From: Candidatus Sulfopaludibacter sp. SbA3
GTDB taxonomy: Bacteria > Acidobacteriota > Terriglobia > 20CM-2-55-15
NCBI GenBank assembly: GCA_945865815.1
Contig: CAMBFR010000002.1
Location: forward strand, 30,308-94,307
Length of the DNA stretch: 64,000 bases
Direction of reading: 5' to 3'
Part shown: positions 1 to 64,000 of the stretch, in pieces
How the letters are laid out: each line of letters begins with the position of its first letter
Position numbering within the stretch: position 1 is the first letter of the stretch
The notes under the pieces: model-generated
The model's database searches: none
What the model saw: the letters and a program-made list of their open reading frames with translations, nothing else
Told to the model about the DNA's origin: nothing
Position numbers and translations under genes: made by a program

Positions 1-828
1 AGTTGGCATCGACAAATCATGATGGGTCGTCAATGATCGACCTGATGCCGCAATGATTCGCGAAGTAAGCTCTTTTATTGTTATTGCTGAACCCGCGCCG
101 CAATTGTAAATCGCGAAAGAATTCGGCTGTCGGTCAATGGCCCGGTGCACCATATCGACAAGATCAGCAACGTATATCAAGTCCCTGGCCTCCTCCCCGG
201 TTCCCCAGACTGCTATGGAGTCCACGGCCGTCATCACCTTGGTGATCGTCGCACCGAAAACATGGCTGAGTTCTAGATCGAATTTATCGTGGGGCCCATA
301 GACATTGCTGTGCCTGATGGCTGTGAACTTGGTGGATCCAAGGCGAGAATAGAATTCGCACATCTTCTCTAAATAAACTTTGGTCCAGCCAGCTCCGAAA
401 TAGCGGGGATGAAGTTCGGCATTGGCGTCGAAATCCCGCTCGCTCAGTGGGAGTGAACTCGATTGCAGCATGACGCTACAACTGAAAAACACAACATGGT
501 CCAGTTGATGCTCATATGCCGCACGGAAGAGAAAGGAGTTCATGACCGCATTTTCAGCGATTTGGAGATGTGGTCGCGCGTCAGTGTCCTTGATGCCTGA
601 AGTCACTGCCGCGGCCTGAATCAGGATGCTCACTCCGTCCATTACTCGCTCAACCTGTGAAGCACACGTCAGATCGGCCATAACCCAACGAATGCCGGGG
701 AGAGAAAATGGGGGACGGCGATGGTAAACACCTATGACATCGTACGCCGGGTCCCTGGAAAAAGACTCTACAAGGTTACGGCCAATAAACCCGGTGGCGC
801 CGCATATTAGGACGGTCTTTTTTTTCAT
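1..828 (-). CDS. NAD-dependent epimerase/dehydratase (extended SDR), N-terminal part; gene runs off the window start
   Basis: Hand translation of the minus strand from ATG at 828..826 gives MKKKTVLICGATGFIGRNLVESFSRDPAYDVIGVYH. This contains the classic GxxGxxG Rossmann motif of sugar-nucleotide epimerases. The frame stays open to position 1. It is absent from the ORF track because no stop lies in the window. Confidence 0.65.
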   Translation of the reverse strand, partial: MKKKTVLICGATGFIGRNLVESFSRDPAYDVIGVYHRRPPFSLPGIRWVMADLTCASQVERVMDGVSILIQAAAVTSGIKDTDARPHLQIAENAVMNSFLFRAAYEHQLDHVVFFSCSVMLQSSSLPLSERDFDANAELHPRYFGAGWTKVYLEKMCEFYSRLGSTKFTAIRHSNVYGPHDKFDLELSHVFGATITKVMTAVDSIAVWGTGEEARDLIYVADLVDMVHRAIDRQPNSFAIYNCGAGSAITIKELTSRIIAASGRSLTTHHDLSMPT

Positions 829-1797
829 TCAGAGTGTACTAACAATGAATTTACGCGTCTTGTGCAGCGCCTCAATCCGGGCGCAGGATTCCTGCGATAG
901 TGGTCCTGCATTTGACGCCTGCGCGTTGCTCGCGACCTCTGTCGGGGTGATCATTCCGGCAGTCGCTGTAGACACGTGCGCATAAGACAGACAGAAGCGA
1001 AGCGCGAGCAGGAATGGAGCAGTATCCGAAGACTCAGCGCAACAGCCATGTAATTCGCGTGCCCCCGAAGCCCAGAGACGAATCTGCTCTCGCGGCCAGC
1101 GACTGCGATGATCCTCCGGCGGAAACACCTCTTCCCCGGTAAGCGTCCCGGAAAGGAATCCAAATGACATCGGAGTACGCGCGATAAATCCCGCGCCAAC
1201 GGAATGTAGCTTGTCAGGCAGCCCGCATTCAAGGGCGCGGATATCCAGCATATTGAAATTCGCCTGAACAGAGCGAAACGGAAATAATTCCAGCAACTGA
1301 TCCGCATCCGCCGGGCTCTTGACGGAAACACCAATGGCGCGAATCTTGCCGTCTTTCTGCAGACAGGTCATCTTTTCCATAGTTTCCGGATATTTGCGCA
1401 GCCATTCGGCGGACGGATTATGCAGCTGGAGCAGGTCAATGTAGTCTGTATTTAAGCGACGGAGACTTGATTCGACGGATCGAACGATGGCCGCTGCCGA
1501 AAAGTCCGGAGGGCTTGCGTAGTCGATGAACCCGGCTTTCGTGGCTATAACGACCTCACTGCGGCGCCTCGAGAATACATTCCCGATCAGAGTCTCGCTG
1601 TGGCCATCGCCATACACGTTCGATGTGTCGAAAAAATTGATTCCCTCATCGAGCGCGCATTCCAGCGCGGCACAGGACGTGGAATCGTCCGTCCGTCCAT
1701 ACGAAGTGGGTCCCGCGGTAACCCCACCGATCCCCCATGCCCCGAAACCGATTTCCGATACGCTGAGTCCGGACTTGCCTAACGGGCGATAGTGCAT
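829..1797 (-). CDS. aldo/keto reductase family oxidoreductase
   Basis: N-terminus MHYRPLGKSGLSVSEIGFGAWGIGG, then FFDTSNVYGDGHSE and IDLLQLHNP, all typical AKR motifs; 322 aa. Confidence 0.85.
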   Translation of the reverse strand: MHYRPLGKSGLSVSEIGFGAWGIGGVTAGPTSYGRTDDSTSCAALECALDEGINFFDTSNVYGDGHSETLIGNVFSRRRSEVVIATKAGFIDYASPPDFSAAAIVRSVESSLRRLNTDYIDLLQLHNPSAEWLRKYPETMEKMTCLQKDGKIRAIGVSVKSPADADQLLELFPFRSVQANFNMLDIRALECGLPDKLHSVGAGFIARTPMSFGFLSGTLTGEEVFPPEDHRSRWPREQIRLWASGARELHGCCAESSDTAPFLLALRFCLSYAHVSTATAGMITPTEVASNAQASNAGPLSQESCARIEALHKTRKFIVSTL

Positions 1798-2082
1798 GCA
1801 CTTCTAATATCTCGAATACGCGGCTCTGAATCAATAGTCTCTGCCATTTTGGAGGCCCGATCTTCAGCCGCTGGCTTCTCCAAAGCGTCCCCAATGCGCC
1901 CTGCGCCCCAGCACCAATCGCCCCTATGATCCATTCTCCTTAGTCGACTTCCAGGACGGCTCAATCCGCCGATCCGCCGCGCTCCGGTTGACTATACGCC
2001 CATACTATGAGATTCTCACCGCTGCCCCAGGTCGCTGGTCCGTGCCTTAAAAGCTTATCCGCTCAAGGAGTTGTGACTGACG

Positions 2083-3759
2083 ATGAAAATCTTCGCGATT
2101 TACCCCAACGCCGATGGCTATGGAAGGATTCCCACCGGATTGGCGATCGTCATGACCGTGCTTGAGAACGCGGGCCACCAACTCGATCTTTTCGACACGA
2201 CGTTTCTTCACGACGCCAACCATGACAACGACACCCGCGAACGGGCTGGCTTGGTCAAGACGGTGGAGTCGTATGTAGGCCCACAGCTGACCAGTTGTGA
2301 CGGGATGCCTGTCCTCGCCTACGAGTCCCTGAGCCAGGACGCCGTCGACAATCTGCTACGCGAGAAGCTGAAGCTGTCCAATCCCGACGTCGTAATCATG
2401 AGCATAGTCGAGGACAACTACAACTGGGCCGACAGACTTCTTCGCGTCGTCAAGAACTTCCGGCGATCGATCCCGGTGATCGTGGGTGGGCCCACGCCCT
2501 CCGCGGCGCCTGAACGGCTGATCGAGAATCCGCACATCGATTACCTGGTGCAGGGCGAGGGTGATGAAGCTGTAGTCGAACTCTGCGACGTATTGGAACG
2601 CGGCCGGAGCGTCGAGAACGTTAGGAATCTCTGGCACAAAACGAAAGACGGCGGCATCCATTCCACACCGCTTCGACCGTTTATCAACCTGGACTCGAGT
2701 CCCTATCAGAACGTGGAATTGTGGGATCGGCGGCATTTCTACAAGCCGTATGACGGGAAGATTTACTGGACAGGGTATTTCGAAATGTCGCGCGGGTGTC
2801 CGTACCTGTGCACTTATTGCGTCAATCACACTATTCAGAGCAGCCTGAAGACCGCTGGAAAATACTTCCGCCGCAAGACCCCGTCCGTGGCGGTGAAAGA
2901 GATCAAATACCACAAGGAGAAATACGGCCTCAAACGGATCGTGTTCTGCGACGACAACTTCCTCCTCATGCCCGGTCCGGCATTCGAGGCTTGGGGGGCT
3001 GAATTCAAGGAGGCCTGGCTCCGCGAGGTCAACTTGCCATATTGGATTACCACGTCCGCTGACTTCATCCATCCGCAGACGCTCCAGCTGTTGGCGGAGA
3101 CGGGATGTGACGGAATCGGGTTGGGCGTCGAAGCCGGGGGCGAATGGTTCAAGCGAAACATCCTCAAGCGGCGGCTGACGAACGAGCGCACGGTCGAGAT
3201 CTTCAAGTTGGCCCACGACTACGGGATCCGAACCACCGCGAACATCATGATGGGATTCCCCGGCGAGTACGAAGAAGACATCTTCGAGTCAATCAAGCTG
3301 ATTCGGAGAGTTCAACCGAAGAGCTTCGACGTGTCGCTGGTCGCACCCTACGTGGGGACGGATATTCACACCGCCTGCGTAACGCTGGGTTTGATCGACG
3401 TCTTTGACAAACCCGGCTTCCGAGGCATGAGTACGGAAATCTCGTTCCGTCAGTATTCGACTATTCGGAATCCCAATATCAGCCGGGAGCGTATCTCCGA
3501 CCTCTACGACACGTTCGTCGACTACGTCAGCGGAAAGCTGCCGATTCCCGAAAAGTATCTCGCGCCGGCCCCTGGAGCCGACGATACGGCTCCTCCACGA
3601 GGCGACATGAGCCGGGACGTGGCCGAGGCGATCAAAGGGATCAAGGCGGATACCCGCCCCGAGGCAAAGGAGTTGCCGGATGTGGGGGTTGTCGCCATCG
3701 GAGGTCTCAGGACCGCATCAAGAACTGAGACTATGGCGCCGGTCGGAAGCGACGTCTGA
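2083..3759 (+). CDS. B12-binding domain radical SAM protein (class B, cobalamin-dependent)
   Basis: N-terminal B12-binding Rossmann-like region (VVIMSIVEDNY...IPVIVGGPTPS...VQGEGDEAVVEL). Radical SAM CxxxCxxC motif MSRGCPYLCTYC. GGAGG-like SD (aaggag) about 8 nt upstream of the ATG. Confidence 0.85.
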   Translation: MKIFAIYPNADGYGRIPTGLAIVMTVLENAGHQLDLFDTTFLHDANHDNDTRERAGLVKTVESYVGPQLTSCDGMPVLAYESLSQDAVDNLLREKLKLSNPDVVIMSIVEDNYNWADRLLRVVKNFRRSIPVIVGGPTPSAAPERLIENPHIDYLVQGEGDEAVVELCDVLERGRSVENVRNLWHKTKDGGIHSTPLRPFINLDSSPYQNVELWDRRHFYKPYDGKIYWTGYFEMSRGCPYLCTYCVNHTIQSSLKTAGKYFRRKTPSVAVKEIKYHKEKYGLKRIVFCDDNFLLMPGPAFEAWGAEFKEAWLREVNLPYWITTSADFIHPQTLQLLAETGCDGIGLGVEAGGEWFKRNILKRRLTNERTVEIFKLAHDYGIRTTANIMMGFPGEYEEDIFESIKLIRRVQPKSFDVSLVAPYVGTDIHTACVTLGLIDVFDKPGFRGMSTEISFRQYSTIRNPNISRERISDLYDTFVDYVSGKLPIPEKYLAPAPGADDTAPPRGDMSRDVAEAIKGIKADTRPEAKELPDVGVVAIGGLRTASRTETMAPVGSDV

Positions 3760-3917
3760 CGGGCTCTCGCTTGTTTCTCACCGAAGTTTCCTTTTGAGCG
3801 CGCTCTGCTGCTCCCACGAGATCATCCCTTATTGTCACGACATTACCCGGAGCACCTGGATTCCAAGCACGCACGGCGCCAACCTTCTGACAGAACGAAC
3901 TCGATACGTTTCTTGAG

Positions 3918-3941
3918 TCCTGCAAAGGCAGGAATTCTTTG
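3918..3941 (+). terminator. weak hairpin (tcctgc-aaag-gcagga) followed by a T-rich run ATTCTTTG, downstream of the radical SAM gene at 2083..3759
   Basis: 6-bp stem, 4-nt loop and T-rich tail, read directly. Stem is short and GC content modest. Confidence 0.2.
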
Positions 3942-3970
3942 TCGGGCGAGCAAAAAAGTAGGTTACCTTT

Positions 3971-4711
3971 ATGGGCATGGGAACACCCATGGGACCATCG
4001 TTTGCATCAGATCCGAAGGGCGCACTCGAGTTCTTCAACGAATATGGCTATCAGATCGAGCCCGATGTCCACTCGGCCGCCGAGTGCAGGGAACTGATCG
4101 AGGCGTCCCACCGGCTCAGCGACTACGGCAACGGGAACTTGACGCCCGCGATGCAGGCGCACCGTTACGATCCCCGGTTCATGCTGGCCTTCTCAAATCC
4201 CAAAATCGTCTCGATCATGGAAATGCTCCTCTCCGGAAAGGTCAGCGGCCTGCAGACGGAGATTTTCTACTGCCCTCCGGGAACGCCCGGCTTCAGCCTG
4301 CACCAGGACAATTTTTACGCCGAAGTCGTGCGCGGGGGGTTCGCGACGGCGTGGTGCCCACTGCAAGACGTCACGTCCGAAAACGGAGGTCTGATTGTGT
4401 ACCCTCGCAGCCATCAACTGCCGCTGCTGCCGGTCGAACCGGTGCCTGACAGACCGGCGGCCACGCCCCACCAGGACCCTAACGCCGCGCAGATCCAATG
4501 CGTGCTGCCGACGGGCTTTGAGCCCGTAAACGCCGAGATTACGCTCGGCTGTGCGCTTTTCATCCACGGCTTTCTTGTACACGGATCGAATCAAAACCGC
4601 TCCACCGACCGCTACCGCCACGTCTTTCTGGGCACCTACGTGCGCCAGGGCGAGAAGTTCCGGGCGGGCAACTACGCCAAGCGCGAGGAAGTGAATGTCT
4701 ACCGAACCTAG
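3971..4711 (+). CDS. phytanoyl-CoA dioxygenase (PhyH) family Fe(II)/2-oxoglutarate-dependent oxygenase
   Basis: HQDNFY (HxD iron ligands) and distal FIHGFLVHGSNQN histidine, typical of the PhyH family; 246 aa. Confidence 0.65.
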   Translation: MGMGTPMGPSFASDPKGALEFFNEYGYQIEPDVHSAAECRELIEASHRLSDYGNGNLTPAMQAHRYDPRFMLAFSNPKIVSIMEMLLSGKVSGLQTEIFYCPPGTPGFSLHQDNFYAEVVRGGFATAWCPLQDVTSENGGLIVYPRSHQLPLLPVEPVPDRPAATPHQDPNAAQIQCVLPTGFEPVNAEITLGCALFIHGFLVHGSNQNRSTDRYRHVFLGTYVRQGEKFRAGNYAKREEVNVYRT

Positions 4712-5489
4712 GCTGGCGCTGGTAACGGGCGCGAGCGCAGGGATCGGACGCGAGATCACCCTGAGTTTGGCCCGTCAGGGAATGCGTGTGGTGGCCTGCG
4801 CTCGTGGAAAGCGGGCGCTGGCAGCGCTGGCACGCGAGGCGCAGGAGGAAAGCTTGCGCGTGGTGGTATTTAGCTGCGACGTTACCCGTGAAGCGGAGGT
4901 GCGAAAACTAGCCGTTTTCGTGCGACGGGAATGCGGTGGGGTCCTGGACGTGCTGGTGAACAATGCCGGCGGGCACAGGGCATTTGGAGAATTTGAAGAC
5001 CTCACGGTGGCTGACTGGGAGCAGGCGTACGCGCTGAACGTGTTGAGCGTGGTTCGGATGACGCGGGCCCTGCTGCCGCTGTTGCGCCGTTCGAAGCGGG
5101 CACCGGGCATCGTCAACCTGGCCTCCGCGGTTGCATTGTCCCCAGGTGCATTTCATCCGCACTACTCCGCAGCCAAGGCCGCGCTCCTGAATCTCTCAGT
5201 TTACCTGGCCAAGCGCTACGGACCCGAGGGTATCCGCGTGAATGCGGTCGCGCCGGGCACGATCACGGGGCCGGCCTGGGACCGCAACGTCGCCGCGTGC
5301 GCGAGAGACCGCCGCATGACTCATGCCGCGGCCGAACGGTTTTCGAGAGAGCGGCAACTAGCCAAGATCCCGCTGAGGCGGCTTGGCGAGGCTGCGGACG
5401 TGGCCGCGGCGGTGGCGTTCCTGGCTTCCGCGTCCGCCGCGTGGATCTCGGGTGTATGCATCCCGGTGGACGGAGGCGCCACACGATGA
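4695..5489 (+). CDS. SDR family NAD(P)-dependent oxidoreductase
   Basis: LALVTGASAGIGREI glycine-rich motif, NNAG, and YSAAKAA (YxxxK catalytic pair). Confidence 0.85.
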   Translation: MSTEPRLALVTGASAGIGREITLSLARQGMRVVACARGKRALAALAREAQEESLRVVVFSCDVTREAEVRKLAVFVRRECGGVLDVLVNNAGGHRAFGEFEDLTVADWEQAYALNVLSVVRMTRALLPLLRRSKRAPGIVNLASAVALSPGAFHPHYSAAKAALLNLSVYLAKRYGPEGIRVNAVAPGTITGPAWDRNVAACARDRRMTHAAAERFSRERQLAKIPLRRLGEAADVAAAVAFLASASAAWISGVCIPVDGGATR

Positions 5490-5500
5490 TCCAGCATCGT
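5483..5500. terminator. short hairpin (acgatg-atccag-catcgt) in the 60-bp gap between convergent genes
   Basis: 6-bp inverted repeat overlapping the SDR stop codon. Lies between the convergent 4695..5489 (+) and 5550..7535 (-) genes. Confidence 0.15.
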
Positions 5501-5549
5501 TACGAAGGCTGGCGTTTGCAGGACCGCGAGGCATCGTAGAGATCGAAGT

Positions 5550-7535
5550 CTAATGATGCCCTGCCAGCTTGAACGGCTCATCAATCGTCTCCGCCGCGCC
5601 GCGAATCGAGTAAAGATAGGACCCGCTCTTGCTGCCGAACCATATCACTTCACGGCACCAATCTTGCCAGTTCTCCCAGCGGGAACTCGTGCGGTCAATG
5701 GAATAGGTGCACGAGGTGCGGACGAGCGGGACCTCTTCGCCACAGACCGCGGCGCGGTAGAACTCCCAGATGTTGTAATCGCTCTTCACGGTAACATCGG
5801 CTTCGCAGAAGGGCTGACGGATCAACGCAGCATTCAGGGCGACGGCGGCGCGTAGCAACTCCTCGGGCATCTCGGTTCCAGTCTCGCGTAAGTAGACACA
5901 CAGCCGACGCTCAGCTTCGGCATGGAAGGCTGTGAGTTTTCCCTCTACCGAGAGCTTGATCATCATGTATTCGTCGGCGGGCCAGTACACGCCCAGCCAT
6001 TCAGGGGACGGGCACAGCTCGAAGTCACCTCGCTGGATGGCGCGCGCCTTTTCATGGAAGAACTGAGCGATCTCGGCGAGCACTGGGAATTCCGCCGTCT
6101 TCTCATTCAGGAATACCTCCGCAAGCTCACGGTAAGAGCGGCCGTACTCCTTGTTTAACAGAATAAACGGAATCTGAAGCAGCTTGTTGAAGTGCAGGAG
6201 ATTCAACATCCACGAGAACGCGCGAGCACGCACCCAGTCCTCGCGTGACAGCGACGAGTTGGCGATCACCAGCTTCTGCATTTCCGGCACGTCGCCTTCG
6301 GGCCGTTCAATGAGGCCGCGGATGTAGACCACCTCGTTCTCGATCGTCACGATCCCGAAGCGCTTCTGGTACTCGGGATCGCCCATCTCTGCGTTGGGCA
6401 GGATCGACAAGTTCATAAAGAAAATGCGGTTGTGCTGCCCGCCCTCAATCAGCGTGGCTACGCCGTCCATGTACGAGTCACACGTTTCGCCGGGCAAGCC
6501 GAGGATGATATCGCTGTAAGTCGGGATTCGATCCGCAGTGAAGCGGCGCTGAAGTTCCTGAAACGACTTCAGTGAAATATTGTCGCGCTTGATGTTTTTC
6601 AACGTCTCGGTGTCCGTGCTTTGGAACGACAGCGTGATCGCCTTGTTGAGGCCGCTGGTGGCTAAAAGCTTTTGGACCTGATAGGCGTTTTCGGTGGCGT
6701 TCTTGGTGTTCTGGACGGACATGGCATGCGGATAACCATACTTCTGCTTGGCCTCGACCACGCACTTCGCAATTTCGAAATCACGTTTAAGGATGCCGAA
6801 GTTGGCGTCGGCGCAGAATACAAACTCAATCTTGTTCCGAGCGAACCAGTCGACCTCGCGCTCAAGGCGGGGCATGCCGAACGGCGAAACCTTACTTTGG
6901 ATGGCCGAGCCCCAGTCGCAGTATGTGCACGAGAAGGGGCAGCCCCGGTTGGTCTCCCAGATCGCGAGCCACTTCTCGGCGGGGTTGGCCTCGATCAACG
7001 GCTCGAAGACGCCGTTCAGGTATGGCGAGGTCTCTTCGGCATAATCGGGGATGCGCGGGTTCTTTTCGTTTCGTTGGTAAATTCCGTCAGCTTTCAGGAA
7101 GCTCAGGGACTTGATCTCTCCCCAGGGGCGTTCGCCAAGACCTTCCAGAATATTCAGAAAAGGTGTCTCGCCCTCTCCGTGCACGACGAGGTCGATGAAA
7201 GTGTTCTGACGAAGGAACTCCTCAGCGTGATCCGGCACTTGGGGGCCGCCGAAGACAATCACAGTATTGGAATTCAGTTCCCTGAGGCGCTTGGCGATCG
7301 CAAGAGAAAGGTTCACGTTCCAGACGTATACGCTGAAAGCCGCAACGTCGGCCTTGGCGATGGCTTGGGCGCCTTTCTCGATCGGGAGGCGGGAGTGGAG
7401 CGGCAGCAAGAACTCGTAGTCCTCGGGCCGTCTGGCACGGGCCTTGACGAACGACTGCAACAGACCCACGGAATAGGGCAAGTACCCCTGTCCAGAGTAG
7501 TCGTTGTTGATTTGAATCAGAGCGACGCTAACCAC
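5550..7535 (-). CDS. B12-binding domain radical SAM protein with extended C-terminal domain (661 aa, GTG start)
   Basis: N-terminal B12-binding region (IVFGGPQVP...VVHGEGETPFLNIL). Radical SAM core ETNRGCPFSCTYCDWG. Paralogous in architecture to 12918..14945. Confidence 0.85.
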   Translation of the reverse strand: MVSVALIQINNDYSGQGYLPYSVGLLQSFVKARARRPEDYEFLLPLHSRLPIEKGAQAIAKADVAAFSVYVWNVNLSLAIAKRLRELNSNTVIVFGGPQVPDHAEEFLRQNTFIDLVVHGEGETPFLNILEGLGERPWGEIKSLSFLKADGIYQRNEKNPRIPDYAEETSPYLNGVFEPLIEANPAEKWLAIWETNRGCPFSCTYCDWGSAIQSKVSPFGMPRLEREVDWFARNKIEFVFCADANFGILKRDFEIAKCVVEAKQKYGYPHAMSVQNTKNATENAYQVQKLLATSGLNKAITLSFQSTDTETLKNIKRDNISLKSFQELQRRFTADRIPTYSDIILGLPGETCDSYMDGVATLIEGGQHNRIFFMNLSILPNAEMGDPEYQKRFGIVTIENEVVYIRGLIERPEGDVPEMQKLVIANSSLSREDWVRARAFSWMLNLLHFNKLLQIPFILLNKEYGRSYRELAEVFLNEKTAEFPVLAEIAQFFHEKARAIQRGDFELCPSPEWLGVYWPADEYMMIKLSVEGKLTAFHAEAERRLCVYLRETGTEMPEELLRAAVALNAALIRQPFCEADVTVKSDYNIWEFYRAAVCGEEVPLVRTSCTYSIDRTSSRWENWQDWCREVIWFGSKSGSYLYSIRGAAETIDEPFKLAGHH

Positions 7536-7604
7536 ACGGCACAGAATAGCACATCAAGTTATATCCATCGTTCAGAGGGCAAACGAAATAACTATCGGTA
7601 TCGG

Positions 7605-8471
7605 TCAATCGCCCCTGAGCTTGCGACGGATCTCGACCTCGCTCGGCGTGACCTGCTTCACCGTCGTCCCCATCATCACGTCAATTTCCCTACACCGTTT
7701 TCGCAATATATCCATTGCGAGTACCTCGAGGCTCGATTTTTGGTCGGTTCCCCACATGTCGTGGGACAAAGTGATATGCCTTTCAACGACCATTGCGCCC
7801 AATGACACTGCCAGGACGGTCGGTTCGAGGTCCGGTTCGTGGCCGGAATAGCCGACAACGCAGCCATATCTTTCTTTGAGAAACGGGATCAACGAAAGAT
7901 TGAGTTCCGCCCGAGGCGTCGGATAACTCGAATTTGTGTGCAATACAACCGGCTTGACGCCTTTCGACATGATCAGATTAATTGCCTGGTCGACTTCCTT
8001 GAGGTCTGACATGCCGGTCGATACCACCAGAGGCCTTCCTGATGATGCTGCTTCAGAAACGAGTTCATGCTTTGTCAGCATAGCGGATGGGATCTTGAGG
8101 AACGGTACGTCGTAATCGAGCAAGAACTGAAGGCTGTTCATGTCCCAGATGGAAGCGGTCCAATCCAGTGGCTTTTCTCGGCAATAACGATCAATGTCGT
8201 CGTAATCGCTCTTGCTTAGTTCCACCCTTCGTTTGTATTCCAGATAGGTCATGTGGCCCCAGGGTGTGTCACACGGTACGCTTTTTTGGTGCTCCGGAAC
8301 TGCTTTGTCGGGATCGCGCTTTTGAAATTTGGCGCAATTCCAGTTGCAAGCATTGACGGCGTCAATGAGCTTTTTCGCGATACCAAGATCGCCGTTGTGG
8401 TTGATTCCGATCTCACCAACAAAATAAGGAACGGTTAGATTCTCAAAGATTGTATTCATTTGCTGCTCCAC
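7605..8471 (-). CDS. NeuB-family (N-acetylneuraminate synthase-like) 2-ulosonic acid synthase without SAF domain
   Basis: FVGEIGINHNGDLGIAKKLIDAVNACNWNCAKFQKR matches the NeuB/PseI/LegI TIM-barrel N-terminus. At 288 aa it is too short to carry the C-terminal SAF domain. Confidence 0.7.
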   Translation of the reverse strand: MEQQMNTIFENLTVPYFVGEIGINHNGDLGIAKKLIDAVNACNWNCAKFQKRDPDKAVPEHQKSVPCDTPWGHMTYLEYKRRVELSKSDYDDIDRYCREKPLDWTASIWDMNSLQFLLDYDVPFLKIPSAMLTKHELVSEAASSGRPLVVSTGMSDLKEVDQAINLIMSKGVKPVVLHTNSSYPTPRAELNLSLIPFLKERYGCVVGYSGHEPDLEPTVLAVSLGAMVVERHITLSHDMWGTDQKSSLEVLAMDILRKRCREIDVMMGTTVKQVTPSEVEIRRKLRGD

Positions 8472-8687
8472 TCCTTACCAGGCGGTCCATCCGCCATCCA
8501 TTCTGAGAACGGTACTGCTGCTATGGCGACAAACATCTCCAACCAGAATTCCACGAGCGGTAATAATTCGCGAACATTCATGATTCGTCTGAGAGGCGTG
8601 TGGCGAGAATCAGATTCGGAAAAAGACGCATCCGGTGCGTTTGTAACTGCGCCAGGCTCAATGAATTTTACTCGAAGAGTGAATCGT

Positions 8688-9914
8688 TTACCGTGATGAC
8701 TCCAGCTTACGAATAGTCTTATGCAGACAATCAGCTTTTTGCTTCGCCAGACGGAGGTCGCGGTAGTTCGTCTTGAATTGCATCAGTTTTGGCTGAATCC
8801 GCTCCGCCACCGGGCACATTCCCTGGTGGTAGACCACGTCATTATAGATGTACGGGCATCGCCGAGCGAATCGCCGACTTGCCATCACTGGTTCCAAATA
8901 AGGAACTGACCATGCACCGTAGATCCCATCCCCACCCATTTCTTTGTAAGTACGGCGAAAGTCTTCCCACGTAACTCCGATTGCTTCCAAGCCTTCGTAG
9001 CGAACGCCCAGTGTGTAATACGAGTGCGACAGTCCCTCTGGAACCTCCTGAGGAATCAGGTAATTACAGTCCGCGATTATATCGAGGAAAAACTGCGCTG
9101 ACTTTTGTCGCAGTTCGACAAGTTCGTCCAGTCTTTCCAGTTGCCCGAGCGCGACAGCGGCATTGAATTCCGATAAGCGATAGTTCCAGCCAAGCTCATC
9201 GTGGCGCTTATAGTGAGGATTCTGGAAGACATCTTCGTTAAGCCGAACCCGGCCCTCACCGGCTCCGAGGTTCTTAAAACCATGACCACCGATCTTGCGT
9301 ACCAATTCGGCACACTTCTCGTCGTTGGTAATGATCATGCCGCCCTCGCCGCAGGAAATATGCTTTGTGTTCTCGAAGCTATAGCTTGCGAGATGACCGA
9401 TGGTTCCAGTCATTCTACCTTTGTAAAGGCTGAGGAAGCACTGGGCGTTGTCTTCGATAACCGTCAGACCGTGTTTTTTGGCGATTGCGAGCAAGGGATC
9501 AAGGTCGGCGGGGAGTCCATAAAGCGAGACGGCGATGATCGCCTTGGTTTTTGATGTTATTTTCCTCGCGACGTCCGCCGGATCAATATTGAACGTACGC
9601 GGATCAATGTCAGCGTAAACGGGAATCGCATTGGCATGCAACGTCGCTGTTGTATCCATGATGACGGTCAACGCGGGAGAAATTACCTCCTCTCCCGGCT
9701 GGACGCCCACCGCTTCGATCGCTGCATGTAGCGTCGATGTTCCTGAATTAAACGCAATGGCGTACCGGGCCCCAAACTTCTCAGCGAATTGCCGTTCCAA
9801 TACCTGGTTCCAGCTGCCGGCCGTTGCTGACCATGACTTGGCTTCCAGAACTCGCTTCAAATACTTATATTCATTCCCTAAATATTTCGGTGGGTTGAGC
9901 CGTGACGTTTTCAT
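8688..9914 (-). CDS. DegT/DnrJ/EryC1/StrS family PLP-dependent sugar aminotransferase
   Basis: FNSGTSTLHAAIEA..., SFENTKHISCGEGGMIITND (PLP-lysine region) and ELGWNYRLSEFNAAVALGQLERLDE, typical of the family. Confidence 0.85.
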   Translation of the reverse strand: MKTSRLNPPKYLGNEYKYLKRVLEAKSWSATAGSWNQVLERQFAEKFGARYAIAFNSGTSTLHAAIEAVGVQPGEEVISPALTVIMDTTATLHANAIPVYADIDPRTFNIDPADVARKITSKTKAIIAVSLYGLPADLDPLLAIAKKHGLTVIEDNAQCFLSLYKGRMTGTIGHLASYSFENTKHISCGEGGMIITNDEKCAELVRKIGGHGFKNLGAGEGRVRLNEDVFQNPHYKRHDELGWNYRLSEFNAAVALGQLERLDELVELRQKSAQFFLDIIADCNYLIPQEVPEGLSHSYYTLGVRYEGLEAIGVTWEDFRRTYKEMGGDGIYGAWSVPYLEPVMASRRFARRCPYIYNDVVYHQGMCPVAERIQPKLMQFKTNYRDLRLAKQKADCLHKTIRKLESSR

Positions 9915-11200
9915 GAATTGGGCTTCAGGCGTAATTTTGTTTTTGATTTCTGATTTGCCAGGAACTGCTCCTGCAGGTGCTGGTTGATTCGAACGATTTC
10001 AGGGTTCAAGTCAAGATACGTGATGACATCACGCAGGGTGAAGTCCTGAGCCCCGTGCTCCTGAAAATGCCCCACTATCTTCTCAAAGAACCGGAAATCA
10101 TCTGGGTAATCCAGGGTCATACGGATTTCCGGACGCTTGAATATGTCTGCAACATTTTGAAGCTTCTCGGTTCGGAATCGCCCGCTGTCTGTAAAGTAGA
10201 CCCACATCATTTCGGTATCGTCCGTATCCTTAATACGACAGACGATTTCAAGAGCGGACGTCTTAACCCCGTAAGTGAACGACCCCACCGCAAGCCCTTC
10301 GGATTCGATAAAATCCGCGCCAGACGAGCGGTATTGAGCAAAAGCAAGGTCAATCAACTCCGGTTCGCAGAACGGATCGTCCCCATCTGCGGTTACGAAA
10401 AACTCGACGCTGAATTGCTCCGCTGCACCGCGCCAGCGCTCAAGTTTGTCTTGCTCGCTGCCGCGAAAACATTCGATGCCCTCTGCTCTGGCAATGTCGC
10501 AGAGGACGCCATCTTCCTGATTCGTTGTCGTGCACAGAACGATAGTATCAGCGAGCCTGCTCTTTTTCAGGCGACGGATAAGGAACTCGATTACCGACTG
10601 TCCATTAAGGTCAAGGAAGCACTTGCGGGGTAGCCGAGTGGAACCAGTGCGAACGGTTACGAAAATGGCGGTCCGTTTCTTATTCGTCGCACCGTATTCA
10701 AGGCCCAGCAGTTCAGCGGCAATTTCCCGCACAACTCCGCCCCCTCCGGGCACGGATAGGATTACTTCGGATATAGAGCGCACCGCAGCATGTGCGTCCG
10801 CCGGGCAGATCGCATGACCGGCAGCCTTCATTGCCTGTAGATCATTAAGGTCGTTTCCCACATACCAAGTGGAATTTATGGGCACCTTTAACCGGTGGCA
10901 CGAATCCTCCAGGGCTTTACGCTTGTCTCCTGCCCCCTGCACACACTCGACCCCCAGCTTCTTGCAACGTTCGGAAACAACGGGATTCTTCTCGGTCGAA
11001 AGCACCAGGCATTGTATTCCGGCTTGCTGAAGCATTTCGAAACCTAGCCCGTCGGCGCGGTTGCAGGTGACGGCCTCCATGCCGTTCTCCATCACAAGCA
11101 CCCGGTTGTCTGTTAGCACCCCATCGAAATCGAACACCAGTAGTTGGGGGCGGTCCGGGATTCGGTTCCTACCGGCTGACTTGGTTGCCTGTTCACTCAT
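9911..11200 (-). CDS. fusion protein: KdsC-like HAD phosphatase (N-term) + acylneuraminate/3-deoxy-ulosonate cytidylyltransferase (C-term)
   Basis: N-term LLVFDFDGVLTDNRVLV...GNDLNDLQAMKAAG (HAD motifs I and IV, KdsC/Kdn-9-P phosphatase type). C-term AIFVTVRTGSTRLPRKCFLDLNGQSVIEF (SpsF/NeuA-type cytidylyltransferase). ATGA overlap with the upstream gene. Confidence 0.7.
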   Translation of the reverse strand: MSEQATKSAGRNRIPDRPQLLVFDFDGVLTDNRVLVMENGMEAVTCNRADGLGFEMLQQAGIQCLVLSTEKNPVVSERCKKLGVECVQGAGDKRKALEDSCHRLKVPINSTWYVGNDLNDLQAMKAAGHAICPADAHAAVRSISEVILSVPGGGGVVREIAAELLGLEYGATNKKRTAIFVTVRTGSTRLPRKCFLDLNGQSVIEFLIRRLKKSRLADTIVLCTTTNQEDGVLCDIARAEGIECFRGSEQDKLERWRGAAEQFSVEFFVTADGDDPFCEPELIDLAFAQYRSSGADFIESEGLAVGSFTYGVKTSALEIVCRIKDTDDTEMMWVYFTDSGRFRTEKLQNVADIFKRPEIRMTLDYPDDFRFFEKIVGHFQEHGAQDFTLRDVITYLDLNPEIVRINQHLQEQFLANQKSKTKLRLKPNS

Positions 11201-11365
11201 TCAATTGTTTAGTCCTCAAGAGTTATCCCGACTTTTGGTTTCGAGAAAGGGACAATTTGACGATGCCATCGACGCAGGGCATTGACAACGGAGGCGCCTT
11301 CTTCAGCGGAGGAGACCAGTACGACTGCCACGACCAGGCCGGGGTCAACGACGACTACAATCCGC

Positions 11366-12466
11366 TTACCCTGGAACCACCTGCCGACTCCTGGATTCGT
11401 CCAAATAGCTGTGCAGCTTGACCTGATCACACCGCTCGGCACACTTGTGACCTGCAGGAAATGTGCCGGTGATATGCATACGCCGAAACTCTTTATACTT
11501 TTCACCGTTCCAGATGTCTTCCAAGGACATGTCTTTAATGTTTCCGAACGAAAGTTCGGCGTCATAGTCCTGAGTACAAGGCACCACATCTCCGTTAGCC
11601 ATCACTGTCAAAGAGGTCCATGGGAATTCACAGTACTGCTGTGCATAGTGCGACCTGTTTTCCAGGGCTTCATCTTCCTCGTGATACCAGCGGTTATCCT
11701 GACTCTTCACATAGGCGAATACATCTTTACCTTGCCAGAGATCGAGAAAATCCATGTGCATCTGGCGCGAAATGTCGTCAACTCTGAGCTCGATCATGGT
11801 AGGCGCAATAATGGTCTTATAGCCCTTGGCTGCTTTCATGTCGATGACATCTAGTATCGTCTTAAAGGCTTGCTCAAAATTGGCATGCTTTCCTCGAATC
11901 TGCTTGATGGCCTCATCGTCAAGCGCATCAATGGAGAATTTCAACACGCCAAGGCCCGCATGCATGAGTCGTTCAGCCTTCTCAACAGTAATGTTTGCGG
12001 GTACGCAGGAAAAATAGGTGGGGATACCCAGGTCTGTACAGGCCTGCACTCGGTCGAAAATATTCTTGTCCACCAGAGGCTCACCATAACCATGCAAGAT
12101 CAAATGCTTGGCAACTATATGAAAATAGAAGGCATTCTCTGAGCGCTGCTCAAAGGTAATTCCATAGGACCCTTTGACGAATTCCCAAAAACTTTCAAGC
12201 TTTTTGTCGTCATGAACCTGCGATTGACTAATTATTCTCGAAAATTCCTGACTTTCCAGCGTGGTGATCGACCTCTTCATCAAACTGGTACGCGGGCACA
12301 TCACGCACGTCATGTTGCAGGCGTTCGTGGTTTCCACATTGAAAATGTACGGCTTGGTGTTGCGCAGGGCCTCCATTTCCCTTTCCACCTCTTCAAAGCT
12401 CACATCATTATTAAGAATGCGCTCCTTCAGGTGATGCGTCGCCATGAAAAAATCAATGTCAAACAT
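11366..12466 (-). CDS. radical SAM protein with Cys-rich C-terminal (SPASM-like) region
   Basis: ETTNACNMTCVMCPRT (CxxxCxxC). The C-terminal VVPCTQDYDAELSFGNIKDMSLEDIW...HKCAERCDQ contains additional Cys clusters consistent with an auxiliary Fe-S (SPASM/twitch) domain. Confidence 0.7.
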   Translation of the reverse strand: MFDIDFFMATHHLKERILNNDVSFEEVEREMEALRNTKPYIFNVETTNACNMTCVMCPRTSLMKRSITTLESQEFSRIISQSQVHDDKKLESFWEFVKGSYGITFEQRSENAFYFHIVAKHLILHGYGEPLVDKNIFDRVQACTDLGIPTYFSCVPANITVEKAERLMHAGLGVLKFSIDALDDEAIKQIRGKHANFEQAFKTILDVIDMKAAKGYKTIIAPTMIELRVDDISRQMHMDFLDLWQGKDVFAYVKSQDNRWYHEEDEALENRSHYAQQYCEFPWTSLTVMANGDVVPCTQDYDAELSFGNIKDMSLEDIWNGEKYKEFRRMHITGTFPAGHKCAERCDQVKLHSYLDESRSRQVVPG

Positions 12467-12623
12467 AATTGGAGTCTACTTTGTTTACGATTTCGGCCAA
12501 AGAACATAAGTGGCCAAGAGCCCTTTACGGACCTGGCGCTTTCCGAACTCTTGTCGACACCACGCGGCGAGATCGCGCCTTATGGGGCGACAGCGATTTG
12601 CATTCGGATCAATGATCACTGTA

Positions 12624-12641
12624 TGACATCCATGGATGTCA
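12624..12641. promoter_or_regulatory. perfect 18-bp palindrome TGACATCCATGGATGTCA in the 450-bp divergent intergenic region; candidate dimeric transcription-factor operator
   Basis: Verified base by base: positions 12624..12641 are self-complementary. Located between divergently transcribed radical SAM genes (starts at 12466 and 12918). Confidence 0.35.
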
Positions 12642-12917
12642 GTTTCGATGAGAGTCCACCTCGGTTCCTCTCATTTGGTTTCGCTTGCCGGGTGGAAAAG
12701 GTTATGGGAAAGACTGGCCGGAGCGGCCTTGGAAGACTCTTCGAGTTTTCGGCTTTCCCAGAACCTCGACGACAGAGGATAATTCAACCGAATCCTCGCT
12801 CATTGTTTAGGCAACCGAAGTTTTATTTGTGAGCAATCAGGGGGAATTGACTGGATTGAAGAAAGTAGCAGCTTTGAAACCGATATCTCAAGACCGCACA
12901 CGCTCGGGAGGTTCCAC

Positions 12918-14945
12918 TTGAAAACGAGGGTCTACCTCGCTGACTTAACACACACTCGAAACGGCATAATGGCTTTGACCTTTCCTATCGGCACAGCGTT
13001 CGTAGCCGCTTATGCGAAACATGTATTAGGCGACGATTTTGAATTCCACCTCTTCAAATTTCCTGAACGTTTGAGTCAGGCAATCAGTGAAAAGCCTCCA
13101 CGCGTGCTGGCACTGTCCAATTATTCCTGGAACCTGGAACTCGGCTACAAAATAAGCGCCTGGGCCAAGCGGCAAGATCCCAAGCTCATCGTCATTTTCG
13201 GGGGTCCTAACTTTCCTGTTTCGACTGATGAAAAGGCGAAATTCCTTCGGCGAAGATCGGCCATAGATGTCTATGTGGAAAACGAGGGTGAAGTGGGATT
13301 TGCCGATTTGCTCACCAACCTGGAGAATTACAATTTCGACATCGCCGCCTTTAAACGCTCCCACCAGGCGGTTGGGAACTGCACGTATCTTGACGGCAAT
13401 CAAGTAATCCAAGGCGGAATAGATCGAATTCGAGACGTCAACGCCATCCCCTCCCCTTATCTGACCGGAATTTTGGATGAATTCTTTGAATTCCCTTTGA
13501 CTCCCATGATCGAAACGACCCGGGGCTGCCCCTTCAGTTGCTCGTTTTGCGCCGATGGCCTTCCTTCAAAGAGCAAAGTAACCGCCTTTCACCACGATAG
13601 AGTTCGGGAGGAACTGAATTACATTGCCGAGCGCATCAAGAATAGTAATGAGCTTCTGATTACCGACCTGAATTTCGGGATGTATAAACAAGATTTGGAA
13701 ACGGCTCAATTCATTGCGGATATTCAAAGCAAGTTCAACTGGCCTGTGCTCATCAAGGCATCCGCAGGAAAAAATCTACCCGAACGGATCATTGAAGCCG
13801 CATCCCTTCTCAAGGGGTCGTGGGTAATCGGATCCGCAATCCAGTCTTCAGACCAGGAAGTCCTGAAGAATATCAAGCGCGCCAACATATCCGTGGACGC
13901 ATATAGAGACTTCCTGAAACTGATGAACAACCTGGACAAGAAAGCCTCGACTTTCAGCGAGATAATACTGGCGTTACCCGGGGATTCGAAGAAAAAGCAC
14001 TTCGAGTCTCTGCGATACGCGATCGACAGCGGCGTGAACCTCGTGAAGTCGTATCAGGCGATGTTGCTCATGGGAACGGACATGGCATCCCAGGCAACCC
14101 GTGTTCAGTTTGGACTCATGACTAAATTCAGAATCATGGCTGGCGGTGTCGGGGTCTATCAGTTTGGCGAAGAAGAAATTCGGGTGGCAGAAATCCAGGA
14201 GATTATTGTCGGCAGTAAGGACATGTCTTTTGAAGATTACGTGTCCTGCCGCATCATGAGCCTTATCATTGAGACGTATTACAACAACGCCCCGTTCGGG
14301 GAGATTCTTGCCGCCATGAAGGTTATGGGGCTACCGGTGTTCGATTTCCTGGTCTATCTTAACGAGCACGAGGAGTTGTATACGCCAAGAATCAAAGAAA
14401 TAGTCAAGAGGTTCGTTGATGGCACGACCAGCAACTTATACGATTCTCACGAAGAAGCGGAGTCGCTGGGCCTGAGCCCGGACCTGTTTGACCGGTATCT
14501 CTCTGGTGATCTGGGCTTCAACGAAGCGCTGGAATGTAAAGCACTCCTCTATTTTGAGATGGAGCAGACTCTGGCTGTGCTGCTGACCGCTTTAAAAATG
14601 TATCTCGCAGAGAAGGATTTGCTGACTGAAACCATCCAGGACTATTTTGATCAGCTCGGTGATTTTATTCTGTGCAAGAAGAAAGAGATCAACGAGACAG
14701 AGTTGGTTATAGAAAGACTCTTCAATTATGATTTCGGGGCAATCGATGCTCTGAATTATCAAGTCGATCCCCGAAGTATCCAACGAGCAAGCGAGGGCAT
14801 TCGCTTCACGTTCTTCCACGACCAAGAGCAAAAAAATTACATTAACCAGTCCCTCAGCCTCTATAAGAACCATCCCGGTGGAATCAGCAGGGCGCTTTAC
14901 GTGCAGAATCTGAAAAAGATGTACAGGACTTTTCAGCGCCTGTGA
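12918..14945 (+). CDS. B12-binding domain radical SAM protein with extended C-terminal domain (675 aa, TTG start)
   Basis: B12-binding region (LIVIFGGPNFP...YVENEGEVGFADLL). Radical SAM core ETTRGCPFSCSFCADG. GGGAGG SD 6 nt upstream of the TTG at 12918. Confidence 0.85.
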   Translation: MKTRVYLADLTHTRNGIMALTFPIGTAFVAAYAKHVLGDDFEFHLFKFPERLSQAISEKPPRVLALSNYSWNLELGYKISAWAKRQDPKLIVIFGGPNFPVSTDEKAKFLRRRSAIDVYVENEGEVGFADLLTNLENYNFDIAAFKRSHQAVGNCTYLDGNQVIQGGIDRIRDVNAIPSPYLTGILDEFFEFPLTPMIETTRGCPFSCSFCADGLPSKSKVTAFHHDRVREELNYIAERIKNSNELLITDLNFGMYKQDLETAQFIADIQSKFNWPVLIKASAGKNLPERIIEAASLLKGSWVIGSAIQSSDQEVLKNIKRANISVDAYRDFLKLMNNLDKKASTFSEIILALPGDSKKKHFESLRYAIDSGVNLVKSYQAMLLMGTDMASQATRVQFGLMTKFRIMAGGVGVYQFGEEEIRVAEIQEIIVGSKDMSFEDYVSCRIMSLIIETYYNNAPFGEILAAMKVMGLPVFDFLVYLNEHEELYTPRIKEIVKRFVDGTTSNLYDSHEEAESLGLSPDLFDRYLSGDLGFNEALECKALLYFEMEQTLAVLLTALKMYLAEKDLLTETIQDYFDQLGDFILCKKKEINETELVIERLFNYDFGAIDALNYQVDPRSIQRASEGIRFTFFHDQEQKNYINQSLSLYKNHPGGISRALYVQNLKKMYRTFQRL

Positions 14946-15325
14946 ATACTGTCGGGGATATTCTCTACCCTCTCAGCTTGATTTCGGTGGCTCAAACCTT
15001 CCCGAAGCGCAATCTCCTGAACAGTCTTCATCAGTTTCTGTTCAATGCGTTCGAGTTTCACGTACATGCGATACATGACAAAGAACACAAATACGATAGC
15101 CATTCCGAAAAACGTTCCCAAGCCGGCTCTACCTCCCCCAAACGCATTAATCAGGATGTCAATCAGCGCCGGAAACACAGCAACGACAACGATGGCTATC
15201 CAGGTGGCGGTCCAAAATACGAACATTTGCAGGGATTCAAGACGAGAACGGAAGTCCACATAGCTCTTGGAAATTGCGATCACGGCGAGCAGCACGGAGA
15301 ATATCTGCGAAATGAAGACAAACAT
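14933..15325 (-). CDS. DUF2304-like small membrane protein (GT2-associated)
   Basis: 130 aa with three predicted TM helices followed by a charged coiled tail (MYRMYVKLERIEQKLMKTVQEIALREG). Start abuts the stop of the upstream GT2 (15325 vs 15327). This architecture typically accompanies polyprenyl-phosphate GT2 genes. Confidence 0.5.
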   Translation of the reverse strand: MFVFISQIFSVLLAVIAISKSYVDFRSRLESLQMFVFWTATWIAIVVVAVFPALIDILINAFGGGRAGLGTFFGMAIVFVFFVMYRMYVKLERIEQKLMKTVQEIALREGLSHRNQAERVENIPDSIHRR

Positions 15326-15326
15326 T

Positions 15327-16058
15327 TCAGGTTCGCCGCATCAATCGCATCAATAAGCCGAGAATCAGATTGACTCCGTTCAGGAAATGCTGGCCCTTGG
15401 CGCGCGAGTAATCCGTGTAGACAGGTTTGACGGGAACTGATTTGTAGCAGAGATTCTTTCTGTAGATTTCTCCGACAATCTCAGAACATATCTCGTAGCC
15501 CGCCGATTCAAGTTCCAGTCTTTCAACGGCGCTGCTCGTGAAGACCTTGAAGCCGGATTGGGAATCGGAAACGATCTTGCCGTAAACTAGGTAAGTCAAC
15601 GCGTTGAGAAGCAAGTTGGCGGCTATCCTCGTTAATGGCATACCGGCCGGCTCGAGAATCCGGCTGCCGATGACTACGTCGAAATGCCCTTCATTCAGGC
15701 ACCGAACCAGTGGCTCGATCTCTGCGGGATTGTGCTGGCCATCCGAATCCATAGTTACGATGACATCCGCTTCAAGCGCACGCGCAGCCTTCAACCCTGT
15801 AATGGTAGCTGCTCCCGCGCCGAGATTAACAATGTGCCGGATAACCACAGCGCCATGACGCCGGGCTATTTCGCCGGTCGCGTCTGCGGAGCCATCGTCG
15901 ACAACGATGCTGAAAACGGACATCCCCTCGATGTTGGCAGGAATTAATGCCAGAACCTGTCCAATGACGGCAGCCTCGTTGCAGGCCGGCATCACAACCG
16001 CAAGAAGGCCGGAACTGATGGGCAGGTCCGCTTTTTCCGTGGACTCAAGGTTAATCAC
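15327..16058 (-). CDS. GT2 family glycosyltransferase (polyprenyl-phosphate sugar synthase, DPM1/GtrB-like, soluble form)
   Basis: LAVVMPACNEAAVIGQVL, IVVDDGSADATGEIA and MDSDGQH (DxD region) typical of GT-A dolichyl/undecaprenyl-phosphate glycosyltransferases; 243 aa. Confidence 0.8.
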   Translation of the reverse strand: MINLESTEKADLPISSGLLAVVMPACNEAAVIGQVLALIPANIEGMSVFSIVVDDGSADATGEIARRHGAVVIRHIVNLGAGAATITGLKAARALEADVIVTMDSDGQHNPAEIEPLVRCLNEGHFDVVIGSRILEPAGMPLTRIAANLLLNALTYLVYGKIVSDSQSGFKVFTSSAVERLELESAGYEICSEIVGEIYRKNLCYKSVPVKPVYTDYSRAKGQHFLNGVNLILGLLMRLMRRT

Positions 16059-16168
16059 AAACGTATCCCTCGGATGAGCCTACAATCTGATACATATGCC
16101 AGCATCCAAATTCTATGCGCCAATTCTAGAACGAATTGCTGTGCTAGCGAACGAAATGAGCGTTTAAG

Positions 16169-17647
16169 TTAGGGCGATATGCTCTCAGACTCACTCGCCG
16201 TCCTTCCCAACCTCAGGTAAGCGTAGAAGCCAACCAGGGCTACGAACAGAATCAGCGAAAGCATATACGCTGCTTTCACCGTGTCCTGGTACGACTCATC
16301 ATTTGCCATTGTAAGCAACTGGGGACACAGGGCAAACAGTGGCAGGTTATTCGAATTCCCGGTCCAGTACGTACCGGTAGTTGGAAGCGCCCAGAGCCAT
16401 GAGTTCCGAACGAGCATGGCGAAAAGACCCAGCAATAGAACCCATTTGACAGCCACACGAAGGCTTGCGTTTCCGATTCCTTCGAAGACCTGATCAAATC
16501 CAGAGGCAGCGAGCAATACGAGATATAGGATAAGGAATATCATCATGCGGGCCGGATATTGATCCAATGCCGAAATAGGGATCACATACTGGAGAAGTAG
16601 CCAGGCCACCTGGAGGACGGACGCGAGGAGACAAACAAGGATAACCAGCATTGCACAGACAAATGGTTTTGCCCTTAACGGATTAGGCGTTTGTGTTCCA
16701 CTCCACGCTGGATAAGCAATGGCTACGGCAATGAGGGCGAGCCCGAGCCAGCCAAGATATGCTGTGCGCTCCCACTCAATACCATCTGCGATAACCGGGT
16801 ACGGAACCAATAATGATTGAAACAACTGGGGGATAATTGTGAATGGATAAGTAAAGCTACCGAAGCCGCTGGATATCAGACGTCCGCTTTCGGCATACCC
16901 GCTGTAGAAGAGAACCGGGATGAACAGGTACGCAGCCACTGAGAACGCGATTCCGAATCCAAGTCCCACCCATGGAAGCTGGCGACGGTGAAACAGAAAA
17001 ATGCAGGTAGTGCCCAGTAGAATGGGTTGAAGAACGTGAAGGGCACCGAACGAAATAATCAGGACCAATAATCCAGCCCACTCCAGTGTCAGCATCAGCT
17101 TCTGGCGGCGGTTAGCGTGCTCCGACTCCGCAAAGTTTGCCCAAAGCCAAAACACCCAGGGGATAAGGAAATAGCCTCCCAGATCTCCGATATGTCCAAC
17201 ACCAGCCTTGGCGCTGTAAAAGCCGTTAAACACAAAGAGGACTACTGCGAAAGTCGCGGCAGCGACAGAAAGATTCAGCCTGTGAATCCACCTCATAATG
17301 CCCAGGAAACCGATCGAATAAAGCAACACGACGTGCAGGACAATCCACTGAGAAACGCGGAGCCATCCAAGAGCAACGAGGTCTGGTGAAGTGAGTATCC
17401 ACGGTGCAGCCAGAAGACGAAAATTGTTCAGATAACTGCCCCGGACGCTTTCGTCACAAAAGAACGATGCGTGATAAGGAATCTGACCTGTACGAATGGC
17501 TGTCTGGGTGACCGTCAATATTGACTCGTACAGCATCCAGTCAAAAGTGTGCGCATTGCCCCAGTCCAAAAACAGCATCCAGTAGACTGCTCCAAGAATG
17601 TAAATACTCAGAAGCCAGATCCATTTGGAGTCAAGCTGGCGCAGCAC
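16169..17647 (-). CDS. polytopic integral membrane protein, putative GT-C-type glycosyltransferase
   Basis: 492 aa with more than 10 hydrophobic helices and aromatic-rich loops. No soluble-domain motifs. Placed between two polyprenyl-P GT2 genes. Confidence 0.45.
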   Translation of the reverse strand: MLRQLDSKWIWLLSIYILGAVYWMLFLDWGNAHTFDWMLYESILTVTQTAIRTGQIPYHASFFCDESVRGSYLNNFRLLAAPWILTSPDLVALGWLRVSQWIVLHVVLLYSIGFLGIMRWIHRLNLSVAAATFAVVLFVFNGFYSAKAGVGHIGDLGGYFLIPWVFWLWANFAESEHANRRQKLMLTLEWAGLLVLIISFGALHVLQPILLGTTCIFLFHRRQLPWVGLGFGIAFSVAAYLFIPVLFYSGYAESGRLISSGFGSFTYPFTIIPQLFQSLLVPYPVIADGIEWERTAYLGWLGLALIAVAIAYPAWSGTQTPNPLRAKPFVCAMLVILVCLLASVLQVAWLLLQYVIPISALDQYPARMMIFLILYLVLLAASGFDQVFEGIGNASLRVAVKWVLLLGLFAMLVRNSWLWALPTTGTYWTGNSNNLPLFALCPQLLTMANDESYQDTVKAAYMLSLILFVALVGFYAYLRLGRTASESESISP

Positions 17648-17697
17648 GTTGGCGGTTTCAGCGGGACGGATCAGATAGACCTCAAGGGCGCGTCATG

Positions 17698-19254
17698 TCA
17701 CAGCGCCGCGGCGTCATGATGCTCGTGATGAGTCCTTCGGCCACTTTCGCCTTTCTTGCGACGAACAATGGCGAACAGGCGCTCTTCGAAAACAGTATCT
17801 GATCTGTGCAGGGAATAGTTCCGAACGGAACGCAGAACATGGCTGGGATGGAGCAGGTAGCTTAGGCCATACGAGAGAGACATACCCAACAGACGATAGA
17901 AAGAGATTTCCAGTGGGCCGACATTTTCGCAGTAGTTTGTATGCTGCTTCAGATCCATGAACGTCATCAGGGACCGAAAATATGCACGATTCATATCTGC
18001 GATGGCGCCGGTCTTACGAAGATACTCGTACAGTTCCGAGCCAGGGTAAGGAGAATAATTATAGATAGCCGTGTCGTCGACGCCGCTCCACGCAAATTTC
18101 ACGGCGCACCACACGGTCTGGAGCATGTCGCGGCGAGTTTCATGCGGAAAACCGATAATCAGGTTGCACTTGACAAATATTCCATTCGATTTCGCATGCT
18201 TGATGGATTCGAAAAGACGAGGAAGCGCAACCTTCTTCTTGATCAGCTTCAACGTTCGAACTGAGCCGCTTTCCGGAGCGTACGTAACGTTCATACATCC
18301 GGACGTAGCCATTTCCCGTAACACTTCTGAATCCATTGCTTCGGAACGGGTGCCGCTTGGCAACTGCCACGTAACCTTGAGATCGCGACTCTTCATCTCT
18401 TTGCAGAATGCGAGAATCCAGTCTCTCTTGATAATCGCCGTCAGGTCAAAAAAGTCGATGTTGTCGGCCTTATACGTTCTTACATAGTGCTCAATCTCGT
18501 CGACTACCATCCGGACGTTACGCATCAGGTATCGAGTAGTCCACATCAAAGGACTGGAGCAGAACGTACACTGGTAGGGACAGCCCCGGGTGGCCAGGAT
18601 TGGCATACTGCGACCGCGCTCTACTCCGTGCCCCTGCCCGGCCTTGAAGTAAGGCTCGAGATTGAACAAGTGCCAGGCTGGCCGTGGAATTTCATCAACG
18701 GCCCTGATTCGGGTGCGCTCTGGATTCACAACCATGTTTCCGCTTGCATCGAGATACCGAATTCCGTTGACGTCAGAGAGTGAGATCTTGCCATCAAGCC
18801 AGTCTGCCCAGTCGACGATGGTTTCATCGCCTTCTCCGACCGCTACAAAATTCACAGCAGGAAAACTTCGGAGCACATACTCACCAGCCGCAGTTGCGTG
18901 CTCCCCTCCCAGGATTATGGGAACATCGGGAAACCGATCGCGGATGGCGCTGATCATGTCTTCGATATGCGGCCAATCCTGGGAAAACATCGCCGAAATG
19001 CCAATGCCATCTGGCCTCTCGGTGATTCGCTCGACAATGCGGGGGATCGAAAGACCGCGGTACCTGACACGGGAGTCGTAGGAGACTCCTATGTTTTCAA
19101 TGTCTTCGCCAAGCGCATCCAGGTTTGAAACCTGATGCCCACTCTCGATCAGATTGGCGCTCAAGTAAGCGAGAGCTAAAGGCATGGTGACAGGAGCGCT
19201 ATAGCTGGAACTGGAAAACACCGCAGGGGGCCTGATAAGTAAGATACGACTCAT
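17698..19254 (-). CDS. B12-binding domain radical SAM protein
   Basis: B12-binding region (PIILGGEHATAAGEYVL...VAVGEGDETIVDWA). Radical SAM core ILATRGCPYQCTFCSSP. 518 aa. Confidence 0.85.
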   Translation of the reverse strand: MSRILLIRPPAVFSSSSYSAPVTMPLALAYLSANLIESGHQVSNLDALGEDIENIGVSYDSRVRYRGLSIPRIVERITERPDGIGISAMFSQDWPHIEDMISAIRDRFPDVPIILGGEHATAAGEYVLRSFPAVNFVAVGEGDETIVDWADWLDGKISLSDVNGIRYLDASGNMVVNPERTRIRAVDEIPRPAWHLFNLEPYFKAGQGHGVERGRSMPILATRGCPYQCTFCSSPLMWTTRYLMRNVRMVVDEIEHYVRTYKADNIDFFDLTAIIKRDWILAFCKEMKSRDLKVTWQLPSGTRSEAMDSEVLREMATSGCMNVTYAPESGSVRTLKLIKKKVALPRLFESIKHAKSNGIFVKCNLIIGFPHETRRDMLQTVWCAVKFAWSGVDDTAIYNYSPYPGSELYEYLRKTGAIADMNRAYFRSLMTFMDLKQHTNYCENVGPLEISFYRLLGMSLSYGLSYLLHPSHVLRSVRNYSLHRSDTVFEERLFAIVRRKKGESGRRTHHEHHDAAAL

Positions 19255-19302
19255 TTGGACCGCAAGTACATGGAGTTGATTGTACGCATATCGATCAAGA
19301 GG

Positions 19303-20268
19303 TCACAGTCTCTCTGTGTTGATGGTCTGAGCTACAATCGCTCCTCTTCTCGTTCGGAGTTCCTTGTATATACGGCCGACGTATTCCCCGATGATACCTA
19401 GAAAGACTGCGTTCAGAAGAATGGACGAAAGAATCAAAATAGTGGTTGTTGCAAACCCGGGCGGCCAATTCCATCCAAACACTGTTCTCGCAACTGTGTA
19501 TCCGATGATGCCGATGATCATCGAGATCGACACGATCAGGGCGGTAAAGCTGGCAAGCCGCAGCGGCACTATGGAATGGTTAAGAATTCCGTCGATGGCA
19601 AGCTTTGTCAGATTAACGAGACCAAACTTGCTGGTGCCCCGCTCACGTCCGGACCGGTCATAAGGAATCCCGTACTGCTTAAAACCCAGGGTCGCTATCG
19701 AACCCCGCAGATATGTATCCGACATGTGTTTCAGTTCCTCCAGTATCCGCCGGTCCATGAGCCGAAAATCCCCCGCATCACGAGGCAGGCGATCTTCGCT
19801 CAGAAAATCGATGAGCCTGTAAAACAGTTTTCGAATAGCCGTGATCGCACGGCCTTCCTGGCGAGTTCTCCGAACTCCGTACACGACTGCAAATCCCTCT
19901 TCCCATTTCTCTAACAAGGCAGGGATCAGGGAAGGTGGGTCCTGGAGATCGCAATCCAGCTGGATGGCAGCGTCTCCGGTGGCATATGTGTAAGCCGTGT
20001 ATATGGAGCGCTGATAACCGAAATTCCTCGAAAGGCCGATGACCTTGACGCGCTTGTCGGACGCGAGCTGAGTGAGAATTGAAAAGGAACTATCCGTACT
20101 GGAGTTATCGGAAAACACGATCTCAAACGAGTACTGCGGAAGCCCTTCGAAAACGCGGCAAACCTCTTTGTACAAAGGGACTATATTTTCTTCTTCGTTA
20201 TAGACCGGGACAACGATCGAGATTGTTTTTCTCGTTCGTGGGTGGCTCAATGTGGATTGCCCACTCAC
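19303..20268 (-). CDS. GT2 family polyprenyl-phosphate glycosyltransferase (ArnC/GtrB-like, with C-terminal TM helices)
   Basis: ISIVVPVYNEEENI, VFSDNSSTDSS and QLDCDLQDPP (DxD), plus two C-terminal hydrophobic helices as in ArnC. Confidence 0.8.
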   Translation of the reverse strand: MSGQSTLSHPRTRKTISIVVPVYNEEENIVPLYKEVCRVFEGLPQYSFEIVFSDNSSTDSSFSILTQLASDKRVKVIGLSRNFGYQRSIYTAYTYATGDAAIQLDCDLQDPPSLIPALLEKWEEGFAVVYGVRRTRQEGRAITAIRKLFYRLIDFLSEDRLPRDAGDFRLMDRRILEELKHMSDTYLRGSIATLGFKQYGIPYDRSGRERGTSKFGLVNLTKLAIDGILNHSIVPLRLASFTALIVSISMIIGIIGYTVARTVFGWNWPPGFATTTILILSSILLNAVFLGIIGEYVGRIYKELRTRRGAIVAQTINTERL

Positions 20269-21647
20269 GGCTCTTTCTCAGCACTCAAGGAGTTTGCAAC
20301 CGAGACACCCTGTGGCGCGGGCTTCCTGAAATACGACGAGAACTGCTCGATGACATAATCGATCATTTCGTCAGTCAGCCCAGGATAGACTCCGACAAAG
20401 AAAGTGTCCCGCATGATCCGATCTGATCCGGTCAATGCTCCATGAATCCGCCTCTGGATATCCATATAGCCGGGTTGTCTCAGAATATTGCCGCCAAAAA
20501 CCAGCCGCGTTTCGATATTGCGATCTTCCAGCCATCGGATAAGTCTGGCCCGATCGGTTCCAGGCTGCACGGTTATGGGAAATCCAAATGGGGAAGGATT
20601 TGATTTTGAATCGATCTGTGGAAGCAGGAGATATTCCTGCAATGAACGAAGGCCTTCGTAGAGTCGGCGAAAGTTATGACGTCTGCGCCCGACGAAGAGC
20701 GGGACTTTTTCGAGTTGGGCTAACCCGATCGCAGCCTGAAGGTCAGTGGGTTTCAAGTTGTAGCCAATATTCGAGTAGATGTACTTGTGATCGTAACCAA
20801 ACGGCAGTTCGCCCAGTTGCCACTCGAATCGCTTCCCGCAGGTATTTGAAACTCCCGGATCGCACCAGCAATCCCGGCCCCAGTCCCTTATGGACCTTGC
20901 CGTCTTTTTGAGCCGAGGATGATTGATAACGACGCCTCCGCCTTCGCCCATCGTCATCTGGTGAGCCGGATAGAAGCTCAAGGATGACATTGCGCCGAAC
21001 GTGCCGGCCAGTTGCCCGTCGTAGGTGGCTCCCAGAGCGTCGCAGCCGTCTTCGAGCAGCCACAACCGATGCCTGTCGGCGATGGCTTTGAGCGCATCCA
21101 TGTCACAGGGAAAACCAAGCGTATGCGGGACGAAAATAGCCCGGGTCCGCGGGCCTACTGCTCCTTCAACCTGTAACGGATCGACGTTGTAATTGCCAGG
21201 CTCACAATCCACGAAAACCGGAACGAGACCGTTCTGAATGACGGGTGCCAAGGTAGTCGGAAACGTGACGGCGGGAGTAATCACCTCATCACCAGGCACC
21301 AATGGCAGCGGATCGTCTTCTCGCAAAAAGGACTTCAGCTCCCGTGAGCATAACGTTGCGACCATCAGCAAATTTGCGGCCGATCCTGAATTCACCGCAA
21401 CAAAGTCGTTCGAACCGAAGAAGCGCTGCATTCCATTTTCGAATTTGTCGGCGTACGGACCTGCGGTCAGCCAGAAATCCAGGGAGGCATCAATTAAGTT
21501 CACCATCTCGCGTTCATCGTAGACCCGGCCCGAATAATTAATTCGACTCTTGCCTGGACTGAAAGAGGGACGCTGGTGCGCAGCATGGAAGTACGTACGG
21601 ACCATTTCAAGGATCTCTGTCTTCAACCCGTCGGCATCTTTACTCAT
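20265..21647 (-). CDS. rfbH: CDP-6-deoxy-D-xylo-4-hexulose-3-dehydrase-like (RfbH/DdhC/E1) PMP-dependent enzyme
   Basis: N-terminus LKTEILEMVRTYFHAAHQRPSFSPGKSRINYSGRVYDEREMVNLIDASLDFWLTAGPYADKFE closely follows the RfbH/E1 N-terminal signature; 460 aa; ATGA overlap on both sides. Confidence 0.8.
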   Translation of the reverse strand: MSKDADGLKTEILEMVRTYFHAAHQRPSFSPGKSRINYSGRVYDEREMVNLIDASLDFWLTAGPYADKFENGMQRFFGSNDFVAVNSGSAANLLMVATLCSRELKSFLREDDPLPLVPGDEVITPAVTFPTTLAPVIQNGLVPVFVDCEPGNYNVDPLQVEGAVGPRTRAIFVPHTLGFPCDMDALKAIADRHRLWLLEDGCDALGATYDGQLAGTFGAMSSLSFYPAHQMTMGEGGGVVINHPRLKKTARSIRDWGRDCWCDPGVSNTCGKRFEWQLGELPFGYDHKYIYSNIGYNLKPTDLQAAIGLAQLEKVPLFVGRRRHNFRRLYEGLRSLQEYLLLPQIDSKSNPSPFGFPITVQPGTDRARLIRWLEDRNIETRLVFGGNILRQPGYMDIQRRIHGALTGSDRIMRDTFFVGVYPGLTDEMIDYVIEQFSSYFRKPAPQGVSVANSLSAEKEP

Positions 21648-23011
21648 AATGCCTCCTTAACCACAGCATAACCCCGGCCCACTGAACGATACGTAACATC
21701 CGAGGAAAAGTATGTTTCATTCAACAAGTTTCGCGCATCGATGATGATGGGGTGGGCCATCAGTTTCACCAACTCACCCCAGTTCAGTTCTCGAAATTGC
21801 GGCCATGCTGTCGCTATAACAGCCGCATCAGCACCGCGCAAGACATCCTCGACGCTGCTCCGAAGCGCAATATCGATACTACCAGCCCGGACTTGAGCAA
21901 CTGAAATGAGTGGATCGTGTGCACAGATTGCCGCACCCGCTTGATGCAGTCGCCGGGCAATCGAAATTGCCGGTGAGTCCCTGAGATCATCGGTGCCCGG
22001 CTTGAATGCCAGACCGAGCAGTGCAATGCGCTTGCCCTGAACTCCTCCGGCGGTTTGCTGGAGTAATCCAACGACCTGATCCGGTCTTCTTTCGTTCACA
22101 TTCATCACCGCGTCAAGCAGCGGTGTCCGCGCCTGGACTCGGGAAGCAAACTCTCGCAAAGCGTTAACGTCCTTCGGTAAGCAGCTTCCACCAAACCCGC
22201 AACCCGCGCGCAGATAATGAAGAATCCCTGGACGAACAGCTTCACCGCTCACAGAAGTTGCAAATCGGCGGTCCAGGTGAACGCCGTCCATCACGGTTTC
22301 AATATCACTGTCAGGCATGGCCTCACAGAGGCCGGCAATTTCGTTGCTGAACGAGATCAGCGTCGCCAGCAATGAATTCGACGTATATTTGATCAACTCC
22401 GCATTTCTCAAAGTGGTTCGCAGTTTGGGGCACCCAAAGTTCGCATAGAGTTGCATCAGCACGTCACCGGACTTTCGATTCCACTCTCCAACAATAATGC
22501 GGTCGGGATTCATGAAATCATCGACAGCCGAGCCTTCGCGGAGGAATTCCGGATTCATGCACAATCCAAACTGTCCCGCCGTCATACCCGATTCCCGTTC
22601 CAGTACCTGGCGGACAAACGTATCCGTCGTTTGAGGCTGTACCGTGCTTTTCACAACAACGACGTGATAGGAACCGTGTTTCCGCAATTCGCGACCAATG
22701 CTGCTCGCCGCCGATGTCAGGAACCGCAAGTCAACAGTATCGCCAGACTGCGGAGTTCCTACTGCGATTATCGAAAGCGCGCTACCGGTCAACGCACCCG
22801 CGGAGTCCGTGGCCAGAATCAGTGTCTTTCGTTCAAGGCCGCGACGGATCAGTTCATTCAGGCCAGGCTCGTGGAATGGGGCTTTGGCTTGTTGAATAGC
22901 CGAAATTCGCTCGGTCGACACGTCAACACACCTTACGATGTGTCCCAACGACGACAGACAAGCCGCCGTCACCAAACCGACGTAGCCCGCGCCAAAAATC
23001 GTAATCTGCAT
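21644..23011 (-). CDS. nucleotide-sugar dehydrogenase (UDP-glucose/GDP-mannose dehydrogenase family)
   Basis: MQITIFGAGYVGLVTAACLS (NAD-binding GxGxxG) and catalytic region GFGGSCLPKD; 455 aa. Confidence 0.85.
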   Translation of the reverse strand: MQITIFGAGYVGLVTAACLSSLGHIVRCVDVSTERISAIQQAKAPFHEPGLNELIRRGLERKTLILATDSAGALTGSALSIIAVGTPQSGDTVDLRFLTSAASSIGRELRKHGSYHVVVVKSTVQPQTTDTFVRQVLERESGMTAGQFGLCMNPEFLREGSAVDDFMNPDRIIVGEWNRKSGDVLMQLYANFGCPKLRTTLRNAELIKYTSNSLLATLISFSNEIAGLCEAMPDSDIETVMDGVHLDRRFATSVSGEAVRPGILHYLRAGCGFGGSCLPKDVNALREFASRVQARTPLLDAVMNVNERRPDQVVGLLQQTAGGVQGKRIALLGLAFKPGTDDLRDSPAISIARRLHQAGAAICAHDPLISVAQVRAGSIDIALRSSVEDVLRGADAAVIATAWPQFRELNWGELVKLMAHPIIIDARNLLNETYFSSDVTYRSVGRGYAVVKEAL

Positions 23012-23013
23012 TG

Positions 23014-24120
23014 TTATCGACGGATAGTACCGTTAGCTGCCTCTGGAGAGCAGGCAGGATGGTCTGAATCCTGATAAGACCGCAATGTTCTGGTCAAACC
23101 TTCGCGAATATCCACTTCTGGCTTCCACGTACCCAGATTACGCAGCTTGGTCAGATCGGGATAACGGCGATTGGGATTGTCTGTGAGGTAGTCGCTGTCC
23201 TCACTGATGTGGTACTCGACCGTTATGCCCGGACCGGCAACCTGACACATCACATCGGCAACGCGTGAAATCGGAGTTTCCTCCGTGTCGTTCCCGACGT
23301 TAAACGCCTCTCCATTGGCATCTGAAAGCAGGACAAGCAGCATGGCTCGAATTGCGTCTCGAATGTAACAAAAGGCGCGCGTTGCGCGACCATCGCTGTA
23401 CAAGACAAGCGGCTGCCGCCGAAGCGCCTTTGATATCAGATCTGGAATGATCCGGCCGTCATCCAACCGCTGTCCCGGTCCGTAGACATTAAACGGGCGG
23501 ACCACCTTCACGGGCAGTCCGAAAAGGCGATGGTATGAAAAACAAAGCGTCTCAGCCAGTCTCTTCGACTCGTCGTAGCACGCACGAGGCCCCACGCACG
23601 AAACACTGCCACGATATGTCTCGGGAGTCGGAATGGCGTTCGGCTCAGGATCGCCGTAGATTTCGCTGCTGCTCAAGTAAAGGAAGCTTTGAGTGCCACA
23701 TCGGGCTGCCTCCAGAAGATTCCGGGTACCGTCAACGTTAACGGCTATTGTCTCGAGAGGATAACGGCGGTAGAACACAGGCGAGGCGATGCTGGCTCCG
23801 TGAATGATGTAGCCTGGCTGCGCATCCAGAGTGAGCCCCTTGCTTAAGTCGGCAGTCACGACCTGTACATCAGCCCTGTCTGCCAAATGCTGAAGCCGAT
23901 CCGGGACTCCACTCACGAAATTGTCCACGGCTATGACGCGACAGGGATCATCCAGCGCCGCATCGTTGAACGCAACTAACAGATCCACGAAGTAACTCGG
24001 CAGAAACCCGCACGCTCCCGTTACGAGGACCGTTTTTCCCGCCAACACAGACAGCGTGTCGGCCATCTGCGCCGCTACATACTGGACGTCTTCGAGAATT
24101 ACTGTAGAGATCTTTGCCAT
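23014..24120 (-). CDS. NAD-dependent epimerase/dehydratase family protein
   Basis: VLVTGACGFLPSYFVDLL Rossmann motif and YDESKR (YxxxK). Confidence 0.8.
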   Translation of the reverse strand: MAKISTVILEDVQYVAAQMADTLSVLAGKTVLVTGACGFLPSYFVDLLVAFNDAALDDPCRVIAVDNFVSGVPDRLQHLADRADVQVVTADLSKGLTLDAQPGYIIHGASIASPVFYRRYPLETIAVNVDGTRNLLEAARCGTQSFLYLSSSEIYGDPEPNAIPTPETYRGSVSCVGPRACYDESKRLAETLCFSYHRLFGLPVKVVRPFNVYGPGQRLDDGRIIPDLISKALRRQPLVLYSDGRATRAFCYIRDAIRAMLLVLLSDANGEAFNVGNDTEETPISRVADVMCQVAGPGITVEYHISEDSDYLTDNPNRRYPDLTKLRNLGTWKPEVDIREGLTRTLRSYQDSDHPACSPEAANGTIRR

Positions 24121-24122
24121 TC

Positions 24123-25109
24123 TCAGGCTTCGCTCAGCTGATCTAACAGATCCCTATGCTCACGGTACCAGTCAATGGTCCTCTGTAAGCCTTCTTCCAG
24201 GTCCACGGTTGGTTGCCATCCCAAATGCATTCTTGCCAGTTTGTTGGTTCCACTCTGAAAAAACATCTCGCCAGTCCTGTATGGAATCGCGCCAACGTGG
24301 ATGCTCGCAGGCTGGCCCAGAAGCCGATAAATGAGTTCGACTGCGGATCGCATTCTTGTTCCCTGCCCGCTGCATAGATTCAAGACGTTCCCGACCGCGG
24401 TATCGGATCCGGCGGCAAGCAGAACACCCTCGACAGCATCATCTATGTAGACAAGATCTCGCTCCTGCTCCCCGCTCGTCATGTTCATGTCTCTGCGAAG
24501 CAGACCGTTGACGATCGCACTGGGAACCAGACGAGTCGCGCGTTCCCAAGGGCCATACGGCGTAAACAGACGAATTGAGATAACCTTCAGCCCAGTTGAT
24601 CGGCCGATGGACTGTGCCAGGATTGTGCCGGCGGCCTTCGAGGCGCCATAGATTGTGGTCGGGCAGAGGCTCGATTCTTCCGAAAGTGCGCTACCCTCTC
24701 CGTACTCAAAACTTGAACCGAAATGAATGAGCCTCTCCACCCCGGCGTTGGCGCAGCCGTTGGCGATTGCAAACGTCCCAAATACGTTGGTGTGAAGTAC
24801 CGACTCGCTGGGCGTAGATGGCACGACTCCCGCTGCAGCCGCATGAAAGACTATCTGCGGCTTTGCAGCATCAAGTATTCGCGCAACACTCCCTATATCG
24901 GAACAATCACCTTCGACGACATGGAGTTCACGAGCAATATCGGCTATCCGGAAGCGATGCGAAGCCGGCCGTACCAGGACGGTTACATCTGCACCCGCAC
25001 CAAGCAGTCTCCGCGCTAAGTGTGAGCCTACGAAGCCGGTTGCGCCTGTTACGAAGACTCGACATCCTCTCCAGTCCCTCGTCGGGCGCTGGCTCACCAA
25101 ACCATCCAT
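24123..25109 (-). CDS. NAD-dependent epimerase/dehydratase family protein (candidate CDP-hexose 4,6-dehydratase or reductase step)
   Basis: VFVTGATGFVGSHLARRLL and YGASKAA (YxxxK). Position between rfbF and rfbH homologues. Confidence 0.7.
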   Translation of the reverse strand: MDGLVSQRPTRDWRGCRVFVTGATGFVGSHLARRLLGAGADVTVLVRPASHRFRIADIARELHVVEGDCSDIGSVARILDAAKPQIVFHAAAAGVVPSTPSESVLHTNVFGTFAIANGCANAGVERLIHFGSSFEYGEGSALSEESSLCPTTIYGASKAAGTILAQSIGRSTGLKVISIRLFTPYGPWERATRLVPSAIVNGLLRRDMNMTSGEQERDLVYIDDAVEGVLLAAGSDTAVGNVLNLCSGQGTRMRSAVELIYRLLGQPASIHVGAIPYRTGEMFFQSGTNKLARMHLGWQPTVDLEEGLQRTIDWYREHRDLLDQLSEA

Positions 25110-25861
25110 GGAACGTTGCCACTCTCCCAGATGCGCTCCATCAACTGCATGTCTCTCAAGGTGTCGATGGATTGCCAGAATCCTTCATGACGATATCCAA
25201 CAAGCTGTCCTTCCTCTGCAAGCCTCTGCATGGGCTCCCGCTCCCAGGAAACATCGTCGCCACTAATGTAGTTAAGGGCTTCAGGCTCAAGGACGAAGAA
25301 TCCCCCGTTGATCCAGCCTTCTCCAACCTGAGGTTTTTCTTCAAAACGGACGACCTTGTCGCCCTCAAGGCTTATGCTGCCGAATCTGGCCGGAGGCCTG
25401 ACCGCAGTAACCGTTGCCAGGCGTCCATGCTTCTTATGAAATTCAAGGAGAGAATTTATGTTGATGTTTGCAAGGCCGTCGCCGTACGTGAACATGAATG
25501 TTTCTTTGCCGAGCACCCGAGACAAACGGCGCAGGCGCCCTCCAGTCAGCGTGTTCATGCCTGTCGAAACAAGCTGGACAGTCCAGTCTTCCCGGCTGGA
25601 GTCATGCGTTTCTATTTCGCCACTTCCTAGCTTGACCGTCAGGTCGTGAGACATGTGATGGTGACTAAGAAAATAGTTCTTGATCACGTCCCCTTTGTAA
25701 CCCAGCGCAACAGCAAAGTCAGTCAGTCCGTAAGCGGAATAGATCTTCATGATGTGCCAGAGCAGCGGCTGACCTCCAATTTCGATCATGGGTTTGGGCT
25801 TCGTGAGCGTCTCTTCCTGAAGGCGAGTCCCGTATCCACCTGCTAGAATCGCTACTTTCAT
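25094..25861 (-). CDS. rfbF: glucose-1-phosphate cytidylyltransferase
   Basis: MKVAILAGGYGTRLQEETLTKPKPMIEIGGQPLLWHIMKIYSAYG is near-identical in pattern to RfbF/DdhA N-termini. MTGGRL and GDGLANI motifs present. Confidence 0.88.
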   Translation of the reverse strand: MKVAILAGGYGTRLQEETLTKPKPMIEIGGQPLLWHIMKIYSAYGLTDFAVALGYKGDVIKNYFLSHHHMSHDLTVKLGSGEIETHDSSREDWTVQLVSTGMNTLTGGRLRRLSRVLGKETFMFTYGDGLANININSLLEFHKKHGRLATVTAVRPPARFGSISLEGDKVVRFEEKPQVGEGWINGGFFVLEPEALNYISGDDVSWEREPMQRLAEEGQLVGYRHEGFWQSIDTLRDMQLMERIWESGNVPWMVW

Positions 25862-26023
25862 ACGATAATCTCAAGAATCGAAGCGCTGCCAACGCGCCAC
25901 AACGCGTAACACCACCCCGAACCTTTTCTGATAGTTGTTAGTCTTAAGAAATCGTGAGAGGTCACACGTCCTCGACTGGCCGGGAGACGCTGATTCACAC
26001 GCAACAGCAATCGGTACAGCAGT

Positions 26024-27082
26024 TCATGCTCGAAGAAGAAAACGCAGCGGTCGCAGCCCATCGAGGACTCTTGTTACAAACTTCCGCATTCCTGGAATCA
26101 GGAGCGGTGAAAGCCCGAAGAAGATGCCTCGTACTATCATGGGTGGACACCAATCCATTTTCCTCGCCACCGTGACACCGGGTCCCAGCCACTTGTAGAC
26201 CGTTCGGCTTAACGAAACGACCTCGGCCGATTTCAGGCCAAGAACCGCGCCAGAGTTCTTCAGAATCCGATCGACGGATTCGATGAGATCCGTCAATTCT
26301 TTCTTGGACAGGTGCTGTTCCCATACGCCGGGCTCTATACGCAGCAATGAACCTGCCAGGCGCAAATCCGATGCGGGAAGCAGAGTCGCCAGAAGTTTTT
26401 CGTGAGCGCGAACTGTATCCTCCCAATGCTTGTGAGCCTTTGTCGCGGACTGACGCCCTCCGTGAACTCTGTACATCGACAATGGTTCCTCGATTACAGC
26501 CGCGCGGTGTCCACGCAACATTACATCAATCCACAAGGCGTAGTCCGAAGCGATGGCGTAGGTTTGATCATATCCACCCGCTTCGCATATGACCGCGCGC
26601 CGGTATGCCACTGCGGGGTGAAGCAACGCGCACCGCCCCACCAGGAAGAGCCCCGCCAGCTCACCAAAGTCCCGGACACGCCACTTCCACACCGTTCTTT
26701 TCACCGTGTGCTCATCGATGCTGTAGGCCCAGCTTCCAACAACTGCAACATCGGGATGCTCGTCCAGATACCGGACCTGTTTATCGATTCGCCCGGGCAG
26801 GCACATATCGTCCTGATCAATCCGGACCACGATTTCGCCGCGGGCTTCCTTCAGGCCGATGTTCAGCGACGGGTTCTGCCCCAGGTTCTGCGGATTGGAC
26901 AGCAGACGAATTCGAGCATCCGCGTAGGACCGGATTAACGCCACGGATCCATCCGTGCTCGCATCATCGATGATGAGGAATTCGAAGTCCCGGAAGCTCT
27001 GCGTTAGAACACTCTCGATGGCTTCTGCGAGATAGGCCTGACCGTTATAGACGGTCATCAGTACCGTGACTCGAGACGTCAT
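26024..27082 (-). CDS. GT2 family glycosyltransferase
   Basis: VTVLMTVYNGQAYLAEAIESVLTQSFRDFEFLIIDDASTDGS and downstream DQDD (DxD). Confidence 0.8.
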   Translation of the reverse strand: MTSRVTVLMTVYNGQAYLAEAIESVLTQSFRDFEFLIIDDASTDGSVALIRSYADARIRLLSNPQNLGQNPSLNIGLKEARGEIVVRIDQDDMCLPGRIDKQVRYLDEHPDVAVVGSWAYSIDEHTVKRTVWKWRVRDFGELAGLFLVGRCALLHPAVAYRRAVICEAGGYDQTYAIASDYALWIDVMLRGHRAAVIEEPLSMYRVHGGRQSATKAHKHWEDTVRAHEKLLATLLPASDLRLAGSLLRIEPGVWEQHLSKKELTDLIESVDRILKNSGAVLGLKSAEVVSLSRTVYKWLGPGVTVARKMDWCPPMIVRGIFFGLSPLLIPGMRKFVTRVLDGLRPLRFLLRA

Positions 27083-27978
27083 TGGGATTGTGGGCGATCT
27101 TTCAGCGCGGGCATCAGGTCGCTCAGAACGTATTCCCGCAGCGCCTCCGGCCAGGGCGCCATTTTGTCCATTCCAAGCAGCTCCAGCTTCAGGTTGCGTA
27201 GTGACTCGGAGTGGCCGCGGGGAGCGGGAAGCGGAAATGACGCTGAAGATATAGGCCTGATCTCAATATCTTTCCTCTGCAGTATGTCCTTCAGGGCGAG
27301 CGCGATTTCGTAACGCGACGCCGAGCCGCGATTAACCATATGGTAAAGACCGAAGTAGCCCGTCGCGATCAATGATTTGATTCCACCAAGCAGGTCCTTC
27401 GCGTAAGTAGGACTTCCCACCTTGTCGTTCACAACCGACAGTTCCTTCTTGCCATCGAGAATCATGCGGACGATTTTCCCAACGAACTTCTTGTCGCGTT
27501 CGCCTCCGCCGATCATCCAACCGGCCCGTACGATGTAGTAGCGCTGGAGCAGTGTCGAAACAATCTGCTCTCCGGCCAGCTTCGAATGTGCATACAGATT
27601 GGATGGTTGCGGAAAGTCGAACTCGGTATACGGCTCGGGCTTGTCTCCCGGGAACACCGCAGCGGTACTGACGTATATGAGCGGAATCGAATGAAACTGG
27701 CAGGCCAGCGCAACATTCTGCGTGCCGATTGAGTTGACGTGAAACGCCCAATCGGGTTCCTGCTGACATCGGTCCACATCGGTCGCTGCCGCAAGATGCA
27801 GTACGAAGTCGGGACGCGACTCGGCCGTAAGCCGCATCACCGCGCCTGGATCGCGGATATCGAGATGGATACACTCATCACTCATATCGGTCAGTGTCAA
27901 ATCCCAATCCTTGAACACAGCCGATACGTAACTGCCGACCATTCCGGCTGCGCCGGTCACCAACATCCGAGCCGTCAT
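27079..27978 (-). CDS. NAD-dependent epimerase/dehydratase/reductase family protein
   Basis: MLVTGAAGMVGSYV and YAHSKLAGE (YxxxK); 299 aa; ATGA overlaps on both sides. Confidence 0.7.
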   Translation of the reverse strand: MTARMLVTGAAGMVGSYVSAVFKDWDLTLTDMSDECIHLDIRDPGAVMRLTAESRPDFVLHLAAATDVDRCQQEPDWAFHVNSIGTQNVALACQFHSIPLIYVSTAAVFPGDKPEPYTEFDFPQPSNLYAHSKLAGEQIVSTLLQRYYIVRAGWMIGGGERDKKFVGKIVRMILDGKKELSVVNDKVGSPTYAKDLLGGIKSLIATGYFGLYHMVNRGSASRYEIALALKDILQRKDIEIRPISSASFPLPAPRGHSESLRNLKLELLGMDKMAPWPEALREYVLSDLMPALKDRPQSQ

Positions 27979-28751
27979 TGAGGCTTACCTGCTCCCAGTA
28001 TTTCTTTTAACATGCTGGCCTGACGCGCATCTTCCCGAAGCGATTGCTCGACCATCCCCACTTCGCGCGGTTCGTTGATCGATGGATAGGCACGCGCGAA
28101 ATCCACGGCTATCAGATTCAGGTCATGTTCAATAATTCGCGACTGGTCGATCGCCTGCGCGATCTCCAGTGGAGTCCGGCTCAAAGCTCCGTAGCGCTCG
28201 AGAAACGGCCGGCTGTACGCCATGACTCCTATGCTCTTACGCACTGGATCAAAGTTTTCATTCAGCTTCAGGTGCGAGAGATCGCGAGTACAAAACAACA
28301 CGCGGTTCGTCCCGGAAACAACCAGTTTAACGATTGAAGGATCCTGCAGCTCCTCCTGTGATTCCACTCGGCCGACGGCGTTCCACGCCGCGTTTGCAGG
28401 ATCCGCGGCGACGGCTCGAACCATCTCGGTCAAGTCCTGGGGCAAGACCAATACCTCGTCTCCCTGCACATTGATGACATGAGAGCAGTCGCAGTGACTC
28501 ATTGCCTCAGCCACCCGATCCGTGGCGCCAGGATGATCGGGCGATGTCATGATCACTTTTCCGCCGTAACTGAGGACTACGTCGGCGATCTCGGCGTCGC
28601 ACGTTGCTACCGCCACTTCGGCCAGTTCCCTGCAGCGTATGACGCGCCGGCGCACATGCTCGATCATCGGCAGACCATGAATGCTCAGCAGCGGTTTCCG
28701 CGGAAGGCGGGATGATGCGAGACGGGCCGGAATGATGGCGACGATGCGCAC
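27975..28751 (-). CDS. 3-deoxy-ulosonate / acylneuraminate cytidylyltransferase family (KdsB/NeuA-like)
   Basis: MRIVAIIPARLASSRLPRKPLLSIHGLPMIEHV is the canonical CMP-Kdo/CMP-NeuAc synthetase N-terminus. Confidence 0.75.
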   Translation of the reverse strand: MRIVAIIPARLASSRLPRKPLLSIHGLPMIEHVRRRVIRCRELAEVAVATCDAEIADVVLSYGGKVIMTSPDHPGATDRVAEAMSHCDCSHVINVQGDEVLVLPQDLTEMVRAVAADPANAAWNAVGRVESQEELQDPSIVKLVVSGTNRVLFCTRDLSHLKLNENFDPVRKSIGVMAYSRPFLERYGALSRTPLEIAQAIDQSRIIEHDLNLIAVDFARAYPSINEPREVGMVEQSLREDARQASMLKEILGAGKPQ

Positions 28752-28753
28752 AG

Positions 28754-29698
28754 TTACTCTGAAGCCAGGCGCACCAGGCGGTGCATGGTGTCACCATCGA
28801 AGTAGTTCACGAATGGTATCCGGACGCCGAGGATCTTCGGGCCCCGCGGGAGCGTCTGTTTCGCGAAGAAGTGGGTGTAATAGGGGCAGAGTCCATCTAT
28901 GAAGATTTCGTCGTCCTTGCGCCACGGAAATTCTGAGAACCGTGCAACCTCGCCACCCGGCAACGTCTTTTCCACTCGGTTGACGCAGTAAAAACGCGAC
29001 TGCCGGGAACTGCGCTGACGAAGAAAACTGAAATAGTGGCTGATCGTCAGTGCGTTCATTTCCTGCATGCTTGCGATGTTGATGGCGCAGTCAATCGTAT
29101 CTCTGATCTGCAAAACGTCCTGAGGCAGAACGAATACGACGTCTGCGGAATCGTCGCCTCCGTGAGACATCACTGCCAGCCGCGCCTGGGGATCAGCAGC
29201 CTCGTGATTTCTCGCCTGGAACACGAGCGTCTTCGGAATATCGATGCAATAGAGCCGCATGCTCTTCAGATGCCGGCGGATCAGGGCTCCCAGAAAACCG
29301 TGGCCATCGCCGATGACTGCAACAGTCCGCGGAAACAACTTGTGATCAATCCAGTGATCATTGAGGAGGGAGAGGATTACAGTGTATTTCCAAATGTCGA
29401 AAGTAAGGCTGCACCGAAGGTCACGAGCCAGTTCCCGCGCCAGATTCCACATGGCCGGGTACGATCGGTACGCCGAACTCACGGAACGATAGGAAAATCT
29501 TTCCGCGGCATGAAGCGTATGCCCCGCAAGCCAGCTCCCCCGGACCGTTCCGATACCGTAATCCTCGAGATACAGATCGCCATTCCTGCGTTCAACAACA
29601 TTGGACTTCCCATACTCTCGCCAGTAGGAACTCGTAAACTCGGCCGGGTAGGGATCCTTGGCGACAATATCGACAAGTGTTTCGATGACGGTATTCAT
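28754..29698 (-). CDS. hypothetical protein; possible SAM-dependent methyltransferase
   Basis: Likely start at internal MNTVIETLV, which forms an ATGA overlap with the hpcH-like stop at 29695. The listed ORF extends to 29746. Contains a VIGDGHGFLG glycine-rich segment. No confident family. Confidence 0.35.
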   Translation of the reverse strand: MNTVIETLVDIVAKDPYPAEFTSSYWREYGKSNVVERRNGDLYLEDYGIGTVRGSWLAGHTLHAAERFSYRSVSSAYRSYPAMWNLARELARDLRCSLTFDIWKYTVILSLLNDHWIDHKLFPRTVAVIGDGHGFLGALIRRHLKSMRLYCIDIPKTLVFQARNHEAADPQARLAVMSHGGDDSADVVFVLPQDVLQIRDTIDCAINIASMQEMNALTISHYFSFLRQRSSRQSRFYCVNRVEKTLPGGEVARFSEFPWRKDDEIFIDGLCPYYTHFFAKQTLPRGPKILGVRIPFVNYFDGDTMHRLVRLASE

Positions 29699-30489
29699 GA
29701 ATCGAATTCCCGGATCATGAGATCCGTCTCTTCGCTTCGCTTCCACAAATTGAAGATGTCGGAACCGAGCACCAGAAAAGTAAAGTCCTGTTCGAACTTA
29801 AGCCGCATGTCTGCTGCCGTGGGATAAACGAGGTGCATTCCACAGCCGATTCCGCGTTGACCACAGATGCGCGTGACCTGGCCGCAGGCTTCAACAACGC
29901 TCGGGTGATCCAACTGACCCGGGACTCCAAGAGATCCGGACAAGTCATACGGACCGACCATGACGCCATCGATAGCCGGGTTATCCAGAAGCCGTTCCAG
30001 ATTCTCGACACCCGCGACGGTTTCAATCTGAATAACCAAAGACAGGGAAGCGTTGGCGTCTCGAACGTAGTCCTGAAACGTGCGGCCGTACTGGTGCGCC
30101 CCAGCCACGCCAAATCCCCTGCGGCCATCCGGGGGATACTTCATGTGCCGGGCAAAGAGTTCGACCTGCTCTGCAGTCGATATCTGGGGAACGATCACTC
30201 CATCGGCGCCGGCATCCAGCAACCGCCGCATGTCTTCGATGTTCTCGGGATAAACCCGTGGCAGGCATGGACGGCCGTGTTCGTGACAAGCCCGGATGAT
30301 TCCCTGCGCGGCCGGCAGGGGAATCGTTGTGTGTTCCAGATCAATGCCGACGAAATCGCCGCGCGACGAGGCGAAGATACTCGCTATTTCCGGGCTCCCG
30401 ATGGACAGCCAGGCCCCGAACAGGCGGCCACGCGAACGGAACCGGCGTTTCAGCGCAGCAGCAGCTTCCAATTGTGTGGCCATTGTCAC
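29695..30489 (-). CDS. HpcH/HpaI family aldolase (2-keto-3-deoxy-acid aldolase/citrate lyase beta-like)
   Basis: LFGAWLSIGSPEIASIFASSRGDFVGIDLEHT and DGVIVPQIST are typical of the HpcH/HpaI PEP/pyruvate TIM-barrel aldolases. Confidence 0.8.
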   Translation of the reverse strand: MTMATQLEAAAALKRRFRSRGRLFGAWLSIGSPEIASIFASSRGDFVGIDLEHTTIPLPAAQGIIRACHEHGRPCLPRVYPENIEDMRRLLDAGADGVIVPQISTAEQVELFARHMKYPPDGRRGFGVAGAHQYGRTFQDYVRDANASLSLVIQIETVAGVENLERLLDNPAIDGVMVGPYDLSGSLGVPGQLDHPSVVEACGQVTRICGQRGIGCGMHLVYPTAADMRLKFEQDFTFLVLGSDIFNLWKRSEETDLMIREFDS

Positions 30490-30491
30490 CG

Positions 30492-31181
30492 CTACTTCTG
30501 AAGCCGTGCGCCGTCTTCGAGGAACATCCGGACGGTTTCCTTGCTGTAGGGATGGACGAGCATTCCTTCGATGAGGTCGGGAACGGCGGTGACGATGTCC
30601 GCGCCGGCCTCAAACCATTCGACGATATTGAGCACTTCCCGGGTGGAGCCTACGATTATCTTGGCTGTACTGTTGAATGCGTCGAGCAGGCCGCGGATCC
30701 GGCGAATTTCGTGGCACGAGTTGTACCCCATGTTGTTGACGCGGCCACCGAAGATCGAAACATAAGTAGCTCCCGCCATGGCAGCCAGCAGGCACTGTTG
30801 TGCGCTCATCATGGCTGTAACGTTCACCCGGACATTGTGTTTGTTCTCCAGCTCATGAACCAGCTTCAAATTCTCAGTTCCGCCATCCGGGCCATGAATC
30901 GTGATCTTCACATTGATGTTCTTCGCCCACGCCGCGATCATCAATGCCTGCTCCTGCATTTCGGCCATGACGTTTGTAGTCACTTCGACAGAGAGCGGAT
31001 GAGGCGCAATAAGCTGGGCAATTTCTTTGCAGTGCTTCTCGATACCCGGCCAACCGCCGGCAATGCCATCCTTCCTTAATATGGTGGGATTGGTGGTGAC
31101 CCCGCGGATGATTCCCAGTTCGTGGTATTTGCGGATTTCAGGAATCTTGCCGGTGTCCAGAAAAATGCCGGTTAACTTCAT
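30492..31181 (-). CDS. transaldolase / fructose-6-phosphate aldolase family protein
   Basis: MKLTGIFLDTGKIPEIRKYHELGIIRGVTTNPTIL (FSA/TalC signature); 229 aa. Confidence 0.8.
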   Translation of the reverse strand: MKLTGIFLDTGKIPEIRKYHELGIIRGVTTNPTILRKDGIAGGWPGIEKHCKEIAQLIAPHPLSVEVTTNVMAEMQEQALMIAAWAKNINVKITIHGPDGGTENLKLVHELENKHNVRVNVTAMMSAQQCLLAAMAGATYVSIFGGRVNNMGYNSCHEIRRIRGLLDAFNSTAKIIVGSTREVLNIVEWFEAGADIVTAVPDLIEGMLVHPYSKETVRMFLEDGARLQK

Positions 31182-31807
31182 TTCGACTTTGCCTCGCTAT
31201 CCTGCTGCACAGTGGTTTCCCACTTGTTCCCGGCTTTCAGGAGCCTGGGATCGCACACAATGCCGTGCCAGACGACGGCTTGAAACGCTTCCGAATGCGC
31301 CGTCACATTTTTTGGATTTACTGTGGGAATCACCAGCACGATGTCGCCACGCTGTTTCGTATACCCGCCGTCGCGGCCGACAATGCCGAGAACATCCATT
31401 CCTCGTCTCTTGGCCTCGTCCACGGCGTTCACGATGTTAACACTGATGCCGTGCTCCCGGCTTCCACCCCCAACCGAGAGCACGAACAACACATCGCGCT
31501 CCGAGGCGCGGCTGGTTGAAAGCCAGGACGCAAAGACAGTGTCCCACCCGTCATCGTTCGTGCGCGCCGTAAGTTCCGATACGTTGTCTACCGGTGAGTA
31601 GGCTTCGATACCGTCCAATTTGCGGAAGTCGTTCACCGCATGGCTGCAGTTTCCGGCGCTGCCACCAACACCGCAAAGAAACAAGCGGCCGCCGGCCGCC
31701 TGAAGGCGGGCAAGACGAACCACCATCTGGTCGATCAAACGCCTGTCGAGCGTCCGGGCAATTTCGGCGGCCTCGTCGAAGTATCCGCCCAGGTATTCCA
31801 GGCTCAT
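31178..31807 (-). CDS. SIS-domain sedoheptulose-7-phosphate isomerase (GmhA-like)
   Basis: GRLFLCGVGGSAGNCSHAVNDF and VLFVLSVGGGS are phosphoheptose isomerase motifs. Confidence 0.8.
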   Translation of the reverse strand: MSLEYLGGYFDEAAEIARTLDRRLIDQMVVRLARLQAAGGRLFLCGVGGSAGNCSHAVNDFRKLDGIEAYSPVDNVSELTARTNDDGWDTVFASWLSTSRASERDVLFVLSVGGGSREHGISVNIVNAVDEAKRRGMDVLGIVGRDGGYTKQRGDIVLVIPTVNPKNVTAHSEAFQAVVWHGIVCDPRLLKAGNKWETTVQQDSEAKSK

Positions 31808-32769
31808 CTTTTCTTTCTACCCACGAGGCGCGCGAAGGAACTCATGTTGTTCTGTTGAAGGAAAGTCTGAAACGAACCCTGTACTTCCCCGCCTCGAGCC
31901 ATAAGCTGCCTTTCGAAAACGGACAGGGGAATCGAAGGATCGCGCTCGACATGCGCGCGAACAATCTCGACGTCAAGGACGCCGGGCGTGCTCACTTCCA
32001 GAAGCTCGAAGCCGGCTCTCGCCAGCAATACTTCCAGGCCGGTCAGGCTGAAGCAATTGGTTCGGTCCGGCGGAAAGAGGTAAAGGTTACGCTTGCCCAG
32101 CAACGCAAAGTCGAAACCGGAACTCACGAGTGAGGTCACGAAAATGAGACCGCCCGGACGAAGATAGCCGGCAACAACTTTGACAAGCAATGCCGGATCG
32201 TGAGCGCGATCCAGGGATTCCAGGAGGGCGGCGGCATCAATTTGCCCTGACAACTTCGGTGCGCCGGCGAGTTCCGTCTCATCGAGCGCAACGACTTCCG
32301 AAAAGATTCTGCTTTCCCGGAGTATCGGCAGGAACTCGCTGGAAGGGACGGATGCTTCGACGAGCGACGGCGTGTGAAGGCCCTCAAGAACGAGAACGCT
32401 TTGAATCCAGTCCAGCTTCGGAAGATGGACGTTCTCGCGCCGCGATGGCGCAATCTCCGCATGAAACGTCGTCGGCGACTGACGATGGCGATTCACATCC
32501 TTCAGCAAATCGCCCCATGTATCCGTATCGGGCAGACTCGCCAGGAACAGGCTGTCCGTGTCCGGGCATCGCAAATATTCCAGTCCCGCGATTTCGCCAA
32601 ACGCCTCGAGCCGGCTCCCGGTGACCGGCGATTCTTCACGCCGCAAGGCGGACTTCCTGAGCGACTCGTGTGTAGCTTCCAGGCAGTAATCCCTGTAGGG
32701 CGTCATTCCCTCCAGTGGTTTGACCGAGGAGAGTGGAAACGTCCGGCGTGTTTCAGATGACCACATCAT
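31804..32769 (-). CDS. hypothetical protein, methyltransferase-like
   Basis: 321 aa with weak class-I MT-like segments (VLVLEGL...GGLIFVT). Assignment uncertain. Confidence 0.35.
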   Translation of the reverse strand: MMWSSETRRTFPLSSVKPLEGMTPYRDYCLEATHESLRKSALRREESPVTGSRLEAFGEIAGLEYLRCPDTDSLFLASLPDTDTWGDLLKDVNRHRQSPTTFHAEIAPSRRENVHLPKLDWIQSVLVLEGLHTPSLVEASVPSSEFLPILRESRIFSEVVALDETELAGAPKLSGQIDAAALLESLDRAHDPALLVKVVAGYLRPGGLIFVTSLVSSGFDFALLGKRNLYLFPPDRTNCFSLTGLEVLLARAGFELLEVSTPGVLDVEIVRAHVERDPSIPLSVFERQLMARGGEVQGSFQTFLQQNNMSSFARLVGRKKR

Positions 32770-33818
32770 CTATGAACCAGCCCTTTCATTCGTTCGGATA
32801 TGGCGTATGCATCGCGAATCAGCTTCATGACGCTCCGTGCTTCATCGAGGGTCCCATGTGTGGATGGGCGCCCTTCTTTAATGGCGTCGATGAAGTCCTG
32901 CACTTCCTTGTCCCAGGAATCGTCTCGATCGAAGTGAATGACTTCTTCACGCGGATTTCCGAGCGCCAGAGCTTCGTCTTCAAACTGCCGCTTGCCTATG
33001 ACCAGTTGCTCCCTGCCGTAGCTGCCGGTCTTCGAGAGCAGGCCGCTGGCAACGACATAGCCGTCTCGACAACCGATTTCCAGCCTGAACGTGTGCTTCC
33101 AGAGCGTGGCCGAGGAATGTAGAAACGCCGGAACGCCCTGTTCGCCTCTCATGAGAACGAATGCGTTGTCCTCAACTCCGCAGTCCCAGAAGGAATCGAT
33201 AAGCACCGCATCCGCTACTGCAAGTGGACCCAGGAAGAACTGAAAAATATCGAGCATGTGAATGCCCTGATCCAAAAGGATCCCGCCTCCGGATACTTCA
33301 CGCTTGTTCCGCCAACTCTCGCGGTATCGTGCTCCGCCGGACTTTCCGTACGTGCCCTTTATATAAAGGATGTCTCCGAGCTGGCCGCCGGCGATCAACG
33401 CCTTTGCCGATTGGACGCAGGGATGCAGCCGATGGTTGAAGCCAAAAGACAGAATGTGTCCGGGAATTGCATCCGCGGCAGCTGCAATGCGGGAAAAATC
33501 GTCCCAGTTTCTGCCGGGAGGTTTCTCACAAAATACCCGGCCGCAGCGCTTCAGACTTTCAACACAAAGATCGGCTGTCACGTCGTTGGGCGTGCACACG
33601 AATGCGGCATCAACGTTGTCCCAACGAACCTGGTCAGCGGATCTCAGAACTGTGGCATTGGCCTCGGAAGAGTTCGCAGCTGGATCAACGATGATCACGT
33701 CGCCGATATCATTGCGGCGGCGCAAAGCTTCGTGCCGGATCTGACCCATGTAACCGTAGCCGAAAATCAAACAATTCATGCGTTGAAGATTAATTAAGCG
33801 GGCCCACCGCGGTAACAA
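32766..33818 (-). CDS. Gfo/Idh/MocA family NAD(P)-dependent oxidoreductase
   Basis: MNCLIFGYGYMGQIRHEA N-terminal Rossmann and CEKPP motif. Confidence 0.8.
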   Translation of the reverse strand: MLPRWARLINLQRMNCLIFGYGYMGQIRHEALRRRNDIGDVIIVDPAANSSEANATVLRSADQVRWDNVDAAFVCTPNDVTADLCVESLKRCGRVFCEKPPGRNWDDFSRIAAAADAIPGHILSFGFNHRLHPCVQSAKALIAGGQLGDILYIKGTYGKSGGARYRESWRNKREVSGGGILLDQGIHMLDIFQFFLGPLAVADAVLIDSFWDCGVEDNAFVLMRGEQGVPAFLHSSATLWKHTFRLEIGCRDGYVVASGLLSKTGSYGREQLVIGKRQFEDEALALGNPREEVIHFDRDDSWDKEVQDFIDAIKEGRPSTHGTLDEARSVMKLIRDAYAISERMKGLVHR

Positions 33819-35445
33819 AACGATCGATAGATGTCTCGTCGACCGGAACAGTATACGAATTCACGTAGTCCCAGGCGGGCTTCCACAAAGCCAGGGCTTC
33901 CGCGTCGCCAAGGTTACTGTAACTGCCCAGCAACCGGCACAGCTCGTCCTCTGATGAAACGTAATCCCGCCATGTCTGAAGCTCAAACAGCGGATCGATG
34001 TCGAAAATGTCGTTCTCGTTCCGAACGTAGACGGGCCGCAACCCGTCGAGGACCGCATGAGAGACGGCAGATGAACCGCGATATAGTACGACAGACGATC
34101 GGGCAAAGTCGGTGGATATCGCGCTCTCTTGCGACACGACAACGTTTGCCAACCCATCGAGATTCCGGCTGAGATGTCCCCGGACTTTTTCGAAAGGAAG
34201 CAGCGGATGACAGCGGAAGATGAACCGATGGTCCGGCACGAGCCGCGCGACGTTCAGGGCAAAATCAAAAAGCAATTTGGATTCCACCAGGTTGCCTTCC
34301 GGTACAACGACGACGGTTCGTTCGCCCAATCGCGGCCGTCGCGGCCCACTCTCTGATTTCGGCCGGCGATGGGAACCGAAGACGACCAGTTTCGCCGCCA
34401 TTCCTTCGTATCCGGCGGATATCATTCTTCGGGTTGGCTCGCCGAGGCATAGCACAACGTCGGGCGCAACGATTTCCCACGAGTCCCTGTTCGGACGGCT
34501 GACCGACAGCGAGTGGCGCATCACGGTTGTGTGCTGGTATCCGACAAGTTTGCAATCGGGCCAGGCGGCCTTCATGCCATGCCATGCCTGCTTCTCTGAG
34601 GGCTGGCCTTCGAAGAGGGTCACGAATACGGCTGGCCTCCAGTATTCTCCGGTCGTCTTCGCGATGTAAAAGTGCATCAGGTTTCGAGTCGTGTTGGGAT
34701 GAAGACAATCCAGGCTGGCTTGCCTGCAAACGAGCCGGAGGTTCCTTTCCTTGATTCCTGACATTTGACGTCTCAGCATGAGAACAGTCGCGACCTGACG
34801 CCAAACCGAATAGAACGGCGCCCATGCCGGCACAAGCATGAGTTGTGGAACAGCCACGATATCCTTTTGCCGGAATACCCCGGCTGCGAATCGCAGGTCT
34901 TTGGCGGCAAGCACGTTTCCGCAGATCAGCAGGCAACTCACACCTCGCTGCGGAAGCCGTTTGTGAAGATCCCCGAAATAGAAATCGGAGTCGCTATTTA
35001 TCGAGCCTGGACCAAAACACCACGTTTTTATGGCAACGTCCACCGCCGTTTGGCGGACCCGCCGCAATTGGCGCGAGAAAAACAACTTCAACGCCAGTAT
35101 CGTGCAGGTATCCCAGGCTGCTACAAGGACCGAAAGAATGAATCGCTTGGCGAACTCGGGCAGGGAGTCCCGGATATTGTCTCGACCGTCTGCGGCCGCC
35201 ATAACGCGCATGAGGTCGAGATGCTCCGCCGGCACGATATGCCGTGGATGAACAGTCGATGTCGCCAGCAGGGTGACCGACGGACATCGGCGTCGAAGTG
35301 CGTACATGGCGTCGGCTAGTTCCGAGAAAGCCGTCCAACCCGATGGCTGCGGGCCTGGTCTTGCCTCCTTCACTTGGAAAGACGGTAAAGCAGGAACGAT
35401 TTCAGCGTACTGCTGAACGTATCGTTGCCGAAAAGACAGCGCCAT
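33790..35445 (-). CDS. hypothetical protein; candidate GT-B CMP-sugar (ulosonic/nonulosonic acid) glycosyltransferase (HP motif)
   Basis: No classical motifs except FIFRCHPLLP, followed about 30 aa later by GSSAVSHAVLDGLRPVYV. This resembles the HP plus S-S-x-x-E/A-x-L-x-G-x-P-V nucleotide-binding pattern of GT52/80/99/107 enzymes. Start codon is uncertain because of a 76-nt overlap with the upstream gene. Confidence 0.35.
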   Translation of the reverse strand: MALSFRQRYVQQYAEIVPALPSFQVKEARPGPQPSGWTAFSELADAMYALRRRCPSVTLLATSTVHPRHIVPAEHLDLMRVMAAADGRDNIRDSLPEFAKRFILSVLVAAWDTCTILALKLFFSRQLRRVRQTAVDVAIKTWCFGPGSINSDSDFYFGDLHKRLPQRGVSCLLICGNVLAAKDLRFAAGVFRQKDIVAVPQLMLVPAWAPFYSVWRQVATVLMLRRQMSGIKERNLRLVCRQASLDCLHPNTTRNLMHFYIAKTTGEYWRPAVFVTLFEGQPSEKQAWHGMKAAWPDCKLVGYQHTTVMRHSLSVSRPNRDSWEIVAPDVVLCLGEPTRRMISAGYEGMAAKLVVFGSHRRPKSESGPRRPRLGERTVVVVPEGNLVESKLLFDFALNVARLVPDHRFIFRCHPLLPFEKVRGHLSRNLDGLANVVVSQESAISTDFARSSVVLYRGSSAVSHAVLDGLRPVYVRNENDIFDIDPLFELQTWRDYVSSEDELCRLLGSYSNLGDAEALALWKPAWDYVNSYTVPVDETSIDRFVTAVGPLN

Positions 35446-36254
35446 GCCGCAAATGCCACGCGCTCGTCCAGTCCCTTCGGAACGTCAACGACCGGCACCA
35501 CCTCGACAGCCACGATTTTGAACGCCGTATGTGACAGCAATGAGTCCCAATGCGCGCGGGACAATTCGAATATGTGATGCAGTTCTTCGGGTCCGTGATC
35601 ATCGTAGCGAGGATAAACCGTTGTCGAATTCACGTTAGGTACGGAGATGAAGACGCCCTTGCGGCAAACGCGGTAAAGCTCGTTTAACGCTGCAAACGGG
35701 TCGGGCAAGTGCTCCAGCGTTTCAAAGGACAGGATGTAATCGCAGGCCTCGTCTCGAAAGGCCAGATGCATGGCGTCGGACTGGACGCCGCATATGCCTC
35801 GGGCGGCAATTTGCCGCAGCGGCCCCGGAGAAAGATTGATCGCGACGCCCGCCTTGCCCAGCGCTCTTAGAAAAATGCCGTTGGAGTCCCCGACATCCGC
35901 GAACGTCGCGGTCTTGATCTCGGATCCCAGGCATCTCTCAATAAACTCCAATCGTGCGGCAGTGAAGCTCGTGATGACGTTCAGCAGGGCGTTCTGTGTG
36001 ATTTCGATGTCTCCGTAATGTTCTTTTTCGCTCTCGGACTCCAGGATTGATCGATACTTCGATCTCTCCAGGCGTTCCATAAGCACCCGGCGGGAGTTTT
36101 TCTCGAGAATGCGGACAAACCACTGCGCCAGGTCAATTCCCGCGCTGCGCGCAATGAATCGATGCATCCGTGTCAGCACAGGGCGGCGCACGGTGGGAGC
36201 GTTCGGATTTCCGGTCCGTGCGCTGGATTTGATAAGCGTGTCCTGGGAAGACAT
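35370..36254 (-). CDS. class I SAM-dependent methyltransferase
   Basis: ADVGDSNGIFL motif I-like region and LSFETLEHLPDPFAALNELYRVCRKGVFISVPN, typical of Methyltransf_11/23 proteins. Confidence 0.7.
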   Translation of the reverse strand: MSSQDTLIKSSARTGNPNAPTVRRPVLTRMHRFIARSAGIDLAQWFVRILEKNSRRVLMERLERSKYRSILESESEKEHYGDIEITQNALLNVITSFTAARLEFIERCLGSEIKTATFADVGDSNGIFLRALGKAGVAINLSPGPLRQIAARGICGVQSDAMHLAFRDEACDYILSFETLEHLPDPFAALNELYRVCRKGVFISVPNVNSTTVYPRYDDHGPEELHHIFELSRAHWDSLLSHTAFKIVAVEVVPVVDVPKGLDERVAFAAWRCLFGNDTFSSTLKSFLLYRLSK

Positions 36255-36260
36255 GGCTGG

Positions 36261-38375
36261 TTATGTTGGAAGTAAGACCGTAGGCGCGGGTGTCTTGCTG
36301 AGTTCGGTTATTTTGTCGAAGCCCCACACGCTGCCATAACGTTCCGCAGCATCGGCCATCACAAGCTGCCGGTCCACACCACTATTTAGGCCCTCGAGCA
36401 GCCACGTCAGGTAAGTTCCCGTGCGCTCTGCGGCTCTCCCGTCTCTGAACGGATCGAGTGTCTCAAACATGCCGGACCAATCACCAAAGCCAGGAATACC
36501 CTGAGGCCGGCTCCAGTGCTCGTTAAGCCGGCTCCACAGACTGGGCCAATCCTGAAAAACGACGCGGCCGACACCCAACTGGTAAAACGAGCTGACATGC
36601 CACCCCTCGCGATCGAGCATCAGAGTGGGCACTCCGGCAAGGGCCGCCTCCAGGCCGGCTGTCCCTCCGCACAAATGCCCATGCATGGCGACGTCTGCGG
36701 ATAGCGCCGCCAGAGCGGGCGGATGCGAACCGTGCAGTGTTCCTTCCTCGTAAACATGGCAGCGCCCCGTGGCGACCGCGCGATCGAGTAACGCAACCAC
36801 TGCGGGTCCAAGCCGGGCGCGCAAGGTGTTTGGCACTTTCGGCTTGATCACCAGACCGAACCATGGTTCGGACAAGACCTTCTCCAGCAGGAACTCGTAA
36901 TTCTCGGCCTGAAAGCGGGCTCCAGTGTGCCAACGCTCATCTGGACCCGAATTCTCATCAAAGAACGCAAGAATTCGAGCGGCGCCGTTTCGTTGAAGCT
37001 TCTCCCTCATACGAAGCGCGGGCTCACGCAGCAATTCAAAACGATGATCACCGAAATAGCCCACCGCAATGTGATACCGAATTGATGAACCGGACTGTCG
37101 TTCTACTGTGGCATCGCTGGGGGAATAGCCAAACATAATGTCTGCATTGACGGCAACTTCCGGAGCGGGATCCGGCTGACAGGCACGCTGATATATAGCG
37201 GTAATGCCGCCGGTGCTTTCGAGCGCGTCTGCAATCGCGTAGTGCCGGTTATCGAATCTGTACCAGGTGAGAAATATTTTCACGTTGTAGCTGTGAAACA
37301 GATCGGCCCAGTAACTGCGCTCTACGAAGTATTGATTCACCTGATCCCTCACCCAGCGGGCTTCTATCCTGCTGAGCGATTGCAGGGAGCGGGTTTCGCG
37401 CGTCGCATAATCTGCAAGACCAGGCCGATGAATGAAGAACGGTACCGTATCGCACCGGGTGGCCCCGGGATGCAGAGCCACCGCTTCAATCCCGTACTCC
37501 GCCAGACTTGCTGCCTTTGCGTCGTCAAATGGATCCTGAGGCAATGGATTCATCACCAGAATATTTGCTGCCGGGAATTCAGACCTCTGCCAAAAGAAGA
37601 AATCGGAATGGCGCTCCGGGTGCTTCAAATTAAGTTGACCGGCGTATTCCATGCCCAGCTTTCCGGAAACAGACGTCTCTCGGACCTTGCGGGCTCCCCG
37701 ATGGCGAAACGCGTAGAGGCTGTTACGCAAGTACCGCAGAAGAGCCACCGGGCGCGGCGTTCCAAAGCGACGGCGCAATTCTGACAATGTGAGCGCACCG
37801 GGCAATTCCACTACTGAAATACGGCGTCCGGAGGAAAATCGTTTTACAGATGCTCCCCAGGCACGCCGTTCAATAAACAGCAGCGCTTCACTGTCCGGGC
37901 AACCGAGCTTTCGGCGCTGCCAGTCGGCAACATGTACCAGCAGGAGCGCACGCCACAATGTCGCCTGTTCCGACAGGCTGATCGTAGCGACAGCTTTCTT
38001 CAGGAAGGCAACTAGTCTGCCCTCCGACTCGTCTCGAACCAGGGATTCCAGGCGGACTTGGTCTTCAACATAGGCCTGGACTTCAGCCAGGTCATGGTTA
38101 GCAATAACCAGACGGCTTAATAAACCGGAGTCGTCGCGGACGTCAATGAGCCGAAAATTCAGTCTTTCGACTGAAGCATGGGCCAGGAATGAAGACGCGT
38201 TTGCCACGGCCAGCGCAAATCGAGAACCGTCAATAACAAAGCACCTCTGCGAGCCGTTTCCAATTCGCAACCGGATCAGCGTTGGCAGGATCTGCCTGAA
38301 CCACCGGCGAACTGTCAGGTTTTCGACGAAGGACAGGCTCACGCTTGTAAGGTTTTCCGGAGCTGTTCGATACAA
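36261..38375 (-). CDS. large hypothetical protein; candidate GT-B CMP-sugar glycosyltransferase (HP motif)
   Basis: 704 aa. Near the C-terminus, GTLHGSHPPALAALSADVAMHGHLCGGTAGLEAALAGVPTLML matches the HP plus TAGLEAAL-GVP pattern of KpsC/KpsS/Lst-type CMP-sugar transferases. Confidence 0.35.
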   Translation of the reverse strand: MYRTAPENLTSVSLSFVENLTVRRWFRQILPTLIRLRIGNGSQRCFVIDGSRFALAVANASSFLAHASVERLNFRLIDVRDDSGLLSRLVIANHDLAEVQAYVEDQVRLESLVRDESEGRLVAFLKKAVATISLSEQATLWRALLLVHVADWQRRKLGCPDSEALLFIERRAWGASVKRFSSGRRISVVELPGALTLSELRRRFGTPRPVALLRYLRNSLYAFRHRGARKVRETSVSGKLGMEYAGQLNLKHPERHSDFFFWQRSEFPAANILVMNPLPQDPFDDAKAASLAEYGIEAVALHPGATRCDTVPFFIHRPGLADYATRETRSLQSLSRIEARWVRDQVNQYFVERSYWADLFHSYNVKIFLTWYRFDNRHYAIADALESTGGITAIYQRACQPDPAPEVAVNADIMFGYSPSDATVERQSGSSIRYHIAVGYFGDHRFELLREPALRMREKLQRNGAARILAFFDENSGPDERWHTGARFQAENYEFLLEKVLSEPWFGLVIKPKVPNTLRARLGPAVVALLDRAVATGRCHVYEEGTLHGSHPPALAALSADVAMHGHLCGGTAGLEAALAGVPTLMLDREGWHVSSFYQLGVGRVVFQDWPSLWSRLNEHWSRPQGIPGFGDWSGMFETLDPFRDGRAAERTGTYLTWLLEGLNSGVDRQLVMADAAERYGSVWGFDKITELSKTPAPTVLLPT

Positions 38376-39529
38376 ACAGCGAGATCTTCATCCCGCAGGC
38401 CAACGCTGGTGGGAAGGCTTATCGCTCGTCGATAGAGGGCGGAAGAATGCTCGATTTCATAAGCCTGGCAGGACTGATACGGAGGAAGATCGTGCAGTGT
38501 ATGCCACAGCGGCCGGGCGCCAACGCCATTTGCATTGAGTATTCGGATGACTTCCCTGCGGCGTTCAAGAGTCGTGTCATTACTCATCAAGACCGTGTAC
38601 AGCCAATACGTCGGCTCGACTCCGTCAGGCACGGGCATCGTGGTCAGGCCATCCAAACCGGATAATGCAGCCTCGTAGGACGAGGCTATGGCGCGTTTCT
38701 TTGCAATAAACTCATCAATGCGCTCAAGCTGGGCAACTCCAACCGCAGCTTGCAGACTCGACATCCGGTAATTGAACCCGGCTTCGCGATGAATGTATTC
38801 GACAGGATCATCCTTTGCCTGTGTGCTCAGATAGCGCGCATATTCCGCCAGCGAGTCACTGTCGGTGACAAGCATGCCGCCACCACCGGAAGTTATGATC
38901 TTGTTTCCATTAAAGCTGAACACTCCGACATCGCCGAATGTGCCCGCGTGCAATCCGCGATAGCGCACTCCCATTGCCTCTGCCGCATCTTCGACGACTT
39001 TCAGGTGAAATTCCCGGGCCATATCTACAATCCGATCGATTTCACAGGCGAGACCCAGAATATGAACGGGCAGAATTGCCTTCACGCGGCGGCTGGTACG
39101 CTTGTTGAAACACTGGCCAGAGCGGACTTCACACTCGTTCTGAAGAAAACTGCGGACTTTCACCGGATCGATGTGCCACGTAGCGGGATCGGCGTCCATG
39201 AAGACGGGGAAAGCGTGACAGTACGTGATGGCGTTGGCCGAGGCGATGAAGCTGAGGCTTGACACGATCACCTCATCGCCGGGCTCTACACCGACAATGC
39301 GCAATCCAACATGGAGACCTGCCGTACCATTGCCTACGGCGACGCCGTTTCGGGCTCCAACGTAAGCAGCGACCTCACTTTCAAACCGGTCTACAAATGG
39401 ACCCGCGGCGGAAACCCATCCGGTATCGAGACATTCCTTGAGATATGTCCACTCATTGCCACTCAGTTCGGGAGCGTTCAACGGAATGAGCTCTCGCAGT
39501 CTGGTCTGGCCGCCTTGATCAAACGACAT
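38339..39529 (-). CDS. DegT/DnrJ/EryC1/StrS family PLP-dependent sugar aminotransferase (PseC/LegC-like)
   Basis: Probable start at MSFDQGG (39529). The listed ORF extends 23 codons further into the upstream gene. Contains LIPLNAPELSGNEWTYLKECLDTGWVSAAGPFVDRFE and FSFNGNKIITSGGGGML (PLP-lysine). Confidence 0.85.
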   Translation of the reverse strand: MSFDQGGQTRLRELIPLNAPELSGNEWTYLKECLDTGWVSAAGPFVDRFESEVAAYVGARNGVAVGNGTAGLHVGLRIVGVEPGDEVIVSSLSFIASANAITYCHAFPVFMDADPATWHIDPVKVRSFLQNECEVRSGQCFNKRTSRRVKAILPVHILGLACEIDRIVDMAREFHLKVVEDAAEAMGVRYRGLHAGTFGDVGVFSFNGNKIITSGGGGMLVTDSDSLAEYARYLSTQAKDDPVEYIHREAGFNYRMSSLQAAVGVAQLERIDEFIAKKRAIASSYEAALSGLDGLTTMPVPDGVEPTYWLYTVLMSNDTTLERRREVIRILNANGVGARPLWHTLHDLPPYQSCQAYEIEHSSALYRRAISLPTSVGLRDEDLAVCIEQLRKTLQA

Positions 39530-40502
39530 ATGCGCCGACTCGGTACTCGTCCTGATGTGCGCGGATCCACTCGATAGTCCGGTACAGACCCTGTTCAAAA
39601 GAAATCAACGGCTTCCACCCAAGGACCTCGGCGGCCAGCCGATTGTCTGCGAGAAGGCGATCGACCTCGCTGTTCTCAGGCCGCTTCCGATCGTTCTCGC
39701 CTTCGATATCGACCTCCCGGGCGAGAAGGCCTCCGATCCTGCTCGCAAGGTCCCGAATGCTGATTTCCTCACCCGATCCTATGTTGATGGTGTGACCTTC
39801 TGCACGCTCGGCAGTCGCTGCAAGCACGAAACCATCGACCGTATTCGACACAAAATTGAAGTCGCGTGTTGGATGCAGGTGTCCCAGGCGAACTGCCTTG
39901 CCTGCGAGACACTGCGTGATGATCGTAGGTATTACGGCCCGCGCCGATTGACGGGGTCCGAAAGTATTAAACGGACGCAGCGTCACGACAGGTAATCCGA
40001 ACGAAAGATAAAACGACTCCGCCATCTTGTCGGCGCCGATCTTGCTGGCGGAGTAGGGCGACTGCCCCTGGAGCGGATGCTTCTCATCCATCGGCACGTA
40101 GGTGGCGCTGCCGTAGACTTCGCTGGTAGATGTGTGAACAACCCGCCCAACACCGGCCTGTCGTGCAGCAGTCAGCACGTTCAGAGTGCCCTCAATATTC
40201 GTCCTGACATAAGAGGACGGCGCTTCATACGAGTACGGAATGCCAATCAGGGCCGCAAGGTGAAAGACGACGTCCACGCCCTGCATCGCGCGGGTAACGC
40301 TCTCCTGGTCGCGAATGTCTCCAGCAATGATTTCAATTTCGCCACTGCGCGGGGAACGATTCAGCCATCCCCAGGAACCGTTTGAACGGTAATGGACAAA
40401 CGCCCTGGGACGGGCTCCCGCCTCGACTAGTGTTTCGGTCAAATGACTGCCGATGAAGCCGCCCGCACCGGTAACGAGAACCCGCTTTCCGGCGAGGCTC
40501 AC
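39519..40502 (-). CDS. NAD-dependent nucleotide-sugar 4,6-dehydratase/epimerase family protein
   Basis: VLVTGAGGFIGSHLTETLV, YSASKIGADK (YxxxK) and TSTSEVYG. Confidence 0.85.
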   Translation of the reverse strand: MSLAGKRVLVTGAGGFIGSHLTETLVEAGARPRAFVHYRSNGSWGWLNRSPRSGEIEIIAGDIRDQESVTRAMQGVDVVFHLAALIGIPYSYEAPSSYVRTNIEGTLNVLTAARQAGVGRVVHTSTSEVYGSATYVPMDEKHPLQGQSPYSASKIGADKMAESFYLSFGLPVVTLRPFNTFGPRQSARAVIPTIITQCLAGKAVRLGHLHPTRDFNFVSNTVDGFVLAATAERAEGHTINIGSGEEISIRDLASRIGGLLAREVDIEGENDRKRPENSEVDRLLADNRLAAEVLGWKPLISFEQGLYRTIEWIRAHQDEYRVGAYVV

Positions 40503-41575
40503 GAGGAGGCCTTCCAGACATTCGCGTCTTCCTGAGCTCGCGCGTAATCGGTCTGGTGACCAATGTCTAACCAGTATTCACGGATTGGAAAGCTCGCTAC
40601 CGGGCGCCCGGCGGCAAGGAGCAACTGGATGAGATCGGTCATATCAAAATGCTCGCCATTCGGGATTAAAGCGCGAACACCAGGCTCCAGCAAATAGATA
40701 CCCGCATTCACGAAGTACTTGAGAAGAGGTTTTTCCGTAAGGCCGGTAACCGCTGCGCCGTTGCATTCCACGACGCCATAGGGCAATTGGATGTCATATT
40801 GACGCACCGCGACTGTCAAATCGGCTTTCTGCTCCCGATGAAACGCGAGAATGCTGCGGAAGTCCACACCAGTAAGAATGTCTCCATTGATAACCAAAAT
40901 CGGATCATGAAGCGAGTCGATCATGCTAAGAGCACCGGCCGTTCCCAGCGGCCGGTCTTCGGTGACATAGAGCATATCAACGCCAAAACCCTGTCCGTCG
41001 CCGAAGTGTTCGCTGATCTTTTCGGGGAGATGATGCGTAGCGACATGAACCCGATGAATTCCGGCGTTTCGGAGTTGCTCGACGATAATTTCCATGAGCG
41101 GACGCTCTCCGATCCGGAGCATCGGCTTCGGCGTGTCGGAGGTCAACGGAGCTAACCGGGTTCCCAGTCCGCCAGCCATGATGACAGCCTGCAAAGGGAG
41201 TGCCTGTGTGGAAAACAATTCGTCGCGCGTCACGAGACCGATCACTTTGTCTTCTTCATCAACAATGGGCAGATGGAGGATGCGATGTTCCTGAAGAGCA
41301 CTCAGGTAGTACGAAGGATCGCTCGCGCGCTGGACCCTGATTGGCTGGGCATATTGCGTTCCAGCCTTCCGCTCGAGCAGAACTGTAACCGAAGAGGCAA
41401 GGTCAACGTTCGCGAGCATTGCGCGCCGTACATCACCGTCCGTAATGGTGCCTATGAGATTGCCTTCATCTGAAACGACAAGCATGATGCCAAGTCTGCT
41501 GGCATCCATCGCGGCTATTGCATCGCGAATAGACTTGTCGCTCGTCATGCAGAACTCTGTGATCTCAGTAAGCAT
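40499..41575 (-). CDS. CBS-pair + sugar-phosphate nucleotidyltransferase (PtmE/LegA-type hexosamine-1-P nucleotidyltransferase-like)
   Basis: N-terminal tandem CBS region (SIRDAIAAMDASRLGIMLVVSDEGNLIGTITDGDVRRAM...ILHLPIVDEEDKVIGLVTRDELF). Followed by AVIMAGGLGTRLAPLTSDTPKPML, the NTP-transferase G-loop. Confidence 0.8.
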   Translation of the reverse strand: MLTEITEFCMTSDKSIRDAIAAMDASRLGIMLVVSDEGNLIGTITDGDVRRAMLANVDLASSVTVLLERKAGTQYAQPIRVQRASDPSYYLSALQEHRILHLPIVDEEDKVIGLVTRDELFSTQALPLQAVIMAGGLGTRLAPLTSDTPKPMLRIGERPLMEIIVEQLRNAGIHRVHVATHHLPEKISEHFGDGQGFGVDMLYVTEDRPLGTAGALSMIDSLHDPILVINGDILTGVDFRSILAFHREQKADLTVAVRQYDIQLPYGVVECNGAAVTGLTEKPLLKYFVNAGIYLLEPGVRALIPNGEHFDMTDLIQLLLAAGRPVASFPIREYWLDIGHQTDYARAQEDANVWKASS

Positions 41576-41576
41576 T

Positions 41577-42785
41577 TCAGCTAATCGAGTGTCTCAATTG
41601 CCAATTCCCGTTTTCCTTTTTCCAGAGATGCGGGGACCTATACGCATCACACAATTCGATGAAGCGTTCCGGCTTCATCCCTATGTAATCCATTACTTCC
41701 CTGAAATACTTCTCCGGAAATTCTCCATCGAAGCGCCGCACCAACGTCACACCTTCCTCGCGAGTCAGATGATGGTTTCTGATTTCCTGAGATGCATCAT
41801 AAGTGGCGCGCCCCAGACCGAACTTAATATAGGTCGTGTAGTAGTGAAAACCATCAATCTTGTCGTCAAGGCTGTTGTATTTGCTGTACGTGCCCTCGGT
41901 GCGGAAAGGATTTGCCTCAAAGCCAGCGTGCTCGACGGCATAGTAGTATGCCTCCTGGGGCACCCATTTGAGGTAATAACCAAGGTAGTGAACCTCAATG
42001 CTGGACTGCTCCAGTTCCCGATGATCTGCCGGCAGGTAGGTCATTAGATCGTTTAATGAAAGTTCGTGCCGCTCCATCAACTCCGTAACTGACAGACCGG
42101 CCAGATGGATTTCCGACAAGTCCCGCATCGTGTAATAGGACTTGTCACGAAGAGAACTCGCATTGTCGGCTAACGGATTTCCGTATTCGGCCTCGTTCTC
42201 ACCGTAGAAGATCAAAGGTATGCCGTATTTAATAGCAATCTTCGGAGCCAGATTCTTCTGTCCCAAAATGAACGTCTGAAAGGGATGCAGGAGATTCTCG
42301 ATTGCCAGTCGTGTCAGCAGCCGCAAAACTCTGCCGTTCTGCTTGAAACTGATGTTGTCAAAACCCCCAACCTCAATCCAGTTTCTGAAGTTTTTCCAAC
42401 CTACATCCGTATATAGAATCGGCGGCCATGTGATTGTGAGCGGATGCATACCGTACTTGTATTTCAGCACGTGAGACTGGTAGACGCTGTCCTTTCCGCC
42501 GCTACCCGGGACGATGCAGTCGTAATAGCCGTCGTTACGGCGATGCTTGTCCAGCACCCGCAGCAGCTCTTCTTCTCTTTTTTGCCAGTCGATGTGGTCC
42601 TTCTGCTCATTCGCACGACAGGCATCGCAAACGCCCTGCTCATCCATGTGTAGCGAACGATGCTTGTGACTCCGAGTGTGCTTGAATTCAATGGATGAAC
42701 TCGGCCGCTGATTGGACATTACACAGCGTTTGCAAAAAGTCACCTCCTGGGGCAATCCCCAAAAGGCTTCCAACTGTTCAGTCAT
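41577..42785 (-). CDS. N-acetyl sugar amidotransferase (PP-loop ATP pyrophosphatase; WbuX/PseA/LfnA family)
   Basis: N-terminal CKRCVMSN...CDAC zinc-ribbon. CIVPGSGGKDS PP-loop motif. Confidence 0.75.
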   Translation of the reverse strand: MTEQLEAFWGLPQEVTFCKRCVMSNQRPSSSIEFKHTRSHKHRSLHMDEQGVCDACRANEQKDHIDWQKREEELLRVLDKHRRNDGYYDCIVPGSGGKDSVYQSHVLKYKYGMHPLTITWPPILYTDVGWKNFRNWIEVGGFDNISFKQNGRVLRLLTRLAIENLLHPFQTFILGQKNLAPKIAIKYGIPLIFYGENEAEYGNPLADNASSLRDKSYYTMRDLSEIHLAGLSVTELMERHELSLNDLMTYLPADHRELEQSSIEVHYLGYYLKWVPQEAYYYAVEHAGFEANPFRTEGTYSKYNSLDDKIDGFHYYTTYIKFGLGRATYDASQEIRNHHLTREEGVTLVRRFDGEFPEKYFREVMDYIGMKPERFIELCDAYRSPHLWKKENGNWQLRHSIS

Positions 42786-43482
42786 ATGAATGTTGCTCTT
42801 GTAGTGAATGAATACTGGCAGCCAGTTTCCTGTAGATTGCCAGACCTCGCGGTCCGCTTCGCTCCGGGTGAAATTGGCATCCGAATATATTGCGCTTTTG
42901 AAAGCTTGAACAAAACTCCAGCGATCCGTAGCGCGTCAGCGACAGGCGCACATCCGGCGATTCCGGCTTCGGGTAGTATGAATGCACGAAGTACATGAAT
43001 GTGCCGTTAGGCAGATCTTCGATCAACGATCCCTTCCAAGCGCCAACCGGGACCTGTTCATCGATTGAATCAGCCGAGTAAATACGGCTCCAGCCCATAT
43101 GTGGAACCTTCAGGGGTCGGTCCAGGTGTGTATCCACGGATAGGCGCGTAACCTCTCCCTCGATTAGGCCCAGACCGCGGTGACGGCCGAACTCGTGACT
43201 CTCGGTCATCAGGAGCTGCATGCCAAGACATATTCCTGCAACGGGTTTGCCCGAGTTCGCCAGCTCCTGAATAACCTGGACCAGATCGAGTTGCTCAAGG
43301 ATCTGCATTGCGTCCCCAAAAGCGCCGACTCCCGGCAAAATGACAGCGCTCGAAGCGAGGATCGTTTTTTTCGAATTCGTAATTATGGCGTTGAGTCCGA
43401 CCTGCTCGCAGGCCTGCTTCACACTGAACAGGTTGCCCATCCCGTAATCTGCAATCGCAACTTGCGGCGCTTCTCTAGGCAC
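42778..43482 (-). CDS. HisH-like class I glutamine amidotransferase (WbuY-type)
   Basis: VAIADYGMGNLFSVKQACEQVG, GICLGMQLL (catalytic Cys) and FGCQFHPE (His). Confidence 0.85.
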   Translation of the reverse strand: MPREAPQVAIADYGMGNLFSVKQACEQVGLNAIITNSKKTILASSAVILPGVGAFGDAMQILEQLDLVQVIQELANSGKPVAGICLGMQLLMTESHEFGRHRGLGLIEGEVTRLSVDTHLDRPLKVPHMGWSRIYSADSIDEQVPVGAWKGSLIEDLPNGTFMYFVHSYYPKPESPDVRLSLTRYGSLEFCSSFQKRNIFGCQFHPERSGPRGLAIYRKLAASIHSLQEQHSYD

Positions 43483-44344
43483 GACTGGTGTCCAATGTCT
43501 CGGCGCGGCAGGGAATGCCGCTCTTGATCAAGTACGTCTTGATCTCCGGCAATGCGCTGTCTTCAACTTTTGAAAAGCCGCGCTGGTTTTTGAGGTACTC
43601 AACGTTGCCTTCACCCGAAAAATCATCCTTCGAAGAAAGAGATCGAAGGAGGTTGTAATGCAACATTGATGCCAGACAAACCGCATCTGCTCTACCTTGT
43701 TGAACCACTTCCGCAACGTGGCTTAGCTTGCCGGCTCCACCGGCTGCGATTACGGGAATCGGAACAGCCCCTGCGATTGCGCTCGTCAGCTCCAGATCAA
43801 AGCCTTTGCCAGTCCCTTCACGGTCAACCGACGTCAGCAGGATTTCGCCGGCTCCGGATTCCGCCACCCGCATGGCCCACTCGACAGCATCGAAACCAGT
43901 GCTTTCGCGGCCATTGTTTGTGTAGGCCTGATAACGTCCATCCGGCTGCCGGATCGCTTCAATTGAAATGACGATGGTTGAGGAACCGAACCGCCTGGCA
44001 GCTTCTTTGATGAATTCCGGATTCTGAATGGCCGCAGTGTTCAGCGAGACCTTGTCGGCTCCCGCCCTCAATACTTGATTGATGTCGTCGAGGGATCGGA
44101 TGCCACCGCCCACCGTCAACGGGATGAAAATTTCCCTGGAAGTTCGCGTAACAATATCCAGAAGACTGTTTCTTTGATAGAGGCTCGCGACAGCATCCAT
44201 GTACACGAGCTCATCGGCCCCTTGCTCGTAGTAATGCCTCGCGAAACGCTCCGGCTTGCCCAGCACCCGAAGGCCTTCCAGATGGATGCCCTTTACGAGG
44301 TTTGGCCCCTTGATATCCAACCGCGCGATAACGCGTACGTTCAA
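43475..44344 (-). CDS. HisF-like cyclase/synthase subunit (WbuZ-type)
   Basis: [50 protein letters not shown] matches the HisF (beta/alpha)8 fold signature. Confidence 0.85.
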
Positions 44345-45255
44345 GCTGCCATCCTCTCATTTCGCCAGGCCAGAAGCCCTTCTCTCAGCGTAAATTGAGG
44401 CGCAAACCCCAGCACAGTCCTTGCAAGGCTGATGTCGAGGTAACACCTTTCCCGATTCCCCTCAGGAATATAGACCACCTTCGAGGCGCCTTGAGGTGGC
44501 GAAAAGACCTCGACAATCGCCTCCGCCAGGGTCCCCCAGGATGTCTCGACACCACTGCCCATATTGATAACTCCGCCCTCGGACCGAGCCTGAACTGCAT
44601 TCACAATCCCGCGGACAGCATCATCAATGTAGATGAAATCCAGACTCCGCATCCCATCGCCGTAGACCACGATATCCTCGCGGTTCCTGGCAGTCTGAAC
44701 CCAATTGCTCACCAAACTGCCGGCGTATTCTCCCGGTCCATAGATTCGTCCAAGTCTCAAAGAGAGACATGTTAGACGCCTCTCCTGTCGAAAACGCTCG
44801 CAGATCGATTCGCCAGCCAGCTTGGATATGCCGTAGTAGCTGTCGGGCGCCTGCACTGGATAGGTCCGTCCTTCTTCAGCGATGGGTATCGCCTGAGGCA
44901 AGGCATACACAGAAAGCGTGGAGCAGTAGACAACTCTCTTGATATTGAGCGCCTCGGCGTAGGCAAGCACATTGATTGTACCGAGCGTATTCACAAGGAA
45001 GGCAGTACGGACTGCAGTTGCGCTAGCTGAACCCGGCCGATCCGCGGCTGCGTGGACGATCGTGTCAATCCCTTCTGGCAGCCCTTTGAATGACTCTGGA
45101 TCGGTAATGTCGAGCGGAACTTGCTGTACTTCGCCGGGGATGGAAACCGCGGAACGCCGGCTCGCGGCAACCACCGTATGATTCTCTTTCAGCAAGGCAG
45201 GCACAAGCCGCCTGCCTACAAATCCGCTTGCCCCGATCACGAGCACCCGGCTCAT
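44341..45255 (-). CDS. NAD-dependent epimerase/dehydratase family protein
   Basis: Probable start MSRVLVIGASGFVGRRL at 45255, forming an ATGA overlap with the upstream stop. The listed ORF extends to 45315. YGISKLAGE (YxxxK). Confidence 0.75.
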   Translation of the reverse strand: MSRVLVIGASGFVGRRLVPALLKENHTVVAASRRSAVSIPGEVQQVPLDITDPESFKGLPEGIDTIVHAAADRPGSASATAVRTAFLVNTLGTINVLAYAEALNIKRVVYCSTLSVYALPQAIPIAEEGRTYPVQAPDSYYGISKLAGESICERFRQERRLTCLSLRLGRIYGPGEYAGSLVSNWVQTARNREDIVVYGDGMRSLDFIYIDDAVRGIVNAVQARSEGGVINMGSGVETSWGTLAEAIVEVFSPPQGASKVVYIPEGNRERCYLDISLARTVLGFAPQFTLREGLLAWRNERMAA

Positions 45256-46265
45256 TGTAATACCGCGCGGCCGATCCGCTCGAAATCGTCCCAGGAAACG
45301 AATTGCTCCTCCCAATAACGCAGGACGACCCCGTACTTGCTTTGCTGGAGCATCATCCGCTCATCGAAAGCCACAGCCCGTATCACGGCTTCCACTTCAT
45401 TGAATCCAGCCAGCGCCCGGATGATTGTTGTTCCTGAGAATCGTGCATTGATCTCGAAGATCGCCGGTCCTGCCGGGCCAAGCCGCAATTGGAAATTCGC
45501 GGGTCCGTATGGGTTGAGCGCCAGAGCCGCTCTCCGGATCAGGGCTTCAAGCTCCGGTTCAGGCCGAAGGTATGAACGGAATGTATTGCCATCGCGAAGG
45601 TCACGCCGCATCACGATGACACCCAGGCACTCTCCGTCAAACACAACAGCGCCACACGTGTACTCACTATCGGGCGTGCCTATGGCTGCTTGAACGATGG
45701 GATCGGATCCTGCGTGCATAAGCGCGGAGGACAGCCCAGTCCGCTCTCTAACCAGTGAGACCTGCCGTGATCGCGCGCCGCGCCGCGGTTTGACTATCAA
45801 GGGGAATCCCACCTGAGCGACAAATGCATCAATCCTGTGGATGTCAATCAGCGATGGAGGACATGGCAGGTCGTGAGCCTTGAGAAACTGATAGGTCAAC
45901 CACTTGTCATCGGCGATCTCAGCAACCTCTGGCGAACTGACTACAACTTTGCACTTGCACCGAGTTTCAATCTCACCCCGACGCCTGGCGAACATCGGGA
46001 CTTCGAAGTCCGTCGCCACTAACAGCACATCCGCTCGCTCGCGATTCAGCAATTCGACCAGATACTCGACGTATTCCGCTTCGCTCACATTCGGAGCTAG
46101 CACATCCGGCACTACATGCGCGCTGTCCGCCCAATACAAGCCTACGGCTGTCGGAAACGCATCCAGTGCGATTAGCGTTGATTCCAAACTCGCCATCTTC
46201 AACGCCTTTATGATGCCCTGGCCGATCAGGGAACCAGCCCCCTGGATGGCAACCCTCACTGGCAT
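45252..46265 (-). CDS. ATP-grasp domain protein (carboxylate-amine ligase type)
   Basis: VAIQGAGSLIGQGIIKAL N-terminal pre-ATP-grasp. Central GFPLIVKPRRGARSRQV and C-terminal FEINARFSGTT are typical ATP-grasp motifs. Confidence 0.7.
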   Translation of the reverse strand: MPVRVAIQGAGSLIGQGIIKALKMASLESTLIALDAFPTAVGLYWADSAHVVPDVLAPNVSEAEYVEYLVELLNRERADVLLVATDFEVPMFARRRGEIETRCKCKVVVSSPEVAEIADDKWLTYQFLKAHDLPCPPSLIDIHRIDAFVAQVGFPLIVKPRRGARSRQVSLVRERTGLSSALMHAGSDPIVQAAIGTPDSEYTCGAVVFDGECLGVIVMRRDLRDGNTFRSYLRPEPELEALIRRAALALNPYGPANFQLRLGPAGPAIFEINARFSGTTIIRALAGFNEVEAVIRAVAFDERMMLQQSKYGVVLRYWEEQFVSWDDFERIGRAVLQ

Positions 46266-46969
46266 CCCAATCCCCGCTGCCGGAGCGCATCTCGACAGGT
46301 AGCCAGATCACTGAGCTTATGCACGTCGGAACCGACTGATACGATGGGATTGACCTGTCTGCAAATGGTCAGAAACTCGTCCAGCCTGCGTGTGTACGAG
46401 GTATTGATCTCAATTGCGATTCCACGCTCGAGGGACGCCTGCATCAGCATTTCGAAATAACTTGCTGGAAACTCTCCAAAGGCTGCCTGACACATTCCTC
46501 CGGGATGGGAGAGCACGTCAATCGGAGCGTTTTTCAGTAGTGCCATCGCAAGCGCGAGTTCCCGCCGAGCTGCTTCTTCGTACCTGAACTCCCTGGCCGG
46601 AAGGAATTTTCCGTCTACGGTCGGAAATCGATGAACGCTGCCGAGCACGATCTCCGATTCGGCCAAAACGCCGGATGATGCGTCGAGCGTTCCATTTTCG
46701 TCCTCAACCTTCGCCTCAATCCCGACGTAGACACGCACGTTCGTGGTCTTCCTCGACTCGCGCACTTCAGCGGCGAAACCCTGAAAGTAAGCGCTCTCCT
46801 TCCGGACATGTTCCGTGAAAGCGATCTCCCCGAGTTCCAAGACTTCCGCACGACTGATTATTTCAGCGATTGTGGCCTGCCCGTCCGTGGCCGTTGTATG
46901 GATTTGAAGGTCCCGGTTCACATGTTCCGGACGGAGTTCGTTGAAGCGGACAAAGGGAGGCCGCGTCAT
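46256..46969 (-). CDS. PHP-domain (histidinol-phosphatase-like) metal-dependent phosphoesterase
   Basis: DLQIHTTATDGQATIAEII...AFTEH has the PHP motif I/II histidines. C-terminal GSDVH. Confidence 0.65.
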   Translation of the reverse strand: MTRPPFVRFNELRPEHVNRDLQIHTTATDGQATIAEIISRAEVLELGEIAFTEHVRKESAYFQGFAAEVRESRKTTNVRVYVGIEAKVEDENGTLDASSGVLAESEIVLGSVHRFPTVDGKFLPAREFRYEEAARRELALAMALLKNAPIDVLSHPGGMCQAAFGEFPASYFEMLMQASLERGIAIEINTSYTRRLDEFLTICRQVNPIVSVGSDVHKLSDLATCRDALRQRGLGCQ

Positions 46970-48150
46970 GCCGGCGCGGCCTCCGAAATGACACCTGTTT
47001 GAAACCAGATGAATTTCTTCCGCACAAGGTCCGGCATGTTGTCGATTGCGGCGAGACGGTGCACAATTCGTTCTGCGGCATGACCGTCACCATACGCATT
47101 CTTCAGCTCATCCAGACTCCTGCGGAAGTCCGCACTGAGAGCGCGTCGCAAGCCAGCGGCAATATCGTCCACGCTGTATCCTGAATGAATCACGTTACCC
47201 ATGCACACACGGCCCGCCTGGCGCGTTCCGATATTCACGACCGGCAGTTTGAACGATGGTGCTTCAACCAACCCGCTCGATGAATTCCCGACCATTACCG
47301 AAACCACGCTCATAAGGTTGAGATAGCCGCTCTGCCCCGCGTTGACGATGACGTGCCGATCGGCGCGGCCACTGCAAAAGAGTTCGATTGCCTCGATTAC
47401 CTGACGCCCTGCCGTGTCTGCGTTTGGATAAGTGAAAAGACATTGGACTCCGCTCTTGTCCAATGCAGCCAACAGGTTGTTGATTTGCTCTGACGTCCGG
47501 TCGTACTCGAGCGTTACTGGATGGTAGGTCACCAACGCGACCGGCTGCGCCAGGTCGAAACCAAAGCGCCGGGCTGTTTCTTCCGCGGATGCCAGGCTGG
47601 CATTTCGACAATTATCGATTGCGAGGGCGCCCGAGACTATCACTCGCCATGGCTCCTCCCCCATCTGCAGAACTCTCCTGCCATACTCCTCCATCGCTAC
47701 AAAGTGGAGGTGGCTGAGTTTGGTGAGACTGTGCCGGAGTGCGTCATCGATCGCACCCTCCGTAATTTCTCCGCCCGCGATATGGGCAACCGGAATCCGG
47801 AATGGGAGCGCGGCAAGCGCAGCTGGAAACATATCGAAGCGATCACCGAGCACCACGAGCACGCTGGGGCGCCACCGTGCAAACAACCGCGCAAAACCGG
47901 CCACGCCATTGGCGATGGATCTGGCAACGCTCTCCGGCGTGTCTTCATCTACAAGGCTCTCGATGCGCTCGTGGATGCGAAAGCCCGCAGCCTCGATTTC
48001 TTCCACGGTCATCCCAAACCTTGGAGAAAGATGGGATCCGGTCGCGATTATTTCTAGTTCGAGTTCTGGATGTGCCTCGATGGCGGTAATCAACGGCATG
48101 TACAGACCGAAGTCGGACCGGGCACACGTAACGACCCCGACCGTAATCAC
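46966..48150 (-). CDS. neuC: UDP-N-acetylglucosamine 2-epimerase (hydrolysing), NeuC/LegG family
   Basis: MITVGVVTCARSDFGLYMPLITAIEAHPELELEIIATGSHLSPRFGMT and VLGDRFDMFPAALAAL are NeuC signatures. Confidence 0.85.
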   Translation of the reverse strand: MITVGVVTCARSDFGLYMPLITAIEAHPELELEIIATGSHLSPRFGMTVEEIEAAGFRIHERIESLVDEDTPESVARSIANGVAGFARLFARWRPSVLVVLGDRFDMFPAALAALPFRIPVAHIAGGEITEGAIDDALRHSLTKLSHLHFVAMEEYGRRVLQMGEEPWRVIVSGALAIDNCRNASLASAEETARRFGFDLAQPVALVTYHPVTLEYDRTSEQINNLLAALDKSGVQCLFTYPNADTAGRQVIEAIELFCSGRADRHVIVNAGQSGYLNLMSVVSVMVGNSSSGLVEAPSFKLPVVNIGTRQAGRVCMGNVIHSGYSVDDIAAGLRRALSADFRRSLDELKNAYGDGHAAERIVHRLAAIDNMPDLVRKKFIWFQTGVISEAAPA

Positions 48151-49196
48151 AGGAACATCTCAAGAGTCAGCAATGTTCCCGACGGGATTTCCATTTTCGC
48201 CCTTCGGCCTATGATCAGCGATCGAACTGCCGGCTGCAAACCCGTGCCCGGACGTTTGATTGCAATTACTTCCTCCGTTATGACGCTCCCCAGGGGAATG
48301 TCCCGCGCAGCCACAAGACTTCTGCGTGCCACTGCAGCCGTTTCGGCCTCACTCGCTGCGGGCTCCTTACGTCCATTGCCCAGCGCCTGCTCCACCTTTC
48401 GAACACCACGCACAAGCGCGCCCAGTTCAGCCGGCTCGAGTGACGCGCCATGGTCCGGACCCGGAAGACTTCTATCCAGAGTGAAGTGCTTCTCAATGAT
48501 CGATGCGCCGAGCGCAACCGCGCCAAGCGCGATTTCGATACCGAGCGTGTGATCCGAGTATCCGACGGGTACGCCAAATGCCTGCTGCATCGTGAGCATC
48601 GCTCGCAAGTTGACGTCGGAAGGACTTGCAGGGTAGTTGGAAACGCAATGCAGCAGCGCCAAATCAGCAGCGCCGGAAGACCTCAATACGCGGAGAGCCT
48701 CGTCCACTTCCGCAAGATAAGACATGCCGGTGGAAAGTATGATGGGCTTGCCTGTCCGTCCGACGTAATCGAGAAAAGGATGATTAACAACCTCGCCGGA
48801 TGGAATCTTAAAGGCGGGAACGTCAAGCTTCGCCAAGTAATCGACAGCGTCAAAATCGAAGGGCGTCGACAGAAACATGATTCCCGACTGGTCGCAGTAC
48901 CGTTTAAGCCTTCCAAACTCCTCGAATGGGAGTTCAAGACGCTTGACCATGGCAAACTGAGACTCTTCGTCGCCTGTTGTTTGTCTTTGATAATCGGCCT
49001 TTGGCGCCGAAGGCACCATCACGCCTTCTGTCCGGAAGGTCTGGAACTTGACGGCATCAGCACCGGCTTCTTTCGCCGCGTCCACAAGCTTTCGAGCCAG
49101 TTCGGGATTGCCGTTGTGATTTACGCCGGCCTCGGCGATCAGGAAACAAGGCTGTCCCTGGCCGATGACTCGCGTTCCAATGCGCATCGTACTCAC
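48147..49196 (-). CDS. neuB: N-acetylneuraminate/legionaminate synthase family protein with C-terminal SAF domain
   Basis: CFLIAEAGVNHNGNPELARKLVDAAKEAGADAVKFQTF. Full length of 349 aa with a C-terminal antifreeze-like (SAF) region ...IKRPGTGLQP. Confidence 0.88.
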   Translation of the reverse strand: MSTMRIGTRVIGQGQPCFLIAEAGVNHNGNPELARKLVDAAKEAGADAVKFQTFRTEGVMVPSAPKADYQRQTTGDEESQFAMVKRLELPFEEFGRLKRYCDQSGIMFLSTPFDFDAVDYLAKLDVPAFKIPSGEVVNHPFLDYVGRTGKPIILSTGMSYLAEVDEALRVLRSSGAADLALLHCVSNYPASPSDVNLRAMLTMQQAFGVPVGYSDHTLGIEIALGAVALGASIIEKHFTLDRSLPGPDHGASLEPAELGALVRGVRKVEQALGNGRKEPAASEAETAAVARRSLVAARDIPLGSVITEEVIAIKRPGTGLQPAVRSLIIGRRAKMEIPSGTLLTLEMFL

Positions 49197-50449
49197 GATT
49201 TACCGACCGCCTCCGCTTCCCACGACGCTGGCGTATAGGAAGTGCCTTCATATGCGCGCCACAATTTACAAGGAACATTACGACCCTGAAGGTATCGGTA
49301 AATTTCCTCCTGGAACGCGTAGGGCACAACAATGATGTCGGAATACATGCTGTAGTCAGTGCCCTCAGAACCAGACACTGTTGCGTTGACGCCAGCCACC
49401 TCACGCGACCATTTGGCCGAATCCGAGTCGATCACTCCAAATCGATTGCGCCGCTCTTCAGGCAAAAGCGCATTGATGTTGCACAGACCAAGACATGCAC
49501 CATACATGGCAACTCCGGCCTGGCTTTTCCGTATGATGTCCTTAATGCGCCGCTGGCGCACATGGCCCTTCGATATGAATGCCTGAAGCGTTCCTGAAGG
49601 GCCGGGTTCGGATTGAGAGCCCATGCGGGCCGGGAATTCGCGCCTTGCATGAATGATAATCTCCATTCGATTGTGAATGATGCGTTGAACACGCAGGCCG
49701 GCGCCCTCACAGATCAAAGTAAGATTCGCGGGGGTGAAATAATTGAGGTGTTCGTGCGCAAACATCCCCAGGTCTCCATCCATCAGGCCTGCTTCTCCAT
49801 TCGGCATCTCAGCTATGAAGTCCCCGCCGGGCATCAACAACTCTGCCGCAGCGGCAACCACGCTGTGTACATTGCTGAGGTGCTCGAGCACGCCAAAGGA
49901 ATAAATCAGGTCGAAGTGCTCTGAAAACTCACGGGCTTTGCTCACTCCGAAATAATCTCGTACAACCGTTGCGCCGTTAGGAGTCTCGTCAATTGCAGAT
50001 GATGGCTCGAAACCCACTGCCACCTTCGCACCCCTAATCTTCCATTCGTCGATAAGAAATCCGCTGCCGCAACCAATTTCAAGCACACACGCCGGATCCA
50101 GACCTTTCAATACCTCTCGGAGTTGCATGACGACCTGCGCGCCCCAACCTTTACTTCCCGCAGCAGCGGAAGGGTTGTTGATGCCGGCCGTCGAGTAGAT
50201 GAATTGCAGGACTTCAGCGATCTCGCTGGAAGGCGGTTGCTGCACCAATCGACACTTCTCGCACTCCACCAACCGTGATGGAAAGTTGCGCCCGCGAAGC
50301 ACCTTCTCGGCTACTTCGGATTTGATGCCGTACCAGAATGAGAGAGGGCCAAGGTCGGCGACATGCGAAGAAACCTGCGTCGCGCCGCATCCGTTGCACG
50401 TAAAAGCAACTGGCTCGTTGACAATCCGCATTTCCGCGCCGCCTACCAC
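49193..50449 (-). CDS. zinc-ribbon + class I SAM-dependent methyltransferase (sugar C-/N-methyltransferase-like, Methyltransf_13/14 architecture)
   Basis: N-terminal CNGCG...CEKC zinc-binding pairs. VLEIGCGSGFL motif I. C-terminal domain as in TylC3/TcaB9-type sugar methyltransferases. Confidence 0.6.
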   Translation of the reverse strand: MVGGAEMRIVNEPVAFTCNGCGATQVSSHVADLGPLSFWYGIKSEVAEKVLRGRNFPSRLVECEKCRLVQQPPSSEIAEVLQFIYSTAGINNPSAAAGSKGWGAQVVMQLREVLKGLDPACVLEIGCGSGFLIDEWKIRGAKVAVGFEPSSAIDETPNGATVVRDYFGVSKAREFSEHFDLIYSFGVLEHLSNVHSVVAAAAELLMPGGDFIAEMPNGEAGLMDGDLGMFAHEHLNYFTPANLTLICEGAGLRVQRIIHNRMEIIIHARREFPARMGSQSEPGPSGTLQAFISKGHVRQRRIKDIIRKSQAGVAMYGACLGLCNINALLPEERRNRFGVIDSDSAKWSREVAGVNATVSGSEGTDYSMYSDIIVVPYAFQEEIYRYLQGRNVPCKLWRAYEGTSYTPASWEAEAVGKS

Positions 50450-51273
50450 GCGGTCCAGCCGCCATCCACGACGAGGTTGTGTCCCGTAACATACAATGAA
50501 AGATCACTCGCTAAATACGCCACTGCGCCTTTCAAATCCTCTTCCGTTGCCATGCGAGCCATTGGCGTCCTTGCGGCATACCGATCGTGGAATGATTCCG
50601 GTTGCCGGCGCCATACTCCACCGGGCGTGATGGCATTTACACGAACGCCGGGAGCAAGCGTCGTGGCCAGATACCTGGTAAGTTGAAGTAAGCCTGCTTT
50701 CGAAGCGCCGTAGGCCGCAGGATTTCCCATGCTCGTTCCTTCGTACAGTCTGAGATCTGGCCCAGCGACTCCATAAATCGACGAGAACAAAATAATGGAG
50801 CCGTGGCCGGAATCCAACAGCGGTTGTCTCGCTGCCTGGACCATTACAAACGCGGATGTGAGATTGACCCTTAGTGCTGCGTCCCAGGCTTGTACTGTCT
50901 GGTCCTCAAATGGAACAGCCCACCCTGGAATTTGTGTAGTGCCGACATAAGCTGCGCCGTGGATCAGAATGTCCAATCCCCCAAGGCGCTCAATGGCGTC
51001 CTTAATCGATGCGCGTGTCGCTGTTTCATCGGCCAAATCGCAGACTGCGGAAAAGGCCCGTTGCTGGCCGTAACGCTCGGAGAGCTCCGCCGTCCGCTGT
51101 TCGCATGCCTGGGCGTCAACGTCCAGAATGACAACGGTCGCGCCAAGTTCGAGCAATGTTTCATCGATCGCCAGTCCGATGTGGCCGGCTCCGCCCGTCA
51201 CTATGGCTCTTCGCCCTTTCAGTTGGGCCAGCTCGCTGATAGAGCGCATTGTCACTGCGGATTCTCCAGCCAT
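50443..51273 (-). CDS. SDR family oxidoreductase
   Basis: Probable start at internal MAGESAVTM or MRSIS (51273 or 51249). The listed ORF reaches 51396 but overlaps neuA by 145 nt. AIVTGGAGHIGLAI and YGASKAG. Confidence 0.8.
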   Translation of the reverse strand: MAGESAVTMRSISELAQLKGRRAIVTGGAGHIGLAIDETLLELGATVVILDVDAQACEQRTAELSERYGQQRAFSAVCDLADETATRASIKDAIERLGGLDILIHGAAYVGTTQIPGWAVPFEDQTVQAWDAALRVNLTSAFVMVQAARQPLLDSGHGSIILFSSIYGVAGPDLRLYEGTSMGNPAAYGASKAGLLQLTRYLATTLAPGVRVNAITPGGVWRRQPESFHDRYAARTPMARMATEEDLKGAVAYLASDLSLYVTGHNLVVDGGWTAW

Positions 51274-51995
51274 CGAAAAGCAACTAATCCAGACTGCACC
51301 AAGAGCTCCGAGCGCCTGAATTCGTCCATTGTGTCGATGGACATCGCTCTCGCTTCTGGAATCTCGTGAATAAGGTGTTTTCCGCTCTCCCGCCACGAAT
51401 TCCGGACGGTCCGCACAAACTCCGCCCGCCAGACATAAAGAGAGCCATTAATGCGATAGATTGCGGGAACATCCTGCCGCCGCGCGAACTTGCCTGCGCC
51501 ATCGAAAAGGTCATCCATCCACCCATCCGTCTCAATCACACAGTTCCATAGAGGATTGAAATCCGGCTTGGACACACTTACAACGCCATTCGCAGCAGGA
51601 TTGCGCTTCAACCGATCGAGCGCCTGAGCAACATCACTCGGTTCCCGTCCCGGAGAAGTCGGATCCAATAGCACAACGAACTGAAATGAAACTTCCTGGC
51701 TATTCTCGATTGCCGACAGCGCGTGTTGCACCACCGGCATCATTGGCGTATCGTCTTGCGCTAATGAGGCCGGACGCAGGAACGGGATATCCGCATCGAA
51801 CTGCCGTGCCACTGCGGCAATCTCGGCAGAATCCGTCGAAACGACGATGCGATCGATCTCCGGACACATTCTTGCAAAGAGAATCGAGTGGGCAATCAAG
51901 GGCAGGCCCGCGAAAGACCTGATATTCTTGCCTGGTAGTCCCTTAGAGCCACCCCGCGCCGGAATTACTGCCAACACTTCGGAACGGGATTTCAT
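51252..51995 (-). CDS. neuA: acylneuraminate cytidylyltransferase (CMP-nonulosonic acid synthetase)
   Basis: Probable start MKSRSEVLAVIPARGGSKGLPGKNI at 51995, forming an ATGA overlap with the upstream stop. This is the canonical NeuA N-terminus. Confidence 0.85.
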   Translation of the reverse strand: MKSRSEVLAVIPARGGSKGLPGKNIRSFAGLPLIAHSILFARMCPEIDRIVVSTDSAEIAAVARQFDADIPFLRPASLAQDDTPMMPVVQHALSAIENSQEVSFQFVVLLDPTSPGREPSDVAQALDRLKRNPAANGVVSVSKPDFNPLWNCVIETDGWMDDLFDGAGKFARRQDVPAIYRINGSLYVWRAEFVRTVRNSWRESGKHLIHEIPEARAMSIDTMDEFRRSELLVQSGLVAFRWLENPQ

Positions 51996-52987
51996 TGTTC
52001 GACCTTTTCTTCTCTTCGATGCGATGACGCAAGGCGTGCTGCATCGCACACGGCAAGAGCCGTCACGCCCTCGCGCCCCGTCGTCAGACGCTCATCGTTG
52101 ACTCCCGCGACTGCATTAAGGAAGGCTGCGTCCTGAGACGACAACATCTCAGTTCGAGTCTGAGCGGAACGAATGATCTCCTGCGGTGCATCGGCCAGCT
52201 TGAGCGTAACGGTTTGTTCTATTCCGTTCCACTCCAACGTGCCGCGCTCGCCAAGGGCACGGACCAAGCGCCGAGGGGCCCTCGTCAGATAGTCGAGACC
52301 GACAGAAACAATACAGTGCTGAGCCGTCTCCCAACTCAGTTCAGCCACTTCATCCGAATGTATGCCCAGTCTTCCAAGGTTGTGAACTCGGGCCAACACG
52401 GTGGTGGGCCATCCGAAAAGCCAACCTGCATAATCGATCTCGTGAATGAGATCGCGCAGTACACCGCCTTCACCGGCGCATGCGGAATAAGATTCCCGGA
52501 AAGGACGCGCAGGCCGCCAGTCCGGCAGATACGATTGACACTCGATTCGAACGGAGTGGAGTTCCCCAACCGCGGCTATAAGTGTCCGGAACGTGTTGAG
52601 TGATTCGGAAAATCGAAGGACGCAACCGACAAACAGCTTTCTACGGCGCTCCCGGGCGCAAGCATCGATCGCTGCTGCTTCACTCGAATCAATGGCCAGA
52701 GGTTTCTCTACGAGGACGTCAAGGTCATGCGCCATCGCAAGGAGAGAATCTTGCTTGTGGCGCCCTGTGTTTGTGGCGATGATGCAAGCCGTGACTCCCG
52801 AATCCACTGCCTCCTGAAGGTTCGGCGCAACATCAAATCCTGCAGATCGAAGTTCGGCGACCCGGTCCTGTCGCGCGGGTATCGCAAAGGTCTTGACGGA
52901 ATCCATGGCACGCAAGGCTTCCAGGTGCCGCATTCCGGCGCTGCCTGTACCAAGAACCGCGATACATTTTGCAGGCACACTGCTCAC
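51992..52987 (-). CDS. Gfo/Idh/MocA family oxidoreductase
   Basis: Probable GTG start at 52987 (GTGA overlap with upstream SDR stop). The sequence then reads VSSVPAKCIAVLGTGSAGMRHLEAL...VLVEKP. The listed ATG at 53185 would overlap the SDR by 202 nt. Confidence 0.65.
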   Translation of the reverse strand: MSSVPAKCIAVLGTGSAGMRHLEALRAMDSVKTFAIPARQDRVAELRSAGFDVAPNLQEAVDSGVTACIIATNTGRHKQDSLLAMAHDLDVLVEKPLAIDSSEAAAIDACARERRRKLFVGCVLRFSESLNTFRTLIAAVGELHSVRIECQSYLPDWRPARPFRESYSACAGEGGVLRDLIHEIDYAGWLFGWPTTVLARVHNLGRLGIHSDEVAELSWETAQHCIVSVGLDYLTRAPRRLVRALGERGTLEWNGIEQTVTLKLADAPQEIIRSAQTRTEMLSSQDAAFLNAVAGVNDERLTTGREGVTALAVCDAARLASSHRREEKVEQ

Positions 52988-53688
52988 AGAACTCCGCCAT
53001 TGATATCTATCACGGTGCCGTTGATGTATGAGGCCTGTTCGCTGGCGAGGAACCCAATTGTTTCGGCTACTTCTCCTGGCTCTGCAAGGCGGCCCAGAGG
53101 ATTGCCTGCGGCCAGTTGCTTCAGGTCGGCCCCAGCCACAGCAGCCGTAAGCATTTCGGAAAGTGTCTGAGATGGCGCGACACAATTGATATTTATGCCG
53201 TCCCTCCCGAATTCCGCGGCGAGTTGCCGGGTGAGGCCAACAACACCGTATTTCGAACAGGTGTATGCCACCGAAGCGGTGCGGCTATAACTACGGGCTG
53301 CGACAGAAGCGGTGTTGATAATTCGGCCGTACCTTTGAGCGCGCATGTAGGGAATGGCATGTTTGCAGCAGAAATATGTCCCAATCAGATTCGTCCTGAG
53401 TACGGACTCCCAATCTCCCAGGCCAAGACTTAAGGCATCGCCAGGCGTCGCAATCCCGGCACAGTTCACCAGAATGTCAATACGGCCATGTGTGGTGGCA
53501 ACTTCGGCGAATACACGCGATATGGAGTCTTCGTCGCGTACATCGCACCGGCGCGTTTCGTTCGATTCCTCAACGTGCCGGGAGATACCGATTGAAAGAA
53601 TGTTCCTGCTCGCCAGGAGCTTTGCAGTGGCGTTTCCGATGCCACGCGACGCGCCGGTGATGATTGCGACCCGGCGGTCACTCGACAT
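52984..53688 (-). CDS. SDR family oxidoreductase
   Basis: VAIITGASRGIGNATAKLLA, NCAG and YTCSKYG. Confidence 0.85.
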   Translation of the reverse strand: MSSDRRVAIITGASRGIGNATAKLLASRNILSIGISRHVEESNETRRCDVRDEDSISRVFAEVATTHGRIDILVNCAGIATPGDALSLGLGDWESVLRTNLIGTYFCCKHAIPYMRAQRYGRIINTASVAARSYSRTASVAYTCSKYGVVGLTRQLAAEFGRDGININCVAPSQTLSEMLTAAVAGADLKQLAAGNPLGRLAEPGEVAETIGFLASEQASYINGTVIDINGGVL

Positions 53689-54850
53689 AGACGTGCTCCA
53701 TGTCTCTCGCGCCGCACGCCAGGCGGATACCCGGCTCTTTGCTGACGCAGACTATGCTGTGGATCGTCCCACGCGGCAGAAAAACAACATCGGAAGGGCC
53801 GGCCCGGACCACTTCGCCTTCTGCCAACCTCCACTCGAAGGTTCCCTCAAGAACAATCCACCATTCGTCATGGGTTACGTGGCAGTGCTTTCTGGCGCCT
53901 TCGCCGGGCTCCTGGCAAATCAGGGCCGTCTGGTCAGTCCCTGTGTAAACAAGCAGGTAGAGCCACGGAGCCTTCCCCATCTTCCGTTTGATTTCGTCGA
54001 GATTTCGAAACCGCAGGTTGGCTTCCGACCCTTCAAACCGGACGACTCCATCGCGACTGATCAGATCCTTAAGATCGTTTTCAATTCCCACGACGCTGTC
54101 ATCGAACCGGTGTTTTCCAACGGCTCCGGTTTGCCGCCGGTGCTGCAGGGAAGCTTCGATGAGATAGAGGTCATCCCAGGTATCAGCGTCCAGCGCCTGT
54201 ATCCGATCCATCGGAAACACGCCGGTCTTGCCGCAGAATGTGGGACCATTCTCGGCAGGATCGTCGCGCAGATAAGACTGCATAAACGAGGATGTCTTCC
54301 ACCCGCTCAATGCCCACGTGATCATTTGAAGTGGCTGAAGAGTCTGCGTGGGCGTCTTCCTGGAGTAGGAGAAGTTCAGAGGCTTTCCATCAATTAAAGT
54401 CTCGGTGAAGCGTTCCTCGACGGAAAACAGAGAATCATATTCGTCCTTTTCAAGCGTCTGCATGAATTCTCTGATCGTCGACTCGCGAATCAGGGGGGAC
54501 GTCGTGTGCACCAACGCAAGATGGCAAGGTTCAAGAGTCTGCATGAAATCGAACAAAAAATGGTCGTGGGTCTGGCATCGGGCACTTTCACACTGTCGTG
54601 ACTTGCTTTTCATCACGCAGGCCGAACCCCCACGCTCCGGGCTTCGGCGGTAGAACTTCACGCCGAGCATACCTGCCATCTTTTCAAAGATGTCGTGTTC
54701 AGAGTTGATATAGATTTCATCGAATATTCCGGATTGTTTGCAGGCGCGGCCAACGTAAAAGGCCATCGGCCAACCGTCTACCAGAAGCAGATTTTTATCG
54801 GGAATTCTTGTGCTTCCCAAAAGAACCGGGATCATCGCGATCTTTTTCAT
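53678..54850 (-). CDS. fusion: NeuA/KdsB-like cytidylyltransferase (N-term) + cupin domain (C-term)
   Basis: Probable start MKKIAMIPVLLGSTRIPDKNLL at 54850 (ATGA overlap). C-terminal HCHVTHDEWWIVLEGTFEWRLAEGEVVRAGPSDVVFLPRGTIHSI is a two-His cupin motif. Confidence 0.65.
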   Translation of the reverse strand: MKKIAMIPVLLGSTRIPDKNLLLVDGWPMAFYVGRACKQSGIFDEIYINSEHDIFEKMAGMLGVKFYRRSPERGGSACVMKSKSRQCESARCQTHDHFLFDFMQTLEPCHLALVHTTSPLIRESTIREFMQTLEKDEYDSLFSVEERFTETLIDGKPLNFSYSRKTPTQTLQPLQMITWALSGWKTSSFMQSYLRDDPAENGPTFCGKTGVFPMDRIQALDADTWDDLYLIEASLQHRRQTGAVGKHRFDDSVVGIENDLKDLISRDGVVRFEGSEANLRFRNLDEIKRKMGKAPWLYLLVYTGTDQTALICQEPGEGARKHCHVTHDEWWIVLEGTFEWRLAEGEVVRAGPSDVVFLPRGTIHSIVCVSKEPGIRLACGARDMEHVYVE

Positions 54851-55956
54851 TGGGAAATATCCTGTTCCGGTCTCAGATAGCGCTGCTCGTAATCGAAGCA
54901 AAGCCTATCGAGGACTTCCATTGCCTGGGGCGTAGCTAACTCGGCTACAAACTGCCTCCGCCGTTCGAACTCCCTCGCTTCGTCAGATTCTTTCTGTGGG
55001 GGTTCCCAGCCATATTCTTTGTAGATCGGCAACGCGATTCCCTCTGCGTACATTTTGCGGGGAACGTTTTGTTGCTTGAGCGCCTTCCGTGTTGTCGACG
55101 TAACATCCGTGCCCAGAAGCTGCGCCATCTCTTTCATGTATGGCCACGGGTCTGTCACAAAACGTTCGAAGGGAATAATCAGTAACTGCGAGCGCTGGGA
55201 TTGAGGCAGACCATCAATGACGGCTTGTTGCGCGCGATGCATCTCTTCGTTCATATAGATGGCCTGATCCATGGGATTTGCGGTCAGATACTTGCTTTCC
55301 CAGCCCGAAACCCACCACGGCAACGAACGGTCCTGATATTCGAACCAGACAGAGAAGTCGCGAGGATCATTTGCCCAGCGATGCATGAATTTCAACTGCT
55401 GCTTCAACATGTAAAGCGGGTGACGCACAACTTCGATGAACTTCAGCCTCGTACCAAGCGCCTCAAACAGACAGGGACTGATTCCGAGCAACATGTGAGT
55501 CACCAGGTGAAGAATAGGCCGCTCCCGCTGGATTCGCTCAATAGCCGCCGCGTCGCCCGGCTGGAAGAGTCGCCGAAGATACTTCCAGCGATTCGGATTG
55601 AAGCGAACACTCGAGATGTCGCTCCACCGAAAATTCGTCTCACGTGACATCGTTACGTTGTAAAGCTGCAGATCTGTGAAGATTCGTATGAGGCTGGTTG
55701 CCGCATCGGCATCGATCTTGTCGAGGAACTTCAGGCAACAGGTGTATTCAAGCTGGTACGAGTACTGAACCAGTTCAACGCGCGCCATACCACTGACAAT
55801 CGGCGCCAGCATCGTCTTGCCGCATCCAGGCATGCCATCAACGAGGACTACTGTCTCCGCCAAATGAACCGGCCGGCTGACCCTTTGTGTCTGTCCCCTC
55901 AGAATTGTCACGCTACGATGAGGAGCCCCGATCTGAGCTGTCGACGCTGTAGCCAA
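54847..55956 (-). CDS. P-loop containing protein (possible sulfotransferase or small-molecule kinase)
   Basis: VLVDGMPGCGKTMLAPIV Walker A-like motif. The rest is unassigned. Size and context are compatible with a sugar sulfotransferase or kinase. Confidence 0.3.
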   Translation of the reverse strand: MATASTAQIGAPHRSVTILRGQTQRVSRPVHLAETVVLVDGMPGCGKTMLAPIVSGMARVELVQYSYQLEYTCCLKFLDKIDADAATSLIRIFTDLQLYNVTMSRETNFRWSDISSVRFNPNRWKYLRRLFQPGDAAAIERIQRERPILHLVTHMLLGISPCLFEALGTRLKFIEVVRHPLYMLKQQLKFMHRWANDPRDFSVWFEYQDRSLPWWVSGWESKYLTANPMDQAIYMNEEMHRAQQAVIDGLPQSQRSQLLIIPFERFVTDPWPYMKEMAQLLGTDVTSTTRKALKQQNVPRKMYAEGIALPIYKEYGWEPPQKESDEAREFERRRQFVAELATPQAMEVLDRLCFDYEQRYLRPEQDISQ

Positions 55957-56977
55957 ACAGTTGTTCCCCGTACCGCGTCAGATCAAGAGTCGTCTGCAGT
56001 GAGATGAGTGGCATGATGGCTCGTATCTTCGAGTCGAGCATTGCCGCAACCTGTTCCACGAAACCTGTTTTGACATCCGCAGCCAGGGTTGTCAATGGGA
56101 CTTCTTCCCAGTCGCTCATCGGATCCGTTCGCTGGAAGAGTTTTTCGAGCGGGCATAGCCGGTAGGACGAAACCCTGGTATGAATCTCGACGAACCACCT
56201 TCCCGCCGATCCCCAATCCGCATGGTAACTATAAGGAATTTGGAGACTGGAGATTCCGGCGCCCACAAACCTGCTCCCGCTTGGGTGCCAACTGACAGCT
56301 GCTCCGGTCCTGTAGCCGTTCCACTGGCCTGGCAATCCGATCAGCCCATGTGCCAGGCTCATCACGTGCAGGCTGTTGGCTATGCCCCATCTCCTCATTT
56401 CATCCGGTGAATAGCGATTGGGATCAAGCTTCTTAACGAACTCCGTGAAGGAATACGTGCACGATGTGATACCGCCTTGTTCCTCTGCTCTGGCGCGTGC
56501 TTCATGGAACGACGGATAGGCGACTCGGTTATAACCGCATGCAGTGTCGACCTGACAGCTGCCAGCCTCGACTGCTAACTCCTCGATCTCTGAGGACCAG
56601 AGGGAAACCGGCTTTTCGATGAGGATCTTTCGATAGCCCAGAGCCATGAGATGTCTTGCGGCCGGAACCAGGCTTTTAATCGGCAACGCAATAATCGCCA
56701 GTTCACCGTTTACCGGCTTGATCCGCAGTTGTTCAAAATCACCCGGCAATCGCGTGATACCGTGCTGTTCATCCAATTCCGTCAATTCGGCGCTTGGTCT
56801 GGAACATACCCGTACGTGGCCAACGCGCAATGTTCGAAGCGCTTTTACGAACTGGCGTCCCATGCCGCCATATCCGATCACCGTAGCGGTGTGTGTGGAG
56901 AAATCGGCCTGGGATATCGCTGCAGCGAGCTGCGATGAATTGGCGCTGATGTTTGAACTCCCGGGAAGGCTGGTCAT
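55913..56977 (-). CDS. Gfo/Idh/MocA-like oxidoreductase
   Basis: TATVIGYGGMGRQFVKAL Rossmann start and ILIEKP. Confidence 0.55.
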   Translation of the reverse strand: MTSLPGSSNISANSSQLAAAISQADFSTHTATVIGYGGMGRQFVKALRTLRVGHVRVCSRPSAELTELDEQHGITRLPGDFEQLRIKPVNGELAIIALPIKSLVPAARHLMALGYRKILIEKPVSLWSSEIEELAVEAGSCQVDTACGYNRVAYPSFHEARARAEEQGGITSCTYSFTEFVKKLDPNRYSPDEMRRWGIANSLHVMSLAHGLIGLPGQWNGYRTGAAVSWHPSGSRFVGAGISSLQIPYSYHADWGSAGRWFVEIHTRVSSYRLCPLEKLFQRTDPMSDWEEVPLTTLAADVKTGFVEQVAAMLDSKIRAIMPLISLQTTLDLTRYGEQLFGYSVDSSDRGSSS

Positions 56978-57951
56978 GTAACAGGAGAGTGACTGACTGG
57001 AGTGCCGAGGAGACGTTCAAAGTGTGGCTGGAGTTCTGTGAGTATGAAATCGTGTGCGGCAAAGCACTGCTTCAAACTCGGCAGCTGACAACACCCGTGA
57101 GCCAGAATATCCGTGACAAAACCTCTGCTCATATTGCTGATCGTCAGGTCAGCCTCAAATGGCACAGGCCGCCAGGCCCATCCGGTTTCTTCGCTGCTCT
57201 CGTACAGCCATTTCATCATGTCGTCAACCACAGCTCGATAGCGGGACGACACGACTGAAAAAAGAACCGGTGAAGAGTGTTTCGCGTCAAAAGAGAGGAA
57301 CAAGGTGCTGTCCCTCTTTGAACGGCCACAGAGAGTTCCACTTAAATCGCAGGCGCCGCGCTTAGTCTGGTGCAGGATTGGGTCTATTCGACTGGCAAGG
57401 CCCTCAATACTGTCCGCATCATCGTAAAAGGCAAACAAATCGGCAACGTGGATGCCATTCGTTACCAGCCCGTGATTACCGCCGGTTGCCGTAAACACGA
57501 ACGGTTCTCCACCGCGCAAGTTCGCTTTCACCCGAGAGTGGGAAGGATGAGCCCGTGTCTTACAGTTGACCCAGACCAGGAGCTGCTTCGCGTCAGAGAA
57601 ACGGATCAGTTCCTGATAGTCCAGAACGGATTGAGAGACGACCTTCTCTAACAGAAAGCTCTTATAGTCCAAACGGTCTGCCACGTCACGCACCACGCGG
57701 CAGCGAACGTCAGCCTGAGTCGCAACAATGCAGAGGTCTCCGCCGGGACTGACTTCATCCAAGGACGATAGCCATCTGAATGTCGTGACCCGCGAGTCCG
57801 GCACTTCAGAAACCCGCTTCCGGCCCAACTCCAATGCTTCCGGCCGGCGGTCCACTATTTCGATCTCTCGTACCTCCGGTAAGGAAGCAACGGCTTGCAG
57901 ATGACGGCTCCCGATCTCGCCACAACCGATCAACAGAATGCGTTTGCTCAT
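56974..57951 (-). CDS. Gfo/Idh/MocA family oxidoreductase
   Basis: MSKRILLIGCGEIGSRHLQAVASL and LLEKVV. Confidence 0.7.
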   Translation of the reverse strand: MSKRILLIGCGEIGSRHLQAVASLPEVREIEIVDRRPEALELGRKRVSEVPDSRVTTFRWLSSLDEVSPGGDLCIVATQADVRCRVVRDVADRLDYKSFLLEKVVSQSVLDYQELIRFSDAKQLLVWVNCKTRAHPSHSRVKANLRGGEPFVFTATGGNHGLVTNGIHVADLFAFYDDADSIEGLASRIDPILHQTKRGACDLSGTLCGRSKRDSTLFLSFDAKHSSPVLFSVVSSRYRAVVDDMMKWLYESSEETGWAWRPVPFEADLTISNMSRGFVTDILAHGCCQLPSLKQCFAAHDFILTELQPHFERLLGTPVSHSPVT

Positions 57952-58535
57952 CGATTACTGGAGTATTCGGCCGATCCAATAATCTGATCGCACACGGCAA
58001 GCAGCCAAATATGATGTGTCATTTCGACGATGTTATAGGCCCGGCTGTCGACCCAGAAATTCAGATGGCCGTGTCTCTTCAGGGGATTGTCTTCAGCGAA
58101 GCCCGTAAACGTTACTAATTTCAATCCCGCATTCACGGAGTAGCTGGCCGCGTTGACCATATTCGGCGACCTTCCGCTGGAGCTGATGAGAATGACAGCA
58201 TCTTCACTGTCGGCATAGAACTCCAGTGCCTTCTCCACCCAGTGCTCGTAACCGTAGTCGTTGGCAAAACAAGTAATAAGATCGGCCTCGTTGAAATTAA
58301 CAGCCCGAATGCGCGCCTGCTTGGTCAAATCGACAGCGCAGTGACTGGCGATTGCGGAGCTTCCGCCATTACCGGCAAGGATGACCTTCCCCCCTTTCTT
58401 CGAAATAGAACAAAGAAGGTCCTTCAGCTCAACGAGCAGCGAAATCACGCCAGGTTGAAAAAGGCTAGCCTGGTATCGCTCGAGGTACTGTGTCAGCCAC
58501 TGTTCCTCCGGCCGGTCCGGTTTACCGGTTTTCAT
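57948..58535 (-). CDS. SIS-domain sedoheptulose-7-phosphate isomerase (GmhA-like), second copy
   Basis: GGKVILAGNGGSSAIASHCAVDL and AVILISSSGRSPN. Confidence 0.8.
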   Translation of the reverse strand: MKTGKPDRPEEQWLTQYLERYQASLFQPGVISLLVELKDLLCSISKKGGKVILAGNGGSSAIASHCAVDLTKQARIRAVNFNEADLITCFANDYGYEHWVEKALEFYADSEDAVILISSSGRSPNMVNAASYSVNAGLKLVTFTGFAEDNPLKRHGHLNFWVDSRAYNIVEMTHHIWLLAVCDQIIGSAEYSSNR

Positions 58536-59562
58536 AAATCTTGTCGATGAGCCGCATCAGTTTCAGAGCATCCTGCGATGTTCCGCACTCGATCGGTGTG
58601 TCGTTCTCGATTGCCCGGAAGAAATGTTCGATCTCGTAGCGCCACGAATTGTCCACCTCAAACACCAGATCTTCCTGCTCGGTCCACGTGGCCGCAGGCG
58701 CGGCAGAACGGTTCTTGGTAACTGTCATCGATTCGGCGCCGTAGCTGCCGGAAGGAGTGAGAAGACCGTTAATGATAATGCAGCCCTTGTCCAGGAAGAT
58801 CTCAAGCGAGAACAGGTGCCGCCACTGGGTCATCGTGGAATGGAGAGAAGCGACAACGCCATCTTTGTTCCTGAAGGTGGCGAATACGTTGTCCTCGACA
58901 TCGAGTTTCCAGTAAAGGTTAGAAACAAATGAGTGCACTTCGTCGAAGTCACCGGCCATCATCACAAAAAGGTCCAGCATGTGAATGCCCTGGTCAATCA
59001 TGATGCCGCCGCCGGCATATTCCTTCTTCGCGCGCCAACTGCCGTAGAAGCTCTCCTCGACGCTCTTGCCGTAACGTCCACGCATCCACAGGATCCGCCC
59101 GTAGGCGCCGGAATCGATGAACTCCTTGGCCTTGATGATGCTCTCGTGATGCCTGTGGTTGAATCCATACATCAACTTCTTGCCGTTCCGCATCTCCACC
59201 GCGATGACTTCTTCGATTTCTTTCGCTGTGAACGCGGGCGGCTTTTCACAGAAAACGTGCTTTCCCGCTTTCAAGGCCTCAATTGTCAGTTTCTGGTTCA
59301 AATAATTGGGCGTGCAGATGAATACAGCCTGAACCTCGGGATCGGCTATAAGGTCCGCTGCCGTCCGGTGAACGCGAACGTTCGTCAGTTGCGCGAGCCG
59401 CTCGGAATCTGGGTCTGTTGCCGCCACCACACGCGCATTCCCGTTCTCGGCGATCGTGGAATAACGGATGCGGCCCATTTTCCCCATGCCGACAATGCCA
59501 ACCGAGATCACGTTTCTTGTCTGCTTTGGTGGATTCTCCAGGTCTGGAGCGTTTCTAGTCAT
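58522..59562 (-). CDS. Gfo/Idh/MocA family oxidoreductase
   Basis: ISVGIVGMGKMGRIRYSTIAE and VFCEKPPAF. The C-terminal half is similar in pattern to 32766..33818. Confidence 0.8.
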   Translation of the reverse strand: MTRNAPDLENPPKQTRNVISVGIVGMGKMGRIRYSTIAENGNARVVAATDPDSERLAQLTNVRVHRTAADLIADPEVQAVFICTPNYLNQKLTIEALKAGKHVFCEKPPAFTAKEIEEVIAVEMRNGKKLMYGFNHRHHESIIKAKEFIDSGAYGRILWMRGRYGKSVEESFYGSWRAKKEYAGGGIMIDQGIHMLDLFVMMAGDFDEVHSFVSNLYWKLDVEDNVFATFRNKDGVVASLHSTMTQWRHLFSLEIFLDKGCIIINGLLTPSGSYGAESMTVTKNRSAAPAATWTEQEDLVFEVDNSWRYEIEHFFRAIENDTPIECGTSQDALKLMRLIDKIYENR

Positions 59563-60637
59563 AAATCAGACCATTTCCGATAGTCCGCAAGTATTGCCTG
59601 CAGACCCCCTGAAATCGTTCGTCATTCGGATACCTTCCTCTAAACACGTGGCCGGGCTCCTTCATGAGGATGAGCGCAAGGTCGCCACCGACATTCTTCT
59701 TGTCACGCGCGAGAGCTTCAAAAAATGGGTTCTCCGGAATGTGAGTGCGTTGGAAACCCGAAAAATTCCGCGACAACAGAATGTGTAGTTCCTCGAATAT
59801 AGATCGGGTGGTGAGGCCCAGGCGGCAGGACACGTAATTGGCGATATCCGCACCCATTGTGACGCCTATTCCATGGGGTATAGCGTAGTTCGTCGCACTC
59901 TCAAGGGCGTGGCCAAAGCTGTGGCCATAGTTCATGACCAGTCGTTCTGCCCGGTCAAACTCGTCGATCTCGATCTTCGCTTTCTTCAGCTCCAGGGATC
60001 GCCGGATGTATTTCTCCATGGTAGATCGGTTTTCGAGTATCCGTTCGTAGTCCGCCGCGATGGCGCGCGTGTCTTCCCATCCGGAAATGATATGAACCTT
60101 CAGCATTTCGCCGACGCCGGACTTCAGATCCACCGCATCAAGAGTGTCCAGTAATTCGGTGGAAATTCGCACCTCATCCGGGGGAGTGAACGTCCCCAGT
60201 TGATTCTTATAGCCGCCTACGTTGATCGACGTTTTGGATCCGATACAGCTATCCGCTTGTGCAAGCAATGTGGTTGGATAGAACCGCCAGCGTAGCCCTC
60301 GCAGCAATGTTGCAGCAATGAATGCCGTGATGTCCTGAATAATGCCGCCACCGATGGCAACAAGCACATGATCGCGGCGGATCCCGTGATTGACCAGGTG
60401 GATAACGTATTCGGGAATCTTTTCAAGCGATTTGTTTTCCTCGGCCGCCTGTATGCGGAGGGTTGAAGGACGCGATAGAGCTGACTGCAACGGTTCGGCA
60501 TAGAGTTCGGCAACGCGGGAGTCGATGATGAGATGTTCGTTCTCTTTCAGGCCTGCTTCCAGTCCATCGAACGCGTGTCCAAACGCAACCGTGTATGGTC
60601 CACGATGCGACTGGATTATCAACTGTGTGTCAGACAC
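59555..60637 (-). CDS. 3-dehydroquinate synthase-like sugar-phosphate cyclase
   Basis: LVAIGGGIIQDITAFIAAT (GGGxxxD NAD loop), GSKTSIN, and YGHSFGHALESATNYAIPHGIGV (metal-binding His pair), all hallmarks of DHQS/2-epi-5-epi-valiolone synthase enzymes. Confidence 0.75.
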   Translation of the reverse strand: MSDTQLIIQSHRGPYTVAFGHAFDGLEAGLKENEHLIIDSRVAELYAEPLQSALSRPSTLRIQAAEENKSLEKIPEYVIHLVNHGIRRDHVLVAIGGGIIQDITAFIAATLLRGLRWRFYPTTLLAQADSCIGSKTSINVGGYKNQLGTFTPPDEVRISTELLDTLDAVDLKSGVGEMLKVHIISGWEDTRAIAADYERILENRSTMEKYIRRSLELKKAKIEIDEFDRAERLVMNYGHSFGHALESATNYAIPHGIGVTMGADIANYVSCRLGLTTRSIFEELHILLSRNFSGFQRTHIPENPFFEALARDKKNVGGDLALILMKEPGHVFRGRYPNDERFQGVCRQYLRTIGNGLIYD

Positions 60638-61337
60638 ACGTAAATCCGCCGTCGACGATTACATTTTGGCCGGTCATATACGTATTATCTTCACTGGCCA
60701 AAAAGCCGATGTAGCGTGCGATCTCTTCGGGCTGTCCCAACCTCTGCATAGGGACTCGCGCCTGCATTTCCTGCATACCTGCGGGTCCGAGATTGGCTCG
60801 GGTAAGATCCGTATCAATGAAGCCTGGCGAGAGACAGTTCACAAGGATGTTGTCCGCGGCAACTTCGATAGCCAGTGAGCGGCTTAGACCGACGAGGCCA
60901 AACTTGCTCGCCGAATACGCGGAGCGGCCCTCCTTGCTGACCACGCTGAAAATAGATGCGATGTTGACGATCCGTCCGAATCGACGCGATTGCATTCCTG
61001 GAACAACGGCTCTGCAAAGCATGAACGGCGCTGTCACATTGACCTGGTGAATCAGGGCGAAATCTTTCGGATCGCACTGGGAAAGGGGACCGATTTTGTT
61101 AATACCGGCATTGTTGACGAGTACCGAGAGCCGCAGGTCGCCGATCGTGGAAGCAAGCCTCTCCAGAGCAGCCAAATCGGCAAAGTCGCAGGAGAGATAG
61201 TGGCATCCGGGCGGCGGCTCGCACTGCGAAGAGCGGCCGGTTACGAAGACTTCATGTCCAGACCTGACAAGAACCAGGGCGGTGGCGAGGCCAATACCGC
61301 GAGTTCCGCCAGTAACCAGGGCGCGTTTTTCAGGCAC
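60630..61337 (-). CDS. SDR family oxidoreductase
   Basis: ALVTGGTRGIGLATALVL, NNAG and YSASKFG. Confidence 0.85.
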   Translation of the reverse strand: MPEKRALVTGGTRGIGLATALVLVRSGHEVFVTGRSSQCEPPPGCHYLSCDFADLAALERLASTIGDLRLSVLVNNAGINKIGPLSQCDPKDFALIHQVNVTAPFMLCRAVVPGMQSRRFGRIVNIASIFSVVSKEGRSAYSASKFGLVGLSRSLAIEVAADNILVNCLSPGFIDTDLTRANLGPAGMQEMQARVPMQRLGQPEEIARYIGFLASEDNTYMTGQNVIVDGGFTCV

Positions 61338-61357
61338 GAGAGGGTTCCAGGAAACGG

Positions 61358-62743
61358 CTAACCAAGAGCAGGGAGCCCGCCTTGGTTGAAGACCAACTCA
61401 CACAGGATTTGAGGTACGCTTTTCCTGTCAGGTGGAACGAACTTGCGGCGAACAAATATGTCCGGGTCATAGCTGCAGTCGTTTTCGATCCATCCAATGT
61501 GGTCCGACACTCCAAATGAGAAACGGGGATTGGAAACGTTCGGGTGAGACACCGCAATAAGGCCGATCACGTTTACGAAATTGCAGGCTTCGCGGGCAAC
61601 AAATAATCCGTTTGAGAAGGGACCGACAACTGCGACATAGTCGCACGCTACTTCCCTGATCGGTTGATCGTTCTCCGCAACAGTCGCGACAATGCCTTGC
61701 ATCCTTAAATAGGTGCACAACTTTGCAGCCGGGTCCCCCTCTGACCTGGGGTGGGGCCGCAAGTGAACCGCACTGCCTCCGGTCTTCTTAAGCACAGTTT
61801 GAATATCACGATAATAAAGAGGGAAAAACTCTTCCGGCACGTAGCCTTCTACGAGAACCAGGATGATCGAGCTGCCAGACTCCATTGTCCGGCAACGGCA
61901 GTTATCCCGTGTTGGATAACTCGCCACATAAACACGTGATTTCTCGAAGAGTGGGGCGTGCGCCCTTGCCATGACTTCATCAAAAAAAATCGTGGCGTGG
62001 CTTCTGCCCGATCCGATTTGAGTCAACTGATCGTATGCGTGATAAGGGAAACTCCTGCCTGCAAATACGGTGGGCAGTAGAATACGATCGATAAAATAAG
62101 TGTCTTTCTCTAAGAGGTTCCTAACGCGAACACGCACTTGTTCTATCAGTTTGCCAATCAAAAATCTGAGGGATCCAGTCTGCTTTACGCCGGCAACTAA
62201 ATTGCGAATTGCTCGTTTCTGCTTTTCTGATTCGGCTTGTTTGCCGAGTGCCACAGCGCTGGCAGGACTCCTGCCGCTTAACAATTCTTTCGACAGCACC
62301 TCTTTCAACAATAAGTGGGTTCTACCCACGCTGAGGCAAACGCGAACGCAATCACTGGGAAGCACACATTCTGTCAAATACCGATGAAATGAGACCAACT
62401 CGTCACTCGCCAGCAAGGCGTCGAAATTGAAACTGCGCCAAAGTCGGATATTGCGTCGAATGAACCAATGGTGATTAAACAGATCCGCACGACGCCCGGA
62501 GGGAGCGTAATCCGGCAGAAGCCAGCACTTCTCAATGGACCCCGTTCTAACCAGACAGTCCAATAGTTCATGCAAGCGCCCGGTAATCCGATAATCCCAG
62601 AGAATGATATAGACGGTAAAGTGCTCAACTAGTTCAGGAATCAAAGGGACGATGGCCTCATGGAACATATAGGGACTCGTCCACGAAATCAGCAGCCTCT
62701 TTTTCACAGAGCTCACTGACCCGTCGGGGATCGACGGCCACAC
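61358..62743 (-). CDS. hypothetical protein; candidate GT-B CMP-sugar glycosyltransferase (HP motif)
   Basis: 461 aa with no classical motifs except VHLRPHPRSE and a later AVSHPN, plus a GPFSNGLFVAREA segment. Resembles the HP-motif transferases at 33790 and 36261. Confidence 0.3.
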   Translation of the reverse strand: MWPSIPDGSVSSVKKRLLISWTSPYMFHEAIVPLIPELVEHFTVYIILWDYRITGRLHELLDCLVRTGSIEKCWLLPDYAPSGRRADLFNHHWFIRRNIRLWRSFNFDALLASDELVSFHRYLTECVLPSDCVRVCLSVGRTHLLLKEVLSKELLSGRSPASAVALGKQAESEKQKRAIRNLVAGVKQTGSLRFLIGKLIEQVRVRVRNLLEKDTYFIDRILLPTVFAGRSFPYHAYDQLTQIGSGRSHATIFFDEVMARAHAPLFEKSRVYVASYPTRDNCRCRTMESGSSIILVLVEGYVPEEFFPLYYRDIQTVLKKTGGSAVHLRPHPRSEGDPAAKLCTYLRMQGIVATVAENDQPIREVACDYVAVVGPFSNGLFVAREACNFVNVIGLIAVSHPNVSNPRFSFGVSDHIGWIENDCSYDPDIFVRRKFVPPDRKSVPQILCELVFNQGGLPALG

Positions 62744-63585
62744 ACCATAAACACGGAGTCCGCTGCACCCTGAGAAATCAGAGCCTGCTCGTAGTGCTCA
62801 TTCAGCTGTTCATCGTTGAAGAAGTCCCACTGATCCTGTCCGCCTCCCCTGTTGTTAATCAGCCAGCCGAGATTATTACCAAGGGTATATCGCTGCAACT
62901 GCGAGTCAACGAGGACTTCCAGTCCGGCAAACTCCACTATCAGGCGCAAGGTCTTGGACGTGAAGTAGTAAACATGTTCCGAACTGAAGTGGTTCTGGCG
63001 ATAAGCGCGGTTCTTAAAGACTGAATTCAAGGCTTCTTGAGTGTTCGGAACCTCGATAACGAAGGTCTCGGCCATGGGAAAGCGATTCATCAAATCTGTC
63101 AACAGAAGCCACGGCTTCGGAAGGTGTTCGAGCACATGAAAGAGCGTTATGACATCAACATCCCCCGGCACATCCGCAATGGAGCTAAAGCACTTCCATC
63201 CCAACGCGTTGTGCAGACTACAGATGCTTTCATTGACATCGAAGCCGGCGACTTCGAGAAACGCCCCGTGTGCCTGCTCCAAAAAGCCACCGGTTCCGCA
63301 ACCGTAGTCGAGAACTTTTCTGTCTACTGCAGCCGGAAGCAATGCCTTCAGCCTTGCCACACGCTTTCGGTTCCAGTGCCACTGTCTCTCCCGCTCCTTC
63401 TCCGGAACCCCGCCATAGTAGTTGGCGTCCGCGTAGTACGCCAGATTGACATGAGAGAAACTCACCGCCTGAATCAATTCGCAAACCGAACACTGGCCGA
63501 TGACAAGATCAGGCAAGTCTGCGCACTTGTCGCCGGTCTCCACAAGAGAGTTTCCACAGAACGAACACCGAAAATCTGAGTTCAA
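62713..63585 (-). CDS. zinc-ribbon + class I SAM-dependent methyltransferase
   Basis: N-terminal CSFCGN...CSVC zinc-ribbon and VLDYGCGTGGFLE motif I. Confidence 0.7.
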   Translation of the reverse strand: MNSDFRCSFCGNSLVETGDKCADLPDLVIGQCSVCELIQAVSFSHVNLAYYADANYYGGVPEKERERQWHWNRKRVARLKALLPAAVDRKVLDYGCGTGGFLEQAHGAFLEVAGFDVNESICSLHNALGWKCFSSIADVPGDVDVITLFHVLEHLPKPWLLLTDLMNRFPMAETFVIEVPNTQEALNSVFKNRAYRQNHFSSEHVYYFTSKTLRLIVEFAGLEVLVDSQLQRYTLGNNLGWLINNRGGGQDQWDFFNDEQLNEHYEQALISQGAADSVFMVCGRRSPTGQ

Positions 63586-63608
63586 AGGTATAAGGGACTC
63601 GGCTCTGT

Positions 63609-64000
63609 CTATTTGAGCGTCGGAAGGGGATTCTCCAATAGATCGGTTTCAAGTGCGCTGGCAACTGCCTTGTGGCCGTCTGCGGTCCAGTGAGCGTCAT
63701 TCCCGAAATAAAGAAAATTGGTGCAATCTGGACATCGCTGCTGTTTGTAATCCGTAAGCGCGGGCAGCAACTTTAACAGGGGAACGCCGACGGAATTCAA
63801 TTCCCTCTTAAGGAATTCTTCCAAACCGTGATCGTCAAAGAAGATTCCATCACGGAGGCTCAAAGCCTTCCTGCAAGCTGTGCATTCGTATGGATCGACA
63901 TCTATGCCAAGTGGGACATAGACCACCGTCAGTTCTATCCCTTTGGATCGCAGGTACGTTGAAAAGTCCATAATTGATTGAGTTGTGGTCCGCACACTCT
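63609..64000 (-). CDS. C-terminal fragment of a probable SGNH/GDSL-type hydrolase or acyl-esterase (N-terminus beyond window)
   Basis: FGNDAHWTADGHKAVASAL resembles the block V DxxH catalytic motif of SGNH hydrolases. The frame is probably open to the window edge. Confidence 0.35.
   Translation of the reverse strand, partial: SVRTTTQSIMDFSTYLRSKGIELTVVYVPLGIDVDPYECTACRKALSLRDGIFFDDHGLEEFLKRELNSVGVPLLKLLPALTDYKQQRCPDCTNFLYFGNDAHWTADGHKAVASALETDLLENPLPTLK

What the first reader, a model, noticed from the sequence alone, without database searches (positions are those of the whole stretch)
2083..19254. Four cobalamin-dependent radical SAM enzymes plus a SPASM-type radical SAM embedded in a nucleotide-sugar / nonulosonic-acid glycan locus
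Five radical SAM genes lie within 17 kb:
- 2083..3759 (MSRGCPYLCTYC)
- 5550..7535 (ETNRGCPFSCTYC)
- 11366..12466 (CNMTCVMC plus a C-terminal Cys cluster)
- 12918..14945 (ETTRGCPFSCSFC)
- 17698..19254 (ATRGCPYQCTFC)

Four of them carry an N-terminal B12-binding Rossmann domain. All are interleaved with sugar aminotransferases, NeuB-like synthases, cytidylyltransferases and polyprenyl-phosphate glycosyltransferases. No precursor peptide, bacteriochlorophyll, hopanoid or antibiotic-scaffold genes are present.

Known class B radical SAM enzymes (for example GenK, Fom3, TsrM) catalyse methylation or rearrangement at unactivated carbons. Four such enzymes in one surface-glycan locus would imply a sugar, or a nonulosonic acid, carrying several radical-installed C-methyl or C-alkyl groups or a rearranged skeleton. 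To my knowledge such a glycan modification system has not been described.
Basis: partly seen in the sequence, partly recalled or inferred. Interest (0 to 1): 0.88.

Follow-up and report, generated by a model that had tools for sequence, protein, structure and literature searches.

The report
B12 radical enzymes tailoring surface sugars
An uncultured bacterium's giant cell-surface sugar locus carries five radical SAM enzymes, four of them vitamin-B12-dependent, and their families turn up next to sugar-building genes in many other bacteria, which points to an unstudied radical chemistry for decorating surface sugars.

Summary
Five radical SAM genes sit at the stated coordinates. Four carry a B12-binding domain above Pfam's cut-off. 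The fifth has a SPASM-type domain with only four conserved cysteines, so it is twitch-like, as in BtrN.

The link to sugar genes is not incidental, but the five genes do not form one pathway. They fall into at least three modules that recur separately elsewhere:
- **rSAM2** (about 40% identical to the methylase TokK). Relatives were found in 555 genomes. In the 73 neighbourhoods analysed, an aldo-keto reductase lies directly downstream in 37 of 72, and nucleotide-sugar genes are present in 62 of 73. NeuB is almost never present.
- **rSAM1 and rSAM3**, with a short NeuB-like synthase, a phosphatase/CMP-transferase fusion and an aminotransferase. NeuB is adjacent in 10 of 14 rSAM1 loci.
- **rSAM5**, between a polyprenyl-phosphate glycosyltransferase and a 10-helix membrane protein, in a CDP-dideoxyhexose (RfbF/RfbH) module.

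rSAM4 is a CysS/TokK-like paralogue with little evidence from other loci. A close relative (87% DNA identity) lacks the 16 kb that carries rSAM1-4, so the island is a mosaic.

No paper searched links these enzymes to surface glycans. Substrates and products remain inferred.

The parts
829..1797 (-). Aldo-keto reductase, the conserved partner of the rSAM2 family.
   Evidence: Pfam Aldo_ket_red, 185 bits. Orthologues at 49-53% identity lie directly downstream of the rSAM2 orthologue in 37 of 72 loci.
2083..3759 (+). rSAM1: class B (B12-binding) radical SAM enzyme of unassigned chemistry, linked to NeuB and CMP-transferase genes.
   Evidence: Pfam. All NCBIfam matches are far below cut-off, the best being HpnJ at 116 bits against 578. 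Orthologues at 49-75% identity have a NeuB-like gene adjacent in 10 of 14 loci with usable flanks.
3971..4711 (+). PhyH-family Fe(II)/2-oxoglutarate dioxygenase.
   Evidence: Pfam PhyH, 70.7 bits. Orthologues at 40-55% identity occur in 6 rSAM2 loci by tblastn. The ORF cluster that contains them is present in 8 of 73 loci.
4695..5489 (+). Classical short-chain dehydrogenase. It overlaps the PhyH gene, so the two are probably translationally coupled.
   Evidence: Pfam adh_short_C2, 180 bits.
5550..7535 (-). rSAM2: TokK/CysS-like class B radical SAM enzyme and putative sugar C-methylase.
   Evidence: PDB sequence search: TokK E 4e-92 over residues 17-473, CysS E 4e-57. The KedN5 subfamily score is 265 bits, below the cut-off of 700. 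555 genome loci encode relatives.
7605..8471 (-). Short NeuB-family ulosonic-acid synthase without a SAF domain.
   Evidence: Pfam NeuB, 207 bits. The NeuB_NnaB model scores 218 bits, below the 400 cut-off. Orthologues at 39-61% identity sit beside rSAM1 orthologues.
8688..9914 (-). DegT/LegC/PseC-like PLP aminotransferase.
   Evidence: Pfam 269 bits. LegC family model 207 bits, below cut-off. Orthologues at 68-72% identity occur in L096 and L104 beside rSAM1.
9911..11200 (-). Fusion of a KdsC-like HAD phosphatase and a CMP-ulosonate cytidylyltransferase.
   Evidence: Pfam CTP_transf_3 plus HAD. NCBIfam KdsC, YrbI and KDN-9-P phosphatase models match residues 19-165; KdsB-like models match residues 177-337. 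All are below cut-off.
11366..12466 (-). rSAM3: radical SAM enzyme with a twitch/SPASM-like auxiliary-cluster domain.
   Evidence: Pfam. The C-terminus (residues 274-351) matches BtrN at E 3e-11. Invariant Cys residues are listed. Homologues lie in glycan or flagellin-glycosylation loci.
12918..14945 (+). rSAM4: CysS/TokK-like class B radical SAM enzyme, a paralogue of rSAM2.
   Evidence: 28.5% identity to rSAM2. CysS E 1e-40, TokK E 1e-36. A 35%-identical full-length homologue in an Azospirillum oryzae plasmid cluster is directly followed by an rSAM3-like gene.
14933..15325 (-). DUF2304 small membrane protein, partner of the preceding GT2 gene.
   Evidence: Pfam DUF2304, 58 bits. The same gene order is seen in L094.
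15327..16058 (-). GT2 enzyme similar to polyprenyl-phosphate sugar synthases (PpgS/AglJ).
   Evidence: Pfam. NCBIfam PpgS 146 bits, below cut-off.
16169..17647 (-). Polytopic membrane protein of unknown family with about 10 TM helices, a conserved partner of rSAM5.
   Evidence: No Pfam or NCBIfam match. Hydropathy scan. 82% identity in L094 and 25% identity (E 1e-15) in L089, in both cases directly after the rSAM5 homologue.
17698..19254 (-). rSAM5: class B radical SAM enzyme of unassigned chemistry.
   Evidence: Pfam. The best NCBIfam matches are the Sden_1168 P-methyltransferase at 163 bits and BchE at 152 bits, both far below cut-off. Family members share 50-92% identity.
19303..20268 (-). 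GT2 enzyme with two C-terminal TM helices, similar to PgfS/ArnC polyprenyl-phosphate glycosyltransferases.
   Evidence: 59% identity in L086 and 94% in L094, directly upstream of rSAM5 in both.
20265..21647 (-). RfbH-type CDP-4-keto-6-deoxyglucose 3-dehydrase.
   Evidence: NCBIfam NF011936, 626 bits, above the cut-off of 423.
21644..25109 (-). UDP-glucose/GDP-mannose dehydrogenase-family enzyme and two extended SDR dehydratase/epimerase-like genes.
   Evidence: Pfam. NCBIfam matches are all below cut-off.
25094..25861 (-). Glucose-1-phosphate cytidylyltransferase (RfbF).
   Evidence: TIGR02623, 367 bits, above the cut-off of 300.

Best explanation
The window is a mosaic cell-surface glycan island of an uncultured bacterium. 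The five radical SAM genes are sugar-tailoring enzymes that belong to at least three modules. Each module recurs on its own in other bacteria, so they probably act on different sugars rather than on one.

**Module 1: rSAM2, the aldo-keto reductase at 829-1797 and an SDR gene just outside the window.** rSAM2 is a TokK/CysS-type methylcobalamin enzyme.
- Inferred mechanism: the 5'-deoxyadenosyl radical abstracts a hydrogen from an unactivated sp3 carbon of a sugar that is nucleotide- or phosphate-linked. The carbon radical then takes a methyl group from methylcobalamin, possibly more than once. The reductases set or reset a neighbouring keto group.
- rSAM4 is a diverged paralogue expected to use the same chemistry.

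**Module 2: rSAM3, the phosphatase/CMP-transferase fusion, the aminotransferase and the short NeuB, with rSAM1 on the opposite strand.** This module makes a CMP-activated ulosonic acid by a KDN-like route through a phosphorylated intermediate.
- rSAM3 is BtrN-like. It is proposed to oxidise a hydroxyl to a ketone that the aminotransferase converts to an amine.
- rSAM1 adds a B12-dependent radical modification, either C-methylation or a rearrangement.

**Module 3: RfbF, SDRs, RfbH, a GT2, rSAM5, a 10-TM protein, a second GT2 and DUF2304.** This module makes a CDP-3,6-dideoxyhexose-type sugar and loads it onto polyprenyl phosphate. rSAM5 modifies either the nucleotide sugar or the lipid-linked sugar, together with the membrane protein.

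**Shown:** the domain content, the sequence similarities and the conserved neighbourhoods.
**Inferred:** every substrate, every site of attack and every product.
For: Domains are confirmed.

**rSAM2**
- It aligns with TokK over 457 residues (E 4e-92) and with CysS.
- 555 genome loci across at least 10 phyla encode relatives.
- In 73 analysed neighbourhoods, the AKR gene is directly downstream in 37 of 72, and at least one nucleotide-sugar family is present in 62 of 73. Those families are SDR, GHMP kinase, NTP-transferase, GDP-mannose-dehydratase-like, DegT, RmlC and E1/transketolase-like.

**rSAM1**
- 10 of 14 loci with usable flanks have NeuB-like genes, and most also have CMP-transferase genes.
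- L096 carries DegT_a (68% identity), rSAM3-like (40%), NeuB_short (61%), CMP-transferase (45%) and rSAM1 (70%) in a single same-strand run.

**rSAM3**
- Homologues at 57-64% identity lie beside NeuB, NeuC and GDP-sugar genes in Nitrospina (L091).
- Another lies beside NeuB-short, HAD and CMP-transferase genes (L093).
- Another lies in a Roseospira locus with a TPR-GT41 protein and flagellin (L090).
- The auxiliary-cluster domain matches BtrN and has four invariant Cys.

**rSAM5**
- The order NTP-transferase, SDR, RfbH-like, SDR, GT2, rSAM5 is shared with an Elusimicrobia MAG (L086). There a PMT_2 GT-C protein follows rSAM5, whereas in the window the 10-TM protein of unknown family follows it.
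- In L089, the pair of an rSAM5-like gene and a homologous membrane protein sits inside a legionaminic-type cluster that is syntenic with window 38339-57951.

**Mosaic structure**
- L094 aligns at 87% nucleotide identity to window 25880-14973. It then jumps to sequence 1.4 kb beyond the window start.

**rSAM4**
- CysS and TokK are its best solved relatives.
- A 35%-identical homologue in Azospirillum oryzae is followed by an rSAM3-like gene in a cluster with carbamoyltransferases, methyltransferases and an epimerase.
Against: - No substrate or product is known for any of the five families. None reaches the cut-off of a named NCBIfam family.
- rSAM1 and rSAM5 are roughly equidistant from methylases (PhpK, Sden_1168) and from non-methylating B12 enzymes (HpnJ, BchE). 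Methylation is therefore a guess for them.
- One rSAM5 orthologue at 72% identity (L087) has no sugar genes within 8 kb.
- rSAM5 contexts were sampled at only five loci.
- rSAM3 is not always next to an aminotransferase. In L091 and L093 an SDR follows it instead, so the oxidise-then-transaminate pairing may not hold generally.
- rSAM4 has no orthologue above 31% identity in the 131 loci fetched from assemblies and metagenomes. Its one annotated relative (35% identity, Azospirillum oryzae plasmid) lies in a cluster that is only loosely glycan-like.
- In this window rSAM2 lies in the same strand run as the NeuB-like gene, so a local role in the ulosonic-acid pathway cannot be excluded.
- The final acceptor (LPS, capsule, S-layer or flagellin) is not identified. 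No Wzx, Wzy, Maf or flagellin gene was recognised in the window.
Confidence: 0.6

Rival explanations
1. One reading: the radical SAM enzymes act in sequence on a single sugar or nonulosonic acid, producing one glycan residue with several radical-installed C-alkyl groups or a rearranged skeleton.
For: The five genes lie within 17 kb. rSAM3, the CMP-transferase fusion, the aminotransferase, NeuB_short and rSAM2 form one same-strand run with short gaps. rSAM1 orthologues do co-occur with NeuB.
Against: - rSAM2's family is found with NeuB in only 2 of 84 loci. Its conserved partners are an AKR, an SDR and nucleotide-sugar genes.
- rSAM5 belongs to a CDP-dideoxyhexose / polyprenyl-phosphate module. 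That module is retained in a relative that lacks rSAM1-4 altogether.
- The modules occur separately in other genomes.
Confidence: 0.1
2. Part of the region is a secondary-metabolite cluster rather than a surface-glycan locus, for example one that makes an aminoglycoside- or aminocyclitol-like compound. The radical SAM enzymes would then play GenK-, GenD1- and BtrN-like roles on a soluble pseudo-oligosaccharide.
For: - rSAM3's auxiliary domain matches BtrN.
- DegT-family enzymes and TokK/CysS-like methylases are typical of such clusters.
- A sugar-phosphate cyclase related to AroB (TIGR04425, 454 bits against a cut-off of 400) lies at 59555-60637.
- The review read lists GenK, GenD1 and Fms7 among the known class B methylases. 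All three are aminoglycoside enzymes (my own knowledge).
Against: - The cyclase is 47 kb from rSAM3.
- The region is full of surface-glycan hallmarks. These include CMP-ulosonate cytidylyltransferases, NeuB/NeuC, WbuX plus HisH/HisF-like genes, and polyprenyl-phosphate GT2 enzymes with TM anchors. A DUF2304 protein, PMT_2-TPR GT-C proteins just outside the window, and RfbF/RfbH are also present.
- rSAM3 relatives sit next to flagellin and NeuB genes.
- No resistance or export genes typical of antibiotic clusters were seen.
Confidence: 0.08
3. rSAM1 and/or rSAM5 are not methylases. They would instead catalyse another B12-dependent radical reaction on a sugar, such as ring contraction or rearrangement (as HpnJ and OxsB do), oxidative cyclisation (as BchE does) or dehydration. 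This rival concerns the chemistry only and is compatible with the modular glycan picture.
For: - rSAM1's best NCBIfam match is HpnJ (116 bits), followed by PhpK, the ladderane enzyme and BchE, all near 102 bits.
- rSAM5 matches BchE at 152 bits, almost as well as a P-methyltransferase at 163 bits.
- The best solved relatives are AprD4, an unnamed chain (9ccb) and OxsB, at E 1e-7 to 1e-15.
Against: All of these matches are far below the family cut-offs. Most characterised class B enzymes are methylases according to the list in the 2026 review. No direct evidence favours either chemistry.
Confidence: 0.3
4. The adjacency of the radical SAM genes to sugar genes is incidental, and the enzymes serve unrelated pathways.
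For: One rSAM5 orthologue at 72% identity (L087) has no sugar genes nearby.
Against: Recurrent, specific co-location is seen for rSAM1, rSAM2, rSAM3 and most sampled rSAM5 loci, across many phyla.
Confidence: 0.03

Closest known systems
TokK (asparenomycin) and CysS (cystobactamid), iterative cobalamin-dependent radical SAM C-methylases with solved structures (7kdx, 9n1b)
   Same: rSAM2 aligns with TokK over residues 17-473 (E 4e-92). rSAM4 aligns with CysS (E 1e-40). They share the B12 domain, the radical SAM core and the overall length of about 660-680 aa.
   Different: The C-terminal 190 or so residues do not align. The related NCBIfam KedN5 subfamily cut-off is not reached (265 and 163 bits against 700). 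TokK and CysS act on a carbapenam and on an aromatic methoxy group within antibiotic clusters. Here the conserved neighbours are nucleotide-sugar enzymes and an AKR.
GenK, GenD1 and Fms7 (aminoglycoside sugar C-methylases) and MoeK5 (moenomycin), class B radical SAM Csp3-methyltransferases
   Same: They are class B radical SAM enzymes listed as Csp3-methyltransferases (review PMC12931638). Their substrates are sugar or pseudo-sugar carbons, and for MoeK5 a lipid-linked sugar (my own knowledge). This is the nearest functional precedent for radical C-methylation of carbohydrates.
   Different: All belong to antibiotic biosynthesis in actinomycetes. No sequences were available here for direct comparison. 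The present families sit in surface-glycan and ulosonic-acid loci of diverse, mostly uncultured phyla.
BtrN with BtrS (butirosin): a twitch-domain radical SAM dehydrogenase followed by a DegT-family aminotransferase
   Same: rSAM3's C-terminal auxiliary-cluster domain matches BtrN (E 3e-11) and has four invariant cysteines, like a twitch domain. A DegT-family aminotransferase lies two genes downstream in the same operon. The oxidise-then-transaminate logic of BtrN and BtrS is from my own knowledge.
   Different: Only 78 residues align. rSAM3 is about 100 residues longer than BtrN and has two further invariant Cys (C143, C154). In other loci an SDR follows rSAM3 rather than an aminotransferase.
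KDN pathway of Bacteroides thetaiotaomicron (KDN-9-P synthase, KDN-9-P phosphatase) and Kdo8N formation in Shewanella (KdnB/KdnA)
   Same: A NeuB-family synthase, a KdsC/KDN-9-P-phosphatase-like HAD domain and a CMP-transferase are present. This implies a phosphorylated ulosonic-acid intermediate. Amination of an ulosonic acid by an oxidase plus an aminotransferase has a precedent in Kdo8N (my own knowledge).
   Different: All matches are below the equivalog cut-offs. The synthase lacks the SAF domain. Two radical SAM enzymes are conserved parts of the set, and neither known pathway has any.
Arn (L-Ara4N) and PgfS/PpgS-type polyprenyl-phosphate sugar pathways, and the RfbF/RfbH 3,6-dideoxyhexose pathway
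   Same: RfbF and RfbH score above their cut-offs. The GT2 enzymes resemble ArnC, PgfS and PpgS and carry TM anchors. A polytopic membrane protein, or a PMT_2 GT-C enzyme in L086, follows.
   Different: A class B radical SAM enzyme occupies the position between the lipid-phosphate GT2 and the membrane protein. No known pathway of this type contains one. The membrane protein has no recognisable family.

Membership tests
Class B (cobalamin-dependent) radical SAM enzymes | CxxxCxxC radical SAM cluster motif within a Radical_SAM (PF04055) domain | tested here: met
   The motifs are visible in the translations. PF04055 scores are 91.4, 40.3, 33.7 and 63.7 bits for rSAM1, 2, 4 and 5, against a cut-off of 29.5.
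Class B (cobalamin-dependent) radical SAM enzymes | N-terminal B12-binding Rossmann domain (PF02310) | tested here: met
   Scores are 60.7, 41.6, 36.8 and 58.8 bits, against a cut-off of 32.1.
Class B (cobalamin-dependent) radical SAM enzymes | Actual binding and use of cobalamin | not testable with these tools
   This needs purified protein with UV-vis or EPR spectroscopy, or a structure.
TokK/CysS/KedN5-type C-methylases | Full-length similarity reaching the curated family threshold (NCBIfam NF033712, KedN5 subfamily) | tested here: not met
   rSAM2 scores 265 bits and rSAM4 163 bits against a cut-off of 700. They are relatives (TokK E 4e-92, CysS E 1e-40) but not members of the curated subfamily.
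TokK/CysS/KedN5-type C-methylases | Methyl transfer from methylcobalamin to an sp3 carbon | not testable with these tools
   Requires an enzyme assay.
SPASM-domain radical SAM enzymes | SPASM domain (PF13186) with the 7-Cys motif that binds two auxiliary clusters | tested here: inconclusive
   The Pfam SPASM score of 66.4 bits exceeds the 21.5 cut-off. However, only four C-terminal Cys are invariant in 18 family members (C279, C297, C342, C346), plus C143 and C154 in the core. This pattern fits a one-cluster twitch-like domain.
BtrN-type radical SAM sugar dehydrogenases | Overall similarity to BtrN beyond the auxiliary domain | tested here: not met
   Only residues 274-351 align with BtrN (E 3e-11). 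The similarity supports the claim 'may work like BtrN', not membership.
NeuB/PseI/LegI nonulosonic-acid synthases | NeuB catalytic domain plus a C-terminal SAF domain, with a score above the equivalog cut-off | tested here: not met
   The gene at 7605-8471 has the NeuB domain (207 bits) but no SAF domain. It scores 218 bits against 399.65 for NeuB_NnaB and 154 against 340 for PseI. For comparison, the second NeuB at 48147-49196 passes with 464 bits.
RfbH (CDP-4-keto-6-deoxyglucose 3-dehydrase) | Score above the NCBIfam NF011936 cut-off | tested here: met
   626 bits against a cut-off of 423, over the full length.
Hopanoid or tetrapyrrole class B enzymes (HpnJ, HpnR, BchE) | Score above the equivalog cut-off and a hopanoid or bacteriochlorophyll gene context | tested here: not met
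   All scores are 152 bits or less, against cut-offs of 481-650. No such genes appear in the window or in the related loci examined.

The most novel reading that the evidence does not exclude
Cobalamin-dependent radical SAM enzymes may be a widespread but unrecognised class of tailoring enzymes for bacterial surface glycans.
- The cassette of rSAM2, AKR and SDR, with relatives in more than 500 genomes across at least 10 phyla, would build C-methylated or chain-extended sugars by radical methylation, possibly iterative.
- The set of rSAM1, rSAM3, NeuB-like synthase and CMP-transferase would produce a new class of C-alkylated or skeleton-rearranged amino-ulosonic acids. Such sugars are not known from any characterised LPS, capsule or flagellin.
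Probability: 0.35. Interest if true: 0.8.

Novelty: new variant of a known kind. Interest (0 to 1): 0.62.

Why it matters
Class B radical SAM enzymes are one of the largest pools of enzymes with unknown function. The carbohydrate substrates known for them are antibiotic sugars such as those of GenK, GenD1, Fms7 and MoeK5.

If the families found here act on nucleotide sugars, ulosonic acids or lipid-linked sugars, surface glycans of many environmental phyla would contain C-alkylated or rearranged monosaccharides. Elusimicrobiota, Omnitrophota, Nitrospirota, Planctomycetota, cyanobacteria and Alphaproteobacteria are among them. Standard glycan analysis and locus annotation would miss such sugars.

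The work also makes the question testable in culture. Orthologues exist in Reyranella soli, Enhydrobacter aerosaccus and Kovacikia minuta (rSAM2), and in Roseospira visakhapatnamensis (rSAM3). A more distant homologue (35% identity) exists in Azospirillum oryzae (rSAM4-like).

It would also tie surface-glycan diversity to cobalamin availability and to low-oxygen lifestyles.

Tried and rejected
1. **Phosphonate hypothesis.** It was raised by two weak matches: rSAM5 to the Sden_1168 P-methyltransferase, and the PhyH protein to a methylphosphonate hydroxylase at 27 bits. I rejected it because no PEP mutase was found in any of the 58 ORFs scanned and all the scores are far below cut-off.
2. **Flagellin-glycosylation island.** No flagellin, Maf or TPR-GT41 gene was recognised in the window. 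One rSAM3 relative does sit next to such genes. The question stays open.
3. **Identity of the 10-TM protein at 16169-17647.** It has no Pfam or NCBIfam match even at E 5. It shows no similarity to the PMT_2 protein that holds the same position in L086. The single-sequence AlphaFold model had a mean pLDDT of 46, too poor for a fold search.
4. **Literature.** Five searches combined radical SAM, cobalamin or B12 with nonulosonic or legionaminic acid, flagellin glycosylation, O-antigen, nucleotide sugar or polysaccharide biosynthesis. None found a relevant paper. A sixth, broader search returned only unrelated polysaccharide papers, none containing 'cobalamin-dependent radical SAM'. The 2026 review of B12 radical SAM enzymes has no occurrence of sugar, glycan or polysaccharide.
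5. **Source organism.** The exact proteins exist in NCBI, ENA and Logan records, but no name or accession is attached. No genome in the GTDB-representative collection is closer than 58% identity for rSAM2.
6. **rSAM4 orthologue contexts.** No hit above 31% identity was found in the 131 fetched loci.

Full report
**1. Checking the observation**

ORF listing and Pfam scans confirm five radical SAM genes at exactly the stated coordinates.
- rSAM1 (2083-3759, +), rSAM2 (5550-7535, -), rSAM4 (12918-14945, +) and rSAM5 (17698-19254, -) each have a B12-binding domain. The scores are 60.7, 41.6, 36.8 and 58.8 bits against a cut-off of 32.1.
- Each also has a Radical_SAM domain above its cut-off.
- rSAM3 (11366-12466, -) has Radical_SAM plus SPASM (66.4 bits).
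- The CxxxCxxC motifs are in the translations.
- The four class B proteins are not recent duplicates. rSAM2 and rSAM4 share 28.5% identity, and all other pairs share about 23%.
- Five such genes among about 16 is far above expectation. The probability is roughly 1e-5 if 2% of genes are radical SAM (the 2% is an assumption).

Three details needed correction:
- The gene at 20265-21647 is an RfbH-type 3-dehydrase (626 bits against 423), not an aminotransferase.
- In an alignment of 18 family members, rSAM3 has only four invariant C-terminal cysteines. Its auxiliary domain therefore resembles the one-cluster twitch domain of BtrN, which is its only solved relative (E 3e-11 over residues 274-351).
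- The ORF at 14942-15373 (+) is probably spurious, because the opposite-strand ORF is a DUF2304 protein.

**2. The surroundings**

The whole 64 kb window is a glycan island, almost entirely on the minus strand. Its contents are listed below.
- Two NeuB-family synthases. Only the one at 48147-49196 has a SAF domain and passes the NeuB equivalog cut-off.
- NeuC.
- WbuX plus HisH/HisF-like amidotransferase genes.
- A PtmE-like CBS-nucleotidyltransferase.
- Five CMP-type cytidylyltransferases.
- An HpcH aldolase, FSA and SIS set with a KdsB-like transferase.
- RfbF and RfbH.
- Three GT2 enzymes.
- Several methyltransferases, SDRs and GFO oxidoreductases.
- An AroB-related sugar-phosphate cyclase.

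No peptide precursor, PEP mutase, hopanoid or tetrapyrrole gene was seen.

The sequence comes from a metagenome assembly (Logan ERR3719140).

**3. rSAM2**

rSAM2's closest solved relatives are the iterative class B C-methylases TokK (E 4e-92, residues 17-473) and CysS (E 4e-57). The related NCBIfam KedN5 subfamily is matched at 265 bits, well under its cut-off of 700.

The family is very large and well conserved.
- The 120 best database hits are 53-64% identical over the full length. All carry only generic names.
- A scan of one genome per species confirmed 555 loci encoding relatives.
- The hosts include Alpha- and Betaproteobacteria, cyanobacteria, Elusimicrobiota, Omnitrophota, Nitrospirota, Planctomycetota, Verrucomicrobiota, Acidobacteriota and others.
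- Cultured strains are among them: Reyranella soli, Enhydrobacter aerosaccus and Kovacikia minuta.

I called ORFs in 82 loci, clustered them and annotated the commonest clusters.
- An aldo-keto reductase lies directly downstream of the rSAM2 orthologue in 37 of 72 loci. The window's AKR at 829-1797 is 49-53% identical to these.
- An extended SDR is present in 47 of 73 loci.
- A GHMP sugar kinase is present in 35, and an E1/transketolase-like TPP pair in 34 and 28.
- GDP-mannose-dehydratase-like, DegT, NTP-transferase and RmlC genes are present in 13-25 each.
- At least one of these sugar families is present in 62 of 73 loci.
- NeuB is nearby in only 2 of 84 loci.

rSAM2 therefore belongs to a widespread nucleotide-sugar tailoring cassette, not to nonulosonic-acid synthesis.

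In the window the usual order of rSAM2, AKR and SDR is interrupted. The plus-strand genes rSAM1, PhyH and SDR lie between rSAM2 and the AKR. The partner SDR lies just beyond the window start.

**4. rSAM1 and rSAM3**

A metagenome scan with rSAM1 found 18 orthologous loci at 49-75% identity. I ran tblastn with all window proteins against them.
- NeuB-like genes lie adjacent in 10 of the 14 loci that have at least 2 kb of flank. Most of these also carry a CMP-transferase.
- L096 carries, in one same-strand run, DegT_a (68% identity), an rSAM3-like gene (40%), NeuB_short (61%), the CMP-transferase (45%) and rSAM1 (70%).
- L104 has an SDR, rSAM1, NeuB, HAD/CMP-transferase and DegT_a (72%).

The rSAM3 family has 707 hits, and the 120 best listed are 52-76% identical. 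Its members appear in glycan contexts:
- beside NeuB, NeuC and GDP-sugar genes in Nitrospina;
- beside CMP-transferase, a KdsC-like HAD and a short NeuB in L093;
- in Roseospira visakhapatnamensis, next to sugar-nucleotide genes, a TPR-GT41 protein and flagellin.

The conserved unit is therefore rSAM1, with or without rSAM3, plus a short NeuB-like synthase, a phosphatase/CMP-transferase and an aminotransferase.

The KdsC/KDN-9-P-phosphatase-like domain implies a phosphorylated ulosonic-acid intermediate.

By analogy with BtrN and BtrS (my own knowledge), rSAM3 may oxidise a hydroxyl to the ketone that the aminotransferase needs. This is an inference, and it is weakened by loci in which an SDR follows rSAM3 instead of an aminotransferase.

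rSAM1's chemistry cannot be assigned. Its best family matches (HpnJ, PhpK, ladderane enzyme, BchE) all score about 100-116 bits against cut-offs of 360-600.

**5. rSAM5**

The family is strongly conserved at 50-92% identity. The sampled contexts are as follows.
- **Elusimicrobia MAG (L086).** The order NTP-transferase, SDR, RfbH-like, SDR, GT2, rSAM5 matches the window. A PMT_2 GT-C protein follows rSAM5 there, where the window has a 10-TM protein of unknown family.
- **L094.** This close relative has an rSAM5 at 92% identity and the same arrangement at 88-94% protein identity.
- **Omnitrophota MAG (L089).** A 56% homologue is followed by a membrane protein related to the window's 10-TM protein (25% identity, E 1e-15). 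The pair is inserted in a legionaminic-type cluster that is otherwise syntenic with window 38339-57951.
- **L088.** This locus is riddled with IS elements but retains sugar genes.
- **L087.** This locus has none, and is a genuine counter-example.

NCBIfam identifies RfbF and RfbH above their cut-offs. The two GT2 enzymes resemble the polyprenyl-phosphate transferases PgfS/ArnC and PpgS. The first GT2 has two C-terminal TM helices.

rSAM5 plus its membrane partner therefore looks like a portable two-gene tailoring unit. It would act on a nucleotide-activated or lipid-linked sugar.

**6. rSAM4**

rSAM4 is a CysS/TokK-like paralogue (E 1e-40 and 1e-36). Its family is broad, with 1183 representatives at E up to 1e-30. 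No orthologue was present in the fetched loci.

The only annotated context obtained is a plasmid of Azospirillum oryzae. There a 35%-identical full-length homologue is directly followed by an rSAM3-like gene. The cluster also holds two more radical SAM genes, carbamoyltransferases, methyltransferases, a GNAT enzyme and an epimerase. This is suggestive but thin.

**7. Mosaic structure**

L094 aligns at 87% nucleotide identity with window 25880-14973. It then continues at 80.5% identity with sequence that lies about 1.4 kb beyond the window start (L001 10008-12893).

The roughly 16.4 kb that carries rSAM4, rSAM3, the ulosonic-acid genes, rSAM2, rSAM1 and the AKR is therefore absent from that relative. 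At its other junction the relative has a different B12 radical SAM gene (503 aa) next to YfhO and DUF6044 genes.

GC content inside the segment swings from 48% to 62.5%.

Together with the separate occurrence of each module elsewhere, this argues against a single pathway in which all five enzymes act on one sugar.

**8. Comparison with what is known**

The enzymes belong to known superfamily classes. Radical C-methylation of sugars has precedents in antibiotic pathways. GenK, GenD1, Fms7 and MoeK5 are listed in the 2026 review, and their substrates are known to me from the literature.

What appears to be new is the setting:
- conserved class B families inside surface-glycan, ulosonic-acid and polyprenyl-phosphate sugar modules;
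- a wide spread across phyla;
- no curated family name;
- no mention in the literature searched or in the review (0 occurrences of sugar, glycan or polysaccharide).

The library covers only open-access papers and bioRxiv, so this is absence of evidence, not proof of novelty.

**9. Verdict**

The enzymes are glycan-linked, but they are modular rather than one pathway. Methylation is well grounded only for rSAM2 and rSAM4.
- I rate the novelty as a new variant of a known kind, and the interest as moderately high.
- The hypothesis is specific and widespread, and it can be tested in cultured strains. All substrates and products remain inferred.

Noticed in passing
window 59555-60637 (-), with 55913-59562: An AroB-related sugar-phosphate cyclase (TIGR04425, 454 bits against a cut-off of 400) sits among GFO/IDH/MocA oxidoreductases and a SIS-domain gene. 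This hints at a carbocyclic (cyclitol-like) component or an unusual sugar-phosphate rearrangement in the same island.
   Followed up: no
window 1-14972 plus about 1.4 kb upstream (L001 8588-10007), compared with L094: A relative with 87% nucleotide identity lacks this roughly 16.4 kb segment entirely. The segment is therefore a strain-variable cassette carrying four of the five radical SAM genes. No repeats or mobile-element genes at the junctions were looked for.
   Followed up: partly
L094 1-3400: At the other junction the same relative carries a different B12-binding radical SAM gene (503 aa) next to YfhO and DUF6044 membrane-protein genes. The window has GT2 and RmlD genes in that position. 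This is another class B enzyme in the variable part of the island.
   Followed up: no
window 27975-31807 (-): A KdsB-like CMP-transferase, a putative sugar O-methyltransferase, an HpcH/HpaI pyruvate aldolase, a fructose-6-phosphate-aldolase/transaldolase-family gene and a SIS isomerase lie together. This may be an aldolase-based route to a further 2-keto-3-deoxy acid sugar, independent of NeuB.
   Followed up: no
L089 8001-11068 compared with window 44341-46969: An Omnitrophota legionaminic-type cluster is syntenic with window 38339-57951. Where the window has an epimerase, an ATP-grasp gene and a PHP gene, L089 instead has an rSAM5-like gene and a homologue of the 10-TM protein. The two sets look like alternative tailoring cassettes occupying the same slot.
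   Followed up: partly
L087 8001-9557: An rSAM5 orthologue at 72% identity in an Acidiferrales-type contig has no sugar genes within 8 kb. Its neighbours are an ABC transporter, histidine kinases and an enolase-superfamily gene. This is unexplained.
   Followed up: no
L132 (Azospirillum oryzae plasmid NZ_CP054615.1, 218967-244967): A cultured strain carries a cluster with four radical SAM genes, including an rSAM4-like gene next to an rSAM3-like gene. The cluster also has two carbamoyltransferases, a GNAT enzyme, methyltransferases and an SGNH hydrolase. It could be an experimentally tractable analogue.
   Followed up: partly
L003/L004 1099-3755; L016, L024, L026, L047, L061, L011, L037: Eight of the rSAM2 loci contain one or two additional B12 radical SAM genes, and L003 has one directly followed by a PhyH dioxygenase. 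Sugar clusters with several class B enzymes are therefore recurrent and not unique to this window.
   Followed up: partly
window 54847-55956 (-): A 369-aa protein has only weak sulfotransferase and P-loop matches (E about 0.006). It is a possible glycan sulfotransferase.
   Followed up: no
window 4001-6000 compared with 12001-14000: GC content ranges from 62.5% to 48% within the cassette, against an island average near 55%. This is consistent with modules of different origin.
   Followed up: no

Follow-up and report, generated by a model that had tools for sequence, protein, structure and literature searches.

Two distantly related TokK/CysS-type radical SAM proteins, probable methylases of surface sugars, in a predicted bacterial glycan island

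The analyzed stretch of DNA (hereafter, the window) spans 64 kb and, judging from its gene content, appears to be an island for cell-surface glycan and nonulosonic-acid biosynthesis, with genes for NeuB-like, DegT, KdsC/CMP-transferase, GT2, UDP-Glc dehydrogenase, epimerase and GmhA-like proteins and a second NeuB set. Two genes, denoted A and B, encode cobalamin-dependent radical SAM proteins of 661 and 675 aa, and three more radical SAM genes accompany them. The coordinates and lengths assigned to the two open reading frames in the first-pass annotation were borne out. The principal features are as follows.

829..1797, minus strand: aldo-keto reductase (Pfam), a conserved partner of A-family genes
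2083..3759, plus strand: class B radical SAM protein of another subfamily, 558 aa
5550..7535, minus strand: gene A, 661-aa cobalamin-dependent radical SAM enzyme of the TokK sister family, GTG start
5553..6245, minus strand: C-terminal domain of A (approximately residues 431-661), helical with a small sheet
6246..6980, minus strand: radical SAM (beta/alpha)6 domain of A (approximately residues 186-430), with the cluster cysteines, W208 and ILGLPGET
6981..7535, minus strand: cobalamin-binding Rossmann domain of A (approximately residues 1-185, boundary placed by analogy with CysS 1-185), PF02310 match
7605..8471, minus strand: NeuB-like synthase without SAF domain, ulosonic-acid module upstream of A
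8688..9914, minus strand: DegT aminotransferase, same module
9911..11200, minus strand: KdsC-like phosphatase/CMP-cytidylyltransferase fusion, same module
11366..12466, minus strand: SPASM/twitch radical SAM protein, 366 aa (Pfam SPASM and Radical_SAM)
12467..12917, no strand: divergent spacer of 451 nt separating the SPASM radical SAM gene from B
12624..12641, no strand: perfect 18-nt palindrome TGACATCCATGGATGTCA, candidate protein-binding site
12906..12911, plus strand: Shine-Dalgarno-like GGGAGG, 6 nt 5' of the TTG start of B
12918..14945, plus strand: gene B, 675-aa cobalamin-dependent radical SAM enzyme, TTG start
14229..14942, plus strand: C-terminal domain of B (approximately residues 438-675), family-specific
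17698..19254, minus strand: class B radical SAM protein of another subfamily, 518 aa

Gene A is the fifth and last gene of a leftward string that includes the ulosonic-acid module (7605..11200, same strand), whereas B apparently forms a monocistronic transcription unit on the opposite strand. The TTG start of B is supported by the GGGAGG element and by the N-terminus MKxK[IV]YLADLTHT, which orthologues of B share from residue 1. The divergently oriented SPASM protein matches BtrN (4m7s, E 3e-11) and possesses a BtrN-like auxiliary-cluster domain.

Both proteins match the Pfam B12-binding and Radical_SAM families and display the motifs quoted in the first-pass annotation: IVFGGP, HGEGE, ETNRGCPFSCTYC and ILGLPGETCDSY are present in A, and VIFGGP, ENEGE, ETTRGCPFSCSFC and ILALPGDSKKKH in B. 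Each contains a single CX3CX2C motif (C199/C203/C206 in A; C204/C208/C211 in B), and a motif scan of the two proteins detected no DxHxxG in either. W72 of A, invariant across 60 homologues, aligns with the lower-axial W76 of TokK, and W71 of B, invariant in the B family, aligns with W75 of CysS. The CDWGS motif of A aligns with C213-D-W215 of TokK, W208 being the equivalent of Trp215, whereas B has CADG at the position of CDW215G and lacks a Trp215 equivalent. In sequence comparisons with the PDB, A matched TokK (7kdx) with an E-value of 4e-92; the best match of B was CysS (1e-40), followed by TokK (1e-36). Profile comparisons with TokK yielded 430 bits for the A family and 205 bits for the B family, with the matches extending to residue 477 of A and residue 404 of B.

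Structural models of both proteins were of high predicted quality (AF2 pLDDT 90.1 for A and 91.1 for B; pTM 0.90 for both). In Foldseek comparisons, the model of A matched TokK with a TM-score of 0.80 over approximately 640 columns (rmsd 3.4-4.0) and that of B with TM-scores of 0.73-0.74 over 670 columns, and the scores against CysS were 0.69-0.73. Because these are full-length matches, the C-terminal part previously labeled uncharacterized appears to correspond to the third domain of TokK and CysS, approximately 230 aa long. This equivalence is read from full-length TM-scores and from the order of secondary-structure elements, which is the same in the modeled C-terminal domains of A and B, rather than from a domain-only superposition. 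For A, the score of 0.80 exceeds 0.72, the maximum attainable if only residues 1-477 matched, and therefore the fold of its C-terminal domain is predicted to be TokK-like, with a family-specific sequence. The extent of about 330 residues proposed for this domain has to be reduced, with only some 225-235 residues being separate in either protein; ILGLPGET of A and ILALPGDS of B fall within the radical SAM barrel, given that the Pfam Radical_SAM match reaches residue 351 in A (PF04055, residues 195-351) and 360 in B and that the TokK profile matches extend further still.

As had been surmised, the C-terminal regions are predicted to be folded rather than disordered linkers, with pLDDT values mostly of 87-98 in B and, as far as approximately residue 630, in A. 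The C-terminal domain of A has no Pfam match, and neither C-terminal domain is of the DUF4070/BchE or OxsB type: neither protein has such a Pfam match, and TM-scores to OxsB do not exceed 0.51. Over the last ~200 residues of A and B, even profile comparisons bring out no sequence similarity to TokK or CysS. Likewise, hhalign of the C-terminal parts of A and B alone detected no profile similarity (probability 0.35%), in keeping with the notion that the substrate domains have diverged. Within the A family the domain is strongly conserved, for example at W434, R438, W442, W518, P519, W632, K636 and Y642. The domain of B is found in 359 representative clusters, always at approximately residues 438-675 of proteins of ~670-717 aa, or in fragments.

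The genomic neighborhoods of homologues connect both families to sugar metabolism. Sugar-nucleotide genes are present in 70 of 80 A-family loci, and HddA-like kinase or HddC/GmhB-like genes in 48; in 57 of the 80, the A homologue has an aldo-keto reductase homologue no more than 10 kb away, and in 33 of approximately 71 this is the next gene downstream, in the same orientation. A-type genes typically keep company with an aldo-keto reductase and GDP-heptose-type genes, and B-type genes with SPASM enzymes resembling BtrN and with HldE-like and sugar-modifying genes. Of the 81 B-family loci, 17 contain a SPASM radical SAM gene of the 11366..12466 type, frequently next to the B homologue, and among the 26 long B loci, 21 carry sugar genes, 12 SPASM radical SAM genes and 5 HldE-like genes. 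Furthermore, one B homologue, P0216, carries a fused HldC-like PF01467 domain and adjoins a PfkB kinase devoid of that domain.

From these features, we infer that A and B are two distinct class B methylases of the TokK/ThnK/CysS type acting on surface-sugar substrates in the glycan island, a reading to which we assign a probability of about 0.6. The two enzymes would probably methylate surface sugars at unreactive carbons, each carrying out a different methylation step rather than acting as a duplicated pair. To judge from gene neighborhood, the basis for the substrate assignment, the best candidates for what is methylated are nucleotide-activated sugars, derived from heptose or ulosonic acid, or substituents on these sugars. 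In both proteins, the Rossmann domain would hold base-off/His-off cobalamin over the conserved Trp, and the C-terminal domain (~230 aa) would close the substrate channel. On the model of TokK and CysS, each turnover would most likely consume two SAM molecules. The first would methylate cob(I)alamin; the second would give rise to a 5'-deoxyadenosyl radical abstracting hydrogen from an unactivated sp3 carbon, and the resulting substrate radical would then accept the methyl group from methylcobalamin. Methylation might be repeated on the same carbon: iterative radical modification, raised as an idea in the first-pass annotation, is reasonable given that TokK and CysS, the nearest characterized relatives, are iterative cobalamin-dependent C-methylases.

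An unlikely alternative is that A and B act on an acyl or aryl group bound to pantetheine, CoA or a carrier protein, which would later serve for N-acyl decoration of an amino sugar or nonulosonic acid. The characterized relatives TokK, ThnK and CysS all act on pantetheine-bearing intermediates of secondary metabolism, not on sugars, and bind the pantetheine tail in a channel formed with the C-terminal domain, which builds the substrate channel in TokK and CysS. Consistent with this possibility, genes for DegT aminotransferases, which make amino sugars, are frequent neighbors, and an 80-aa ORF follows the B homologues in three related loci (L082, L166 and L167). However, the genes found beside A and B in the window include none for an acyl carrier protein, acyl-CoA ligase or N-acyltransferase, the C-terminal domains are dissimilar in sequence to those of TokK and CysS, and the HldC-like nucleotidyltransferase fusion points to a nucleotide-sugar substrate.

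We regard it as improbable that A and B are a locally duplicated pair acting sequentially on one scaffold under the control of a palindromic operator between them. The common architecture and subfamily of the two proteins, already recognized in the first-pass annotation, are evident from Pfam domains and bit scores alike: A and B align at 28.5% identity over 470 aa (E 9e-50), scoring 157-172 bits against each other, far above the 37-60 bits obtained with the two other class B enzymes of the window. Their residence in one glycan island together with further radical SAM genes is also compatible with joint action. Moreover, same-type pairs do occur, as illustrated by the closest relative of A (L165), in which an aldo-keto reductase is flanked by two A-type genes, and by a tandem of two B-type genes (L088). 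Nevertheless, A scores 313 bits with TokK and 197 with CysS, compared with 157 with B, and a neighbor-joining tree has the topology (B family,(CysS,(TokK,A family))), with TokK and A excluding B in 100/100 bootstraps. When set against other class B enzymes, both families lie within the TokK/CysS clade, B being placed as a basal branch there. GC3 differs as well (0.755 for A, 0.598 for B). A and B are therefore not paralogues that arose by local duplication. Each belongs to a large family of its own, with full-length homologues at 50-69% identity, and in none of the 161 related loci (0/80 for A, 0/81 for B) do orthologues co-occur as an A+B pair. The relationship between A and B is an ancient one, and both of their families are widespread and uncharacterized.

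The palindrome is real, but the divergent arrangement of A and B around it is not. TGACATCCATGGATGTCA, the longest palindrome of the window, falls within the region's sole long spacer, and palindromes of at least 16 nt arose in 12 of 2000 shuffles of that spacer. However, A and B are not a head-to-head pair: the genes on either side of the spacer are B and the SPASM gene, which is the divergent partner of B; the start of A is 5.4 kb from that of B, and the palindrome is 4.9 kb away from A. The palindrome has no second copy in the window and is not conserved upstream of B homologues in related loci, and no DNA-binding regulator was found among the ~50 window ORFs scanned. The spacer had no match in Rfam even at E<=1, a fold z-score of -1.1, and one weak promoter-like site, no more than expected by chance.

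It is likewise improbable that B, and perhaps A, methylates a cytidylylated head-group (CMP-2-hydroxyethylphosphonate or a CDP-alcohol) decorating the glycan, in the manner of Fom3. B homologues with 66-68% identity are encoded 3 kb from a Fom1-like PEP-mutase/nucleotidyltransferase fusion, an Fe-ADH and a TagF-like glycerophosphotransferase; the cytidylyltransferase-like domain of P0216 and the cytidylyltransferases of the window could be accommodated in the same scheme. Yet among the loci examined the PEP-mutase link is confined to L082, L166 and L167, which share the same gene order, with a SPASM radical SAM gene directly upstream of closely related B homologues, and PEP mutase was not found among the window ORFs scanned. 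Furthermore, the fused PF01467 domain adjoins a PfkB kinase and a GmhA-like gene, a better fit to HldC (heptose), and similarity to PhpK-type models is weak (43-50 bits). Least probable of all is that one or both proteins catalyze sugar rearrangement, cyclization or dehydration: class B does include non-methylases (OxsB, BchE, AprD4-like enzymes), AprD4 and OxsB are among the weaker structural matches and B lacks the Trp of TokK, but the TM-scores (0.45-0.51 for OxsB and TsrM, 0.43 for AprD4) are well below the 0.74-0.80 for TokK, neither family shows variation at the lower-axial Trp that characterizes TokK and CysS, and both belong to the TokK/CysS clade.

The preferred reading, two distinct sugar-directed methylases, can be set against several known systems. 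GenK, Fom3 and PhpK carry out cobalamin-dependent radical methylation of sp3 carbon or phosphorus in sugar or cytidylylated substrates, the kind of substrate proposed for A and B, but belong to different subfamilies. The best NCBIfam match of both proteins is NF033712, the KedN5 family of methylcobalamin-dependent radical SAM C-methyltransferases, with scores (265 bits for A, 163 for B) far under the curated cut-off of 700 and coverage of approximately profile positions 55-400, the C-terminal third of the 624-position model being unmatched. KedN5 has been proposed to build the isopropoxy group of the kedarcidin naphthonate. CysS (PDB 9n1b-d), the iterative methylase of cystobactamid that converts an O-methyl group into ethyl, isopropyl, sec-butyl and tert-butyl groups, consists of domains 1-185, 186-432 and 433-630, and A and B have the same three; the equivalent of its Trp75 is kept in both, whereas the Trp of its CFWG motif is replaced in the CADG of B, its substrate is a pantetheinylated aminobenzoate, and its C-terminal domain is unrelated in sequence. 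The three-domain architecture and the CX3CX2C motif are also those of the carbapenem C6 alkylating methylases TokK and ThnK (PDB 7kdx, 7kdy). Trp76 and Trp215, as stated in the TokK paper, have no conserved counterparts in Fom3, PhpK or GenK; the Trp under the cobalt is paralleled in both A and B, and A alone keeps the active-site Trp, the substitution of which strongly slows TokK. A shares 38.6% identity with TokK in the 342-column core, compared with only 27.9% for B, but has Ser273 in place of Arg280, the ligand of the substrate carboxylate in TokK. TokK and ThnK have a beta-lactam cluster as their context, whereas A and B reside in a surface-glycan island.

Two genes of the window, A and B, encode new members of the TokK/ThnK/CysS type of cobalamin-dependent radical SAM enzymes, each from a family found in surface-glycan loci. 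They are listed here with the other radical SAM genes and the spacer preceding B.

Radical SAM genes of the window and the spacer between B and the SPASM gene
2083..3759, + strand, class B radical SAM enzyme
5550..7535, − strand, gene A, 661 aa, GTG start
11366..12466, − strand, BtrN-like SPASM radical SAM gene
12467..12917, spacer between the SPASM gene and B, 451 nt
12918..14945, + strand, gene B, 675 aa, TTG start
17698..19254, − strand, class B radical SAM enzyme

Both ORFs were found as described by the first-pass annotation, as were all the motifs it quoted from the two proteins. Each protein matches the Pfam models PF02310 (B12-binding) and PF04055 (Radical_SAM) above the gathering score and carries a single CX3CX2C motif (C199/C203/C206 in A, C204/C208/C211 in B); with a B12-binding Rossmann domain followed by a CX3CX2C domain, A and B are class B (cobalamin-dependent) radical SAM enzymes. 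A motif check of both proteins found no DxHxxG cobalamin-His motif. Three observations make the TTG start of B believable: GGGAGG six bases 5′ of it, the onset of A–B similarity at residue 5 (BLASTP) and the N-terminus MKxK[IV]YLADLTHT, common to orthologues from residue 1 onwards. The exact TTG-start translation is missing from a collection of 15 billion proteins in which A and the SPASM protein of the same contig are present; gene callers have probably chosen another start for B, for example the ATG of codon 18. Genes for a DUF2304 membrane protein and a GT2 glycosyltransferase (14933..16058) are convergent on B, the end of the former overlapping the B stop by 13 nt.

Among solved proteins, sequence similarity to A and B is confined to TokK (carbapenem C6 methylase) and CysS (iterative methylase of cystobactamid). 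The highest-ranking NCBIfam model for both is NF033712, the KedN5 family of methylcobalamin-dependent C-methyltransferases, although the scores (265.3 bits for A, 163.4 bits for B) lie far under its curated cut-off of 700 and the last third of the profile is left unmatched (the matches span positions ~55–402 of 624). The BchE model scores 35–39 bits, with the N-terminal part alone.

Similarity of A and B to solved proteins (sequence searches, and Foldseek searches of the PDB with predicted models)
A, single sequence: TokK E 4e-92; CysS E 4e-57
B, single sequence: TokK E 1e-36; CysS E 1e-40
A family profile: TokK 430 bits; CysS 276 bits
B family profile: TokK 205 bits; CysS 190 bits
A model: TokK TM 0.80 (640–646 columns, rmsd 3.4–4.0 Å); CysS TM 0.71–0.73; OxsB, TsrM, MgmA and AprD4 TM 0.43–0.51
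B model: TokK TM 0.73–0.74 (670 columns); CysS TM 0.69–0.71; OxsB, TsrM and MgmA TM 0.40–0.47; no listed match to AprD4

The first-pass annotation took A and B for a duplicated pair of paralogues. Their similarity is indeed specific, with 28.5% identity over 470 residues (BLASTP, E 9e-50) against only 47–60 bits between either protein and the other class B enzymes of the window (2083..3759 and 17698..19254); over the last ~200 residues, BLASTP returned no significant alignment. A recent duplication is nevertheless rejected on like-for-like phmmer scores, a bootstrapped tree and GC3. By phmmer, A scores 313 bits with TokK and 197 with CysS, compared with 157 for A with B; B scores 143 with CysS and 130 with TokK. 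A neighbour-joining tree of 342 core columns, rooted with the other class B enzymes of the window, has the topology (B family,(CysS,(TokK,A family))), and the clade of A and TokK excludes B in 100 of 100 bootstraps. GC3 is 0.74–0.77 for the block 2083..7535, which includes A, and 0.56–0.63 for B and all other neighbours. A and B are thus members of two old, widespread, uncharacterised families and not the outcome of local duplication. The A family comprises more than 5,500 matches at E ≤ 1e-10, the best 119 listed being full-length homologues 53–64% identical to A, and extends over cyanobacteria, proteobacteria, Planctomycetota, Elusimicrobiota, Omnitrophota, Nitrospirota and others; the A protein itself is recorded only from an NCBI contig and the Logan assembly of ERR3719140, and among GTDB species representatives it is missing and the best match is 58% identical. 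The B family comprises more than 1,800 matches, the best 120 listed being full-length homologues 50–69% identical to B.

The long C-terminal part of the two proteins was examined in AlphaFold2 models built on 60-sequence alignments, which are of high confidence (pLDDT 90.1 for A and 91.1 for B, pTM 0.90). Sequence similarity to TokK ends at residue 477 of A and 404 of B, and if only these TokK-similar residues matched, the TM-score could not exceed ~0.72 and ~0.65, respectively. The full-length TM-scores are above this ceiling, so the modelled C-terminal domains of both proteins must superpose on that of TokK at least in part. On the basis of these full-length scores, A and B are predicted to share the three-domain fold of TokK and CysS, including the large C-terminal domain. 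In the TokK and CysS structures, the Cbl and radical SAM domains are followed by a third, C-terminal domain (residues 433–630 in CysS), which builds the substrate channel and touches the pantetheine tail of the substrate. The "about 330 further residues" originally attributed to this region do include a genuine folded domain, but it amounts to only ~230 residues, the remainder being radical SAM barrel; the ILGLPGET/ILALPGDS motif lies inside this barrel, ahead of the C-terminal domain. The suggested relationship to DUF4070/BchE-type or OxsB-type domains did not hold up, since Pfam searches (E ≤ 0.01) returned B12-binding and Radical_SAM only, with no DUF4070 match, and OxsB superposes with TM 0.44–0.51 at an rmsd of 12–15 Å; as modelled, the domain is TokK/CysS-like in fold. 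Sequence homology between the C-terminal domains of A and B was sought as well and none was found (hhalign probability 0.35%), and the A-family and B-family profiles do not reach the C-domains of TokK and CysS. The order of predicted secondary-structure elements is the same in both, and the domain is strongly conserved inside each family. As a lone query, the B C-domain retrieved 359 representative clusters, in which it always occupies positions ~438–675 of ~670–717-aa proteins or occurs in fragments.

A and B were further described as divergently arranged around a palindromic operator. The spacer in question, however, parts B from the SPASM gene, the gene truly divergent from B, and the starts of A and B are 5.4 kb apart; A and B do not flank a common operator. 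The spacer does contain a perfect 18-nt palindrome, TGACATCCATGGATGTCA (12624..12641), longer than any other of the window. When the spacer was shuffled 2000 times, palindromes of at least 16 nt turned up in 12 of the shuffles; per 64-kb window, ~1.4 of that length are expected, and two were observed. No second copy was found in the window, and the palindrome is absent upstream of B homologues and across 167 fetched loci, save for two one-mismatch matches at chance level. A palindrome regulon was accordingly rejected, there being no more sites in the window or related loci, and no regulator gene was detected among the window ORFs scanned. The spacer gave no Rfam match to a riboswitch or structured RNA, either at the gathering score or with the limit relaxed to E ≤ 1, its folding energy is not unusual (z-score −1.1), and it shows no promoter signal beyond chance; terminator scans likewise yielded nothing beyond chance. 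An imperfect hairpin (12699..12766; 14-nt arms with 13 of 14 positions paired, 40-nt loop) overlaps its sole promoter-like match. It is reasonable to regard the palindrome as a candidate binding site and nothing more.

Whether orthologues co-occur as pairs was addressed with all window proteins as queries against 80 genome loci that have an A homologue and 81 metagenome loci that have a B homologue. None of the 80 A loci contains a B-type gene and none of the 81 B loci an A-type gene; judging by these 10-kb flanks, A and B are not generally paired. Only pairs of the same type were encountered, in three loci. The closest A relative among the matches listed (64% identity; locus L165) has two A-type genes on either side of a gene for an aldo-keto reductase (AKR), L022 contains a second TokK-like gene, and L088 a tandem of two B-type genes. 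The A-type genes of L165 (5124..10107) are 53% and 64% identical to A, and the cluster around them includes GHMP-kinase, epimerase, TylCIII-like C-methyltransferase and RmlC-like genes. All in all, the first-pass annotation observed the sequence largely correctly and was half right in its interpretation.

Sugar-nucleotide genes are present in 70 of the 80 A loci, and 48 have genes for an HddA-like heptose-7-phosphate kinase, for an HddC/GmhB-like fusion or for both; other common genes encode GDP-mannose-dehydratase-like and GDP-fucose-synthase-like SDRs and E1 alpha/beta TPP enzymes. A homologue of the AKR of the window (829..1797, − strand) lies within 10 kb of the A-type gene in 57 of 80 loci and directly downstream on the same strand in 33 of ~71. 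In the window, the high-GC3 block 2083..7535 consists of a class B radical SAM enzyme, a PhyH dioxygenase, an SDR and A, and its neighbours, including B and the AKR, fall outside its GC3 range, which suggests a mosaic insertion that parted A from its usual AKR partner.

B-family genes are accompanied by NDP-sugar SDRs, DegT aminotransferases, sugar C-methyltransferase-like genes and more class B enzymes, with HldE-like genes in several loci. One B homologue, P0216 (L168, 4599..7247), carries an HldC-like PF01467 nucleotidyltransferase domain fused at its C-terminus; the neighbouring PfkB kinase is without this domain, and a GmhA-like SIS gene lies alongside, so that the fusion and the kinase together constitute a Rosetta-stone link to nucleotide-heptose synthesis. 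That the SPASM gene strictly accompanies B proved only partly true: the window protein found homologues in 5 of 81 B loci by tblastn, and clustering placed a SPASM radical SAM family in 17 of 81, often adjoining the B-type gene. In three loci with B homologues 66–68% identical to B (L082, L166 and L167; ~12–20 kb in the first two), the B-type gene is followed by genes for an unknown 384-aa protein, an 80-aa ORF and a TagF-like glycerophosphotransferase, as well as for a Fom1-like PEP-mutase/nucleotidyltransferase fusion, an Fe-ADH and E1 TPP subunits, a set that looks like a phosphonate-decorated glycan pathway.

In the window itself, A is the last gene of a leftward five-gene string (BtrN-like SPASM, KdsC-like phosphatase/CMP-transferase fusion, DegT, NeuB-like, A), and the remainder of the 64 kb is devoted to glycan biosynthesis, with a second NeuB set of legionaminic-acid type as well as GmhA-like and transaldolase genes. 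The NeuB-like synthase of the region 7605..11200 is a short protein of 288 aa that lacks a SAF domain, and beside it a KdsC/Kdn-9-P-phosphatase-like HAD domain is fused to a CMP-cytidylyltransferase, which hints at a phosphorylated-substrate (Kdn/Kdo-like) ulosonic-acid route. The second nonulosonic-acid set (38339..49196) has a NeuB with a SAF domain, a hydrolysing UDP-GlcNAc 2-epimerase, a CBS-nucleotidyltransferase, a HisH/HisF-like pair, and DegT, ATP-grasp and PHP proteins. Also within the glycan island, a 3-dehydroquinate-synthase-like gene (59555..60637), possibly for a sugar-phosphate cyclase, adjoins GFO/IDH/MocA oxidoreductases. Five radical SAM genes within 19 kb (2083..19254) of one glycan island is an unusual density for a polysaccharide locus.

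Judged from genomic context alone, A and B are best read as enzymes that methylate unactivated carbons, either in nucleotide-activated derivatives of heptoses or ulosonic acids or in the substituents of these sugars. No catalysts other than cobalamin-dependent radical SAM methylases are known to attach methyl groups to unactivated sp3 carbons, and studies of the TokK/CysS type have until now been confined to antibiotic pathways. Full-text literature searches gave no publication in which cobalamin radical SAM enzymes are linked with nonulosonic acids, legionaminic acid, heptose or O-antigen, and sugars and glycans go unmentioned in a review of B12 radical SAM enzymes from 2026. We tentatively propose, with a probability of roughly 35%, that the A and B families, with thousands of homologues each in many phyla, could be the first TokK/CysS-type methylases of primary cell-envelope glycan biosynthesis, C-methylating nucleotide-activated heptoses, ulosonic acids or substituents, with the rapidly diverging C-terminal domain setting sugar specificity. 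Such enzymes would add at least one C-methyl group and might build up ethyl or isopropyl groups or chain-extended carbons. If so, a widespread, unrecognised class of C-alkylated surface sugars is predicted in environmental bacteria. The consistent location of two large uncharacterised families in surface-polysaccharide loci, beside heptose and nonulosonic-acid genes, provides concrete candidates for enzymology together with candidate substrates, suggests that the surface glycans of many uncultured bacteria bear C-alkyl modifications not catalogued by current glycan chemistry, and allows the annotation labels "radical SAM protein" and "YgiQ" on these proteins to be replaced.

According to the TokK paper, two signature residues, Trp76 under the cobalt and the active-site residue Trp215, are common to TokK, ThnK and CysS and are not shared by Fom3, PhpK, GenK and TsrM. 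A lower axial Trp, with no His ligand, is retained in both families: W72 of A aligns with TokK W76 and W71 of B with CysS W75, and both are invariant in the 60-sequence family alignments. The active-site Trp of the TokK C-D/F-W-G motif, two residues after the third cluster Cys, is kept in A as the invariant W208 (CDWGS) but not in B, which has CADG instead, with D213 and G214 conserved family-wide; substitution of Trp215 strongly slows TokK. The characterised enzymes of the type carry out sequential (iterative) methylation of a single sp3 carbon in a pantetheinylated substrate. Of the substrate ligands Arg280, Asn515 and Tyr652 of TokK, each is either not conserved or not alignable, and Arg280, which binds the carbapenam carboxylate, corresponds to Ser273 in A, indicating that the substrates differ. 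Enzymes of this kind and fold are already known, and what would be new for the type is the probable substrate class, the sugars of the cell envelope.

Follow-up and report, generated by a model that had tools for sequence, protein, structure and literature searches.

A modular gene cassette around a SAF-less NeuB-type synthase in Candidatus Sulfopaludibacter may make a CMP-activated amino-ulosonic acid

In the synthesis of Kdo8N by Shewanella, the KdnB oxidase and the KdnA aminotransferase (names as in the PDB) act on Kdo, and in 2-deoxystreptamine synthesis BtrN works with a DegT-family aminotransferase. A Kdn pathway that proceeds via KDN-9-P is described for Bacteroides thetaiotaomicron and Prymnesium parvum (PMC6200933), and a fusion of NeuB with a phosphatase occurs in Leptospira (PMC3438082). 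The DNA analyzed here, referred to as the window, is a 64,000-nt stretch of Candidatus Sulfopaludibacter sp. SbA3 (GCA_945865815.1, contig CAMBFR010000002.1, positions 30,308–94,307). Read 5′ to 3′, its minus strand carries a radical SAM gene, a HAD-cytidylyltransferase fusion gene, a DegT gene and a NeuB-like gene, all four of them real cassette genes, and then a B12-radical SAM gene:

11366–12466, minus strand: radical SAM protein, BtrN-like, with one auxiliary-cluster (“twitch”/SPASM-type) C-terminal domain (Pfam Radical_SAM and SPASM)
9911–11200, minus strand: fusion of a KdsC-type HAD phosphatase and an SpsF-type cytidylyltransferase, 429 aa (Pfam and NCBIfam)
8688–9914, minus strand: DegT-family PLP aminotransferase, 408 aa (Pfam DegT_DnrJ_EryC1)
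8475–8677, minus strand: frameshifted SDR remnant, last ∼67 codons (tblastn)
7605–8459, minus strand: SAF-less NeuB-family synthase, 284 aa (Pfam NeuB)
5550–7535, minus strand: B12-binding radical SAM protein of the KedN5-like C-methyltransferase family (Pfam B12-binding and Radical_SAM)

The radical SAM gene comes first in this co-directional run, with 165 nt between it and the fusion gene, and the fusion-gene stop and the DegT start share 4 nt. The cassette is modular and widespread, not peculiar to this locus, and the copy here is intact except for the dehydrogenase step, which is left only as a gene remnant. On balance, we lean toward a reading in which this operon-like run makes a CMP-activated, amino-substituted 3-deoxy-ulosonic acid, apart from the canonical legionaminic/neuraminic-type pathway.

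The synthase was originally predicted to be a 288-residue NeuB-family protein lacking the SAF domain. The absence of SAF holds in a Pfam search, in which NeuB is the sole domain of the ORF at 7605–8471 (E 4e-61, model positions 1–241 of 241). The length does not: translation more likely starts at the ATG at 8459 (284 aa), which has AAGGAG 11 nt upstream and whose product is on record, than at the GTG at 8471, whose 288-aa product is not on record; homolog lengths of 282–284 aa point the same way. The full-length TIM-barrel match, the conserved residues and the predicted fold all place the protein in the NeuB family (PF03102). Alignment columns matching the metal-binding His pair and the PEP-binding Lys, Ser and Asn of N. 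meningitidis NeuB, at the positions that we take these residues to occupy, are invariant in the SAF-less family. The predicted model (pLDDT 88.8) has TM scores of 0.80–0.82 to NeuB structures, including 6NCS, a solved SAF-less homolog of 290 aa. Identity to the canonical NeuB+SAF protein of the same window is 31%, and the scores lie below the cut-offs for N-acetylneuraminate/legionaminate synthase (TIGR03569, 217.9 versus 399.65 bits) and pseudaminate synthase (TIGR03586, 154.5 versus 340.25 bits). We presume that the protein condenses PEP with an aldose phosphate.

The match covers just the first 274 of the 329 positions of the NeuB_NnaB model, as might be expected if a frameshift had cost the protein its SAF domain. 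We reject this reading, the pseudogene that the original prediction had named as one of its two hazards, as having almost no chance of being correct. The co-directional B12-radical SAM gene starts 69 nt past the NeuB-like stop codon and encodes a complete protein, so there is no space for a SAF domain. At least 8000 homologs are found at E ≤ 1e-10, and the 120 best listed, from which lengths were read, all have the NeuB domain only (mostly 281–287 aa, range 266–306); 6NCS is likewise SAF-less.

The fusion protein is encoded by one uninterrupted ORF in which, as predicted, Pfam places both a HAD and a cytidylyltransferase domain. The HAD domain is N-terminal (residues about 19–165, about nt 10706–11146) and the cytidylyltransferase C-terminal (about nt 9980–10675), with CTP_transf_3 at residues 179–327 (E 1.4e-17; superfamily match 64.7 against a cut-off of 22.6). 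The HAD domain matches the KdsC/YrbI models at E 3.5e-28 and 3e-26 and the KDN-9-P phosphatase model at E 1e-24; phosphoglycolate phosphatase, the affinity that would have spoken against the prediction, lies far behind (E 1.8e-8, over a partial stretch). All 18 PDB matches of the domain are KdsC/KDN9P-type phosphatases or unannotated HAD hydrolases of 162–211 aa, with 3MMZ (E 2e-33) and the KdsC/KDN9P phosphatases matching fusion residues 19–173. These closest structures, a DxDxT motif (FDFDGVLTD), GNDLND and a domain of ∼150 residues without a cap insertion mark a cap-less (C0) KdsC-type HAD. By sequence it is a relative of the KdsC/YrbI Kdo-8-P phosphatases that we do not call a member, with scores below their cut-offs (TIGR01670, 92.2 versus 106.95 bits; NF007019, 98.5 versus 208 bits) and below that for KDN-9-P phosphatase (NF058599, 87.5 versus 180 bits). 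For residues 176–407 the closest structure is the cytidylyltransferase 6OEW (E 9e-21). This domain scores below the KdsB (best model 49.4 versus 255 bits) and PseF (18.1 versus 205.7 bits) cut-offs, and its homologs carry the JGI name SpsF. The HAD-CTP order is rare, found in 8 of the 120 best homologs; the rest are stand-alone proteins of about 255 aa.

The predicted DegT aminotransferase beside the synthase is equally clear at 8688–9914 (Pfam DegT_DnrJ_EryC1, E 7e-80), with the lysine motif SFxxxK...GEGG. It falls below the cut-offs of all NCBIfam equivalogs (LegC, 206.8 versus 420 bits; PseC, 198 versus 423.5 bits) and belongs to a highly conserved, cassette-specific ortholog group, with 63–72% identity in loci of many phyla and 83% in the related locus L095. 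Among PDB matches, 2-deoxy-scyllo-inosose aminotransferase (2C7T) has the longest coverage (residues 16–347, E 1e-49), and KdnA (5K8B) and NtdA match at E 1e-43 and 2e-25, respectively.

The window is a large glycan island with many further sugar genes, among them a canonical legionaminic/neuraminic-type set at 38339–52049 that comprises NeuB+SAF, NeuC, LegC, LegB and a NeuA-like cytidylyltransferase. NeuB+SAF, NeuC and LegC score above their NCBIfam cut-offs and LegB just below. The relevant genes are:

38339–39598: LegC, the window’s true copy (NCBIfam, 477 bits)
51252–52049: NeuA-like cytidylyltransferase
9911–11200: CTP_transf_3 domain (the fusion)
27975–28751: CTP_transf_3 domain
53678–54901: CTP_transf_3 domain
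25094–25861: glucose-1-phosphate cytidylyltransferase

The original count of at least four cytidylyltransferases is thus right or conservative. Because the canonical set is separate from the SAF-less cassette, production of two different CMP-activated keto-acid sugars, as first proposed, is a reasonable reading of the sequence.

The 228-bp gap between the DegT and NeuB-like genes holds a frameshifted SDR remnant, newly recognized here. In the closest relatives, L088 and L095, the gene order is HAD-CTP, DegT, SDR, NeuB and the SDR is intact (224 aa); no radical SAM gene was found in either within the DNA retrieved. Residues 158–203 of these SDRs match window positions 8677–8540 with 46–52% identity in tblastn, and residues from about 191/201 to 224 match 8579/8549–8478 in another frame, ending ...MDGGWTAW-stop. 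The match to the gap has an E value of 2e-11, and 0 of 200 shuffled queries matched. The BtrN-like radical SAM protein is the best candidate replacement oxidant and may have taken the place of the SDR; the loss could instead leave the amination branch broken. Taken further, the remnant, in a locus equipped with a second, complete route to a nonulosonic acid, might signal decay of the whole cassette, the remaining genes becoming pseudogenes or silent. We consider such decay improbable: the four surviving proteins are full length and keep nearly all family-invariant residues, with 0–3 conservative differences, within the leave-one-out range of other members, and the candidate replacement lies directly upstream.

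The conserved cysteines of this radical SAM protein comprise CX3CX2C, one further Cys and C-x17-C-x44-C-x3-C, the last resembling what we take to be the BtrN pattern. In the PDB, BtrN leads by sequence (E 3e-11), with no other strong match, is also top by profile, and ranks first against the predicted fold (E 7e-12, model pLDDT 87.5). CX3CX2C together with a single four-Cys auxiliary cluster domain identifies it as BtrN-like, a putative dehydrogenase that would convert a secondary alcohol to a ketone with cleavage of SAM. Full SPASM radical SAM enzymes have seven or eight conserved cysteines and two auxiliary clusters, including CX2CX5CX3C. The predicted SPASM radical SAM nearby stands in that Pfam Radical_SAM and SPASM (E 2.8e-18) both match, but not as regards the full two-cluster set: across 27 cluster and 30 subfamily members, just four C-terminal cysteines are conserved and CX2CX5CX3C is absent. 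The window-type subfamily is distinct from the radical SAM proteins inside most related cassettes (34–42% against 52–76% identity), and the window gene is not an ortholog of those cassette-embedded genes. The usual neighbor of the window-type subfamily is an adh_short gene, an SDR neighbor being commoner than an aminotransferase, and in three of seven contexts the gene is surrounded by NDP-hexose genes while the DNA retrieved shows no SAF-less NeuB. This non-orthology and these contexts make both the link to the pathway and the type of reaction uncertain.

We surveyed 80 genome loci from many phyla, including Methanoregula, Omnitrophota, Nitrospirae, Lachnospiraceae, Bacteroides and Treponema, and counted co-occurrence in the 49 with enough flank. 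Neighborhoods of HAD, CTP_transf_3, NeuB, radical SAM and DegT genes are kept in unrelated genomes. The SAF-less synthase is accompanied by a cytidylyltransferase in 45 of the 49 loci and by a KdsC-like HAD in 42. Together with fusions in both domain orders (HAD-CTP and CTP-HAD; DegT-CTP fusions also occur), the latter count backs the initial suggestion that a phosphatase step implies condensation with a phosphorylated sugar. The aminotransferase is of the DegT or class III type, and the oxidoreductase is interchangeable: a short SDR, a close KdnB homolog (PDB 5K8C, E 7e-101; beside the synthase in about eight loci) or a BtrN-like radical SAM protein. Radical SAM and SDR are not strict alternatives, since loci L020, L026 and L058 carry both. 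Aminotransferase and oxidoreductase are both present in 34 of the 49 loci and both absent from 9, with each alone in 3 (Fisher p 2e-5, without phylogenetic correction, so that shared ancestry is ignored). Core-only loci, with HAD, synthase and cytidylyltransferase and without an aminotransferase, also exist. No gene that would supply a special aldose phosphate is conserved beside the cassette in the related loci. B12-radical SAM genes adjoin it in at least 13 other loci; the window’s own (KedN5 subfamily of NCBIfam, E 9e-79, below cut-off) is a probable tailoring enzyme.

The core-only cassettes, the many other sugar genes in the window and the NDP-hexose contexts of the window-type radical SAM also suit another scheme, in which the product of the core genes is a conventional Kdn- or Kdo-like CMP-sugar without nitrogen while DegT and the radical SAM protein serve other nucleotide-sugar pathways. 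We give this scheme little credence: the DegT start overlaps the fusion-gene stop, DegT orthologs (63–83% identical) keep their synteny with the synthase from phylum to phylum, proteins fusing DegT to a cytidylyltransferase exist, and cassettes tend to carry aminotransferase and oxidoreductase together.

We found no characterized enzyme of this cassette type, and so every reaction, the order of reactions, the aldose phosphate (Man-6-P, Ara-5-P or another), the aminated carbon and the radical SAM chemistry are inferred; direct observation covers the domains present and their fusion, the remnant of the SDR, the conserved synteny and the joint occurrence of aminotransferase and oxidoreductase. 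By analogy, the amino-ulosonic cassette most likely follows the logic of Kdn and Kdo8N synthesis. The SAF-less NeuB homolog would join PEP and an aldose phosphate into an ulosonate phosphate, from which the KdsC-type HAD domain would take off the phosphate. An oxidoreductase would then convert a hydroxyl to a carbonyl, the 224-aa SDR in L088 and L095 and, as best candidate, the BtrN-like radical SAM protein in the window. DegT would convert the carbonyl to an amine, the SpsF-type domain of the fusion would make the CMP-sugar, and the B12-radical SAM protein and other nearby enzymes might decorate it.

Gene order does not fix reaction order, and amination could instead come first, the oxidoreductase and DegT acting on a common sugar phosphate, the NeuB homolog then joining PEP to the amino-sugar phosphate before the HAD domain takes off the phosphate as the last step. 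NtdC and NtdA, which act on glucose-6-phosphate in kanosamine synthesis, provide a model for this order. DegT-family enzymes with non-nucleotide substrates are among the PDB matches (NtdA, E 2e-25; 2-deoxy-scyllo-inosose aminotransferase, E 1e-49). Amination first would also explain a synthase without SAF, since SAF contributes to sugar binding in canonical NeuB (PMC8208679). However, core-only loci without an aminotransferase indicate that the synthase does not need an aminated substrate, and one oxidoreductase variant is a close homolog of KdnB, whose substrate is Kdo as the finished free acid. We therefore regard amination first as rather unlikely.

More broadly, and as a tentative proposal that we hold with less confidence than the cassette’s product, the SAF-less NeuB clade may mark a widespread bacterial and archaeal amino-ulosonic route free of nucleotide sugars, in which aldose phosphate and PEP are condensed, the product is dephosphorylated, and an exchangeable oxidant (SDR, KdnB-type or oxygen-independent BtrN-like radical SAM) acts with an aminotransferase; the window would then be a snapshot of an SDR giving way to a radical SAM enzyme. 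If so, the associated B12-radical SAM enzymes could C-methylate the backbone and might give “higher-carbon” CMP-ulosonic acids, such as have recently been found by mass spectrometry in Magnetospirillum (bioRxiv 10.64898/2026.04.20.719630).

Compared with known systems, the cassette shares synthase and cytidylyltransferase superfamilies with SpsE/SpsF-type and canonical NeuB/LegI/PseI enzymes, but the canonical synthases have SAF, and their substrates are 6-carbon sugars without phosphate that have been released from nucleotide sugars. The animal sialic acid pathway (NANS, NANP, CMAS) offers the same sequence of PEP plus a 6-phospho sugar, dephosphorylation and CMP activation, although NANS, unlike the window’s synthase, retains an antifreeze-like (SAF) domain. 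The C-terminal domain of mouse CMAS (3EWI) is among the matches (E 3e-11), another phosphatase-like domain fused to a pathway enzyme; in contrast to the animal and Leptospira fusions, the window’s phosphatase forms the N-terminal part of a fusion with a cytidylyltransferase of the SpsF type, not the NeuA type.

BtrN and BtrS(R), in a pairing like the one proposed here, combine a single-auxiliary-cluster radical SAM dehydrogenase with a DegT-family aminotransferase on a substrate without a nucleotide handle, and among the PDB matches of the window’s DegT the BtrR-type aminotransferase aligns over the greatest length. The window’s radical SAM protein differs from BtrN in being about 100 residues longer and 17% identical in structural alignment, and its subfamily adjoins an SDR more often than an aminotransferase. 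Kdo8N synthesis would be matched in oxidation of a hydroxyl of the finished ulosonic acid, DegT-family transamination and then CMP activation; KdnB homologs occur in about eight related loci and KdnA matches the window’s DegT. Here, however, the window lacks KdnB, the synthase is NeuB-type rather than KdsA-type, and DegT proteins beside KdnB homologs are not KdnA orthologs. The Kdn pathway (BT1714 synthase, BT1713 phosphatase, CMP-Kdn synthetase) resembles the cassette in a NeuB-family synthase expected to act on a phosphorylated aldose, a cap-less KdsC-type HAD (BT1713, PDB 3E81, matches the window’s domain at E 1.4e-21) and CTP_transf_3; relative to it, the window’s HAD scores below the KDN-9-P phosphatase cut-off, and an aminotransferase and an oxidant come on top in the cassette.

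The window is a single long glycan-biosynthesis island in which almost all genes lie on the minus strand. One part of it is a cassette that includes a NeuB-family protein (hereafter the synthase).

Cassette genes, the gap between two of them and the adjoining gene
11366-12466, minus strand: radical SAM protein with a SPASM-type C-terminal domain, 366 aa
9911-11200, minus strand: fusion of a KdsC-type HAD phosphatase (residues ~19-165) to a CTP_transf_3 cytidylyltransferase (residues ~176-407), 429 aa
8688-9914, minus strand: DegT-family aminotransferase, 408 aa; its start overlaps the stop of the fusion gene by 4 nt
8460-8687: gap between the DegT and NeuB-family genes, 228 bp
7605-8459, minus strand: NeuB-family protein, 284 aa
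5550-7535, minus strand: B12-binding radical SAM gene, beginning 69 nt past the NeuB-family gene

The cassette genes are real beyond doubt, because their Pfam E-values are 4e-61, 7e-80, 1e-17 and similar. A promoter and terminator scan gave sites no more numerous than chance.

Judged by its sequence, the synthase is a genuine enzyme lacking the SAF domain. The original prediction of a 288-aa NeuB-like protein without SAF is borne out, with the NeuB domain only, though we prefer the ATG at 8459 (284 aa) over the GTG at 8471 (288 aa), because it has AAGGAG 11 nt upstream, gives a product that is on record and agrees in length with the homologues; an exact database look-up of the 288-aa GTG-start product returned no record. 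The protein does not look like a truncated pseudogene with a frameshifted SAF domain: the next gene lies only 69 nt downstream, so that no SAF domain can follow, and all 120 best listed homologues, most of them 281-287 aa long, consist of the NeuB domain alone. Its homologues at E ≤ 1e-10 number at least 8000. With the window's canonical NeuB+SAF protein (48147-49196) the synthase shares 31% identity, and it scores well under the curated NeuB and PseI cut-offs (NCBIfam models). Its family-invariant columns include residues matching those that we take to be the metal and PEP binders of N. meningitidis NeuB. Superposed on NeuB structures, the AlphaFold model (pLDDT 88.8) reaches TM 0.80-0.82; one of these structures is 6NCS, which was solved for a 290-aa Leptospira homologue that also lacks SAF. 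About 30% (roughly a third) of NeuB-family sequences, from environmental organisms, have been described as lacking SAF, their role being left unexplained (PMC8208679).

The HAD domain of the fusion protein is KdsC-like and cap-less, the architecture for which a check had been proposed. It matches KdsC/YrbI and KDN-9-P phosphatase models at E 1e-24 to 3.5e-28, under their cut-offs, and these are far ahead of the phosphoglycolate phosphatase models that the first reading had set against them (1.8e-8 at best, for a fragment only). The structures that match it best are 3MMZ, a number of KdsC proteins and BT1713, the Bacteroides KDN-9-P phosphatase. The order of HAD followed by cytidylyltransferase is rare (8/120 best homologues) and is seen in the window and a few relatives; the reverse order occurs in other genomes, and fusions of DegT to the cytidylyltransferase are also known. 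As read from their predicted domains, such fusions tie the steps of the cassette together. Further fusions of the same system, in proteins P0164 and P0205 (661-664 aa) and in related loci L010, L017, L036, L043, L045, L054, L055, L060 and L067, join DegT to an SpsF-type cytidylyltransferase or a NeuA-type cytidylyltransferase to a C-terminal KdsC-like HAD, the reverse of the window's order.

The cassette extends far beyond this organism. Two synthase homologues from unrelated metagenomic genomes have HAD, CTP_transf_3, NeuB, radical SAM/SPASM and DegT genes in their neighbourhood, with HAD and cytidylyltransferase as separate genes. A scan of species-representative genomes yielded 80 loci, including ones from Methanoregula, Omnitrophota, Nitrospirae, Planctomycetes, Lachnospiraceae, Bacteroides fragilis, Treponema primitia and candidate-phyla bacteria; synthases of the close clade are 55-65% identical to the window's. 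All ORFs of the related loci were clustered and the recurrent clusters annotated. The core comprises the HAD, the synthase and a cytidylyltransferase that is either SpsF-like (~255 aa) or NeuA-like (~240 aa); of the 49 close loci whose flanks reach 4 kb or more on both sides, 42 contain HAD and 45 a cytidylyltransferase. Aminotransferase and oxidoreductase form an optional pair, kept or missing together.

Co-occurrence of aminotransferase and oxidoreductase in the 49 close loci
Both present: 34 loci
Both absent: 9 loci
Aminotransferase present, oxidoreductase absent: 3 loci
Aminotransferase absent, oxidoreductase present: 3 loci

Fisher's exact test for this pairing gives p 2e-5 over the 49 loci, a statistic that ignores phylogeny. 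Three kinds of enzyme serve as the aminotransferase: a DegT protein sharing 63-72% identity with that of the window, a DegT of greater divergence, or a class III enzyme. The oxidoreductase likewise comes in three kinds, namely a short SDR, a protein closely related to KdnB, the Kdo 8-oxidase (E 7e-101 to PDB 5K8C), and a BtrN-like radical SAM protein. The DegT proteins beside KdnB homologues were considered as KdnA orthologues and set aside, KdnA being missing from their best PDB matches. Likewise, the HAD of the Bacteroides fragilis locus was considered as a BT1713 orthologue that would anchor the clade to Kdn, and its similarity is only moderate (E 7e-38). No conserved precursor gene, such as one for arabinose-5-phosphate isomerase, lies beside the synthase among the related loci, where downstream genes are mostly singletons.

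The closest relatives found for the cassette, loci L088 (synthase 79% and fusion protein 70% identical to the window's) and L095 (synthase 78%, fusion 76%, DegT 83%), share the order HAD-cytidylyltransferase fusion, DegT, 224-aa SDR, synthase; the DNA retrieved for them holds no radical SAM gene. SDR residues 158-203 match positions 8677 to 8540 of the window's 228-bp gap with 46-52% identity; a frameshift follows, after which the final 24-34 residues align as far as 8478 and end in MDGGWTAW and a stop. As in the relatives, this stop directly precedes the synthase ribosome-binding site. The gap drew no match from any of 200 shuffled SDR sequences. The intact SDR is gone from the window, the gap retaining its C-terminal coding end; since only the C terminus is matched, ~157 codons have been deleted. 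The four surviving proteins retain 56/58, 129/132, 20/20 and 56/57 family-invariant positions, their few deviations being conservative and no more frequent than in other family members, and the cassette therefore does not look decaying. The remnant documents recent exchange or loss.

Both relatives adjoin genes for a Wzm/Wzt ABC transporter, in which Wzt carries a carbohydrate-binding domain at its C terminus, and L088 also lies beside MptE-like (Maf-type) genes. From these neighbours, the sugar may cap an O-polysaccharide chain or modify flagellin. No Wzm/Wzt-type transporter was recognised within the window.

The window's radical SAM protein has BtrN, the radical SAM dehydrogenase of 2-deoxystreptamine synthesis, as its best and sole strong PDB sequence match. 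When 26 relatives are combined into a profile, it aligns to BtrN over three stretches: the part around CX3CX2C, a GxGEPLL-like strand and the auxiliary-cluster domain. The predicted model (pLDDT 87.5), built on an alignment of proteins from the homology search, matches the BtrN fold first, then SuiB, DesII, SkfB and BlsE. Only four C-terminal cysteines are conserved, with a spacing that resembles that of the single auxiliary cluster of BtrN, and the domain is thus twitch-like rather than a full SPASM. A tight radical SAM clade lies inside 26 cassettes, all 26 with an aminotransferase. The window's protein was considered as an orthologue of this clade and rejected: it is 34-42% identical to it, versus 52-76% to a separate subfamily, and has partly different neighbours.

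Seven contexts of this subfamily were sampled, window included. Four are CMP-ulosonic-acid contexts (the window and loci L092, L090/L091 and L086) and three are NDP-hexose contexts (L085, L087 and L089). The 76%-identical protein of L092 adjoins a CTP-HAD fusion, a SAF-less NeuB and a GT29-like transferase, and that of L090/L091 adjoins an SDR and a CTP_transf_3 gene. We prefer a model in which the window's enzyme belongs to the cassette pathway as a dehydrogenase replacing the lost SDR; this assignment is not secure, because the contexts are mixed and an SDR is often adjacent (4/6 contexts outside the window). Radical SAM enzymes also include dehydratases and epimerases with AprD4-like or DesII-like chemistry, and it is possible that the window's protein is one of these instead.

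On the metagenomic contig of L092, a gene of the GT29 family (eukaryote-type sialyltransferases; 4400-5119) directly follows the SAF-less NeuB gene, which suggests that the product is treated like sialic acid. A PhyH fragment (2048-2290) lies there between the closest homologue of the window's radical SAM protein and the CTP-HAD/NeuB pair, and in the window a PhyH-family dioxygenase and an SDR (3971-5489, plus strand) lie beside the cassette on the opposite strand; PhyH may therefore be a recurrent tailoring enzyme.

Apart from the cassette, a predicted canonical nonulosonic set spans 38339-52049.

Canonical nonulosonic genes of the window
38339-39598: LegC, above cut-off
39519-40502: LegB, just below cut-off
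40499-41575: PtmE-like CBS-nucleotidyltransferase
42778-44344: HisH/HisF-like amidotransferase pair
46966-48150: NeuC, above cut-off
48147-49196: NeuB+SAF, above cut-off
51252-52049, minus strand: NeuA-like CTP_transf_3 cytidylyltransferase, 265-aa ORF masked by a longer overlapping ORF; the real start is probably MKSRSEV...

The proposal that the locus makes two CMP-activated keto-acid sugars thus holds at the level of predicted genes, as does the count of at least four cytidylyltransferases.

Other genes enlarge the island's repertoire. A possible third keto-acid sugar module (27975-31807, minus strand) contains a KdsB-like cytidylyltransferase (above one KdsB subfamily cut-off), a 330-aa protein without Pfam match, an HpcH/HpaI pyruvate aldolase, a transaldolase/fructose-6-P aldolase homologue and a SIS-domain isomerase. 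At 53678-54901 (minus) a weak CTP_transf_3 domain, matching the first 120 model positions only, is fused to a C-terminal cupin. A 234-aa FabG-like SDR (52984-53688, minus) is also masked by a longer overlapping ORF in a simple ORF map, and the ORFs at 50443-51396 and 51992-53185 probably have over-extended N termini. Glucose-1-phosphate cytidylyltransferase (above the equivalog cut-off) and two dehydratase/epimerase genes (23014-25861, minus) indicate a CDP-hexose branch. At 57948-60637 (minus), a putative sugar-phosphate cyclase related to AroB (NCBIfam TIGR04425, above cut-off) adjoins a GFO/IDH/MocA oxidoreductase and a SIS-domain protein, a hint of a carbocyclic or otherwise unusual sugar-derived unit. 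Large minus-strand ORFs at 16169-17647, 33790-35445, 36261-38375 and 61358-62743 have no Pfam match at E ≤ 0.01, and 41577-42785 (minus) has one weak, chance-level match; these five (402-704 aa), set among sugar genes, are candidate unrecognised glycosyltransferases or polymerases.

By analogy, the most likely mechanism, in which amination may come before or after condensation, is one in which the synthase would condense PEP with an aldose phosphate to an ulosonate phosphate, which the HAD domain would dephosphorylate. A hydroxyl would be oxidised, formerly by the SDR and now probably by the radical SAM enzyme, DegT would transaminate and the SpsF-type domain would activate the product with CMP. 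If KdnB is a guide, amination could fall on the hydroxyl that the phosphatase exposes, though this is a guess. Methylation by the flanking B12-radical SAM enzymes is possible. A stretch of 18 kb around the cassette holds four such genes (2083-3759, plus; 5550-7535, minus; 12918-14945, plus; 17698-19254, minus), all of the KedN5-like C-methyltransferase family, under cut-off, and at least 13 further loci have related genes beside their SAF-less synthase. Together with the CMP-activated ulosonic acids of extended carbon backbone described in Magnetospirillum (2026 preprint, bioRxiv 10.64898/2026.04.20.719630), this recurrence makes sugar C-methylation a possible link.

No description of the cassette or any of its enzymes was found in the literature searched. 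The principles behind it are already known, and it offers a sound lead that can be tested, not a first-order surprise; most interesting are its breadth of distribution, the interchangeable oxidants, radical SAM included, and the SDR remnant. On bacterial flagella, capsules and O-antigens, nonulosonic and related keto-acid sugars serve as caps, and they shape host and phage recognition. To our knowledge, the characterised bacterial routes fall into three groups, starting from nucleotide sugars (Neu5Ac, Leg, Pse), using KdsA (Kdo), or represented by the single Bacteroides Kdn example. If our reading is correct, SAF-less NeuB sequences include a clade with a defined role: its members would be the synthases of a compact and horizontally mobile cassette, whose products would be CMP-activated and often aminated ulosonic acids derived from a sugar phosphate of central metabolism. 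A sugar-acid substrate would then join the short list for radical SAM dehydrogenases, and glycan chemists would gain a small gene set for new CMP-sugars. Among known systems, the cassette comes nearest to the Kdn pathway of Bacteroides and Prymnesium (PMC6200933), the NeuB-phosphatase fusion of Leptospira (PMC3438082), the formation of Kdo8N by KdnB and KdnA, and the BtrN/BtrS pair.
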